Origin: the human T2T-CHM13v2.0 reference genome, Homo sapiens
DNA length: 64,000 nt
Direction: 5' to 3' (one strand)
Assembly (NCBI RefSeq): GCF_009914755.1
Contig: NC_060933.1
A program made the position numbers and the translations under genes. Numbering within the stretch: position 1 is the first letter of the stretch; each line of letters opens with the position of its first letter. The notes below the pieces were generated by a model. That model ran no database searches, had not been told where the DNA came from, and saw nothing but the letters and a program-made list of their open reading frames with translations. Below, piece after piece: positions 1 to 64,000 of the stretch.

Positions 1-481
1 AAATTCTGTCTATATGATAAATACTTCCAGAAGAAAAGATGGAGAACACGGAGATTCATATGTATATTTTGTAAAGCTAATCACTAGAAAATAGTTGTAA
101 AAAATAATTCCACATGTACTACCAGAGCCATAAAACACAGAAGAGGGATTATAACAGAGAATGTGGATTTAGGGTTAATGTCTGGGGTGGAGAAACAGCT
201 GCAGAGGCCAGCAGATCCATAGCAGTCTTTCTGGATTACTAGGAAGAGTGGACAGCTGGTGCTTTACACCTCTCCACAGAAATCTGTGGACAAAGGTGAT
301 ATTTACAGGGTGCTTTGAACCTTTGAGGAAGAAAAGACCAAGAACTTTCCGCAAATAGAAATAAATAAGGGCTCTGATATAAAGTGGTAACCTATCTCAA
401 TAGAGATATTATGTGATGAAAAGTAAATTATATTTCATCAGTAGAACCTGGAAGTAATGCTGATGTAGAAGTTCTACAGAC

Positions 482-828
482 CAGCCTGAGCTATCCAGGC
501 CTTTATGATCCCTGAAAGTCATTGGATGTGGGCTAGCCTTTGATAGCGATGTGGCTTTGAGTGAGGCAGGTTTCTGAAGCTGAAGCAATCCCTGAAGGGG
601 CAGGCAGCTTAAGACCACCTGCTCACAACATTCCCAGGAGCTGGGCCACAAGTCCCTCATGGAGGGGGATCTGGGAAGCATCTGAATCAGGACCCTTTTG
701 TGTATGAATGAGGGCACTGCTAATAAAGATGCTGTGACAACAGGCACAACCATGACTCTCCAACTGGGACATGTGGCCACCTTTACTGTGACAATCCTTG
801 ATGCTACCCCACAATAGACACTTTGACA
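482..828 (+). repeat. Dispersed ~347-bp duplicate of 3577-3920 (part of an ERVL LTR plus its flank)
   Basis: CAGCCTGAGCTATCCAGGCC...GACACTTTGACA aligns collinearly with 3577-3920 at roughly 90% identity by eye. ORFs 409-897 and 3597-3962 give near-identical peptides. Confidence 0.95.
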
Positions 829-1529
829 GGAAGTATAATACCAGGAACTATAATAGAATTCAGACTGGACCAGAACAGAGACTATCTCAGAAAACATATC
901 AGCAAAAATGCTTCCATTGATTTCTCATTAAAAAGAAATTGGAATTTACATCAGAACCCCCCTATACATTTATATAGATTAGTACCTTTGTAAATTATAG
1001 TAAAATGTATATAGTCTTTATTCCATAGTTTGGGGTCAGTCCATTTTTTTAAGTACTTCTGTTATTTCCACAAAATCCCAAGTTCATGAATCTATCTAGG
1101 TATTATTGCATATGGATTTCTAGGCCAAGAGAATGCCATCCAATCATTTTAGTGAAGACCTTATCATCTCAAGAGGGCAAAACTAAGCATACTTTTCTCC
1201 TAATAAAATGTTATCCCGACCAAATATATTTCTATCTGGCATGCTGAACTTTGTAGTGTTAGTTAGTCTCTACATTCATATATGAAATTTTAATATTTCA
1301 AAATCTGGACAAATAAGATTTTTGTAAAAAGCCCAATAGACTCTTAATGTAAGCCAAGCTGAGAATTTGGCCCCAAATATCCTTTATTATTGATAATCAA
1401 GGTAGACTTGGAATTCATAATCATTTCCCTGTGGCAGCAATCAAGTTTTATATTTGAAAAGAACTGTGAATGATAGAACTGGGTGTAAGGAAGAAATTTT
1501 TTTGCTTCCATCATTATATTATTCACTGT

Positions 1530-1617
1530 GGTATCACTGAGGCCTGATTTGCGGTCTGGCACATTGCAGGAGTGCAATAATTGTTGAATAAAAGATTGAA
1601 AGAATGAATGAATGGAA
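1530..1617 (+). mobile_element. L2 LINE 3' end fragment
   Basis: Typical L2 tail: GGCACATTG...CAATAATTGTTGAAT...GAATGAATGAATG. Confidence 0.65.
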
Positions 1618-2639
1618 CAAGGAGAAATGTTCAGATAGGAAAGGAGTACAGGTCTTAATTGTAGCAATCATATTAAATTCTACAGTACTAACAGCAGAAC
1701 AAAGGACTGTCAAATGTCTCCTGGGGCTAAATTCTGGCACATAAAAACGTGTCATTGCATGGACCTCAAAGGACCTCTGCCCAGCCAGAGGCTGCCCTGG
1801 CTGTCTGGAGCCATCATTGCACTTTTTTTATATTGTTGCTTTAAAATTAAGCAGCTAGGTTAGTTCCTAGGTTAATAGTATTAATGACATTCCAAGACTT
1901 GATTTTTCCCCATTTTTAATCAGAAATGGAGACATGTCTTTTTAATAGTTTTAATGATTTCTAATTTTAGAAATGTTTATGAAATCAAATAGTCCACATT
2001 TTAAATGGAGCTACAGATATCAAAATCGGGTGATTTTTCTATTTTAGAAATATACTAGTTTTCAAGTGGAATACCAAGTGTGTTTAAGATTTACATATCC
2101 TTGTAGAATTTCCATTTATTTACCCTTAAAAAATGAGATAGATTGGATGTCTTATTCTATTAACCTTTTATATGCAGACTGCTTCATAGCTCTCAGTGGA
2201 ATCTAAAGTATTGTTAACTCAAAAATCAACAGTGTGATTATAAAGCTTCTTGAAGCCAATCACCAGAATGCATTAAGTAACTAGCAAGATTACATGGTGT
2301 TTCTAGCCTAATGTGGCACAATTCAGATTGCAATAATTGTTGCCCAGTGAAGGAAAGTATATGTCAAATCAATGAACTTATTCTTCTATGCTGATAACTG
2401 AGCCTAGCTATTAAAAGTCATTGATTAGCTTGAGAACAGCTATTAAAAGAAAGAGGCCAATAGGCTGACTGGGATGTTTAACTCTAATATTAAGTAGCTT
2501 TGCTAAAGTAAATAGCTGTTGTTCCTAAGCAATAAATCAATGTCTGGAAGAGCACATCAGTCATTTCCCAAGGCAGAACTCATCAGCCACATTGACTGGC
2601 TCAGCTCATGCATGGTGCTTCCAATTCCATTTTAGGAGG

Positions 2640-3340
2640 TTTTGTGCCAAAAGACAGAATGGAAGATGAAATATTTTGACTTTTTATTGCAATATTGTGC
2701 TAGATTTGGGGCGTTGGCCCTCCTGGCCTCAATGTCTAGTCCCTTCTGTGTTCTCTGCTGTCTTAGAGGCCTCTGAGTGGCCTTCCACACTGGGATCACT
2801 TTTGTACCACAGACCACGGACTCCATGTGAATGAAGGCCATGCGGACTACCACTTATGCCTATTTAGGTTATACATGCACAGGCCAAAGAAGTGTCTATT
2901 GGATGGTTTTCTTGACTCAGTGGGACCACTGTGAGGTGAAACTTGGATAGGACTACGTGTATAACCTGGCTTCTGTGTGCCCCCAGTTGAATAGGGATGT
3001 CATGATGATGTTTTGGATTTCTAGTATCAATGTCAATTTGGATTCTGGGTCCAACAATCCTCAGGATATTTATGCAGTCCCCTTTCCCCAGTTCACAATT
3101 ACTCAAGTAAATAGCCATCAGCCCCTTCAGAGAAAGACTAGTGGCATTTTCAGCATTCCCACCTGCCAGTTGTTTCAGAGTCCTTTTTCCAGGGGACCCA
3201 AACTCTTCTTTAATCAGGTTTCCAGTGATAAAGCTGTCTCAGGGTTTGGAAACTGGACAATGGATTGAGGCTTTTCATTGGAGCAATTATTCTTAGCTTC
3301 CTGATCATCCACCCTTCGTTTCTTTTGATGCTACAATTTG
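2640..3340 (-). mobile_element. Degenerate ERV-L (HERV16-like) internal fragment, gag end to protease region
   Basis: Minus strand about 3021-3110 translates as FT*VIVNWGKGTA*IS*GLLDPESKLTLIL, matching the ERV-L protease motif VHWGKG...GLLDTGSELTLIP. Confidence 0.8.
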
Positions 3341-3372
3341 GCCCAGCGTCAAAAGCCCCTCCCAGTATCATT

Positions 3373-3795
3373 GGTTGTGGGTTGGCTTCCCTGGGAAGCA
3401 GATTCTAAAGCAGAGTTTAATGTGTGCAGAGTATTTATTAAGGAGTGCCCCAGGGTCATCATCTGTGAAAGGGAATGCAGGAAGGCAGGGCTGGGCAGAG
3501 AGAAAGTAAGTGTCAATGCAGGTTCTCAGGGACCCCCCTGGGGCACTTGAGAGCCAGAACTCTAGGACCCTTCAGGCAGCCTGAGCTATCCAGGCCTTAT
3601 GATCTCTGAAAGTCATGGATGTGGGCTAGCCTTCGGAAGAGGTGTGGCTTTGAGTGAGGCAGGTCTCTGTGGCTGAGGCAATCCCTGAAGGGGCAGGCAA
3701 CTGCAGACCATCTGCTTAACAACATTCCCAGGAGCTGGGCCATTCCCACATGGAGTGGCCATCTGGGAAGCATCCGAATCAGGACCCTTTTGTGT
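3373..3795 (-). mobile_element. ERVL-class LTR (LTR33/LTR16-like)
   Basis: GGTTGGCTTCCCTGGGAAGCAGATTCT...TTTATTAAGGAGTGCCC is the characteristic LTR33/16 terminus. It adjoins the ERV-L internal fragment. Confidence 0.7.
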
Positions 3796-3920
3796 ATGAA
3801 TGAGGGCACTGCTAATAAAGATGCTGTGACAACAGGCACAGCCATGACTCCCCAACTGGGACATGTGGTCACCTTTGCTGTGACAATCCCTGATGCTACC
3901 CCACGAGAGACACTTTGACA
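3577..3920 (+). repeat. Probable source copy of the 482-828 duplicate
   Basis: Continuous with the LTR at 3373, so likely the donor. Confidence 0.9.
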
Positions 3921-4669
3921 AGATGCTTCAGCATATGGTGATGTGCTGATGTGGAGAAGCACTCATGCCTCCCTTGCACTTTCAGCTTCTACTTATCAAC
4001 CACAGGATAGGATCGGTCCTTCAAAGGATATTAACAAGGACACGATATGAAGGTTATCCTCTATGCGCTTTTTGACGTGAGAAATACTTTAATACAACTT
4101 TTTTCAAGGGAAAACTATGCCTTTTGTGTAAAGTACTTAAAAATAGGCAAGTGACATTAAATTAAATATTCCCAGACTTATTTCTCTAAATCCTGACCTC
4201 ACAAGGCAGAAAATTGTACCTCAAAATTGATGTCATTTACTTGATATCATCAATTATTAAGAGGTGTTTGGTGCATGATGGCTTCAGGAATCTTGATCAG
4301 AAGATAAATGGAGGATGAAACAATGAGAAAAAGGATGTGAGAGGCACTGAAGTACTGCGAATGTCCTACTGGGGCCTTTACATGTCCCTTCCTTCCCACA
4401 TCTCTGGCATAGGACCTTAACCCCTAACTATTCCTCCCTATCCCCTCTTGATAAAATTCACGTTGTCCAAACAATAGGTGCTAATCCACAAGAACTTCTC
4501 TCTTTTGAGAACCATTCTTATTCACAACTTAGGAAACTAGCTGAACTTGCTGACCCCTTCCTGCTAAATCCCTATAGAAGACCCCTCCTCCTTCTCCAAA
4601 TTAGGAGGCCTCTTCAGAGCCTCTCCTGCCTGGCATGTAACAATGAAGGCTTATACTAATGGCATTCTG

Positions 4670-5000
4670 GGCTGGATGTGGTGGCTCACGAGCCTGTAAT
4701 TCCAGCACATTGGGAAGCCCAGGTGGGGAGATCACTGGAGCCCAGGAGTTCTAGACCAACCTGGGCAACATGGCAAAACCCATCTCTACAAAATAAAATT
4801 TAAAAAATTTGCTGGGCATCATGGCACGTGCCTGTAGTCCCAACTACCCAGGAGGCTGAAGGGGGAGGATCACTTGAGCCCAGGAGGTTGAGGCTGCAGT
4901 GAGCCGTGATCATGCCACTGCACTCTATCCTGAGCAACAGAGTGAGACCCTGTCTCAAAAAAAAAAAAAAGAAAAAAGAAAAAAGAAAAAGAAAAAAAAA
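4670..5000 (+). mobile_element. AluJ
   Basis: Dimeric Alu with J-type GGAGGTTGAGGCTGCAGTGAGCCGTGATC, A-rich tail and TSD CTAAT(G/A)GCATTCTG at 4656-4669 and 5009-5022. Confidence 0.95.
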
Positions 5001-5372
5001 TCCCCAACCTAATAGCATTCTGGTTGATTTTATTCCACAGAAGGAGAGATATTAGAGTGAATTAAGAAGTTAGATATCAGGGGAAAGTTACTGGTTTTAT
5101 GACTGCCAACCTTAGCAGGTGAGCTAGCGTAAAAGCACAAATTGAGTGTTTAAAGCCACAAATATGATAGCTTGGACTTTTTGTTTGTTTATAGCAACTG
5201 TCTTCCCCTGAGCACATCAAAAAAAATAATCTCTAAATCATAAAGAATAGAAGTGGTTTGACTTCTGTATCCCTTGATGTTGACAAACAAGAATTCATTT
5301 GATCTTCACAGTAAGATAATAAGATAGACAAGAATAGATATTAACATCAGCATTTGACAGATAAAGTAAGCC

Positions 5373-5425
5373 TTAGGATGATTATATTAGGATGATTATA
5401 TTAGGATTATATTCAGGTGATTATA
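5373..5425. repeat. Short tandem repeat, 14-bp unit TTAGGATGATTATA
   Basis: Two perfect copies followed by degenerate copies. Confidence 0.85.
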
Positions 5426-6159
5426 TATGACTTGCTCTAAATTGGCCCACAGGTAGCAAAGTTTTGGAACAAACATTTTATTTCATGACTTCTGGAAATT
5501 AAATTTGCCCTGAAATGAGAATTATAGGAGAAAAAATGAAACCATCTAGATTTTGGGAAGGGACCATTGTTTTTCTTCCATCATTGCTTTATCTTAGCAC
5601 TAACAGAGTGGCTAGAACTTAGGAGATAATAAATATTTACTGAATGAAAAGAAAAAGAGTTCAAATGAGGTCTACCGCACATGCTCCTGTGCATGGCAGC
5701 CATGGTGAGAGAAGTAATATTGGATAAGAAAAAGCAGGCAGAATCCTTAAGGGATTAGAGTAGAGAGGAAGCTAAACTTGCAAGATCCTGGGATCTAGTG
5801 GATAAACCTATGCAGAGCCAAGGAATTTCCAGGTAAAGCTATAATTTATAAAGCACAGCTGGACTCTGTTTGCATTTGTTCTATTATTTTTTAAATCTAG
5901 GTTTTGTTAGACTCAGGATAAGTAGCCGATCATTTTAGGTGAACAGGTAAGAGGAATAAAGATAATTTACCAGCAAGTAGCCCAAAGTCTTTGTCTTCTC
6001 CATGCCATATGTAAGGCGCACAGCCGGACTTCAGGTCGAGTGACAAAACCTGTTAATACCTACAGTCAATGTGATAAGATGTAGGTGGAGAAGAGAGTGA
6101 GTTGTGACTAAGGTGAATAGAAATATTCACTTGCAAATGTTTTAAATGACCACTTTTTA

Positions 6160-6545
6160 TACTAAGGACTTTAGTTTATGTTGCATTTATTTTTGTGTAT
6201 GGGGTAACGAAGAAGTAGAGTTTATTTTTTTTCATATGGATAGCTAGCTGTCCCAGTACCATTTATTGAATGAACATTATTTTCCCATTGGTCTCAATGG
6301 GAAATGGAGCTCATTCATGTATCTGCATACACCTGGGGCCTGACTGGCACTGGAGTGACAGGGTGACTGGGTCCACCAGCAGGTCAGCCTAGTCTTGCCC
6401 ACGTAGTAGCTGACAGCATTTCTCTTAAGGGGTAGGCACAGAACTGGCACGCATTGACCAAATGACATTTCCACTAATGTCATTGATTAAGGGTTCATTT
6501 TTAAGTGGATTTGTTTGTATTATTTCTATTCTATTTCTGATTTAT
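6160..6545 (-). mobile_element. Old L1M fragment interrupted by a ~170-bp insert (about 6300-6470)
   Basis: TTTTTCATATGGATAGCTAGCTGTCCCAGTACCATTTATTGAA is antisense L1M ORF2. L1-like sequence resumes after 6470. Confidence 0.7.
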
Positions 6546-6577
6546 TTTATAAAATTTATTATAAAAATTATGAAGCA

Positions 6578-6600
6578 TATATATATATATATATATATAT
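6578..6600. repeat. (TA)n microsatellite
   Basis: Direct TA run. Confidence 0.95.
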
Positions 6601-6779
6601 GGTATAAAGAATAATATAGCAAACATCATGCAGCTTTAGAAATAGAACATGTCCCCTGTATATTACTCCCTGGTTGTAATTGGCTCTTCATAAAAATGTT
6701 TCTAAGTCTCCAAATTTACTTGAATCATAGCATCGTAAGTTTGGAAGACCATTTAGTTCAGGTCCTCATCAGTCTATCA

Positions 6780-7450
<671 letters not shown>

Positions 7451-7454
7451 CTAT

Positions 7455-7941
7455 TGTATCAGTTATCTATTGCTGTGTAACAAACTACCTCAAAACTTAC
7501 AGGCTTGAAAACAAGCATTATTTATTGCTCTTGATTATGTGGATTGATAGTTCAGGTGAAAATAGCTAGGCACCTCTGATTTAATCTGGGCTCACTCATG
7601 CATCTGCATTCAACCACCAGATCAGCTGGGGCCTGACTGGCGCTAGAGTAACAAGGTGACTGGGTTCATGTCTCTCACCACCCGTGGAATGGCCTGGTCT
7701 TGCCCACGTGTAGCTGACAGGGTTTCTCTAAGTGTTGAGCTCAGAACTGGCACACACTGGCCAAATTAAGTCACAGAGCCACATTGTATTATCTTCATCA
7801 AGTCACAAGGCCAGCCCAGATTCAAAGGGTGGTAAAATAAACTTTTTCTTTGATAGGAGAAAATACAAAGTCATAGTGGAAGAGGTGTGCCCACAGACAG
7901 AGGTGGAGGTGGTAGCTCTGTGTGTTTTTGTAATCCACCCC
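7455..7941 (-). mobile_element. MaLR LTR (MLT1H/I-like)
   Basis: TGTATCAGTTATCTATTGCTGTGTAACAAACTACCTCAAAACTTA terminus and AAGTCACAAGGCCAGCCCAGATTCAA motif. Confidence 0.8.
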
Positions 7942-10900
7942 AGCTGCATCTTTAGCTTCAGTTTTAATCAGAAAAAAAAAAAAGGTTAAAATTTCAAAAC
8001 TCTGAGGAGTGGATATGTGGGCATTTGTTATTCCCATACATTTCCGCATGCTTGAAATAATTTATAATTGATCATTTTAATAATATTTAAAATGTGATTA
8101 TGTGGTCATCTTGGTGTACCAGAAATATTTCCTGCATCCCATCAAACCAACACAATAACTGTTAGTTACATACCTAAGAATCACCACCTGGATCCTTTAA
8201 CAGTGTATGGATAAAATTTGCCACATATTGGGGATCTGGGTGAATTTCCATTTAAACAGCAAAGTTCAGCCTTCTGATTTGCTCCTGTTGTTCTAATTAC
8301 TTACCTGGAGAAATCGTTTCCTCATTTTCTAGCCTATCCTGCCATAGGCCTCTGCTGTGCCCAGTTAGATCCTGGCTTAGGAAAACAACTGTAGACTGCA
8401 TGATAATAATAGCAGATCTGATTGCATGGATCTCTGTGAAGGTATGTGTGTGTCTGCAGATGTGCTTATTGTTACAAAAGGAATGAAACAAAATATGTAC
8501 TAGGCATGAGAGATATTGCCACAACTTCTCCATTATCTACAGAGGGATTTATCCACAACCAAATTTTAATATCAGGGTAGAATCCTCAAATGTATTTCTG
8601 AGTTTTCCCCTCCTGCTAATTGTGTGTAAGGGGAGCACAAGCTAATTCTAATAGCAGCCTGGGAGAAACATAATTAAGGATACAAATATAATACAGGCCA
8701 TATATTCCCAATTCTAACACATATTATGTTGGGTAATCTGCTATTTTGGATTATCTCTTTATTTCTAAGGTTGACAGTTTTCTATTTCCACTATCAACTT
8801 CCTCATCTATGTATAGATAAGCCCTTTAAATTTGTATTCAACCTAAAGTGGGACCTGCTGTACCCAAGAAATACCAAGAATTAGTCTCCTTCCGTGCCAC
8901 CTTTCCAGACCTTTGAGTCTCCCCATTCAGCCACGTGTGACAATCTGTCCCAGAAAATTGGAAAACCGTTCACTTTAATTGGTTCTAAAATGGAGGATTC
9001 AGTGCCTGTGCTGAGTTTGGGGATGAAACTAACATTTTACAAAGCCCAGCCCAGCAGCAGCTGCCCTTTGGGATTTGGGAGGTAGAGCAGCAAGTCACTC
9101 TGGAATTTAGAGCTTTATTACAAAGAAGTGCTAACTCTTCGGGTTCTGCTTATAAATGGAATAAAGGGAGAATCTGGCTCACCCATGAGCGCTTTAACCT
9201 TGTACATGCTCAATATCCTTATGAAATGCAATATCTTATGATCCTTTAAATAACAAATGACCTTATTCCCTTTTATGGGGTCATTAAGGCCTCTAACAGT
9301 CCAGGTTTAAATCCCAGCTACTACTGTGCATCTTAATTTACTATTCATATGTGAATCTCTCTCTGGCTCCCAATTACTATACAACAGCAACCGGCTCATC
9401 AGATTATCCCCATCGGAATGTGTCTGTTAAAGACATTGCAGTTTACATCTTAGGGCCCTAATTAAAGTCACAATACTTGATAAACCTTGAACAACTAGTA
9501 ATTGGAAACTAACAATTAGTACCAGCCACCTTAGCTGAAATCAGCTCTACTGCTGGCTCCATGACGAAGCAAAAGGAAATTAGTACACCAGAGATGGCCC
9601 AGATGCCAAATATATGTTTGAGCCACTCCTGGGTTTCAGCCAAAGCAATGAAAAGGACTTGGCATTAAAATATTATTAGCTAAAAATCTTTATATAGACA
9701 TCTGTGCCATGGAATAGATCAGTCTGATATTCCTGTGGCTTTTCAGCCTTTATCATCCTCATTACAGTTTTCATCATCCTGTCTCTGGGTATCTGTGGAG
9801 ATGGTGCTATAAGACCACCTCTTTGAGCTGCTTTTCCTCTCAAAAGCCTACAGCTTGCTTTCTTTCCTAACAAAGCGCAGGTCACATCATCCTACTGTAT
9901 TCTGTATATACTCTCCCTCTTTGCACCCCTTGTTGTCTACATCTTCAGAATGTCTGAGGCTGAAGGCATAGTAGGAAGCCCACAGATTGATTTGGGGAGT
10001 ATATGAGAAGCTTGAAGGACTGTAGGCACTATGTCATGTCTCCCAATTAGCTGGCATATTATTCTGGGAACACACGCTTTGGAGGCAACAGGAAAGACTA
10101 TATCCTAGTTCTCTATCCTGGAGACTTGCTGATGGGCCTTTTGCAAGTGAAAATGTGTTAACAGTGGCACTTTGCAATGGGCAGCAAGAGAGGAAATCTC
10201 CTCAGAATGACCTTCTGTTTCGTTGGTCAGCATCCTATCTCCACTCTCTTATTCCCATTTCATTGAATAGCTAATGGAATGGGATATGACTCTAAGGAGC
10301 TTCAGCAGACTTGATGAAGCATCCCAAATGCCTTCTCTCTAATCCACTTACCTCGTGATTTTCCAGGAGTTCTTGGCAATGGGAAAAGTGTGATGTTTAA
10401 GCAGTCTTCCCTGAAAACATGGCTTCAGTTGCCATGGCAAGTACAATTTGGGATGGTTTTGTAATCTTAATCCTCCTCTCTTTCACCCTTCTCAAGAGAG
10501 CCCAGATGGTCGTTTCAAAGTATTCCAAAAAATTAATCAGACAAATGAATGATAGGTGGGTTGGACCTTGCATTTTGTGTTTCTTTTTAAAGTGAACAAG
10601 TATGTCTTAAGTAGTTTTGGAGTTTTATCACAAAATAAATACATATTCTCTGCAGCACTTTATCTGCTCTACAAACTTGACTAAATAAGTTTTTCACACC
10701 TGCATTGTGTTCTGATTTATTCCATGGCAGGTTCTGGGATCTCCTTCAAGCCTGTCCTCATATAGCACCTGGATCTATATAAAATAAATTTCCTGTACTA
10801 TCCTACCATGGTGGATCAAACCTAGAAGAGAGTTGAGCCAAAGACTATCCAATGTGAAGAGAGATGTAAGAGGTTCTGCTTGTACAGTATACAGAATAGA

Positions 10901-11660
10901 TCCTTATTCCCTGGACTATTGTCATGATTAAATAATTTGAAAAGCAATGATCAGTATACACAGATGGGACACTTCTTAACTGGTTTTGTGCAGAGTTTAT
11001 TCATATTTTGAATCTAATCGGTGCTCTTTTGAACTACATAAAATAGATCTAAATTCAGATCCTGTAATTTCCTGTCAATCAAAAGTTTAAAGCTGTGAAT
11101 AGATATTGGCCAATGTGTAGCAGTTCAAGAAAGGCAGTGACTTAACTGTTGACACTCATAGCCACGAACAACCCTCAGCAAAACCATCTAATGAGTGTCT
11201 CTTCTCTACTCTACAGCTCTTTATCCTCTTCCTAGTTTCTCCCTTTCTCCAAACCTATCCTACAACCATTAATAAAGGGCAGACTTTCAGCTGGTGGAAA
11301 ACCAATCCACTGTAAGAATAACCATGACAGCCATAAATATTACCTGATATTCTATGGGTATTCTTGACAACGCAGAGGCCTCAAGAGAAAAAAGAATGAA
11401 ACTCTGATCATGTATATAGTATAACAAATTAAGGGGCACAGCTTACAGAGACCTTGCAAGCAAAATAAGCAGCAAGAAGAAAGTAGAAGATAGTGGGATA
11501 AAGGAACCTACTCTTTGTTGTACCTTTTATCAAATGGAATTTATACAGGGCTATCTGCTAAAGAACTCATCAAATCTTTGAGCCTATAGGGTCTGTAGAA
11601 CTTAGAGTTGATGTAGTCCAAGACTTTTTTCTAACGTATTAGTCTTTCCTGGATGGTCAT

Positions 11661-12021
11661 TGATATGGTTTGGCTCTGTCCCCTTCCAAATCTCATCTTG
11701 AATTGTAGCTCCCATAATTCCCACGTGTTGTGGGAGGGACCCAGTAGAAGATAATTGAATCATGGGGACAGTTGCCCCATACTGTTCTCATGGTACTGAA
11801 TAAGTCTCATGAGATCTAATTGTTTTATAAGGCATTTCCCCTTTCACTTGGCTCTCATTCTCTCTTGCCTGCCACTATGTAAGATGTGCCTTTCTCCTTC
11901 TGCCACAATTGTGTGGTCTCCCCAGCCATGTGGAACTGAAAATCAATTAAATCTCTTTTTCTTTATTAACTACCCATTCTCGGGTATGTCTTTATCAGCA
12001 CTGTGAGAACTGACTAATACA
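11661..12021 (+). mobile_element. THE1 solo LTR (MaLR)
   Basis: TGATATGGTTTGGCT...GACTAATACA termini with a perfect 5-bp TSD GTCAT (11656-11660 and 12022-12026). Confidence 0.95.
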
Positions 12022-13954
12022 GTCATTTAGTCTCTCTTTGAATACCTATAGGGACAAGTGAGTAATTATTTCAAAGTGTGGCACATAGTGTTTTTGCAAT
12101 ATTCTGATTCCTTATGTTAAATCAAAGTTTGTGTCTCAGAACCATTCTCCCATTGGTCTTGGATCTTCTCTCTAGAGATATTCAGAAAAATAGCTGTTTC
12201 TTCTTGCTTATAAGCAGTTTGTTTACTCATTATTCCCATTATTCTCATTGTAACAATTTTTTAGAAAATACAAAGTAGAAAAATACTAGTAAAACTGCAA
12301 CCAAATAGAACCACTGTATTAATATTCCAGTATTTATCTTCCAGTTTTTATACCTTTATAGAAAAGTTAAGATTATAGTGTACATATTTTTATAAAACTG
12401 ACTATGTATTTCAATAATATTAATCAAAAAAATTTCATGTGTTATAGCATACACAGTATTCTTCCACAGCACTATTTTTTCTTAGCTGCATCATCTCCTT
12501 TTGTATGATTGGACCATATTTTATTTATTCCATTCCTGCTGTTAAGCATTTAGGTATTTTCTAACATAAAACCACTACAATTCATATTTATTAATTCATG
12601 TATGAATATGCGTTGATTGTCACTTTATGCTAACAATTGTACTCGGTACTGGGAAAAAGAGGGTAAAAGAATTCCAAAATGATCCCTGTCCTAAAGGAGC
12701 TCATATCCTCCTTTTAGCTTAATTTATAGTAATTTGATTGCCTTAGGTAATAGGTAATTTTACTTCCCTATAAGGGAAGGGAAGTAGAACAGAGAAAATA
12801 CACATTATACATTGGAGAAATCTTTGGCTTTTTATTGAGAAGTAGTCATCCAGGTGTACACCTTCCTTGTTTGAGAGAGCCTTTTTCCTCCCAATGTCCC
12901 CAGCACTGAATTTTTATCACTCTGTTAAACCTTCCAAATTTGAGGTTGACTATAAAGAAATCACACTGTTATTTTAATTGGAATTTCTTTAACTTCTAGT
13001 TATTTACTGTCATTTTTTGGGTGGGAATTGTTAAAACAAGCCACTTTCAGCACACTATTCATCATAAAATACTCTAAGATTTAAAAAATGCTCTTTTATA
13101 AGCTAACAGAATTTTAATCAAAGATAGAAAATGCTTATGACCTCATTTCATCTTTTATATGAACTACGCCAAATTGTTTGCTTGCTTCTTCAAGTGACTG
13201 GTGTGTTTTTTTTAGCAAGTGTTACAAGGTGTTCACAAGCTAAGTGCTTTTTTTGAACACCTGATTTCTTCCACTGAAAAGCCTTTGAGCCCAAGAAAAC
13301 AGGTTTTAATAGGGTTAATTTAGTTACTCAGGCTGTCACAGTGACTTCACTCCCAATTATCTTGTGGTGGTACGTATTTGTCTCAACCTACACATTATTT
13401 TAACATAGCTGTGTTTAATAGCATGTGGAGAGAGTAAGTGTTTACTTTCATTTAACAGAGTAGCACATGATCTGTTCAACAGCCACCATCATGAAACAGA
13501 AAATAAGTTGGTCTCAGAGCATGAGAACAGAGAATCTAAAATGCAAGTCCAGGCCTTGGTAATACTGGCAGATTCCCTCTGGGGTTCACCACAGGTCTGT
13601 GACCCTCTAACAGATCACCTGAGCTTGCCTGGTGGCCCATAGGCAATGATAGATGCCCTAAATTATAAGCAGGACCCAAAGTAAAGAAGACCCAGGCATG
13701 CTAGTTACAGAAGGGTTCTGCTTATTCTCTAAGGAACTGGACAGACTCACTTGCTAGAGGTTTCTTCCTCTGTTCTCTAGCCAAGTTGCCCTCACCTTTT
13801 AGCCACATTTCTCTCTTCTTCTCTGAGATGGTTGGGAAGCTCCATGCAGTTAGACTAAAGATATATGTGGTTCATCTTAGGTGACACTTTTCCAGGAAGC
13901 TCCTTCTGGTCCTTTCAAATGTGTATACTGGATCTCTCTTCTGAGGCCCAAAGG

Positions 13955-14180
13955 CACTAATAATAGCAAACACTTCTATAGTGTTAATTATGCTAGGCAT
14001 TCTTCTAAACCCTCTCTTTAATTAACTCACTTAATCCTTGCAACAATCCTATGAGAAGAATATTATCTCAGTTTCATAAATGAAGAAAATGCAGAAGATA
14101 GAAGTACCTTGCCCAGGGTTACACAGTTGATAAGGAGAACCAGAATTCTAGCCCTGGCATTCTGGCCCTAGAATCCATTA
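13955..14180 (-). mobile_element. MIR SINE
   Basis: CTTAATCCTTGCAACAATCCTATGAG...CTTGCCCAGGGTTACACAG MIR core. Confidence 0.8.
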
Positions 14181-14734
14181 TGCTGTAGTTTGTACCTCTC
14201 CTTTGGCAAATATACTCAAACACAAACTCTGCCCTGAAAAGACAATTCCAGTTCCCTTTGTTTCATGATATGGAAACAAAGCTCAGAGTGATCTGCCTAA
14301 AGCCACACCGTCAAAGAGGGGCAGAAGTGAAATTAAAACCAGATGTCCTGGCTCCCCCTTCATTATATTGCTCAAGGAGCACATCTGCTATCATAGTTAT
14401 TTGTCTGCTTCTCCTAATCACATCATTGGATGTAAACATCCTCAGCATGGGAGAGTGCATTGTTTTATAAATGTTAATCTTTTATATTGTACCTTCCCTA
14501 TCTGTACCATTATTATTTTAATATTTAATTTAATATAATTTTTACTGCCCTTGGTCTCATCCTATGAAACAATATTGAAACCATGGCTTTGCCATCCTGA
14601 TTTCATCTATTTTTCTAGTACATGTTAAAATAAATACCTGTTGTTTTTTTTTTTTTAGATTTGCTTGTGTGTTTCCTAAAGTATGGGGCCCTCCATCAGA
14701 AGACATAATGCCACAATGAGGAAACACTGGTTCA

Positions 14735-14930
14735 GTAAACAGAGACACAGATTTAGAGATGGGGTCAAGTGCTAGCTCTGTCAGTTACTACCTTCTCGGC
14801 TAGTCATTGGAGCTGTGGTCATTCTTCTGGAGCTCTTCTGCAGATAGGGTTAAAATATCTTTACCCTGTTTACCTTTATGGCTGACTGTGAGGCTAGATT
14901 GAGAAAGAGATGGTTCTTTATGAACTCTGG
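14735..14930 (+). mobile_element. MIR SINE (degenerate)
   Basis: GGTCAAGTGCTAGCTCTGTCAGTTACTA...GTGAGGCTAGATTGAGA. Confidence 0.55.
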
Positions 14931-15276
14931 AGCACAATTCTCCTCTTTTTGCTACTCCTCCTTGTAATCCTCATTATTCACCTCTGTATTCCCTATAGCA
15001 TCAGTCTGAGCACGTTGTGGGTAACAGACACTTGAGGCATGACTATGGGATGAATAGAATTGTGTTCTAAGTCTGTATTACCCGAGTATCTACTGGAAGT
15101 TCAGAGGAGTAAGAAGAAGGTTAAATCTCACTTGCTATCTTGAAGGTGCTCCCCTGGTTACTGCATCACAACTTAACTCTGGCTCTCATCAAAGCTCCTA
15201 TACTTTGGCTGTCTCCCATTAGAAATGCAATCACTCTCAGCATTTATTGAATTGATAACTTTATTAAAGAATTGAG

Positions 15277-16310
15277 GTTAGAGCCAAGATGGCTGAACAG
15301 GAACAGCTCCAGTCTACAGCTCCGAGTGTGAGTGACGCAGAAGACGGGTGATTTCTGCATTTCTATCTGAGGTACCGGGTTCATCTCACTAGGGAGTGCT
15401 AGACAGTGGGCACAGGACAGTGGGTGCAGCCCACCATGCATGAGCTGAAGCAGGGCGAGGCATTGCCTCACTCGGGAAGCGCAAGGGGTCAGGGAGTTCC
15501 CTTTCCTAGTCAAAGAAAGGGATGACAGACGGCACCTGGAAAAACGGGTCACTCCCACCCTAATACTGCGCTTTTCTGACGGGCTTAAAAAATGGCGCAC
15601 CAGGAGCTTATATCCCGCACATGGCTCGGAGGGTCCTATGCCCACGGAGTCTCACTGATTGCTAGCACAGCAGCCTGAGATCAAACTGCAAGGTGGCAGC
15701 GACGCTGGGGGAGGGGTGCCCACCATTGCCCAGGCTTGCTTAGGTAAACAAAGCAGCTGGGAAGCTCAAGCTGGATGGAACCCACCACAGCTCAAGGAGG
15801 CCTGCCTGCCTCTGTAGGCTCCACCTTTGGGGACAGGGCACAGACAAACAAAAAGACAGCAGTAACCTCTGCAGACTTAAATGTCCCTGTCTGACAGCTT
15901 TGAAGAGAGCAGTTGTTTTCCCAGCACGTAGCTGGAGATCTGAGAACGGGCAGACTGCCTCCTCAAGTGGATCCCAGACCCCTGACCCCCAAGCAGCCTA
16001 ACTGGGAGGCACCCCCTGGTAGGGGCAGACTGACACCTCACATGGCTGGGTATTCCTCTGAGACAAAACTTCCAGAGGAACGATCAGGCAGCAGCATTCG
16101 CGATTCACGAAAATCCACAGTTCTGCAGCCACCGCTGCTGATACCCAGGGAAACAGGGACTGGAGTGGACCTTTAGCAAACTCCAACAGACCAGCAGCTG
16201 AGGGTCCTGTCTGTTAGAAGGAAAACTAACAAACAGAAAGGACATCCACACCAAAAAACCCATCTGTACATCACCATCATCAAAGACCAAAAGTAGATAA
16301 AACCAAAAAG
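15277..16310 (+). promoter_or_regulatory. L1 5'UTR internal promoter
   Basis: YY1-type CAAGATGGC at the start, splice donor CTGAG|GTACC at 15371/15372, and a retained ~129-bp segment at 16057-16184. Confidence 0.85.
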
Positions 16311-17327
16311 ATGGGGGAAAAACAGAGCAGAAAAACTGGAAACTCTAAAAAGCAGAGCGCCTCTCCTGCTCCAAAGGAAGGCAGTTTGTCACCAGCAACG
16401 GAACAAAGCTGGACGGAGAATGACTTTGACGAGTTGAGAGAAGAAGGCTTCAGACGATCAAACTACTCCGAGATACAGGAGGAAATTCTAACCAAAGGCA
16501 AAGAGGTTGAAAACCTTGAAAAAAATTTAGATGAATGTATAACTAGAATAACCAATACAGAGAAGTGCTTAAAGGAGCTGATGGAGATGAAAGCCAAGGC
16601 TCAAGAACTACTTGGAGAATGCAGAAGCCTCAGGAGCCGATGCGATCAACTGGAAGTAAGGGTATCAGCGATGGAAGATGAAATGAATGAAATGAAGTGA
16701 GAAGGGAAGTTTAGAGAAAAAAGAATAAAAAGAAACGAACAAAGCCTCCAAGAAATATGGGACTATGTGAAAAGACCAAATTTACGTCTGATTGGTGTAC
16801 CTGAAAGTGACGGGGAGAATGGAACCAAGTTGGAAAACACTCTGCAGGATATTATCCAGGAGAACTTCCCCAATCTAGCAAGGCAGGCCAACATTCAGAT
16901 TCAGGAAATACAGAGAACGCCACAAAGATACTCCTCGAGAAGAGCAACTCCAAGGCACATAATTGTCAGATTCACCAAAGTAGAAATCAAAGAAAAAATG
17001 TTAAGGGCAGGCAGAGAGAAAGGTCGGGTTACCCACAAAGGGAAGCCCATCAGACTAACAGCTCATCTCTTGGCAGAAACCCTACAAGCCAGAAGAGAGT
17101 GGGGGCCAATATTCAACATTCTTAAAGAAAAGAATTTTCAACCCAGATTTTCATATCCAGCCAAACTAAGCTTCATAAGTGAAAGAGAAATAAAATCCTT
17201 TACAGACAAGCAAATGCTGAGAAATTTTGTCACCACCGGGCATGCCCTACAAGAGTTCCTGAAGGAAGCACTAAACATGGAAAGGAACAGCTGGTACCAG
17301 CCACTGCAAAATCATGCCAAATTGTAA
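16311..17327 (+). pseudogene. L1 ORF1p pseudogene with one premature stop
   Basis: MGEKQSRK...QNHAKL, with an in-frame TGA at 16698-16700 (probably CGA>TGA CpG decay). Confidence 0.95.
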
Positions 17328-17390
17328 AGACCATTGAGGCTAGGAAGAAACTGCATCAACTAATGAGCAAAATAACCAGCTAACATCATA

Positions 17391-21196
<3,806 letters not shown>

Positions 21197-21689
21197 ACAA
21201 TGAGAACACATGGACACAGGAAGGGGAACATCACACACCGGGGCCTGTTGTGGGGTGGGGGGAGGGGACAGGATAGCATTAGGAGATACACCTAATGCTA
21301 AATGACGAGTTAATGGGTGCAGCACACCAGCATGGCATATGTATACATATGTAACTAACCTGCACATTGTGCACATGTACCCTAAAACTTAAAGTATAAT
21401 AACAATAATAATAATAAATTGAGAGATTTATAAAATGGTATCATATATCAGTCTACATAGCTTCTGTGAGTTCCCAGATTTTCATTTTCATTCATTCATT
21501 CGTGCTGTCTCTCTCTTTCTCTTTCTCCTTCTCTCTCTTCATTCATCCATCCTTTTATTCCGGCCCTGGTATTCTCACCCATGCTTACCCTTGAAAAATC
21601 CAAGTAGTTTTATTATTTTAATATTCTGACTGCAACTGTGCTAACAACAATAATAGCAGCGTTCCCCTGCCACATCTTTCATTTCTATG

Positions 21690-21840
21690 ATAATCCTGTA
21701 AGACAGACAAGGCAAGGACCACTGTCTCCGTTTTACAGGCAAGGAAACAGTCTTTTAGACATCCCAAATCAGTTATGATATTCTCATAAGAAGTTAAGAT
21801 TAGAACCTTGGTCTTATTCTGAGCCCAGTGCACTCTTCTT
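21690..21840 (-). mobile_element. MIR SINE
   Basis: AATCCTGTAAGA...CTCCGTTTTACAGGCAAGGAAACAG core. Confidence 0.65.
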
Positions 21841-21879
21841 TTCAACAAGTTCTCAAGTCATCATCTCTGTGAAGCCACA

Positions 21880-22440
21880 ATATGTACAGTCATTGAAGCA
21901 AGTAAGATTTCTAAGGAAAGAGTTCAGCTGTGTGAGGAAATGAGGGATTCCAAAATGGGGCCCTAAGAAATGTCAGCATTTACAAATCAGCTATAAGAGA
22001 GAGACACTTACAATGGATTCTGAGATAAAGTGGCCAGAAAAGTAGGAGGAAAACCAAAAAAGAGGGGTATCATAGGAACCAAAAGAAGAGAATGCTCTAA
22101 AACTAAAATGGTGGTCTACTGGATTTCATCATTCTGAAAAATTTACTAGGAAGAAGTCAGAGCAGATTCACTGGATACAGCAACATGAAGATCATTGATG
22201 ATCTGGGAAGAACAATTTCATTGGAGCACTTGGGGAGGAAGCCATATAAAGATGAGTTGAAGAATGAATGGGATATGAAGACTTGAAAATAACACTTGCA
22301 GACATCTTGGGGAGAAGTATAACAGATAAACAAGGTGGTAACTGGAGGGACATGCTACTTTACGGAGGATTTTTAAATTTGAGATCAGATTTGTTACAGC
22401 AAGTTTGAGTGCAATTGAGGAGATAGGATATGCAGGAGGA
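21880..22440 (-). mobile_element. L2 LINE fragment
   Basis: Purine-rich antisense L2 motif GCCAGAAAAGTAGGAGGAAAACCA...CATAGGAACCAA. Confidence 0.7.
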
Positions 22441-22486
22441 ATTGATTGAAGGCTTTTAAAATTTATTTTCAGTATCATTTTATTAA

Positions 22487-22491
<5 letters not shown>

Positions 22492-22526
<35 letters not shown>
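22492..22526. repeat. (CT)n microsatellite
   Basis: Direct CT run. Confidence 0.95.
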
Positions 22527-22528
<2 letters not shown>

Positions 22529-22816
22529 AGGTTCCTAGTGTGTTATTGCTTTTATGATGTCTCCTTGAAAGCCTAGCTGCAATCCACAAAAGCCAGCTTA
22601 CCTACCCTCAGTTCAAACCTTAACCCCTCTCACACTTCACTTTTGTCCCAATTATGGTATTCTTTTTCCCAAAAACCAATTTTTCTCTCTCCAATCACAA
22701 AGGAAGACTTTCAGTCCAACAAATTTAGAGCAAACTCAGAGTGGTAATTCAATTTATGTCATTTTTCAAAGGATATTAACATTTTTAAAGAGCTAAAATG
22801 GGAATAGTAATCACCC

Positions 22817-23395
22817 TGTATAATAATTTTTTATTGCTTCTTAACAAATTAACACAAATTTAGCAGCTTAAAACAACACCTGTTTATCATCTCACAGTTT
22901 CTGTAGGTCAGTAGTCTAGCATGGCACAGCTGGTTTCTCTGCTTAGGGTGTCATAGGGCCAAAATGAAGGTGTTGGCCAGCTGGGCTCTCATCGGAAGGC
23001 TCTTGGAAGGAAAGAACTCTAATCTCATTCAGGTTATTGGCAGAATTCGGATCTTGCAGTTGTAGAACTGAGGTCCTCATCTCCTTGCTGGCCATCACCC
23101 AAGGGCTATTCTCAGCTTCTGGAGGCCACAGGCATTTCTTGGCACATTGTTTCTACTCTCTCTAAACACAGGGATGGCATGTCGAATTGTCTCATGCTTT
23201 GAATCTCTGAATTCCCTTTCTGCTAACAGAGAAAAAGCAGCTTTCAGCGGCCTGGACTGATTAGCTCAAGCCCACTCGTGTACTCTCCACATCTTAAGAG
23301 AGATATATAATTGGCTTAAATGCCTTCTCAGCAGTACCTGGATTAGTGTTTGGTTGAGCAACCAGAGGATGGGAATCTGGGGAGTCATCTCCTAT
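22817..23395 (-). mobile_element. MaLR LTR (MLT1E-like)
   Basis: ACAAATTTAGCAGCTTAAAACAACAC...TCTCACAGTTTCTGTAGGTCAG and GCAGTTGTAGAACTGAGGTCC motifs. Confidence 0.8.
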
Positions 23396-23505
23396 ACCCT
23401 GGAACTAAAGAATCTTCTGAGTTCTTCAAGGAATCTCTCCACCATACCTATAGCCACCTGTGATAGACACTGCTCTATCCACAGCTCCCAGGCAGCCATG
23501 TTTTT

Positions 23506-23837
<332 letters not shown>

Positions 23838-24077
23838 TAGCCATGTTTTTATTATGTGACATCAGAGCCATCCCCCTACTACAGCTTACTGAACTAAGTG
23901 TGACTCCCTGACCCATGGAGCACACTCAGCCTCTTTTAACTTTCAGTTCTTAGTCCTAGTCCTTCAAAAAACACATTTGTAGGTGCTGCCCATGAGTTAG
24001 GTAAAATAAGTTAGTGTTTTGCCCTGTTGTGGAAGCCAGTTTGGGCAGGTGTTCATTACTTGAAACCCAAAGACCAC

Positions 24078-24180
24078 TAGATGATGGGTTGATAGGTACA
24101 GCAAACCACCGTGGCACATGTATACCTATGTAAAAAACCTGCATATTCTGCACATGTATCCCAGAACTTAAAATAAAAAA
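24078..24180 (+). mobile_element. Very short 5'-truncated L1PA (PA8-10-like) 3' end
   Basis: TAGATGATGGGTTGATAGGT...CACATGTATCCCAGAACTTAAAATAAAAAA. Confidence 0.9.
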
Positions 24181-24739
24181 TGAGTGGCTAATGGATCTGA
24201 AAACTGTTATTGGATTCACATTACTGGAGACTATCACCTGTGTGACATACCAGTTGAGCTACAGGGCTAAACTGAGAAATCAGGAAAAGAGACCATCAAA
24301 GATGATCCTGATTAAAACCACTGTTATGCCAGGGTGACTTTGTGTATATCCAAGATGTGTCTTCTGAGAAGTGAAATCAGGGAGGTGTATATTCTTCACT
24401 GCGATAATCCAGCCAGGTTAATAAATAAACAACTAAAGAACATCAGAAAGGCCTGGGGATGAGTAAAGAAATTAGAATCCAAATATGCCAACTTATATTA
24501 TCTAAATGTAAATTTTCAGTAAAACGTGCCAAAAAAAAAAGAGACAGAGAAACCAGGGCATTGTTAGTGACACCCTCAGGTCCAACCACTCATTTATTTA
24601 TTTCAAGAATCTTTAGCAAATTTTATGTCCAAGGCATCCTCTTAAGTAAACATTAGGAAAGAAAAGAAAACCGTATCTGGCTTGAGGAAAGCTATCACCC
24701 TGAAGTTGCAGGGAATCATTATGTTTTGGAGAGTGAGGA

Positions 24740-25173
24740 AGACTGATTGAAATGATAGCCAGGTAATGTCCTTCCTGTGTCTTCCTGTGTCTGCTCCTAC
24801 TGTGACATTTGGCTCAATCACATGACTTGCCTGGACCAATAGGATGCTAGCCGACTTGACAGATGCAGAGGCCTGGGAAAGGGCAACACATTTTTGGTTT
24901 CTCTTTTGGAACCCTGCAGCCACAAGAAAAAAAACCCAAGCAGTCCAGGGGAGGATGAGAGATAACACGAGGTAGAGCTGAGCCAACCCAGCCCTGGATG
25001 GACCCACCAGCCCCCAGCCAACCTGACAGCTGCACACAGACACATGAGTAAGTCCCATGCAGATCAGTGAACTACCCACCCAACCCACAGATTTGCAAAA
25101 TAATAATAGATGAGTGCTGTTTTCAGGCACTAAGTTTTGGGGTGTTTTGTTATGCACCAATAGATACGTGATA
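24740..25173 (+). mobile_element. MaLR LTR (MLT1G/H-like)
   Basis: CACATGACTTGCCTGGACCAATAGGATG...CACTAAGTTTTGGGGTGTTTTGTTATGCA...GATACA. Confidence 0.8.
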
Positions 25174-25201
25174 CAGAGAGAACAAAAGTAACTTCAGAAC
25201 T

Positions 25202-25239
25202 ACGGGCCAGATATTTTCTAACGGGCCAGATATTTTCTA
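25202..25239. repeat. Perfect 19-bp tandem duplication
   Basis: ACGGGCCAGATATTTTCTA repeated twice. Confidence 0.97.
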
Positions 25240-25979
25240 ATTTGGAGAGAAGGGAAAATCAGTTGCCTAAGATTTATGGCTTTATTCAATTGAGAGAATT
25301 CAAAGGTAAAGGGGCCTCAACTGCTTCAAATGCCGCCCAGCTCTCCCTCTGTTCAGATTTTAACAAATTTGCCAGCCTTTTCTGGCATCCATATCAGGTC
25401 ATTTAATTAAGTAATAGAAAGGTAATTAAGACCGAAATATGATTATTTGGGTTAGTCTTGTGCACCCACAGAGGAAGAAAAGCAGAATGTGCCAGCTGCA
25501 AACATCTGCAGTGAAAGAAGTCTGGGACAAAAAGCAGTTTCTGCTCTTGCCTCCTGTTCTTTCAGAAAACACCAGTCTTCTAGGGCAGTAAATTAGTAGT
25601 GAGTCACTAGCTGTATAATACGTGCTGCTTGTCTCATGAGACATTAAACCGAGGTCCCTTCTGCTCACATCGTGCACCTGTCACCAAATGTCCAATAAAA
25701 ATCCTGTTCTCTGAGGGCATGTCAGGAAGGAGCAGGGCAAAGACTTGCCCAAGCCTTCCTCAGCAGTCCAGGAGAGCCCCCAGGCAAGGTACTCCCTGTG
25801 GCCTGCCCCAAGGCTGAGTCATCAGAGGCCCTCATCCGCAAATCCCACCTGATCTATGGCTGCTGGCAATCACACACAGAGAAATGAATGCCAAATAAGG
25901 GCTGTGTGTGACACACTCAAGTTTACTCCCTCTCCGAGGTGGTCTGGGGAATTTCTGAGGTAGATCTCACCTAGGTAGT

Positions 25980-26200
25980 GGGGAAGAATGGGCATGGGCC
26001 AGAAGTCAGGAGACTTGGTTTCAAAGCTTTTGTCATGTAGTCAGTGTGTGACCTGAGACAAGATTCCCAACTTCCCAGATGGCTCTCCTGCATTATCTCC
26101 TGTAAAATAGGGACAGTGATAGCTGTTTGCCAACCTCACACATCAGCCTTAATTTTTTTTTACACTGGATAATGTATGGGAAAGGGGGCTTGAAATGGTA
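25980..26200 (+). mobile_element. MIR SINE
   Basis: GAAGTCAGGAGAC...TGTGTGACCTGAGACAAG...CTGTAAAATAGGGA. Confidence 0.7.
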
Positions 26201-26249
26201 AGAAGCATTCAAAATTTGACATTCTCATTCTCGAGTTATGTGATGTAAA

Positions 26250-27150
26250 AGCATAATGTCTAGGGCTAGGTGACCTGAATTTAAGCCTCTGCCTCTTACT
26301 GACTGCGTGACCTTGAGCAGGCTACTTAGTTCAACTTTCGTCATCTGCAAAATGTGGCTGCTATAACAATACTTCTAAAAGTTTTGAGGATTAGGGTTGG
26401 TTCCAAGTCTTTGCTATTGTGAATAATGCCGCAACAAACATACGTGTGCATGTGTCTTTATAGCAGCATGATTTATAGTGCTTTGGGTATATACCCAGTA
26501 ATGGGATGGCTGGGTCAAATGGTATTTCTAGTTCTAGATCCCTGAGGAGTCGCCACACTGACTTCCACAATGGTTGCACTAGTTTACGGTCCCACCAACA
26601 GTGTGAAAGCATTCCTATTTCTCCACATCCTCTCAACCCAAATGTCCATCAATGGTAGACTGGATTAAGAAAATGTGGCACATGTACACCATGGAATACT
26701 ATGCAGCCATAAAAAATGATGAGTTCATGTCCTTTGTAGGGACATGGATGAAATTGGAAATCATCATTCTCAGTAAACTGTCGCAAGAACAAAAAACCAA
26801 ACACCGCATGTTCTCACTCATAGGTGGGAATTGAACAATGAGAACACTTGGACACAGGAAGGGGGACATCACACTCTGGGGACTGTGGTGGGGTGGGGGG
26901 AGGGTGGAGGGATAGCATTAGGAGATATACCTAATGCTAGATGACGAGTTAGTGGGTGCAGCGCACCAGCATGGCACATGTATACATATGTAACTAACCT
27001 GCACAATGTGCACATGTACCCTAAAACTTAAAGTATAAAAAAAATTAAAAAAAAACAGTTTTGAGGATTAAATAGATTGTGGGTAAAGCCATCAGGAAAG
27101 TGAGTAGAACACAGTGGCGAACAGTACATGTTCATGCATTATTATAATTT
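26250..27150 (+). mobile_element. MIR split by the L1 insertion (26250-26393 and 27071-27150)
   Basis: CTGCGTGACCTTGAGCAGG...TCATCTGCAAAATG...TTTTGAGGATTA, resuming as AATAGAT...GTAAAGC after the L1. Confidence 0.75.
26394..27056 (+). mobile_element. 5'-truncated, 5'-inverted L1PA2-like insertion
   Basis: 26394-26633 is antisense ORF2 end and 26634-27056 is the sense 3' end plus poly(A). 14-bp TSD AGTTTTGAGGATTA at 26380-26393 and 27057-27070. Confidence 0.96.
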
Positions 27151-27392
27151 TATTGTTGTTTTCATTATCATGAATCTCTACTCTGTACCCATGGCATTTC
27201 TACTTACAAATAGGTACATATTTGGATTTATATTCCAGATCTTCAGCTTCTGAATCCTATAACCTGGGAAACTATTGAACTTACCTGTTTTTTTTCTCAC
27301 CTGCCCAGTGATGGCACAGAGAGGATTAAGTGACACTGTCCATATAAAGTACCTGGAACACACACTAGTGCAATATTATTTGCCTTCCTTTT

Positions 27393-27857
27393 TTCTTCTT
27401 TTGAGATTTTAAAAACAACAACATAACAACATTTACCATTATAACCATTTCCAAATGTGTAGTTCAGTAGTATTAGAGCATTTTCACTTTTTCATCTAGT
27501 AAAACGGAAACTGTAAACCCACTCAACATGAATGCCTTGTTCCCTCCTCCCTGCAGTTCCTGGTAACCACCGTTCTCTTTGCTTCCATAAATCTGACTAC
27601 TCTTGATACCTCACTGAATGGTATCTTATAGTGTTTATTCTTTTGTGACTGGCCTATTTCATTTAGCATAATATTCTCAAGGTTCATCCACGTCATAATA
27701 TGTGACTGGATTTCCTTCCCTCTTAAGACTGAATAATATGCCATTGTACGTTTATACTGCATTTTATTTATACATTCATCCATTGATAGACATTTGGGTT
27801 GCTTCCACTTCTTGTCTATTGTGAATAATCTCACTGCTATGAGCATGGGTGTGTAGC
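27393..27857 (-). mobile_element. L1MA/L1MB 3' end
   Basis: Antisense L1M 3' region (ORF-track peptide KWKQPKCLSMDECINK). TSD TGCCTTCCTTTT at 27381-27392 and 27858-27869. Confidence 0.88.
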
Positions 27858-28339
27858 TGCCTTCCTTTTATCCCCTATGCTGATGCAAATAATTGAATGA
27901 CAGGCAGGTACAGTTCCTTTCATGTTTGCCTCTTCATGGTCAAGGCAAATTAATCTTGAATATCACTAGCATTATGGATGTTATGTTTCTCAAGTTGATT
28001 TCCTAATATGGAAATTAATATTTTCTGTATTAATTTATTAGCATGCTTCTATGATAATATTTCAACATTAATATTGACGTTCTTAACATTTCAACGTGGA
28101 ATTAACAGAAGTGAAAGAAAGGAAGCAAAATGGAAAGAAAAACACTCATTCTGCATTTATATGTTTATTACCAGAGGCATAGTTGGCTGTTGGCTCCTAC
28201 TATGTGGTTGGTATTCAGGGAGATAAAAACAGTCAGATTTTCTTCAAACCTACACTCATCTATATTGTTAACGGAGGTGAGTAATTTTCAACACCATCCT
28301 TCCAAAAGTACAGCTCACTTCTGACTTCTTGTTTCATAT

Positions 28340-28630
28340 CTCAGCTCGGTGTAACTTCCTCTGGGAAGGGCCTTCAGACCCCAACTGAGGTCAGAGTCCT
28401 TTGGTTTATGTTCTCATAGAACTGTGCTCCTTTTCTTCAGGACACATCTCAGTTTTACTTGGAAGTTTACTACTGCAAATTTTGGTGAACATTTGTCTCC
28501 CCTATTAAATTGTACATTCTCTCAAAGCTGGGACATTGTCTATTTTTACTCCCTCTTAAATCCCCTGCTCCTTGTCTGGTGCATAGCAGACACTCAACAA
28601 ATACTGCTAATAAACCCCAAGTGAATGAAG
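28340..28630 (+). mobile_element. L2 3' end
   Basis: TCTCAGCTC...CTTCCTCTGGGAAG...GCATAGCAGACACTCAACAAATACT...GTGAATGAA. Confidence 0.7.
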
Positions 28631-29352
28631 TTCTCCAAAAGAAGCAAATCACTATGACAGGGGAATATCAAATCTCAGGCTGGAAAAGAGAGATATTTTA
28701 TGTTGGAAAATTAGGAGAGGAAAAGAATTACTTTTCCAAGGAGAAAGAGCAGAGTCTTGATGTGCTAGGTCAGCAATACTTTCCTATATCGAAGATGATA
28801 AAATGGTGTTTTTTTAGAAAAAATTCTTCCTTGAGCTAAGCACTTTTCCATCAAAGTCTAAATGGAAGAAGACTATTTTTTTGATGCATGTGACTTATGC
28901 AGTCCATACATTTTCTGTAAGTTACCAAGCAAAATTATAAGACTCTTCACTTTTCTACAATGGCTTTTTGTCTGAAAGATTCCACACCAATAATTATTTA
29001 AACACCATATTACAAATCCTCCTACCTGGTTGAGATCATATGCTAGAAACAATAACTCCTTTGGAAAACACAATGTCACAACTAACAGTTCAATTGGTTG
29101 AAATGCATACTGAAGCAGATTGCCTTACTAATGTGCCTCAGGCACGTCAGGGGTAAAAGACAGAAAAGACCAGCAAAAGCAGACTGCAGAAGGGAATCCC
29201 TATCATCATTCTCATTGCCCCATGCCCTCTTGGTTCTTGAACTCAGTGACTGGGACTATGAATAATAGGCAGAGGGTGGGGGCAACCTTCTCTGGGCATT
29301 GAGTCTCCCCTAAAATTGACATTAAAAGAATCATAAGAGAGATGTAATTATA

Positions 29353-29650
29353 GGCTAGGCACGGTGGCTCATTCCTGTCATCACAGCACTTTGGGAGGCT
29401 GAGGCAGGCAGATTGCTTTGAGTTCACAAGTTCAAGACCAGCCTGGGCAACATGGCAAACCCCCATCTCTAAGAAAAACAAATTTACTGGGAGTGGTGGC
29501 ATGCATCTGTGGTCCCAGCCACTTTGGAGGCTGAGGCTGGAGGATAGGTTGAGCCCAGGAAGTGGAGGTTGCAGTGAGCTGCACTCCAGCCTGGGCAGCA
29601 GTGTGAGACCCTGTCTGAAAAAAAAAAAAAGAAAAAGAAAAAGAAAAGAA
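29353..29650 (+). mobile_element. AluJ with a short deletion in the right arm
   Basis: GCAGTGAGCT is joined directly to GCACTCCAGC. A-rich tail and possible TSD AATTATA. Confidence 0.92.
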
Positions 29651-29800
29651 ATTATATTACATTGTCGTAAGATAAACACAGATATAGTCCAGATCCATAT
29701 CTCATGGTAAATCTAGACTTCATATTGGATGAAGTGCTAGATTACCTCTAAAAGCTTTTCAGCTGACTAGAGTATAAACCTACAATTAAAAAATTTGGCC

Positions 29801-31041
29801 TTCTTTTGAAAAATGTTTGTTCATATCTTTTGCCAACTTTTTGATGGGTTGTTTGTTTTTTTCTTGTAAATTTGTTTAAGTTCCTTGTAGATTCTGGATA
29901 TTAGCCATTTGTCAGATGGGTAGATTGCAAAAGTTTTCTCCCATTCTGTAGGTTGCCTGTTCACTCTGCTGATAGTTTCTTTTGCTGTGCAGAAGCTCTT
30001 TAGTTTAATTAGATCCCATTTGTCAATTTTGGCTCTTGCTGCCATTGCTTTTGGTGTTTTGGTCATGAAGTCTTTGCCCATGCCTGTGTCCTGAATGGTA
30101 TTGCCTAGGTTTTCTTCTAGGGTTTTTATGGTTTTAGGTCTAACATTTAAATCTTTAATCCATCTTGAGTTAATTTTTGTATAAGGTGTAAGGAAGGCGT
30201 CTAATTTCAGTCTTCTGCATATGGCTAGCCAGTTTTCCCAACACCATTTATTTTATGCAGTCAACAAACGTATAAAAAAAGCTCATCATCACTGATCATT
30301 AGAGTAATGCAACTCAAAACCACAATAAGATACCATCTCACACCAGTTAGAATGGCGATCATTAAAAAGTCAGGAAACAACAGATGCTGGAGAGGATGTG
30401 GAGAAATAGGAATGCTTTCACACTGTTGGTGGGAGTGTAAATTAGTTTAGCCATTGTGGAAGACAGTGTAGCGATTCCTCAAGGATCTAGAACCAGAAAT
30501 ACCATTTGACCCAGCGATCCCATTACTGGGTATATACCCAAAGGATTGTAAATCATTATACTATAAAGATACATGCACATGTATGTTTATTTCAGCGGTG
30601 TTCACAATAGCGAAGACTTGCAACTAACCCAAATGCCCATCAATGATAGACTGGATAAAGAAAATATGACACATATACACCGTGGAATACTATGCAGCCG
30701 TAAGAAAGGATGAGTTCATGTCCTTTGCAGGGACATGGATGTAGCTGGAAACCATCATTCTCAGCAAACTAACACAGAAACAGAAAACCAAACAGCGCAT
30801 GTTCTCACTCATAAGTGGGAATTGAACAATGAGAACATATGGACACAGGGAAGGGAACATCACACGGGGGCCTGTCAGGGGTTGGGGGCAAGGGAAGGGA
30901 TAGCATTAGGAGAAATACCTAATGTAGATGATGGGTTGATGGGTGCAGCAGACCACCATGGCGTATATATACCTATGTAACAAACCTGCACATTTTGCAC
31001 ATGTATCCCAGAACTTAAAGTATAATTTAAAAAAAGAAAAG
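29801..31041 (+). mobile_element. 5'-truncated, 5'-inverted L1PA7/8-like insertion
   Basis: 29801 to about 30252 is antisense ORF2 and about 30252-31041 is sense through the poly(A). Degenerate TSD AAAAAATTTGGCC (29788-29800) versus AAAGAATTTGTCC (31042-31054). Confidence 0.93.
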
Positions 31042-33374
31042 AAAGAATTTGTCCAAGGTTACCATAGCTAGTAAATGACAACACCAAGTCTTGAGCTTAA
31101 GCTCAATCTTCTGATCCCAAATACAAAACTATTAGATGTATAATAAATTGACGGATGGATGCATATATCAATACTACTACTGAGACTTTAAGAAAAAGAA
31201 ACAAGATCTCTGATCACATTTTGCCAACCAAATATACTACCCTATTTTTTAAGTTTGGCTCCTCTTCTCCAGTTATTTTTCTTTTTAAAAATGAAGTGCC
31301 AGGTTGATTATCCAGCTCCTCAGTGTGATAAGCTTGAACATTAAGTGCTCTCCTATAATCCATCTGCAGGGCTCCCCAGCCAACAACTGGTCTATCACAG
31401 TCTTGAGCTTTTGGTGCCGAGGTCAATGACACGTGATGTGTGACGACATGTCCGGCACCCCATCTGACAACATCATCCTGTGTCTCCATGAAGGGGAGAA
31501 AGAAGCCAGCCAGCGAACCCTCTGGAAAGGCATTTGCTAACTGCCCACTAGCAATTGTTGAGCGATAACACATGCAGTTCCCCACATGTTTATGCAGAGT
31601 CTCAGATTTATCTGACAGTTTTACACCCTCAGGCATGATACACAGTAATTAAAATTAAAAATGTTTTGACAGCCTAAACAAATGGCTATATAAATTAGAA
31701 AGCTGTAAAAAGCCACAGTAGCCAAAAATAAAGATATATAGATAAATCATAAAATTATAAACAAGGAAAATATTTTAATACAGGCATGTTTATATCCAGA
31801 CACTTAGAAATATAGGCTAACTTTTGCCTGAAGGAACATGGTGGGGAAAAAGAACTGTGGAGACTAGCAAAGCCATTCTTTCCTGCCTAGCAATTCTTAC
31901 CTCTACTCTTCTCTGGTAACTAAAGAAAGGAAGAAATTTGCCGAGGCTGTCCCACTTCCTCAAATTCTATAATCAGCTGTAGGATCTTCAAATTTTAAAA
32001 AGCACCTAAATCAGTTGCTTAGAATTTTACTATTAACCTTACCAAATGTGTAAAATGATGTGGGCTGTACAAAACTTGGCTTGCCTTCACATTTCTCAAA
32101 TGCATGGCATAAAACGTGTGTTTATGAAATGAGCCAAATATATGATCTGCATGTGAACATAATTCCTTTCAACTAAATATGCACAAATGTTTAAGTGTCA
32201 TTTTTCACTTAAACCTATCAGGTCATTGTCCCAAGAGACCATTGTGTCACCTGGCCTTGATATTTTTCCCTTTCTCCCAAGGAAGCCTGCTCACCACTGC
32301 CCTAGTGCATTGAAATATCAGAACATTTCAAAGGAGGAAACAAAATAATTGGAAGTAATCCATGGGATTTTCTGTACCTAGAAGAGCTGGATTGCCAGAA
32401 ACCAGTCATATCATGTGGATAGTCTTTATGATAAATTTTCAGAGCAGTCCTTTATTTGTCAGAGTTCCTAAAGATCCATTGGTACATCATTATCATGCCT
32501 CAGTATCCATGGATTAAGAAGAGAGAACTGCAGAAACCCCAGAGCTTTTCACTGCAGTCATCCTAGACTCCTTCTGCTTCTTCCTGGTCGCCTATTCTCA
32601 ATCCTTTGTCCTCTTGGCCCCATTTCTTATCCTTAATCCCATTCCTGTCCCCCTTGACTTGGCATTGCTATTTTGTCTTCCGATTTTAATGCTCTACTCC
32701 CCCCATACCTCCTAAGGACCTGTTTCAAAAGATCTACTCTGTGTGATCAGCCATTGTGAATCATGTGTTCCTTGTACCAAACCCCCATTCCACACTAATT
32801 TTTATAGTCTTGCTCCATCTCCAGGAGGAGGGGAGAGAGAGTTTGACCTTTCTTTTCAAATATAGAAATATAATCATAAAATAACCACATTTGCAATAAT
32901 CCATGATTGGAGATCTTTACATTTTAGGGTTTCCCAGGTGTTTCTAATGACCAGGCAATTTTATAGCAGAACTCTTTGATTTAGTGAAATCTTAAATAAA
33001 TAAAAAATAAAAATAAATAAATACTCCTATATGCAGACAGAGAGTTCCTGATAAAACAAAGAAATTATAAGATGAATAAAATCATTTCTTGTTAGATAAA
33101 TCTGGACCAAGGGTAGCACAATCGAACGCCTAGTGGTATTTAAACAAATGGAATAGACCACATCCAAGGCAACAGAGTCATAAGAATAAGGCTGTGTTAC
33201 CTTTTTCTTTTTTAAAGAAAGTAAGAAACTGCGATTTAAAAAAATCTTCCAAATGTAACTGTTGACAATTAATTGAATTTTTAAAAACACTCTTTCTACC
33301 CTATGAAACAAAATCTTGTCAGCATACCAGAAGTTTCCTCCAGTCCTCAATTTGCAACCTCCAGTTCAGACTTT

Positions 33375-33900
33375 TGTTTTAGTTCTCTATTCCTGTGAAA
33401 CAAATTTTCTCAAAATTTAACAACTTAATACAACAAACATTTATCTCACTCAGTTTCTGAAGGTCAGGAATCCAGAGATGGCTTAACTGGATGGTTCTGG
33501 ATCAGCGTCTCTCACAGGTTGTAGTTAAGTGGTCAGCCGGGGCTGTAGTCATCTCAAGGCTCTACTGGGGTTCAATCCTGTGGCCATTGGTAGTCCTCTG
33601 TTCTTTGCTGGCTGTTGGCTAGAGACCTCCATTTCTCTTCATATGGGCCTTTCCATTGGCCACCTGAGTATCCTTACATCAGGGCACTTGGCATCCCTCA
33701 GAGAAAGTGACCCACAAAAGAGAACAAGGCAGAAGCCACACTGGCTTTTAAGACATAGCCTCAGATCACATTTTACACTTTCGCCTTATGCTATTGACTG
33801 CACAGACCAGCCCTGGTACAATGTGGGAGTGGATTACACAAAGGCGTGAATACCAGGAGATGGGGATCACTGAGGGTCATCTTGGACACTGGCTACTACA
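33375..33900 (-). mobile_element. MaLR LTR (MLT1F-like)
   Basis: CAGTTTCTGAAGGTCAGGAATCC...CCCTGGTACAATGTGGGAG...GGCTACTACA. Confidence 0.82.
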
Positions 33901-34776
33901 GCTTTCAAAATATCAAAATGGTCCTAATCTTAGCTGTTCAAATTTGACTCAGGAATACATAGCATAGTCTTGGGGCCTCTTTTTTTTTAAGCTCCTTTCC
34001 TTTGCCATTTCCCCCATTTTCTATCTTCCCTCATCATCAACTTGATTCACAGGATAACACTTACTTTCCTCTTCAATATTCTCTTCAGGCTGTGATTCAC
34101 CAGTTAGTTCCTGCCCTTCTGGTCCTCCAATCCTGATGCAGTAAAATGCCTACATGTTTGAGTTTGGGCTCCAGCTGGTAATTTTTAGTACCATATGTCA
34201 AAGGTCTAGGAGGCAGAAAGTTTAAATTAGAATTAGGAGTCTGCAGGTAACTGTGGCTCAGATACCAAGACTCTGTTCAGCAAATGTTTGTAGAGAACCA
34301 AGTATGTGGCAAACCCTGGGCTGGTATTTGTAATTTAGAGATAAATCCAATACAGCAGATAAATCAGGAATTAGGAACCCAGCTGGTTACACAGAGGGAT
34401 GGGGAATCAGACAGGAAGCGTAGTGATGAACAGGAAACCACTGAAAAGATCTCAGAGACTTCCCGTGAATATGTTTACAGAGTGATAAAAAGACAAGAAT
34501 GTATAAATTGGAGAGAGTTGAGGCATAGCATAATTATCTTAAAGTTATCTGATTGTCTAATGAATGCTTTCTATAGGAGTTGGTGTCAAGATGTGGGAGA
34601 AACTGGATCCAGATGTGTGGGGCAACAAGATAGCAGTTATCTAACAGAAAAGCCACTGTGGCTATAGTGGAGTAGCTTAGATGATGTTTGACAGCTGGAG
34701 GTGACAGGTGAGAATAGAAATTAGAGATTTGTTTTTATTCCCAGGCGTCATTTTCTGGAGAGATCGTTGACTGGAT

Positions 34777-34900
34777 CAGTAGTTCTCAACCCTGGCTGTG
34801 GCTGTATATTAGAGTTGCGGGGGGAAGGGGTGAACCAGCAAACGTACCTTTCTGGACTCTCCCACCCACAAGATTTTGATTCAGAATATTTGAAGTTTTG
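34777..34900. mobile_element. MER5-type hAT-Charlie fragment
   Basis: CAGTAGTTCTCAACCCTGGCTG terminus. Confidence 0.6.
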
Positions 34901-36077
34901 ATAGAAAAAGATATTTTCCTAAACGGATTACACACAACTCCCTAGTTTCTTAAATAAATTATTCTGAATATGGTATAATTTTTTCTTCATTTTGAAGGTT
35001 ATCATGATTGTTGATTGATATGTCAATAATACCTTTAGGGGCTTTTGTTATATAAAATGTTGACTCCTCCACTAAATGACCCCAGACTTCTAAATGTTTT
35101 GAGTTATTATATTCACTATTATGTAAAAGAGTCAGTAAAACTACCCTGCTAATGGTGTCCAGTCACTGGTGCTATCGGAATCTCTGCTTCAGATAGTGGC
35201 TTCCTTCTTTCCAATTTGCTGCCTCTGTTTGTCTCTTGGGGATACAGATGACCAAGCTTATTAGGGTTATCTGTAAAAACATAGATAGACTCTAAGTAAG
35301 AGCCTGATAACTCTTCCTATAAATAAAATGTACTTGGTCTTTATTTTATCTATTTAAGTTAATTAACAGGTCTTTTCTTGCTTCTAAATAGTTGATTTAT
35401 CCTGATAATTGACTGCATCACTCTGGGGATTTCAAATGGAAAGAGAATTATTATAAGAAATTAGAAACCTACACCATGATGGGAATAGCTAGGGAGTACA
35501 CATCAGGAAAATCTCCTTGGGAGAGATCAGGAAGTATAAGGATCATAGAGAAGCTGCCAACAATAATCTCAACTGCCTGCAGCACTGATATGTGATTCTC
35601 ATGACTTTAGGGGCCCAATAGAAGCCAGTTCTGGTGATTTCAGATATCTGCAGTACTTCAGTGATGATTCTTAAAAGTCTGACTGGAATCCATGGAAAGT
35701 CCCATAAATGCCTAATTTTAGAAAAATTCCTCAAAGTCAAGGGAAGCTGTTGCAGATCATTTTGGCTGTCTATTGCTGTTGCGGAAATAATGACTTACCT
35801 TTCTCTTCCACTTTCAAATCTTTCACAATTGCTAGAATCATGTAAGGAAAGTAATTCTGTGAAATACAGAGCCAGACTTCTTCTCTGCAATTCAAAAGAA
35901 AATACAGAAGGTATCGAGGGTGTTGTATAGTTGAAAATAGTCTGATGCTGTGCACCCCTTTATCAACTTAGGAATTATACACATTTCTCTACCCATATAT
36001 AAATTTTCAAATAACAAAAACAAAGGCTTATGGCTAACATATACACCTATACCTTGTATAATCAAAGATGTGCTCAC

Positions 36078-36183
36078 TCTGTTTCCCAAAATGAAAAACA
36101 AAAATTTCTGAAGTTATTCTATATTTTCACCTTCTGTTTCCCAAAATGAAAAACAAAAACTTCTTAAGTTATTCTATATTTTC
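36078..36183. repeat. 55-bp-period tandem duplication
   Basis: TCTGTTTCCCAAAATGAAAAACAAAAA(T/C)TTCT(G/T)AAGTTATTCTATATTTTC at 36078 and 36133. Confidence 0.95.
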
Positions 36184-36425
36184 TCTGAGTAATTCTCATT
36201 TCTTTTCTCAATGAGTCCTCTTTTGATATTCTGTAATTTAAGCAAGGAGAAATAAATTATTGATTAATATATAAAATATACATAATAAAACTAGAAACAA
36301 AATATGTATAGCTAGGACAGTCCTCATTTCTGAAACTGGTCATGAAACCATGCTGGTTATATTTGTTCTTCCTGGTTTGTCATGTTCTGCTTACCCCGGC
36401 TAGGATAACTAATTCTGTCCCAAGC

Positions 36426-38981
36426 TGTCTCTGTCTGTTCAGGCTGCTATAACAAAGTATCTTAGATGCAGTAATTTATAAAGAACAGAAATTTATTTCT
36501 CACAGTTCTAGGGGCTGGGAAGTCCAAAATCAGGGCACCAACAGATTCAGTGTCTGGTGAAGGCTTGTTCTCTCCTTCCAAAATGGTCCCTTGCTACTGT
36601 GTCTTCATATAGTGGAAAAGCAGAGGGGTGAAAGAGGTAAACACACTTCCTCAAGCCATTTTATAAGGGCGCTAATTCCCACTCACGAGGGCTCTGAGCT
36701 CAGGACTGAGTCACCTCCTAAAGGCACCACTTTTTTAATACTATTGCATTAGGGATTAAGTTTCAACTTGAACTTTGAAGGGACACAGACGTTCAAATTA
36801 TAGGATTTTGTTCCTGCCCCATCCCCCCATGTATGTCCTTCTCACATACAAAATACATTCATTACATCCCAACAGACCCAAGGCCTTAGCTCATTCCAGC
36901 ATCAATTTTAAGGTTAAAGTCCAAAATCTCACCTGAATAACATCTAAATCAGATATGGGTGATACTTAAGGTATGATTCATCCTGCAACAAATTCCCCCT
37001 CCAGCTGTAAGCCTGTGAAATCGAAAAAGTTATGTGCTTTCAAAATACAATAGTTGGGACAAACATAGGATAGGTATTTTCATTCCAAAAGGGTGAAATA
37101 GGCAAGAAGAAAGGGGTAACAGTTCCCACATAAGTCCAAAAGCCAACAAGGCAAAAACTACTAAATCTTGAGGCATGAGAATAATCTTTTTGAGTCCATG
37201 TTCCACCTTCTGAACACACTGAGGCAGAGGCTGGGCTCCCAAGGCTCTGAGCAGCCCTGCCCTATGGCTTTTCTGGGTGTAGCCCACGCAATAACTCTCA
37301 TGAGTTGTAGTCACATGCCTGCAGCTCTCCTGGGGTGGAGTTACAATGTTAGTGGCTCTCCTAGTTTGATGTCTGCATGTTGGTCCTGTCCACATGGCTG
37401 CACTAGTTGTTGCCCTAATGGGGGGTTTCTGTAGTGGCCCTGACCTCACAGCTCCTCTGGGCATTGCCCTAGCGGGTATTCTCTGTGGCGGCCCCACACC
37501 CAAGACTACAGTAGGCATTGGCCTAGTGAAGGCTCTCTGTGGTGGCCCCAACCCCACAACTCCTGCACTCTGCACACCTACAGAGTTAGCACTACATGCC
37601 TGCCATGGAAGTTTATGGCCTCCACCTTCCAGAGGGGAGGCGATGGCAGGATGCACTGCACCTGGGCCCACTGGAGTCACACCTGGGGCAGCCAAAGCAC
37701 ATGGCTCCAGAATGTGTGAAGCAGAAACCTGAGGTAGTTCTGGGCAGTAATCTCTGAGGTCCTATGGGCATGCTGGGCCCCTCCCTGAAAATGTTCTGTC
37801 CTCAAGGTCCTAGCACTCTGGGTTTATGATGAAAATGGCTGCCTTGAAGATCTCCAAAAATGTCTTTGGGGTCATTCTTCCATTGTCTTGACGAATAATA
37901 TCTGACCTTCTTCTGTCCTTACTAGTCTTTTTATCAAACACTTACTTGGCTATAACTTTGGTGTTCTCTCCTGGGCATGCTTTTTCATTCTTAACATGGC
38001 CAGAATGAAAATTTTTAAATCTTTAAGTTCTGCTTCCCTTCAATTATAAATTTCATCTTTGTTTCTCTCTTTATTTTTTTTTCTGTAAGCAGTCACAAGA
38101 AGCTATGCTTCACCTTTAACACTTTGCTGAGAGATTTCTTCTGCCAAATATCCAATTATATGTTGCCATTAGTTTTAATGGCAAAAACCACAATTACTTT
38201 TGCACCAACTAATAGATTTCTTTTAAGTTCTGCTTGCACAAGTATCTAGGACATAAACACAATTCAGCCAAGTTCTTTGCCTCTTCATAACAAAGATAGC
38301 CTTTCTTCCAGTTTGTAATAGCATGTTCCTTATTTTTATGTGAGACCTCATTGAAATGGCCTTTGTTATCCATATTTCTACCAACATTCTAATCATAATC
38401 ACTTAAGTAATCTCCAAGAAGATTGAGGCTCTGTCTACAGCTCTCTTCTTCTGAGCACTGACCAGAATGCCCCTTTATGATCCGTTCATGGCGATATGGG
38501 ATTTTTGTAGCCTGCTCTTCGAAATACTTTCAGCCTCTGCCCATTACCCAGTTCTAAAGCAGCTTCCACATGTTTAGGTATTTGTTACAACAGCACTCAA
38601 GTTTTTGGTACCATTTTCTGTCTCAGTGCATTTGGGCTACTATAAAGAAATAACTTAGAATGGGTAATTTATGATACAAATTTATTTCTCACAGTCCTGG
38701 AGTCTGGGAAGTCCAAGATCAAGGTGCCAGCAGATTTGGTGTCTGATAAAGGCTTGTTCTCTGCTTCCAAAGTGGCATATTGTTGCTGTGTTGTTAGGTG
38801 GAAAGGCAAAAGAGGCAAACAGATTCCCTTAAGCCTTTTCATAAGGTCACTACACCTGTTCATGAGTGCAGAGCCCTCATGACATAATCTCCTCTTAAAT
38901 ACTCCACCTCTTAATAGTAATGCTTTGGGGATTAAATTTCAACATGAATTTTGGAGGGACACGAACATTCAAACCATAGCA
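36426..38981 (-). mobile_element. Complete MaLR element: MLT1A LTR (36426 to about 36803), internal region, MLT1A LTR (about 38619-38981)
   Basis: Two homologous LTRs (GCT(G/A)CTATAA...GGGAAGTCCAA...) flank MST/MLT1A-type internal sequence. 5-bp TSD CAAGC (36421-36425) and CAAAC (38982-38986). Confidence 0.9.
38163..38212. mobile_element. MADE1 (Hsmar1-derived MITE), truncated
   Basis: TTGCCATTAGTTTTAATGGCAAAAACCACAATTACTTTTGCACCAACTAA. Confidence 0.9.
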
Positions 38982-41397
38982 CAAACCTTCAATTATAGAG
39001 CCATTAGTGGTCCTCCCAGCATTGCATTGCTATAGTCTCCCAATAACTTTTATTCTATAACCAGTAAGTTCTAAGAGTCTCACAAGAGAATATTCTGATT
39101 TCAGACTACTCCTTTCTGCCCTGCTGTACAACGTTAGGAAACTGCCCCCATTTTTCCCTGACAACCCAGCAAAATTGATATCTCCAGCTAGCACCACATG
39201 CTGCTTTTCCTTAAGCATTAGGTATATAGCATTATTGCTAATTGGTATAAGAAGCCCAAGGTGCCCAGGGAGTATCCTCAACTTCCAGTTGATTGCAATT
39301 ATTACTGTGCCACTAGTGGAAACACGCCTTCCTTGGGAATTTATATCTTTGAGTTAGAGAGCCCAAAGCTACAACAACAGGAAGCAAATGATTTTGGGGT
39401 AGGTTATTAGAAGATAACAGATAAGGGCACTTTTACCCCTTTGTTCTAAGAATTGTATATATTAGCTATAGGAAAAACTGTGCCATTACTGGTTGCTGAC
39501 TCAAGAAAACGTATGGAGTCATATTACATTTTCCCAGATTCACAACTGTGCATGCACCATAGCAGGGTCATCAGTAGGTTGTTCCACTCTTCTACTAGAT
39601 CAGTTACATTGGGGTTACAGGCTAGACAGAATCAGTTGCTATCATAGTTGTGTATCTACTATTTTGCTATAAAGTGAGTTTCTTGGCCAGAAGTAATGTC
39701 AAGTGTAATACCTTGATGATGCAAAAGATATTCAGTAATTCTACAGATGAAGTTTCTGGTAAAATCACTGCATGGAGAGTAAGCAAATAACTTGTAGAGT
39801 AAGTGTTTATTCTAGTAAGTAAAAATTGCAGATTTATTTATGATAGTGCATTTTAATTAAATTACTCGACACCAAAGGATTGGCTAGTCTAGTCTCCCCT
39901 AGGAATGACACTATATCGAGCACTCATGTTGTCTCTGCTGTTGACATTTTGGGCACTCAACAGTGACTGTTAATCCATGTTGTTAAGCCCATTCATTAAC
40001 TTTAACTTCCATGCTTCCTGCCAAGGCCACTTTGTTCATAAACCCATGGCTAGAGAAAGAGACTTTACTGGAACCCACAGGAAAATCTATCTTGTCCACT
40101 TGATTAACAGGAGACTCCTTTTGAAGGAAAGCTTTTTGTGAGCATTCGCATGGGTACAAATGTTCTCATGCCTTATGTCGATTCTGAGATTATTCCATCT
40201 ATGTACTTCTTCCTTAGTTTTCCATGTCGGTGCTCCTCAAATGCACTCCCTTTGACCATCTGGCCAAACCATTAGTCAGTGCCCATAAATTGCCATAAAT
40301 TTTTACATTTGTATATCTATCCATCTAGGTAAAAATAACAAGTATATGCACTACTAAAAGTTCTGCTGAAAGTATTTCCTTTCCATCATTATCTTTCAGG
40401 GTCATCTCAGAATATCCCCATAAAACTGAAGTGGTCCAATTTGGAGTTGTAACAGCATTTTATGTGGAATTATCTGTGTAAAACAGGCCTAAGTTTGTTC
40501 TCTCTTACAACTGTTGATGTGAAATTCTGTGTATGGATTAAGGAAGAAGTGACTGTGCAATAATAGTAGGTACCATAAGAGTCAGCTGCCTGTACATGAA
40601 CTTACTTGTGAATTCATTTCCTGCTAAAATCCAGTTTCATATATAGCACTTCCATTTGATGTTGAAAGTTTGTTACACATGCCCAAATTTATGTCTTGGT
40701 AGAGTATACCATACCAAGTTCACAAGGTGTAACTCAGGTGGCATAGTTACTTGGTGTTGTAAGGTCAGTTGTACAGTATTCTTTAGGGCTTAGCAGAAAG
40801 CCATTACTGTGCTTCCAAAATGAGAATAATTCTTTGCAAAACAGGACATGGATTTCTTTCCAAATTCTAGAGTTACACTTTGTAATTTTTCTCATTAGGA
40901 TTACCAAAGACACCGTGTCAAAACCACATGAATCATAGAAAATTATATTACAATTGAATCTGATGGTCATATGGCTAAAATGGAAAATCAGCTTTCACTG
41001 GACCTGCCACAAAACTTCCTCTTGCTCTGGGCTCTAGTCACAACTGGCAACTGGGTAAACACTCAGTAAATGAGTAGAATAGCAGAAGATCTTCACTAAT
41101 TATTCTAATTCTATCTTAGCAGTAGGAGGTACAAAGTACAATGATTTGTCTTTCTCTTTAAACAGGATCTCTCAACATTCCTCAGATTCCTGGACTCCTA
41201 GAAACCTCACTGAGGTAGCAGGCCCCTGAATTTTCATAGGATCTTTTTTACCACCCTCTAATATTTATATAATACTTCACAAATTCACTTTGAGTATTTG
41301 TTACTTCCAGGTTTAACCAGCCTTGTTATCTATTTAGTGGACCAGTGTGACACTCTATATGAGATGGTGATGTGATCAAAGTCACTTTAGACAAGAT

Positions 41398-41528
41398 CAG
41401 TCCTTCTCAAACTTTAATGTGCATAGAAAAATTCAGTAGGTCTGCAATAAGAACTGAGTTTCTGCATTTCTAACAATCTGCCAGGTGACGGTAACACAGC
41501 TGATCTGCAGATCACACTTTGAGTAGAA
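41398..41528. mobile_element. MER5A/B hAT-Charlie element inside the ERV-L
   Basis: TTCTCAAACTTTAATGTGCATA...TGCATTTCTAACAA...CCAGGTGA...CACACTTTGAGTAG. Confidence 0.8.
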
Positions 41529-43802
41529 AAAGACTGGTTTCTGTGGGAGGGCCAGAAAGTTGACATACCCCTGAGGAAAGTCAATAATGGTATAATGCTG
41601 TCTCTTCCAAGTGAAAGCAAACTGCTTCTGGTGATTCTGCCTACTAGTATAGAGAAGAAAGCATATGCCAAATCAATATCTGCTTATCAGTTTGCAAGGT
41701 TTATACTGGATGTGCCCCAGTAAATAGGCCACAGTTGGAATTGTAAATGCAATTGGAGTCACTGCCTGATTAAGTTTGTGATAATATACTTTTATTCTCC
41801 AAGAGCATTCCATCTTTTGCACGAGCTAAATAAGGAGACAAAAGAGAATGTAATAGCAATCATCACCCTGCAAATCTTTGGTAGTGGAACTAATCTCTGC
41901 ATCTCCTTCAAGAAAGCATTAACATTTTTTATTTATTGTTTTGCTAGAAAATGCATTCCAGGTGGTTCCACTTGGCCTTTCCTACCATAATAGCCCTCAT
42001 TGCATGGCTGAGGTGGTAACCAGAGTATTCAATGTGTATACTGTGCCGGTTGCAGAGTATACCTGCCTCTTCCTTCTATGCATTTAGTAAATGGGAAAAT
42101 AGCTACAGAGTCGGGTTGTAGATTCCCTGGTCTTACTCAAAATTGACTCAGGCTTAAACTTTATTTATCAACTGACTTTCCTAAGCCCCTGATATATCAG
42201 ATCCACAAATATGAGTGTTTGCATTAGTTTATAAGCAGTACACTGTGATCTCTGAAAAGTCTAGGTATTTCTATTTATCCGGTATAGAGCCACCACCCTG
42301 ATAAATAGCCACTTTGGGGAAATGCTTGGAGGGAGATACATAGGTCATACTCGCGGCAGTCTTGTACAGTTTTTCTTCAAGGATCCCAGGCTTACCCTTT
42401 ATTCAAAAAGCTCTGTCTGTACTGCCTCTAGTTTGGGACTTGAATGGAGTTGTGATTTTCTTCTTTGGTGTCTAAAGTCAGATCATTATTAGGACTAGAG
42501 GAGTTTTTTTTTCCTGCTGCTTACATAAATTATGTATATCTTTCTAAGACTGTTTGTCTTCTTTAGTCATAGAGACATTGTGACCACTGCAAAAGATTTC
42601 TAAAGGCTGCATCAGACCATTCTGAATATGGTTGTAGACCTGTTATCTGTTGCACAAATGTTGACCATCTCATAGGCACTTAAGCCCTGCTACTTAGCCA
42701 TCTCCCACTGCTGGTTGCCATGATCCGCCATTGAAATCAAGGAGCCTTTTTCAGGGACTGTATCTCTCACCATAATTCCTGGTTCACAGAGGAAAACCAC
42801 ACAAATCTTTCAAGGATCCTGTTGCTACCCTTCTCACTGCATTTCTTAATACCGTAGTGAAAAGTATGTCCTCTAACCCTCCAGAGAGCACAGTAATGGT
42901 GGGCTGTGTGTGAGAACTGATATGATAAATCAGCTTTATCGTTCTGATCTTCATAGACGTCGGACCTCTTCTCTACATCCTACCAAGAAGTTCTAACAAT
43001 TCAAACCTCACAGGAAGAAGGCTAATATTCAATTTTATTTCACTTAAATAATTAAGCAAAGGATTGAATACTAGCTTCCTGAGATAACACACTGAATGCA
43101 AAATCTCCACTAAGTGCACCCACATTGATACATTATTTCTTTTCCCCTTCTCTTGTACTCTTAAAATCCATTTATCTGTACATTCCCTAAGTTCTGCCAA
43201 AAGAAATAGGCAACATTCTTCTTTCAGTGGATATGATACCTCTTCCAGAATCAGGCTTTATAACCATCTGTCTGGAATCTGTCAGGATTTGTCTCAGGTT
43301 ATGAGTCTGGAAGCAAAGAGAAGTGGTGGTCATGAGTGTTAAGGATTATTGGAATCCCCTTGCAAGGCAACTATTTCAAATGAAGTCCTTAAAAATGTCT
43401 TTCAGCAAGGGAAGGCTAACATTCGTAGTGACCTCTGGGTGGTAAGGCCAGTGATCACAAATGCATTCATGGAAACACAGGGAGTCAAGTCAATCAGCCC
43501 CATTTATCCTGGGGCCTCAGACAGACATGCCTTACTTACGAAAATGACATTAAGAGCCTCCTTGTCGTGTAGCTAAAATTTGCATACTTTGAAAAAATGA
43601 ATATTTAAATGCTATGTATTCATTTAGTACTAGGTGTTGGTAATGTTTGTCATTGATTTCACTATTAAAATTTTAATTATATAATAATTATCTAACCTAA
43701 AGCATGGTAAAGCAAAGAGAAGAAAATGTACCAATTACTTATATAGATTTATTTTGCTTTTAAATTTATTTCATTTGCAGTTTCTTTTGAGCATTCCTCT
43801 AA

Positions 43803-44167
<365 letters not shown>

Positions 44168-44385
44168 TCTTTTTTTTTTTTAATTTAAGTTTTAGGGTAC
44201 ATGTGCACAACGTGCATGTTTGTTATGTATGTATACATGTGCTATGTTGGTGTGCTGCACCCAGTAACTCGTCATTTAACATTAGGTATATATATCTCCT
44301 AATGCTATCCCTCCCCACTCCCCCCACCCCACAACACGCCCCGGTGTGTGATGTTCCCCTTTCTGTGTCCATGTGTTCTCGTTGT

Positions 44386-48212
<3,827 letters not shown>

Positions 48213-48275
48213 TACGATGTTAGCTGGTTATTTTGCTCATTAGTTGATGCAGTTTCTTCCTAGCCTCGATGGTCT

Positions 48276-49222
48276 TTACAATTTGGCATGTTTTTGCAGT
48301 GGCTGGTACCAGTTGTTCCTTTCCATGTTTAGTGCTTCCTTCAGGAACTCTTTTAGGGCATGCCTGGTGGTGACAAAATCTCTCAGCATTTGCTTGTCTG
48401 TAAAGGATTTTATTTCTCCTTCACTTATGAAGCTTAGTTTGGCTGGACATGAAATTCTGGGTTGAAAATTCTTTTCTTTAAGAATGTTGAATATTGGCCC
48501 CCACTCTCTTCTGGCTTGTACAGTTTCTGCCAGGAGATCCGCTCTTAGTCTGATGGGCTTCCCTTTGTGGGTAACCCGACCTTTCTCTCTGGCTGCCCTT
48601 AACACTTTTTCCTTCATTTCTACTTTGGTGAATCTGACAATTATGTGTTTTGGAGTTGCTCTTCTCGAGGAGTATCTTTGTGGCATTCTCTGTATTTCCT
48701 GAATCTGAATGTTGGCCTACCTTGCTAGATTGGGGAAGTTCTCCTGGATAATATCCTCCAGAGTGTTTTCCAACTTGGTTCCATTCTCCCCGTCACTTTC
48801 AGGTACACCAATCAGATGTAGATTTGGTCTTTTCACATAGTCCCATATTTCTTGGAGGCTTTGTTCATTTCTTTTTATTCTTTTTTCTCTAAACTTCTCT
48901 TCTTCATTTCATTCACTTGATCTTCCATCACTGATACCCTTTCTTCCAGTTGATCGAATTGGCTACTGAGGCTTGTGCATTCGTCACATAGTTCTCATGC
49001 CTTGGTTTTCAGCTCCATCAGGTCCTTTAAGGACTTCTCTGCATTGGTTATTCTAGCTAGCCATTCATCTAATTTTTTTTCAAAGTTTTTAACTTCTTTG
49101 CCATGGGTTCGAACTTCCTCCTTTAGCTCGGATTAGTTTGATCGTCTGAAGCCTTCTTCTCTCAACTCGTCAAAGTTATTCTCCATCCAGCTTTGTTCCA
49201 TTGCTGGTGAGGAGCTACGTTC
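48276..49222 (-). pseudogene. L1 ORF1p pseudogene lacking codons 1-22
   Basis: Begins at the splice junction (ERSSSPAMEQSWMEN...) and ends ...QKHAKL, with internal lesions. Confidence 0.92.
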
Positions 49223-51215
49223 CTCAGTTGGAAATGCAGAAATCACCCGTCTTCTGCATCACTCATGCTGGGAGCTGTAGACTGGAGCTGTTCCTATTCG
49301 GCCGTCTTGGCTCCCAGACCTGTCTTCTTTCTCTCCCCACTAACAGGATAGGACCTGATTCAATGAACTTCATTTCAAAGCTAGTGGAAAAACCTGGTTT
49401 TTCATAGATTTACATAGAAGAGCTCAAACTTGATATGTCTTGATGACTAGTGAAGAAATTTTTATTTAATTTTTAAGTATTCCAATAAAATATTTTAAAT
49501 ATTATATTAAGAAATAGTAAATAATATAATCATATTTAAATGTGTATGAACACATGTGGTCATACTGTCGACCAGGATTTCTTCTGGGGAAGCATAAACA
49601 GTCATCATTTAAGCTACTATTTAAATTATTTTAAGATTAACTTCCAAACAGAACAACATTAAAAAGCCTAATTCTCACCTGCATAACGTTGCTCTGGAAA
49701 TCACTGTCTCCATTTAAGAAGTGCTTCTATTTAGCAAGAATTTTTTAAAAAGTGCCAATGTTTAATTCTCTAGACACGAACCATCAAATGTATATGTATG
49801 TCCCAAATAAGGTGGCAACTTCACCGAAGCCAGTTTTTTAGCTTGTATATGGTTTACAATAGAATGCTAATTCTCTTGACATTAATGCATGTTTATTTAT
49901 ATGCAACCAAAAATGATTGAAAATAAAAAGTGTCGAGTAATAAATTATGTGAAATAGACATATTGAAAAAGTGAAATGATATAAAACTGCATATAAAAAA
50001 TAATCACAGCATTTTTTCTAAATGGATGCCTGATTGGTTTTATACTCTCCCTGAAGATTTTCCTTCAGCCTCGAAGGATAAATTACACAAAAAGGCCAAG
50101 TTTACATTAATCTGCAAGCTGACATTTTTATAATAAAAAGAGAAAAATGTTTAAGTAGTACTAAGTGTTGGTCAGAGTGTCAAAAAGCAGCAGACTAGAA
50201 AAGGAGGGTTGAAGTTCCATCTTCTTTAATTTGTGCAGGCAGAAACCAGGAAATTTAAAACTAAAAACTATATTCTGCTAGTGAACATTGCTTATAAATA
50301 ATAATAATAATAGTCAGCCCTTCAGAACAAATTTAGTCTGTCTTAAAGTCATCTACATTTAGTTGATGAATTAGCTGCATGATTTATTAATAACCCCTAT
50401 GGATAAACTTGGGCCAGGGATTCAGAAATTTGGGGAAGGGCATTAACTTGTGTGTAGGTCTAGCTCTTTGTAGACACCGGTTATGTTTTAATGGCTGGAA
50501 GAATCATTGCCAAAATCATCGAGAGTACAAAAATGCACATCTAATGGCTCAACATCTAATGGCCCCACTTATGACCATGAGTTCTAGCTATCAAAGAAAA
50601 TACAAGCAATCAGGAAAGATTTAACCACCTCACCTGTGATCTATCTGTCCCTGTATCTCTATTGCCTGACAGCTGTCCTGTGAGTAAGTGTAAACTGTAC
50701 ACATACCTAACTAACGTCAACCCATCCCATCTCCTTTCAGCGGCTCAAGGACATGACTCCAGCAATTGCCTCTTCTCTCCTGCATCTTGATTCTATCCTT
50801 TCTGTGAGATCATCTGCATAAATTCAAAACATCCTGTCATATCTGCATCTTTCAAAAATCCCCTTTTGGCCCCACATTCCTCCCAAGGTTCTGCCCATTT
50901 TTCTATTCTTCTGTATAACAAAACTTCTCAGAAGAGTTACCTGTGTTCAGTGTCTTTACATACTCATCTCCTATTGTCTCTTGAGCCCTTCCCTTTGGGA
51001 CTTTGTGTCCATCTCTCCCAAACAGCTCTTGTCAAGACAGTTCAAGGCCTCTTTGCTGCCAAATCCAAAGGAAAGTTCTTAGGCCTGTTTGCATCAGTCT
51101 CCTGAGCGCTGTACACCTGGTCTCTCCCTCCTACAAGGTGCCCTCTTTTTCCTTGGTTTCTAAGGCCCTGTTCTCAGAGGTTCCCATCTGTCAGGCTGGC
51201 CCCTCCTTCTAATGC

Positions 51216-51293
51216 TCCTTTGCTGGTCTCTCCTCACCTCCCCAGCCTGCAAGTTCCTTTGCTGGTCTCTCCTCGCCTCCCCAGCCTGCAAGT
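51216..51293. repeat. 39-bp tandem duplication, one mismatch
   Basis: TCCTTTGCTGGTCTCTCCTC(A/G)CCTCCCCAGCCTGCAAGT repeated twice. Confidence 0.95.
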
Positions 51294-51804
51294 TTGGGAT
51301 TTTCTATGACTCACTCCTGAGACCTCTTCTCTGTCTAGAATCTCTCCCCTGTCATGACTGCTGAGTACTCCCACATGTAACGTTCTACCCTAGGCCCCAT
51401 CCCTGAATTCCAGTCTGGGAGACACATTGCCTGCTTGACATCTCCACTTGGATATCCAATCAGTATCTCAAATGCAAGAAAACTGAACGTCTGATGTCTC
51501 TCCCCAAACCTGCCTCCCCACTGTCTTCCCCCTTCTCAGTGTGTGGCAACTCCACCCAGTTTTTTAGGCCCAAAACTTTGGAATCATCCCTGATTCTATT
51601 CTTTTTCTCATATCTCCATCATCCAGTCCTGTTAACCATATCTTCAAAATAGTTTCAGGCTCCAGTCACTTCTCACATATTCATCACTACCATCCTGAAC
51701 TATTGCCAAGCATCAGTGGGTCTCCCTACTTCCACCCTTTCATCTTCCAGTGTTATCCTTAGAAACCATAAGTCAAATGATAAACTCATTTGTGTGGAAT
51801 TCTC

Positions 51805-52090
51805 CAATGGCTGGTATCTCAGAAGCAGACCTGAGGTGGGTTTCTTGGTCAAATGATGAAGGGGAGACCACCAAGGAAGCAGAGCAGGGCAGGGAAGTAC
51901 CAGAAGCCAAGAAGCAGGATTGAGTTCAGGCGCAGTATTTCCTGCTTCCCACTCAGCCTGATCCCTCAAGGGAGAGCTGGGGTATAAATTTACCTGTGAG
52001 TTTTTTCCCTACAAAGCATGAGACCCAGACATTCATATTCCCCCACCAGTTTATTATTTGTTTTAGACCACTATTTTGCTGTTCCCCGAA
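51805..52090 (-). mobile_element. ERVL-class LTR fragment (LTR16-like)
   Basis: CTCAGAAGCAGACCTGAGGTGGG...GAAGCAGAGCAGGGCAGGGAAG. Confidence 0.55.
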
Positions 52091-53399
52091 GAAGTCAACC
52101 AGCTCCTCTATTTCGCCTTCCCTCTGCTTGAATGTTCATCCATCCATCACTGTGGTCTTCTCGCTCACTCCTTCTGGGCTCTGCTCTGACATAATCTATC
52201 AGAGGCTTCCCCTGGCCACCCTATTCAAAGGAGCAACCCCACTCCTGACTCTGGCTCTCTTTATGCCCTTTAACTCGTTTGTATTTTTTTTTATCACTCA
52301 TGGCATACGTATATATCAAGTTGACCTCCCCCACTAGAATGTAAACTCTGTGAGGGCAGAAGCTCTGCTTCACTCGCTTTAATACTGCAGAGCCTAGCAC
52401 CTAGCAGGCCCTCCATAAATATTTGTTGGAAAGACAAATGAAAACATCATACAGCATCAGGGAAAGATTAATCTTTTGGAAAACCTTTCCCTTAGGATGG
52501 AAAGGAAGATTTAACTGCTTTGTTTAGATCAGATTCTCTGCCTAAAATATAGGAAGCAACTTTCCACCAAAGTCTTTAAAAAGAAACAGTCAGTGCCCAC
52601 ACAGCTGTGAATTTTTAGCTCACTCTGCAGGTTGGTGGATACTGCCCCTTACCCCTTTGTGGTTGAGGGTGAGAGCCTCTTTCAGTTATTGTACAAATAT
52701 TAATAGTTCTTGTGACTAGAGATCCTGCCACCATAGGAAACAGAGAAAAGGGAATCAGAACTCCTATGAACAAAGTGTGTTGGACACCAAGGATGAGCTG
52801 CCTCCAGGTCTGACATATCCCTCTCTTTCTCTCTCTCTTGAAAACCCCAAGATTCTGAAACCAGTTATTAGGGACTGAAACCAGAGTGAAGTTTCTCAGG
52901 AAACTAGACTCCTTCCCACTCCTGTTAGCTGTGACTCTCCTCAGAGTCTTTCATGTAGACATTTCCAAATGCTTTTAAAAAGCTAGTAGAAAAAAAGAAT
53001 TTTATTACTTTACAAATAACTAAGAAAATAATTAACATCAATCAGTTATCTTTGACAGTCTAAGGGAGGTGAAGAAAAGTACAGGTCCACAAAGCAAGGC
53101 TCGCCCTTCTGCAGGGATGTGGAGGCCTCCAGCTGCAGGCTTGTCTGTGCACCAAATCCAAACAGAGATGATAAGAAGTGCATTCGCATAGCGCTAGGGT
53201 GGGAGTATCTTCATTATGCTTTCATATTTCGTATAGTTAAATATTAACTAAGTATTCTCACATACAGTGTCCTCTATAAATTAGCTCCTGTCTTCCTCAA
53301 AATCTCAGATTCTCTAAAATGACATGCTTAAATAAAAGAAGTGGCATAATAGAGAAAATTGGGATGATTAATTACCATCCCAGAACTAAAGCATGACAT

Positions 53400-53434
53400 T
53401 GCCATTCTTCTGATATCTGCCATTCTTCTGATAT
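53400..53434. repeat. 18-bp tandem duplication
   Basis: TGCCATTCTTCTGATAT(C) repeated twice. Confidence 0.92.
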
Positions 53435-53676
53435 TTTTGTGATATCATTAAAAAGAGAGAGTTGGCAGCTGTCTTTACCCTGCACATGATGTCCCTCTGG
53501 ACAGACCACGATACCTGTCTGATGTACCTCCATCCTTTGGGCTTGAGCCTATTCCGGTAGGATGACTATAGGAAAAAGTCCTGGTCCTTTTATAGACTGA
53601 AGGGGGTGCTAAGAAAATGCATGTCTTGTGAGGAAAAGAGAGGGCGGAGGAGCAAGCCTATTCCTGGGAAAAAGGA

Positions 53677-54202
53677 TGTATTAGTTTCTGGGCACAGCAT
53701 AACAAAGTATCACAAACTGGGTGACTTAAAAAATAGAAATGTATTATCTGGTAGTTCTGGAGGCTAGATGGCCAAGATGAAGTTGTCAGCAGGGTTGGTG
53801 TCTCATGAGAACGTTAGAAAGAATCCGTTCTGTGCCTCTCTCCTGGATTGTGGCGACTTGCTGAAAATCTTTGGCACTGATGGGCTTGCGGCAGCAAAAC
53901 TCCACTCTTTCCTTGGCATTCTCCTTGTGTCTCTGTTTCTTGTGTAAAATTCCCTTTTTACTAGGAATATTCATATTGGATCATGGCCCAACATAATGGC
54001 CTCATCTTAACTGATCACCTACATATTGGATCATAGCCCAACCTAATGGCCTCATAGGATCATATTGGATCATGGCCCAACCTAATGACTTCATCTTAGC
54101 TGATCATCTACAAAGACCCTATTTGCAAATAAAGTCACACTCACAGGTACTGAGGGTTATAGTTTCAATATCTTTTGAAGAGACACAATTCAACTTATAA
54201 CA
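53677..54202 (-). mobile_element. MLT1B/C solo LTR with an internal triplication
   Basis: TGTATTAGTTTC...CAACTTATAACA termini and TSD AAGGA (53672-53676 and 54203-54207). Confidence 0.9.
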
Positions 54203-54909
54203 AAGGAGGATGTCATACTCCTTGGAAAGGAGTGGAAATTAGACCTGAGAACCTCCCTCACCCTGCTCCCCTGTTCTCCTAATCCTCTAATCACATTTTC
54301 ATCCAGGTATCTATACAATAATGGGGGATGGAATGGGGTAGGAGATGCATTTCATTTAAAGACTTCTTTAGGAGGCTCTGCAATTAGATTGAGGTCCTAG
54401 CTCACTCTGGATGAAATGCAAATGACTGATAAACATAAGATACTCAACCTCACAGGTAATCTGGGAAAAGAATTAAAATGGTAAGATACACAAAAGGATT
54501 TTAAATAGGGGAGTGAGCTGGCCTAAATGCTTTCTAAAGAAAAGCACCATTATGTCAAAATTTCAATACTGAATATAGGCAGGTATCAAGATGTAAACAA
54601 TTCAAATTTAAGATAGTTGACGCTCCAGAACACTGAGACCCCGACAATCCTAATTGGAATAACATACCTAATTGAGACTAACCCGAAAACATCCCAATTC
54701 CACTGATTTCCAGGGGCAGCTTGGTTGGAGTCAGAGTAAGTGGATTTTTAGAATTAAGCACTTTGAAAAGAGATTAGGTTTAAATTCAAACTACTTTAAA
54801 CAATTATTTCTGAAATGACTGGACTCACTTGTTTTACACTAATGAGGAGTTATAGTCTGTAAACACCCAGCAGGCTAGCCACCCAGTCTGGCCAGGAGAG
54901 GTTTTCAGC

Positions 54910-55175
54910 TGGAGGTGTGCAGTGTAGTCTAGAGTCTAGTACTTGGCCTATGAAGAAAAACAGATCTCAATCCTTATCTGAGTGCTACCGTTTACTAGCA
55001 CTGAGCGTTGGCCAGGTTATCTCACCTTCCTGGTCCTGTGTCCTCATCTGTAAAACAAGACTGACGGATGTACAGCTTCTAGAGTCCTGGTGAGGATAAA
55101 ATGAGATGAATGTTGAGCTGTAAAGCACTAGGACCTTGCCCAGCATATTGTGAGGGCTCGATAAACAGTGAGCAT
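54910..55175 (+). mobile_element. MIR SINE
   Basis: TCCTCATCTGTAAAAC...GTGAGGATAAAATGAGATGA...GTAAAGCACT. Confidence 0.8.
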
Positions 55176-56223
55176 CGGTAGAAAGAGCCCAGGAGAGCAG
55201 CTCCTTCAGCTTCTTCAGCTCCATGCGAGGAAAACTGTGTGATGTATTAAGTTCTATATTGGCACATCCTTTACACTACCTTATGTGCCACTAATGAAAG
55301 AACATGCTTTTTTTTTTCAAATGCCAAAAAAATCCCACAAAGGAAATAACTGAAAATCACGTACTCACACCACCATCACTATCCCCGCCCTCCAAAAAAA
55401 GATAACGGCTTTTCATTTATAACCACTGGGCATCTTAATCCAAAAAGAATCCTTATCATGTACAGATGGATGTCATTTGAACAAAGCTTATTACAAATCA
55501 ATACCACAGTGCATCTTTCCTAGTTGTCCCAAATTTCAAAGGGCTCGATTACCCTGCTGTGTATTTCTTCTTCCAGTTCAAAGCTTACAAGAAGCTGACA
55601 AGAGAAACTGGCCCATATAGTTCAACTGACTTTAGTGAGAAACAGCATGTTCTCTGGGTAAATATAAAAATGAGACTCAGACCTCCCAAGGCCCAGGATT
55701 TCCATGCTAGTTGACCTGTCAGAAAATACATACCAAAATAAATAGGCAAATCTGGATTTAAAATATATATATACAACACTTCACAACATCCATAGGGAAT
55801 GAAGGTATCCAAAATTAAAGTGGTGCAAAGGCCAAAACATTTTAAATAAATTGTTAAGAAGCAGACATCAAAGTTTCACATTATATGCATTTAAAGCCAG
55901 TATGCCATCTCTTTTTTATGTCTTGTATCTGTTCTGATTCTTCAGTTTAGCTCCAAATGTAACAACTACTTTCTGACTCCTACCAGCTCATTTATTTTCA
56001 ACAGAAGGTTATCAAAAAGTCAAAATTCTTTATAGAGCTAATTTGGTTTACATTATAATACAACACATTTCTCTACCTTGAAAAATGGGTCGGCTTACCA
56101 TCTCAGTATTAGGAATATGCATTTTGAGGTAGCATTGGATTGGCTGAATTATTGGAAGGGCTTTGTTTTCCAAAGGCTCATCAAGTTAGGAGTTGCCTTT
56201 TGACTAAGCAGTTAATCAATACT

Positions 56224-56265
56224 ATTACACTGGTGCAAAAGTAATTGCAGATTTTGCCAATCAAA
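56224..56265. mobile_element. MADE1 half-element
   Basis: TGGTGCAAAAGTAATTGCAGATTTTGCCA. Confidence 0.8.
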
Positions 56266-56356
56266 GTAGTAATAATATGTTCTGGGCACCCTGGGTGATG
56301 CAAAGATGATAAGACACAATCCATTCCCTTGGGGAACCAACAACATAAATGGATGG

Positions 56357-56767
56357 TGATATAGTTTGGATGTTTGTCCCTGCCCAAATCTCATGTTGAA
56401 TTGTAATCCCCAGTGCTGGAGTTGGGGCCTAGTGGGATGTGGTGGGGTCATGGTGGGAATCCCTCATGGCTTGGTGCTGTCTTCAAGAGAGTAGGTTCTC
56501 TTGAGATCTGTTTGTTTAAAAGTGTATGGCACCTCCCCTCCTCCTCTCTCTCTTGCTTGCTACTGCTTTCACCATATGATGTGCCTGTTCCCCCTTTGCC
56601 TTCTGCCATGGTTGAAAGCTCCCTGAAGCTTCATCAGAAGCTGAGCAGATGCCAGCATCATGCTTCCTATAAAGCCTTTAGAACTATGAGCCAATTAGGC
56701 CTCTTTTCTTTATAAACTACCCAGTCTCAGGTATTTCTTTATAGCAATGCAAGAACAGACCAATATA
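56357..56767 (+). mobile_element. MST (MSTA/B) solo LTR
   Basis: TGATATAGTTTGGATGTTTGTCCC...CCCAGTCTCAGGTATTTCTTTATAGCAATGCAAGAAC. Confidence 0.92.
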
Positions 56768-57294
56768 GATTTTCAGAGAATACAAAGCCAAAAGGCATTG
56801 TATGGTAAGTATTATATACTGCTGTATCAACACACATTCTGTGTTCACAGGAGAGGAAGGTCCTCTGATTGGGTGTTGAGGCAAGCTTCAGAGTTGAAGG
56901 AGGATTAAAGGGTGTTCAAAGTTTAGGGTTGAGGAAGAATGAATGTCCTGAGCAAAGCTGTGGAGATGGATACGACTACGCATGATTGAAAGGAGGAAAC
57001 AGCCTACTTTAGGTTGTTTAGCAGGCGCGGCTGAAGTTCTGCCTCCTGTGCCCTTCCCACCTGAGTTCACCCACACTGGTGAGAGACAGTTTCTTGCACA
57101 CAGTCTGCTTCCCGTATTAAGCTCCTTTTCTCTCTGTTTCTCTGCCTGAGCAAAGGGAGGGCGCTCAGCAGCAGTAGGCAGCATGTTCTTTATAAAAGTA
57201 TAAAAATGTGTGCTTGCAGGGGAAAGGATTAACACTCCTAGAAGGAGCCTCAACCCATAACCCATGGGAGATGGGAGTTGTGCATTAAATGCCC

Positions 57295-57496
57295 CAGCCA
57301 TGAAGCTTGCTCCTTGCTTTCCCAGGTGATTCCAGTGGGATGGAGGGAGCCCCAGGTGCTCACATTAGTAAACCACTCTTCATTCAGCCTTCATTGACTT
57401 CTCTCCCTTCTTTCCTTTTCTCATTTGTGATTCATAAACTACCTAACCCAAGTCCTTGTTTCAGGGTCTATTTTGAGGGATACTAAAAGAAAGTCA
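57295..57496 (+). mobile_element. LTR16-like 3' portion
   Basis: ATAAACTACCTAACCCAAGTCCTTGTTTCAGGGTCTATTTTGAGGG. Confidence 0.6.
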
Positions 57497-58699
57497 GGTT
57501 GGAAGAAGAATGGCATCCATGATCTGTCCGTGCAGACATCTCCAGGAATATCTCCTTCTTTGCAGTATCAAGTCAGCAGTTAGTCATAATCAGCTTGTGC
57601 TATTGCCATAACCAACTACTCCTTGTACATTAGTTCCCCAATTGTGCATGCTGGTTTGTACCCTGGGTCTTGTGTTTGGCTTGTGCTCTGCCCACTGGGA
57701 GAAATAATCCCTGTGCCCACTCCACCCCCAGTCTCCTACACAAGTACTATTATCCCTCAAGATTCCGTCCAGACATGACCTCCACTGTAAAAGTCCTCCT
57801 CTGCTCCACTTTGCCAGCCCCTTGGAGGGATGGATGTGCCAGGCTTCTGTCATAGTATGGATCACATAATTTGGAAACAGCTAGCCTAGCTGTCTGTCTC
57901 TGTGACTTAACTGTGAACTCCTTAAGGGCAAGCAGGGACTTCTTCCTGCTTTTCTCTGCATTCCCAGCAATGACCCATGGACCTGATAAATAAACAAATG
58001 TGCAATATTTGTTTTTTTAGAATAGCAGTGTCCTGGGGAGGTACCCACCTTGTGGATTCCTTGTTTTATAGTTTCCTAGTGGGAATTCAAGCAACTAGAT
58101 TTTATTATCAGAGGTCTCCATTTGCCCTTATTTTCAGCCTAAACTTTTCAAGATTGGGAAGTACAGAATCTGGTTAACATTTTGAAAATAAGCAAAATGT
58201 ATTAATCTACTGAGGCTCAGCTTAATATTTGGCCTTGCCACTCCACTATAGCAGAAATGCAAGAAAAGCCTACTTGTGTATTTTCACCCCCATTGTGACA
58301 GCGGATCATCTGGAGACTATATTTTCCTTCTTACAACATATTTTGTCAGGATAGCCTCGTTCTCAAAATTTCCAGCTGCTTTCGTCCGTATTTTAATGCC
58401 ATTCATTTTTCTCATCTCATCAGTTTAATTCTTGTAGATTTTTCCTCGTGTTGCCTGATCTCTGGAGTCAGAGCTTTTATTTGATTTCAGTTCCTGAATT
58501 TTCTACTTGCTGCCTAAGTAAACTAAAAACTCCCACAAAGGATGAGGCCTTGGTTGATAAATTTCAAAATCTATCTGATAGCCTTCAGTTGGCTTAAGTT
58601 AGATCTGTTCCCTTGTTTTTGCTAACTTGTCCTGGTTTCCCATCTTTATTTTGGAATTTTACCTTCCCTCCCCCTTTTTCTCTCTTTTCTTCCTCCCCT

Positions 58700-59230
58700 T
58701 ATATGTAGGAGTTCCAGCATTCTGTTTTTGGCCTCTGCTTGTTTCTGTACTGTCTCTGCAGCTACCACATCCATTCAGTGCTCTCACTGCCCGTGCTCAA
58801 CAGATGAGTCCCTTCTTTATCTTTGGCCCTAGGCTTTCTGACAAATTTGGGTTATGTCATACCAGTTTCCTGTTCGGTGTCTCCATTTTGTGTTCAACTG
58901 ATGGCACAAACTCATATTAAGATCTAGATTCATCTGCTTTTTATTTTTTCAGTTTTCTACTTGCTCTAGACTTCCTGGTCACTACCATCTTACCCATTTA
59001 TGTCTACCTCCCCCTGCTTCCCCCATAATCAGTCAGACACAAAGTCATAACTATTCCACCTCTGAAAGATCTACTGCACTCTAGAAGCTGCTCTATCCTC
59101 ACTGCAACTGTCATTTTTAAAGGCCCTTCTTAGCCTTACTTGGTACCATTGTACTAGCTTCCTACCTGGTCTTTCCATTTGGATCTCTCCTCTTCAATCC
59201 ACTCTGTTCATACCACTAGGAGAATTAGTT
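58700..59230 (+). mobile_element. Degenerate L2 fragment
   Basis: Pyrimidine-rich L2-like motifs (AGCTTCCTACCTGGTCTTTCC...TTCAATCCACTCT). Confidence 0.5.
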
Positions 59231-59310
59231 AATGCCACTCAGAATTATGTGTCAGGGAGAACCCTTGAATCCAGGCCCAGAAACCTTAACACTAACCAAC
59301 TGGGTAATAA

Positions 59311-59653
<343 letters not shown>

Positions 59654-59664
59654 TAGCTCTATAG

Positions 59665-60140
59665 TTTTTTAACACCTTTATTAGAATATAATTTACATAC
59701 TTCATAAAGTTCACCTCTTTTAAGTATACAATTCAATATTTTTTACTATATTCATAGAATTGCACAACCATCATAATAATCTAATTTTAGGACGTTTTCA
59801 TCTTCCCAAAAAGTGACCTAATAGGAGTCCCTCTTCATTTCCCCCAACCTCGCCCTCTAACCCTAGGCAACCACTAATCTGCTTTCTGCCTCTACAGATT
59901 TGCCTCATTTTGACATTTCATATTAATGGGATAATACAATATGTAACCTTTTATGTCTGGCTTCTTTCACTTAGCTTAATGTTTTCAAGGTTTATCCATG
60001 TAGTAGCATGTATCAGCACTTCATTTTAATAACTGAATAATATTCACCTTATGGATATCCACATTTTTTAATCCATTCCTCAGTTAATGGGCATTTGTCT
60101 TGTTCCCACCCTTTGACTATTGTAAATAATGCTGCTTTGA
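59665..60140 (-). mobile_element. L1MB 3' end
   Basis: TTTAAGTATACAATTCAAT...TAGGCAACCACTAATCTGCTTTCTG...CTATTGTAAATAATGCTGCT. Confidence 0.9.
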
Positions 60141-63100
60141 CAGCTCTAGAGTTTTAGACATTATCCTTACCATCATATCAAGAAAGAAATATAGCAATAT
60201 TCCAATTTTCTTTATTCTTTACAGACAAGCTGTAAAGTAATCTTTACATGAAGATTCTCAAAGCAAGTCTACTAACAAAAGTCTAAGGAAGTGGCCTACC
60301 AGCAATTAAAAAAAGAAAAACTTGAAGAAGTTTCTGTTGCTGCTTTCAACTGTGTAACCATGTCTATTAAAAGCCACTTGTAAATAGCTAACTTCAGCTC
60401 TGGCATGCCATAGATTAGGCATATTTGTTTTCCAGGGAAGATTATAAATAGAGGGGGGAGGGGGGAGCGAAACAGAATGTATTTTGCAAATGAGCCCAGA
60501 TGGAAAACTAACAGATGGCCATGCACTGTATTTTGTGTGTTCAGACCTACATTTAAATTAAAAATTTTCATAATTATGATTAACGTCTGTAGCAACACTA
60601 GTTTTCCTGTGGTAGCATCATATATCATGTATCGGAGGTATTGAATAGAACATTTTCATGAAAAGGTTTCAGACTTCATACAAATTTTGGTACTTGCCTG
60701 CCCTACACTTAAGAAGGAAACAAAACAAAACCTCATTCAGCCACGATGGAGAATGCTGAGAAAACTTCAGTACAAGTGGACTTTCTATAATAAGCCCGTC
60801 TGCCGCCATCTGGCTTTTCCTCCCATGTTAAAACTCAAAGCCAGTAATTCCATGCAGAGGGGGAAATAATGGGCCCTTATTTGCATGGCTATTTTTTAAG
60901 ATTCTGTTGTGAAGAGTTTTCTCTTGGATCACACACATTTCTTGATTTCTATCAATACAATCAATATATTTCTCTCTAAGGGTGCATGTCTTATCTTGTT
61001 TATCATCCAGGCTTCTTTGCTTCTCTTTTTCTTTTTCCCTTGATGATTCTGTGTTTATTATTTTCCCAGTCTTCTTAGGGGTGAGCGTTGCTGAAGAAGT
61101 CCATGAAATGTTTGTCTATCTAGAATTATGACTTTGGAATCTTCACCATGAGAACATAAAACCCAATTCACTCTTTCTGGGGCCGTTGGTCAATTGTGTG
61201 GACTTCACGCAGGGGGTTGACCTGCTTGTGCCAAGTCAGATTCTAGATGTGTAAAATGGGGGACTCTTCAGAAGGTGTGTGATCTACTCTACTTATTTGC
61301 TCTGCCATGGTGCCCTGTTCTGGGACGTTTCCAGATTGCCTCTCATTTTGATGGTTCCTTACTCTTGCCGCTCTTGCCTCCTGCTCCTCTGACATATTCA
61401 TCAACTCACTTTGGATTTTTACCTCCAGCACAACTGTGCTCATTTTTGACTTGCTACTCTGGCTCAACATAGACCTTTTGTCTTGAGCAGGAGTTTTTCT
61501 CCCCCAGCATAACTTATTTTTCTGGTTATAAGAACTATCAGACACAATTCTGCTATTTGGCTCCAACACAAGACATTCCTTCTGGCACTCATCAGGTTAT
61601 TCCTCCCAGGCCCTCTTGTAGCCAGGCTCCCCCTCCAGTGGAAAGATCTTGGTGTGGAGCTCCATCCTGGTGATACCACTGACCATGGCAAGCAGTTCAG
61701 CACTTAGGAGGGGATTCTACATTATTGACATCCTACAGCTGCTGCATTTTGGTCAAGGCAGCCAACAATATTGACAAACATTATGAGTTTATGTAGTAGT
61801 AAGGCCCAAGGTTTACTGTTGAGGGAACAGTGTATTCATATCAGTAGCATCCCTTGATTGAGTCTGGAAAATGGAGTTGAAGAAACGTTCTTTTAGACAT
61901 TTTCAGCTGTCAAGAGGTTGGAGGGTGGGGTTGGGTGGGAGAGAAAAGCTAAGCTCTGGTGTTCCGGCCCTTTAACTCCTGCTTTCTGATTTGGTATTAG
62001 AAATGTTACCCTCTAAATATAAAAATACTAGAGAGAAGAAGATGAAAGGTGAATAGGAGAATGTGGACAAAATGAACAAGCTTTAGGATATTGAACTTAC
62101 AATTTTGAAAAGTTAAGTTGAATGTTTTTACAAAAGACTCATCCATCCCTTTTTAGGTTCTCAGATATATGATGAAAGGGATAAAAACAGCAGCAGCCCA
62201 TTTTATAAGTCAAGCTAGCAGCCGTGTTCTATGAACACTTTAAAATACCATAGGTGCCCATACACGGGAGAATGAGCATATTTAATGCCAAAAAATAAGA
62301 CTTGGGAGAGCTGCTGAGCACTTAACAACATCACTAATTATTTGTATAACATTTGGCAAAAAGTCAAAACCGTAATTTTTTTCCTGGTAAACATATTTTT
62401 ACACATTTGTCCTCCCTACAAAAATAACCAGTTGAGATGCATATATTTTCACTTGCACATGTTTGCATTGCTGAGGCATAAACCAATCCTCCTTTAAAAG
62501 GTTCATTTCAAAGTTATTAGCTAATTCATAGGTCCGGTAAGCCTGGAGATCCACAAGCATATGCTTTGCATTGAAACACCAGCTTGGTAATCAAACAAGG
62601 AGCAATCTAATATGAGCTTTCAAGGCAGGTGAATTTGACTGTAAATCATGGTTCTGCACGTAGGTTTGTATTTTCTAGTCTTAATTACATCTGTGCAAAT
62701 CTCCATTTGTTTATGGTTGCCTAATACATCGAGTGGGCTATTTGCATTCCCAGAGGCACATTTTCCATGGTGTGCACTTCTCTGAGAAAAAAAAAAAAAA
62801 AACTGGTTCAGCCATTAATTCAAATATTAAGTGCAAAAATGATGTAGAAGTGAATGCTCTTCAATTCAGCAAATACTTCTGGAGTACCTGTGCAAGGCAC
62901 TCATAGGGATACACAGGAAGGGCATTTTGCCTAAACTCATTGAAGCTCAATTTCCTCATCTATAAAACGGGAGTAATAGAAAAAAAGAAAGTGTTCATTT
63001 AAAGTGCTATATAAATATGAGCAAGCAGCAAGTAGTGGTGGTAGTAAATTGCAATCCAATATTTTTTTTTTCCTGCCAGCATCACTTAATTACAGATACT

Positions 63101-63489
63101 TTCCTATGAAAAGCTTTCTGAATTTGACAGGAACAAATACAGAAGGCAATTGTTCTTACATTCAAGTTGCCTTTTTTTCACTTTTTTCAATCCTATTGAC
63201 AAAAGTAATATATAAAAATACTTCAGAAAGGATTTACAATAGTCAGTGCCGATCAAAAATGTGTGTGATGTACGATGGAAAAGCAGTATATCCTTGAGGC
63301 ATGACTTTTAGTTGGGATTCACTATCTGCTCTGTAATAACAGAGAAGGCAAGGGTTGGCTAGCTCTAGGTAAGTTTTAGAGAATGAACAAAAAAGACCTT
63401 CAGATTGCTTCTAAGTGATGCAATGGATTTCCCAGGATATGTAAGAAAGCAAGGAATACTAGCAGATGATTTATCTGGGATTGAAAATG

Positions 63490-63612
63490 ATAGGTCTGAC
63501 TGTACCCTGCCCTCCAGAACTGTATCTGTCTGTAAAATGGAAATCTACTTGTCCTACCTACCACATTGTGTCCTCATGAAGATCTGAACTCATAATGTGT
63601 GTGAAAGCTCTT
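63490..63612 (+). mobile_element. MIR fragment
   Basis: TCTGTAAAATGGAAAT...CCTACC...ATAATGTGTGTGAAAGC. Confidence 0.6.
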
Positions 63613-64000
63613 TATAATACCAAGCAGCCAGGTCTTTATTGTTTTCCTCTTCATCCAAGTTTAGGGAATGAGAAGGTGTTGAAGAACCCCAAAGGATACG
63701 TTTCCTCAAAGGAAAAGGAATAAATGAGTAAACCAAGAGGCACCTTGGGCTCCACCTGACTCTGACATTTACATCCAAATTAGGCGCCATGTTGTCCCCT
63801 TGAGGCCATCTGAGTACTGAGGGTTACGCACAGTGGCAAGACTGAAGCTAGATCCAGCCTGTCAAGGACAAAAGGGGAAAGCGAAAGGAAGTCTTATGAA
63901 TTTCCTTAAGAAAAATCACCTTCTCTCCTCAAGCCTGCAGTTCCTCATCCGTAATGTGAAGGGGCCAGGCAGATCAGATGCTCTCTGAGGTCTCTTCTGA

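What the first reader, a model, noticed from the sequence alone, without database searches (positions are those of the whole stretch)
15277..49320. Two inverted LINE-1s about 23 kb apart share non-consensus mutations, including the same ORF2 stop: gene conversion and a candidate recurrent inversion locus
Seen in sequence: L1-A (+) and L1-B (-) differ strongly at the start of ORF1 and in the 3'UTR (A: ACAGGAGGAAATTCTAACCAAAGGC; B: AAAGGAGGAAGTTCGAACCCATGGC), and each has its own TSD pair, so they are independent insertions. In the middle, both carry the same nonsense codon ...ACATCACAA-TGA-AAAGAA (A 18352-18354, B 47250-47252). They also share GACTTTCAACC (A ~17638, B ~47956), CTCATGGGCAGA (A ~17526, B ~48066), CAGGTGCACC (A ~17746, B ~47848), [20 protein letters not shown] (A ~19267, B ~46310), AAAAACTACATG, ATGGAGAAAGCTGAAACTGCATCCC (A ~20202, B ~45361) and CAAACACATTT (A ~20544, B ~45033). 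Established knowledge, from my memory of the consensus: these sites read TTA, TTTAAACC, GGAGCACC, TATGAC and CTGGATCCC in L1PA consensus, and a stop codon cannot be a subfamily diagnostic. Inference: sequence was exchanged between the two copies after insertion, in patches. This is the footprint expected of inverted repeats that pair repeatedly and can flip the intervening ~22.7 kb (21416-44167). Matched TSD pairs suggest this haplotype is in the ancestral orientation.
Basis: partly seen in the sequence, partly recalled or inferred. Interest (0 to 1): 0.85.

Follow-up and report, generated by a model that had tools for sequence, protein, structure and literature searches.

The report
Patchy gene conversion between inverted L1s
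Two old, broken LINE-1 copies lying in opposite orientation about 23 kb apart on human chromosome 9 appear to have copied short stretches of sequence from one another after they inserted, which is a known process; whether the DNA between them ever flips could not be tested.

Summary
L1-A (+, 15277-21416) and L1-B (-, 44168-49320) are separate insertions with their own target-site duplications. They are of different L1PA types: they differ at 19 of 55 type-diagnostic sites.

They share 13 variants that are rare in 58 unlinked copies. No unlinked partner shares more than 3 with A or B. None of the 14 rare sites examined is a CpG transition. They lie in locally low-divergence patches, including a 232-bp perfect match. 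In 17466-17930 A and B are sister copies (support 0.98). In A 17560-18070 each is the other's best match genome-wide. Elsewhere B is among A's most distant relatives. A carries markers of B's own sub-lineage only inside such patches. This points to patchy, probably two-way, gene conversion (confidence 0.8).

The shared TGA stop occurs in 174 of 7,247 L1 copies (2.4%), so it is poor evidence alone. The "recurrent inversion" claim is untested. This haplotype has matched duplications, the pair is only 93.5% identical, and no inversion call for the locus turned up in the little I could search.

This is a new instance of a known process. Interest is modest.

The parts
15277..21416 (+). L1-A: full-length, decayed L1PA copy of an intermediate (younger) type, with 5'UTR, ORF1, ORF2 and poly(A)
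   Evidence: Pfam finds ORF1 domains at 16701-17324, the endonuclease at 17634-18107 and RVT_1 at 19168-20127. There are many stops.
15270..15276 (.). 5' target-site duplication of A (AATTGAG)
   Evidence: Read. It matches 21417-21423. At 7 bp it is weak on its own.
21417..21423 (.). 3' target-site duplication of A
44168..49320 (-). L1-B: older-type L1PA copy with about 1 kb missing internally (equivalent of A 15376-16374; junction near 49219-49224)
   Evidence: Pfam finds RVT_1 at 45901-47088, the endonuclease at 47253-47903 and ORF1 at 48279-48716.
43870..44167 (-). Alu inserted in B's poly(A) tail, inside B's target-site duplication
   Evidence: Read. The Alu name rests on my recognition of the sequence, not on a tool.
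43858..43869 (.). Target-site duplication of B (TGTCTTCTTTCT), 3' side
   Evidence: It matches 49321-49332.
49321..49332 (.). Target-site duplication of B, 5' side
17466..17930 (+). Main converted stretch in A (ORF2 endonuclease region). It is 98.5% identical to B (7 differences in 465), against 93.8% over the other 4,552 aligned sites. It holds the shared rare sites 17532G, 17644C, 17750T and 17859G.
   Evidence: In the segment tree A and B are sisters with support 0.981.
17699..17930 (+). Longest perfect A=B match, 232 bp (B 47673-47904). It ends one base before 17931, a marker that B shares with L061 and A lacks.
   Evidence: Only 4 of 737 unlinked pairs with identity 0.95 or less have a run this long.
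47673..48137 (-). B counterpart of the main converted stretch
   Evidence: Exact-string mapping of the runs. A is B's best non-self hit for 47534-48043.
18328..18398 (+). 71-bp identical patch holding the shared TGA (18352-18354) and 18366G. B counterpart is 47206-47276.
   Evidence: The TGA is in 2.4% of copies genome-wide.
19130..19341 (+). Two short identical patches (19130-19165 and 19260-19341) holding 19153T and 19274T
   Evidence: The 19274T 25-mer has 13 places genome-wide.
20170..20638 (+). Patches 20170-20235 (20205G, 20221C), 20310-20393 (20321T), 20512-20579 (20550C) and 20581-20638 (20587A). Here A nests within B's sub-lineage.
   Evidence: In the segment tree A and B are sisters next to L061 and L063, support 0.846.
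16956..17289 (+). Short patches holding 16982A, 17242A and 17256T
   Evidence: In the segment tree for 16950-17465 A and B are sisters, support 0.84.
21424..43857 (.). Interval between the two elements. It is the segment that a crossover between A and B would invert. It holds other L1 fragments and the RefSeq enhancer features listed by the hub.
   Evidence: and the hub annotation. No orientation test was possible.

Best explanation
A and B are two independent L1PA insertions of different age classes. They landed 23 kb apart in opposite orientation. Afterwards they exchanged sequence several times by non-reciprocal (ectopic, interlocus) gene conversion.

The likely mechanism is as follows. A break or nick in one copy was repaired using the nearby inverted copy as template, by synthesis-dependent strand annealing or heteroduplex repair, without crossover. 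This left short tracts, tens to a few hundred bp long, in which the recipient took on the donor's private and lineage-specific variants. The orientation of the interval was left unchanged.

At least three patches went from B to A. Several sites suggest A to B as well.

What is shown: the pair-specific sharing, the mosaic relationship, and independent insertion. What is inferred: the repair mechanism, the number of events and their dates.
For: 1. Independent origin. The two elements have different target-site duplications. At 19 of 55 sites that separate the older from the younger panel group, A has the younger state and B the older. These sites are interleaved with the shared rare sites.

2. 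Pair-specific sharing. A and B share 13 states that at most one other copy carries, in 4,661 sites. Among 1,719 other pairs the median is 0 and the 99th percentile is 0.97 per kb. A with any of 58 copies shares at most 3, and B at most 3. Of the 14 rare sites, none is a CpG transition and 10 are transversions (contexts).

3. Rarity checked genome-wide. 17750T is in 15 of 6,024 copies. 19274T has 13 places. 20205G+20221C has 8 places. These three lists overlap only at A and B. The one unlinked copy with both 17644C and 19274T (L064) lacks 17750T, 17859G, 19153T and TGA.

4. Mosaic relationship. In 300-bp windows B ranks 1 of 51 at 17577 (0.990, against a panel maximum of 0.970). It ranks 57 of 58 at 18477, 51 of 53 at 19677 and 29 of 30 at 20877. 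Segment trees put A and B as sisters in 17466-17930 (0.981), 16950-17465 (0.84) and 20170-20640 (0.846). They are not sisters in the other four segments.

5. Genome-wide nearest neighbours. B is the best non-self hit of A 17560-18070, at 855 bits against a next-best 827 (40 of 1,353 candidates scored). A is the best non-self hit of the matching stretch of B, at 855 against 849.

6. Direction. B and L061, an older-type copy, share 8 rare markers. A has only 4 of them (17532G, 20205G, 20221C, 20550C), each inside an A=B patch. The marker at 17931 sits one base beyond the 232-bp perfect run. Conversely, B carries the A-type state at 16898, 17561, 18636, 20136 and 20321, where L061 and L063 (covered at four of the five sites, not at 16898) and most older-type copies do not; at 20136 the older-type copies are split 2 and 2.

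7. Tract signature. Rare shared sites have 3.2 A-B differences within 50 bp on either side, against 5.6 for random identical sites (P = 0.0015). Only 4 of 737 comparably diverged unlinked pairs have a perfect run of 232 bp or more.
Against: At least eight separate short patches are needed. That means either many events or patchy mismatch repair of longer heteroduplex.

Outside 17466-17930, A-B identity at 300-bp scale is not raised.

Several 'rare' variants are not private to the pair. 17644C is in 108 copies, 20205G+20221C in 8, and TGA in 174. Scarcity in the panel therefore overstated their rarity.

The panel was not random. L002-L030 were picked by likeness to A around the stop, and L032-L060 by likeness to the whole of A. 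The A-type reference set is only 7 copies, with 3 to 7 covering any one site.

The tree segments were chosen after the patches had been seen.

My A-coordinate mapping ignores bases inserted in B. As a result two of the 'identical runs' (17605-17681 and 20512-20579) are interrupted in B.

Only one haplotype was available, with no outgroup and no read-level check.
Confidence: 0.8

Rival explanations
1. A and B are sibling progeny of one rare L1 source lineage. The shared variants were inherited from that source and not exchanged after insertion.
For: Small sub-lineages with some of these markers do exist. 20205G+20221C is in 8 copies and 17644C in 108. L061 shares 17532G and 20550C as well.
Against: A and B differ at 19 of 55 type-diagnostic sites, interleaved with the shared sites. 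A carries only 4 of the 8 markers that B shares with L061. Differences are not spread evenly, as shown by the 232-bp perfect run and the local-divergence test. Two specific siblings landing within 30 kb of each other by chance has odds of about 2 in 100,000 (my arithmetic for a 3.1-Gb genome).
Confidence: 0.06
2. A was already a mosaic when it inserted. Its source RNA or cDNA was a recombinant, by template switching, between a B-like lineage and a younger lineage.
For: This would give the same mosaic of type states and B-lineage markers in A. Recombinant L1s are screened for in a recent pangenome preprint (methods passage of PMC13192797).
Against: It needs eight or more switches. It does not explain the B-side sites where B carries A-type states. 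It does not explain why the donor lineage's only other carrier of 17750T+19274T+19153T is the copy 23 kb away.
Confidence: 0.05
3. Assembly or polishing artefact. Reads from one copy were used to correct the other in T2T-CHM13.
For: None from my calls.
Against: The copies differ at about 6% of sites and by a 1-kb deletion, and each has unique flanks. Patches as short as 26-80 bp flanked by retained differences are not what collapse of long reads gives. This is inference.
Confidence: 0.03
4. Independent parallel mutation at hypermutable sites.
For: TGA is at 2.4% genome-wide, about ten times the 0.25% of 17750T, so at least that site recurs or is inherited. Several other A=B states at about 20% in the panel are CpG transitions.
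Against: None of the 14 rare shared sites is a CpG transition. With single-site frequencies of about 0.1 to 2.4%, chance sharing of ten or more is negligible. No unlinked pair involving A or B exceeds 3.
Confidence: 0.01
5. The patches are reciprocal swaps left by two successive inversions whose crossovers fell at different points. This would be direct evidence of toggling.
For: Inverted L1 pairs do mediate inversions of this size. One example is HsInv0341, 20.8 kb between 6.2-kb L1PA3 copies (table in PMC3961182).
Against: A reciprocal swap exchanges segments and does not make the copies alike. Here the patches are regions of raised identity. There is no block where A is older-type while B is younger-type.
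Confidence: 0.03

Closest known systems
Interlocus (ectopic) gene conversion between dispersed retrotransposon copies, best documented for Alu
   Same: Non-reciprocal transfer of short tracts between nearby, similar, independently inserted repeats. It is detected as variants shared out of keeping with subfamily descent.
   Different: Here the partners are 5-6 kb L1s in inverted orientation, about 6% diverged, with many short patches and both directions. For the Alu literature I saw only a search listing and the start of an abstract (PMC8230782). That nearby copies convert more often is recalled, not read. My searches listed no paper that describes this locus.
Human inversions mediated by inverted L1 pairs (NAHR), e.g. 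HsInv0341
   Same: The architecture matches: two inverted L1PA copies, about 6 kb each, flanking about 20 kb (table of PMC3961182). There were 22 L1-flanked balanced inversions in 41 genomes (passage of 10.1101/2021.12.20.472354).
   Different: Those pairs are mostly more alike: median 97.2% with 21 of 22 above 90%, and median 97.1% (PMC9675761). This pair is 93.5% alike with a longest perfect match of 232 bp. No inverted allele is known to me for this locus. This haplotype shows no chimeric elements.
Arm-to-arm gene conversion in palindromes and inverted segmental duplications
   Same: Inverted repeats on one chromatid pair and convert without necessarily flipping the spacer.
   Different: Palindrome arms arise by duplication and are kept nearly identical. 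Here the arms are unrelated insertions and conversion covers only a minority of their length. This comparison is from recall.

Membership tests
LINE-1 (L1PA) retrotransposon | ORF1 (trimerisation, RRM-like and CTD domains) followed by ORF2 with an APE-type endonuclease and a reverse transcriptase | tested here: met
   Pfam finds Transposase_22, Tnp_22_dsRBD, Tnp_22_trimer, Exo_endo_phos and RVT_1 in both copies.
LINE-1 (L1PA) retrotransposon | Poly(A) tail and flanking target-site duplication (target-primed reverse transcription) | tested here: met
   A has a 7-bp AATTGAG pair. B has a 12-bp TGTCTTCTTTCT pair enclosing B plus an Alu in its tail.
LINE-1 (L1PA) retrotransposon | Named subfamily (L1PA3, PA4 and so on) by diagnostic positions of a reference library | not testable with these tools
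   No L1 library was on hand. I assigned only relative types (B older, A intermediate) from 58 genomic copies.
Interlocus gene conversion | Partners are of independent origin, not a duplication | tested here: met
   They have different duplications and flanks, B has a deletion, and 19 of 55 diagnostic sites differ.
Interlocus gene conversion | An excess of derived variants shared only by the pair | tested here: met
   13 in 4,661 sites, against at most 3 for A or B with any of 58 unlinked copies.
Interlocus gene conversion | Phylogenetic discordance along the sequence, with tracts of raised identity | tested here: met
   Window ranks run from 1 of 51 to 57 of 58. Segment trees are, the 232-bp run, and the local-divergence test. 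The segments were chosen post hoc.
Interlocus gene conversion | A pre-conversion state seen in an outgroup or in other haplotypes | not testable with these tools
   Only one human genome was held, and no ape assemblies.
NAHR-mediated (recurrent) inversion locus | Inverted repeats flanking the segment | tested here: met
NAHR-mediated (recurrent) inversion locus | High identity of the repeats, as in known L1-mediated inversions (medians about 97%) | tested here: not met
   Overall identity is 93.5-93.7%. Only 17466-17930 reaches 98.5%. The comparison values come from passages.
NAHR-mediated (recurrent) inversion locus | Both orientations seen in a population or between species, on several haplotype backgrounds | not testable with these tools
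   One haplotype only. The supplement look-ups were partial. The PMC9675761 rows seen have no chr9 entry between 0.87 and 6.7 Mb. The PMC12350169 file has no id chr9-173.. to chr9-178.. with 7 digits, but the file was cut when stored. PMC9563103 is not held.
NAHR-mediated (recurrent) inversion locus | Chimeric repeats with swapped target-site duplication halves in the inverted allele | tested here: not met
   In this haplotype each element has its own matched pair. There is no swapped type block.

The most novel reading that the evidence does not exclude
The many short patches in both directions are the footprint of repeated pairing of the two L1s. On this reading the pair is a live inversion-toggling site. 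The 22.4-kb interval, which holds RefSeq-annotated enhancer elements inside an lncRNA intron, exists in both orientations among humans or apes. A 232-bp perfect match created by conversion now serves as the crossover substrate, so conversion would be raising the inversion risk of an otherwise too-diverged pair.
Probability: 0.1. Interest if true: 0.5.

Novelty: new member of a known kind. Interest (0 to 1): 0.3.

Why it matters
It gives a clean, checkable example of old, dead L1 copies still exchanging sequence with a neighbour. This has three practical consequences.
- Subfamily and age calls for such copies are distorted.
- Shared "derived" variants in nearby repeats cannot be read as common descent.
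- Conversion can create stretches of perfect identity in a pair that is otherwise too diverged for homologous crossover.

A shared nonsense codon in L1 is not by itself a sign of exchange, because this one sits in 2.4% of copies. There is no gene nearby, so no direct functional consequence is expected.

Tried and rejected
1. The TGA as a decisive marker: rejected. It is in 13 of 29 unlinked loci picked by likeness around the stop (a biased sample). It is in 0 of 26 covered loci picked by whole-length likeness. Genome-wide it is in 174 of 7,247 copies.

2. Whole-length identity as a sign of exchange: no signal. A-B identity (93.5%) lies within the 92.4-95.1% range of A with unlinked copies. Seven unlinked full-length copies score 7,633-7,813 bits against B, compared with 7,507 bits for A-B in my own blastn. 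The two scoring schemes may differ.

3. A hidden multi-copy lineage carrying all the shared variants: looked for and not found. This used four genome-wide word searches and four fetched copies, L061-L064.

4. A TGA-bearing lineage. There is only weak linkage of TGA to 17603A/17604G and an indel near 18059. This is unresolved.

5. Orientation polymorphism in print. The searches and look-ups gave nothing for chr9 at 1.75-1.79 Mb. This is far from a complete search. bioRxiv supplements were closed, the Cell 2022 inversion paper is not held, and one supplement file was cut when stored.

6. A paper on shared L1 ORF2 stops. Passages of PMC4176336 mention no recurrent stop position.

7. Earlier findings of this scan were not open to the session.

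As a result the panel has few older-type copies covering the 3' third.


Full report
**What is there**

The window is human chr9:1,736,001-1,800,000 of T2T-CHM13 (hub note). A scan for inverted repeats finds a series of colinear arms between 16375-21405 and 44172-49224.

L1-A (+, 15277-21416) is full length. L1-B (-, 44168-49320) keeps about 95 bp of the 5' end and then lacks the equivalent of A 15376-16374.

Pfam finds the L1 ORF1 domains, the endonuclease and the reverse transcriptase in both copies. Both ORF2 frames are broken many times.

A is flanked by AATTGAG (15270-15276 and 21417-21423). B is flanked by TGTCTTCTTTCT (43858-43869 and 49321-49332), and that pair also encloses an Alu sitting in B's poly(A).

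In this haplotype each element has its own matched duplication. This means no net crossover has occurred between them.

**The comparison set**

The window's genome could be searched. I fetched 58 unlinked L1 loci:
- L002-L030 were picked by likeness to A over 201 bp around the stop.
- L032-L060 were picked by likeness to the whole of A.

I mapped all of them, and B, onto A's coordinates. I later added four more copies, L061-L064.

A limitation of the mapping is that bases inserted relative to A are ignored.

**Overall likeness is ordinary**

A and B are 93.5-93.7% identical. This lies inside the 92.4-95.1% range of A with unlinked copies. Seven unlinked full-length copies score at least as well against B as A does (the scoring schemes may differ).

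**The stop codon**

TGA at 18352-18354 (A) and 47250-47252 (B) is real and in frame. It is not special to this pair:
- 13 of 29 unlinked loci chosen around it carry it. This sample is biased, because the query carried TGA.
- 0 of 26 covered loci chosen by whole-length likeness carry it.
- Genome-wide the exact 26-mer with TGA occurs 174 times, out of 7,247 for TGA or TTA, which is 2.4%.
- It occurs on all three L1 types of my panel.

**The other shared variants are a strong signal**

Of 5,031 aligned sites, A and B differ at 294. They share 13 states that at most one other copy carries (16982A, 17242A, 17256T, 17532G, 17644C, 17750T, 19153T, 19274T, 20205G, 20221C, 20550C, 20587A, 20840T). 17859G is present in 2 of 52.

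Among 1,719 other pairs the median is 0 and the 99th percentile is 0.97 per kb. A with any unlinked copy shares at most 3, and so does B. A-B stands at 2.79 per kb. The only pair as high is L005-L006, itself an inverted pair 20 kb apart on another chromosome.

None of the 14 is a CpG transition, and ten are transversions (contexts).

Genome-wide counts:
- 17750T is in 15 of 6,024 copies.
- 19274T has 13 places.
- 20205G+20221C has 8 places.
- 17644C has 108 places.

The 17750T, 19274T and 20205G+20221C lists share only A and B. One X-linked copy has 17644C and 19274T but none of 17750T, 17859G, 19153T or TGA, and it is of a younger type.

**Not siblings**

The panel falls into an older group, a younger group and intermediates. 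At 55 sites where the older and younger groups differ:
- B has the older state at 49 sites.
- A has the pattern of natural intermediates such as L012 and L051.
- At 19 sites A is younger-type and B is older-type, interleaved with the shared rare sites.

A common source cannot give both patterns at once.

**Mosaic relationship**

In 300-bp windows B is the closest of all copies to A at 17577-17876 (0.990, against a panel maximum of 0.970; rank 1 of 51). It is also closest at 16977 (rank 1 of 50). Yet it is among the most distant at 18477 (57 of 58), 19677 (51 of 53) and 20877 (29 of 30).

Genome-wide, B is the best non-self match of A 17560-18070, at 855 bits against 827 for the next (40 of 1,353 candidates scored). 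A is the best non-self match of the same stretch of B, though narrowly, at 855 against 849.

17466-17930 has 7 differences in 465 sites (98.5%), against 93.8% over the other 4,552 aligned sites. It contains a 232-bp perfect match, 17699-17930 = 47673-47904. Only 4 of 737 unlinked pairs with identity of 0.95 or less have a run that long.

Rare shared sites sit in locally less diverged DNA. They have 3.2 differences within 50 bp on either side, against 5.6 for random identical sites (P = 0.0015). Their mean identical run is 79 bp against 46 (P = 0.018).

| Segment | A and B in the FastTree tree |
|---|---|
| 17466-17930 | sisters, support 0.981 |
| 16950-17465 | sisters, support 0.84 |
| 20170-20640 | sisters, support 0.846; L061 and L063 are among the nearest copies to both |
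| the other four segments | smallest clade holding both has 7, 13, 14 or all 60 tips |

I chose the segments after seeing the patches.

**Direction**

The 8-copy group with 20205G+20221C consists, in the three copies I could fetch, of older-type elements like B.

B and L061 share eight rare markers (17532, 17931, 18518, 19892, 20205, 20221, 20550, 20893). A has four of them, each inside an A=B patch, and lacks the other four. 17931 lies one base past the 232-bp run. This is what transfer from B to A in patches predicts.

The asymmetry of the two genome-wide searches agrees. So does the fact that several of B's best matches in that stretch carry 17644C.

In the other direction, B carries the A-type state at 16898, 17561, 18636, 20136 and 20321. 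L061 and L063 do not at the four of these sites they cover (they do not reach 16898). Older-type copies mostly do not either, though at 20136 they are split 2 and 2. Exchange probably ran both ways. The A-type reference there is only 3 to 7 copies.

**Mechanism and rivals**

The best reading is repeated non-crossover repair between the two inverted copies, giving short tracts (confidence 0.8).

- Common descent fails on the diagnostic sites.
- A pre-insertion recombinant source would need many switches and an unexplained coincidence of location.
- Parallel mutation fails on the site types and frequencies.
- Reciprocal swaps from two inversions would not raise identity, and no swapped block is seen.
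- An assembly artefact could not be examined, but does not fit patches of 26-80 bp between retained differences.

**Inversion claim**

Inverted L1 pairs do mediate human inversions of this size. Examples are HsInv0341 (table in PMC3961182) and 22 L1-flanked balanced inversions (passages of 10.1101/2021.12.20.472354).

Those pairs are usually about 97% alike. This pair is 93.5% alike, although conversion has made one 232-bp perfect stretch.

I found no call for this locus in what I could search. That search was partial. bioRxiv supplements were closed, the Cell 2022 paper is not held, and one file was cut when stored. The claim stays open, and I put it at about 0.1.

**Verdict**

Gene conversion is supported. 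The stop-codon argument is downgraded. Inversion recurrence is untested. This is a new instance of a known process, of modest interest.

Noticed in passing
window 18352-18354; genome-wide lists: The ORF2 nonsense allele TGA (majority TTA) is in 174 of 7,247 L1 copies (2.4%). That is about ten times the 0.25% measured for another transversion, 17750T. It occurs on older, intermediate and younger types, with only weak linkage to 17603A/17604G and an indel near 18059. It may be a hot spot, or lineages that spread despite a truncated ORF2. This is unexplained.
   Followed up: partly
G000 places listed; L005/L006 = C4:68278681 (+) and C4:68299256 (-): Carriers of rare L1 variants often come as close pairs, mostly inverted and 3-37 kb apart. 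Examples are C3:67184099/67202379, C2:45068559/45083199, C5:50042770/50056202, C5:86123631/86144297, C6:7796794/7815709, C11:18993375/18996495 and C24:18336325/18356241. By my arithmetic, chance expects well under one such pair per list. L005-L006 are 98.7% alike with 8 shared rare sites. These could be segmental duplications or conversion. I did not separate the two.
   Followed up: no
L061 = G000:C9:1934080-1938080, about 150 kb beyond B, same strand as B: The closest relative of B's sub-lineage that I found (8 shared rare markers) lies only 150 kb away on the same chromosome, out of 8 genome copies carrying the 20205G+20221C word. This could be chance, long-range conversion or local history. 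I did not examine it.
   Followed up: partly
window 43870-44167: An Alu (minus strand) sits in B's poly(A) tail, inside B's 12-bp target-site duplication.
   Followed up: partly
window 29851-30865 and 26374-27044: There are further L1 3' fragments inside the interval. One has two adjacent arms in opposite orientation. 29851-30252 matches A 20170-20571 inverted, and 30274-30865 matches B inverted, so it is on the plus strand. This is the layout expected of a 5'-inverted (twin-primed) insertion.
   Followed up: no
L032 and L034-L037 (C22, C14, C3, C21, C15): One L1 copy recurs at 99.4-99.6% identity on four chromosomes (L034-L037), with a fifth copy (L032) at about 98.8%. These are presumably copies within segmental duplications, so they are not independent members of the panel.
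   Followed up: no

What the first reader, a model, noticed from the sequence alone, without database searches (positions are those of the whole stretch)
49180..49320. L1-B is a spliced retrotransposed L1 (SpIRE, 97/976 type)
Seen in sequence: the minus strand reads ...GCATTTCCAACTGAG|GAACGTAGCTCC..., with the junction at 49223/49222. In the unspliced L1-A the same flanks are CTGAG|GTACC (donor GT at 15372) and CTCTCCTGCTCCAAAG|GAAG (acceptor AG ending at 16376). About 1005 nt is therefore missing exactly at GT...AG boundaries, including most of the promoter and ORF1 codons 1-22. The 5' end and a 12-bp TSD are intact. Established knowledge: spliced integrated retrotransposed elements (SpIREs) using the +97 donor and an acceptor in ORF1 have been described. 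Inference: this RNA could not make full-length ORF1p, so it was mobilised either by an N-truncated ORF1p (in-frame ATG at codon 35, WMEN) or in trans. The copy is essentially promoterless.
Basis: partly seen in the sequence, partly recalled or inferred. Interest (0 to 1): 0.7.

Follow-up and report, generated by a model that had tools for sequence, protein, structure and literature searches.

The report
Spliced LINE-1 copy, known SpIRE class
This dead LINE-1 jumping-gene copy lacks exactly one intron-like stretch, most likely because a spliced RNA was pasted back into the genome; the class is already described, but this copy is not in the published list, which holds 11 of the at least 29 such copies in this genome.

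Summary
Confirmed. L1-B (minus strand, 43858-49332) joins 98 nt of 5'UTR to ORF1 codon 23 at 49223/49222. Against unspliced L1-A, 1005 nt from GT (15372) to AG (16376) are missing. This is the SpIRE97/976 junction of Larson et al. 2018 (PMC5860796). The same junction occurs at 29 loci of this genome with unrelated flanks. The copies do not form one clade (AU p 9.5e-51), so the event recurred; splicing explains this better than deletion at the 3-nt AG|G microhomology. All 11 published loci were recovered. This locus and 17 others are not in that table; 17 of these 18 are under 95% identical to a young-copy probe, and the paper's cut-off was over 95%. The copy has a 12-bp TSD, a young Alu in its tail and broken ORFs. 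Ape orthologues could not be checked. Verdict: an unlisted member of a known class; low interest, plus a modest census update.

The parts
43858..49332 (-). L1-B with both TSD copies: SpIRE97/976, dead
49321..49332 (-). 5' copy of the 12-bp TSD; inferred EN site TTCT/C on the bottom strand (the TSD's 5' edge is ambiguous by 1-2 nt against the poly(A))
49223..49320 (-). Exon 1: 98 nt of 5'UTR ending at the donor position; first ~6 nt divergent; the AAGATGGC core near the 5' end (YY1 site, label recalled) carries a T-to-C change
49222..49223 (-). Splice junction GAG|GAA, joining the 5'UTR to ORF1 codon 23
48276..49222 (-). ORF1 remnant from codon 23; ATGs at codons 30, 35 and 91; stops at codons 52 (49135) and 98 (48997); 4-nt loss near 48903 shifts the frame
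44386..48212 (-). ORF2 remnant, broken into pieces of 49-416 aa by stops and frameshifts
44168..44385 (-). 3'UTR and poly(A) tail
43870..44167 (-). Young Alu (23 CpG in 281 nt) inserted later into the L1 tail; own 14-bp duplication at 44168-44181 / 43867-43880
43858..43869 (-). 3' copy of the L1 TSD
15372..16376 (+). Comparator only: the 1005-nt GT...AG stretch in unspliced L1-A that is absent from L1-B

Best explanation
L1-B is a near full-length LINE-1 copy that lacks exactly the stretch between the 5'UTR donor and the ORF1 acceptor, most likely because a spliced L1 RNA was reverse-transcribed into this site (SpIRE97/976). Shown here: the junction, the TSD, the poly(A), an EN-like site, broken ORFs, and the same junction at 29 loci spread across the L1 tree. 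Inferred: a full-length L1 of roughly L1PA4-PA6 age was transcribed in the germline and spliced from G98U99 to A974G975 (L1.3 numbering). ORF2p was likely made from this RNA, and ORF1p was likely borrowed from another L1. Target-primed reverse transcription then inserted the copy. It lost most of its promoter at birth, later decayed, and an Alu inserted into its tail.
For: Junction at the GT/AG of L1-A. Identical junction at 29 of 29 spanning loci (26 GAG|GAA, 3 GAG|GAT); none keeps the donor's T; all flanks differ. A single origin is rejected: 13 label changes, at least 6 forced by starred branches, 0 of 200 bootstrap trees with one clade, AU p 9.5e-51 on 29 spliced vs 18 unspliced rows. Between the two L1-A regions tested there are 1654 breakpoint pairs with microhomology of 3 nt or more and 28 with 6 or more, so AG|G is not special as a microhomology. 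Larson 2018 defines this junction and shows cis failure and trans rescue.
Against: The 3-nt microhomology makes this one junction formally ambiguous, and the sequences after donor and acceptor are loosely alike. My searches were aimed at this junction, so I did not count how often other microhomology pairs recur. The trans-complementation data come from L1.3 in HeLa cells, not from an older element in the germline. No ape orthologue and no source RNA was examined.
Confidence: 0.95

Rival explanations
1. A full-length L1 inserted first and later lost about 1 kb by a microhomology-mediated genomic deletion that happens to end at AG|G.
For: 3-nt microhomology at the junction; loose similarity after donor and acceptor.
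Against: The same base-exact junction at 29 loci that are not one clade. Many equal or longer microhomologies are available. No spanning copy keeps the GT.
Confidence: 0.02
2. Reverse transcriptase jumped from the acceptor region to the donor region during insertion (template switch on unspliced RNA, ORF1p made in cis).
For: Microhomology and loose similarity as above; it would remove the need for ORF1p in trans.
Against: All 29 junctions fall within the AG|G, none at the longer shared tract about 15 nt downstream. The paper treats these sites as spliced in RNA, citing Belancio 2006 and 2008 (those papers were not held).
Confidence: 0.02
3. Spliced origin, but mobilised in cis by a shortened or re-headed ORF1p: from the AUG at codon 30 or 35, or from a non-AUG start in exon 1, whose frame is open and in phase with ORF1 in the least-decayed copies and encodes an arginine run.
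For: ATGs at codons 30 and 35 in this copy; exon-1 frame in phase with ORF1.
Against: No cis retrotransposition and only 33 and 27 kDa products in Larson 2018. Codon 35 is ACG or ACA in 12 of 29 copies and codon 30 is ACG or ACA in 17 of 29, the pattern of CpG decay. Exon 1 has no in-frame AUG, and an open frame of 29 codons is not rare by chance (inference).
Confidence: 0.06
4. L1-B is a second-round daughter of another already spliced copy.
For: A SpIRE97/622 at RAP1GDS1 regained activity from a host promoter (10.1101/2025.02.02.635956, passages).
Against: No spliced copy is its supported sister on either tree. Its six closest fetched relatives (94.7-95.4%) are unspliced and the best spliced one is 94.6%, though those six were picked for closeness. 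It carries no visible host-exon 5' extension.
Confidence: 0.03

Closest known systems
SpIRE97/976 (Larson et al. 2018, PMC5860796; first reported by Belancio et al. 2006/2008 as cited there)
   Same: Same donor and acceptor, same 66-nt ORF1 loss, TSD within the 6-25 bp range, poly(A), EN-like site.
   Different: This locus is not among the 11 in S1 Table or S1 Data. It is 92% identical to a young-copy 100-nt probe, below the paper's cut-off of over 95%.
SpIRE97/622, 97/790 and 97/853 (same paper)
   Same: Same donor; promoter-deficient insertions.
   Different: Those splice within the 5'UTR and keep ORF1; the 97/622 RNA tested could move once in cis. This one cuts into ORF1.
Processed pseudogenes (general knowledge)
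   Same: Spliced RNA copied into DNA by L1 proteins, with TSD and poly(A).
   Different: The template is L1's own RNA and likely supplied its own ORF2p.

Membership tests
SpIRE97/976 | Junction joins the G98U99 donor to the A974G975 acceptor, removing ORF1 nt 1-66 | tested here: met
   same junction as the published clones. Numbering taken from the paper; L1.3 itself was not aligned.
SpIRE97/976 | Target site duplication of about 6-25 bp | tested here: met
   12 bp, twice in the window
SpIRE97/976 | 3' poly(A) tract | tested here: met
   Present, interrupted by a later Alu
SpIRE97/976 | L1 EN-type cleavage site | tested here: met
   TTCT/C, a variant also listed in S1 Table; edge ambiguous by 1-2 nt
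SpIRE97/976 | Over 95% identity to an L1.3-based 100-nt probe (the paper's search filter, not a biological trait) | tested here: not met
   92 of 100 against the youngest published copy used as a stand-in; two published clones also score 92-93%
SpIRE97/976 | Junction present at insertion (no full-length orthologous allele) | not testable with these tools
   The genome has no relatives here
SpIRE97/976 | Reduced promoter activity; needs ORF1p in trans | not testable with these tools
   Bench assays; shown in the paper for L1.3 constructs
L1PA4 subfamily | Diagnostic positions against the consensus | not testable with these tools
   No consensus library. On the tree it sits among or just outside the paper's PA4-labelled clones, on the older side.

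The most novel reading that the evidence does not exclude
SpIRE97/976 is at least 2.6 times as common as published (29 against 11) and reaches into L1 lineages older than any listed copy (two copies are only 83-85% identical to L1-B in ORF1). L1 RNAs without a working ORF1p have therefore been mobilised again and again through much of primate L1 history, many without the codon-35 AUG. The set is a natural record of how often ORF1p acts in trans in the germline.
Probability: 0.75. Interest if true: 0.35.

Novelty: new member of a known kind. Interest (0 to 1): 0.2.

Why it matters
Little for this locus: it is a dead, promoter-deficient copy, antisense within a predicted lncRNA with no exons in the window. 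The by-product is more useful. The published count of this class is too low, and a full census by subfamily would give an in-vivo estimate of splicing plus trans-complementation, the leak in L1 cis-preference.

Tried and rejected
Single-master or second-round origin of the spliced copies: rejected. The 800-nt tree held non-L1 tails in two rows, so it was redone on 500 nt; locus L037 was left out of both because it holds no ORF1. L028, a partial match, proved unspliced and was not counted. Three more junction queries from an old, a middle and a young copy gave no new full-span locus (40 of 980, 40 of 547 and 36 of 36 candidates scored). Their partial matches were not fetched and are assumed unspliced. 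A strong-context AUG at codon 30 as the original start: unlikely, CpG-decay pattern. Belancio 2006 and 2008 were not held, so their lists rest on Larson's statement that ten loci were known before. Literature searches found no later SpIRE catalogue; most subscription journals are not covered. The 3' ends and TSDs of the other 17 unlisted copies were not examined. Earlier scan findings were not available.

Full report
Observation. On the minus strand L1-B reads exon 1 (49320-49223, 98 nt) straight into ORF1 sequence at 49222. A blastn of L1-B against the window splits its match to L1-A in two: the first ~95 nt hit 15281-15375, and the rest hits 16375-21405 at 93.5%. The missing part is L1-A 15372-16376, 1005 nt, starting GT and ending AG. 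L1-A's ORF1 starts at 16311, so 66 nt, codons 1-22, are gone. The junction has 3 nt of microhomology, so this locus alone does not separate splicing from deletion.

Anatomy. A 12-bp TSD flanks the element (49321-49332, 43858-43869) and occurs exactly twice in the window. The inferred nick site is TTCT/C. An Alu with 23 CpGs in 281 nt (other Alu stretches in the window: 1-9) sits in the poly(A) tail with its own 14-bp duplication, so it came later. ORF1 has stops at codons 52 and 98 and a frameshift; ORF2 is in pieces. The AAGATGGC core near the 5' end (YY1 site, label recalled) is changed in this copy, as in 1 other of the 24 copies where the motif was found.

Recurrence. A 161-nt junction query gave 19 near-full-span matches among 40 scored of 1500 candidates. 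A 70-nt query scored 40 of 85. Two 31-nt patterns with up to 3 mismatches gave 20 and 25 loci, with 0 for the reversed controls. The union is 29 loci: 25 and 4. One of them (C1:172.59 Mb) keeps only 12 nt of exon 1 and is the weakest. All 29 have different 5' flanks and the same junction: 26 GAG|GAA and 3 GAG|GAT; none keeps the donor T. Three further queries added none; the count is still a lower bound.

Independence. On a 500-nt ORF1 tree of 29 spliced and 18 unspliced copies, the label changes 13 times, at least 6 changes are forced by well-supported branches, and one clade is rejected (AU p 9.5e-51; the 800-nt tree agrees). The six closest fetched relatives of L1-B (94.7-95.4%) are unspliced and the best spliced copy is 94.6%. 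Those six were chosen for closeness from 40 scored of 5606 candidates, so this point is weak alone. The L1-A regions tested offer 1654 breakpoint pairs with microhomology of 3 nt or more, yet all spanning copies use the one that is GT-AG. My searches targeted this junction, so recurrence at other pairs was not measured.

Known work. Of Larson et al. 2018 (PMC5860796) I read the abstract, Results part 1 of 4, sections 13, 14, 15 and 21, Discussion part 1 of 2, part 1 of the supporting legends, S1 Table whole, and passages of S1 Data and the main text. It names this junction SpIRE97/976 and lists 11 loci, none on chr9. A 16-nt flank of L1-B is absent from S1 Data. All 11 published loci match members of my 29 by their flanks (10, clone 7). 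So 18 are unlisted, this one included. The paper required over 95% identity to an L1.3 probe. Against the youngest published copy as a stand-in, 9 of 11 listed copies reach 95% and 17 of 18 unlisted ones do not; L1-B scores 92%. Two other papers were seen as passages only and hold no catalogue there. 'SpIRE97' occurs in one paper of the library. Belancio 2006 and 2008 were not held.

Mechanism. Shown in the paper for L1.3: the splice removes 66 nt of ORF1, yields 33 and 27 kDa ORF1p, gives no retrotransposition in cis even under CMV, and low-level retrotransposition when wild-type ORF1p, but not ORF2p, is supplied. Inferred for L1-B: a rare splice of a full-length transcript, ORF2p in cis, ORF1p in trans, then target-primed reverse transcription. 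Exon 1 is in phase with ORF1 and open in the least-decayed copies, but it has no in-frame AUG and the paper reports no product of that size.

Age. Not tested against consensus sequences. L1-B has a terminal branch of about 0.03 and sits among or just outside the paper's PA4-labelled clones, on the older side, so roughly L1PA4-PA6 (inference). Ape orthologues were not available.

Verdict. A real SpIRE97/976 (0.95), unlisted but ordinary. Interest 0.2; the census of at least 29 is the only addition.

Noticed in passing
window 43870-44167 (-): Very young Alu in the L1-B tail (23 CpG in 281 nt, 14-bp duplication). From recall it looks like the AluY/Ya lineage; it may be human-specific or polymorphic.
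   Followed up: partly
L023 (G000:C5:87.68 Mb) and L025 (G000:C7:96.06 Mb): Two much older copies with the same junction (83-85% identical to L1-B in ORF1), likely from a lineage older than any published SpIRE97/976.
   Followed up: partly
L058, L041 exon 1 (window equivalent 49223-49309): The exon-1 frame is open and in phase with ORF1 in the least-decayed copies and encodes an arginine run; no in-frame AUG.
   Followed up: partly
L045 (G000:C1:172.59 Mb): Keeps only 12 nt of exon 1 and about 615 nt of ORF1 match; its 5' flank looks like antisense L1 (by eye), so it may be nested or inverted.
   Followed up: no
window 46838-46861 against L1-A 18745: 23-nt length difference in ORF2 between L1-B and L1-A; direction not determined.
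   Followed up: no
window 15274-21420 (+): L1-A is full length with the long 5'UTR (donor-to-acceptor 1005 nt, against 878 by L1.3 numbering) and has an in-frame stop in ORF1.
   Followed up: partly
window 29800-31037 and 26390-27044: Two 5'-truncated L1 pieces, each with an internal inversion (twin-priming pattern), seen.
   Followed up: no
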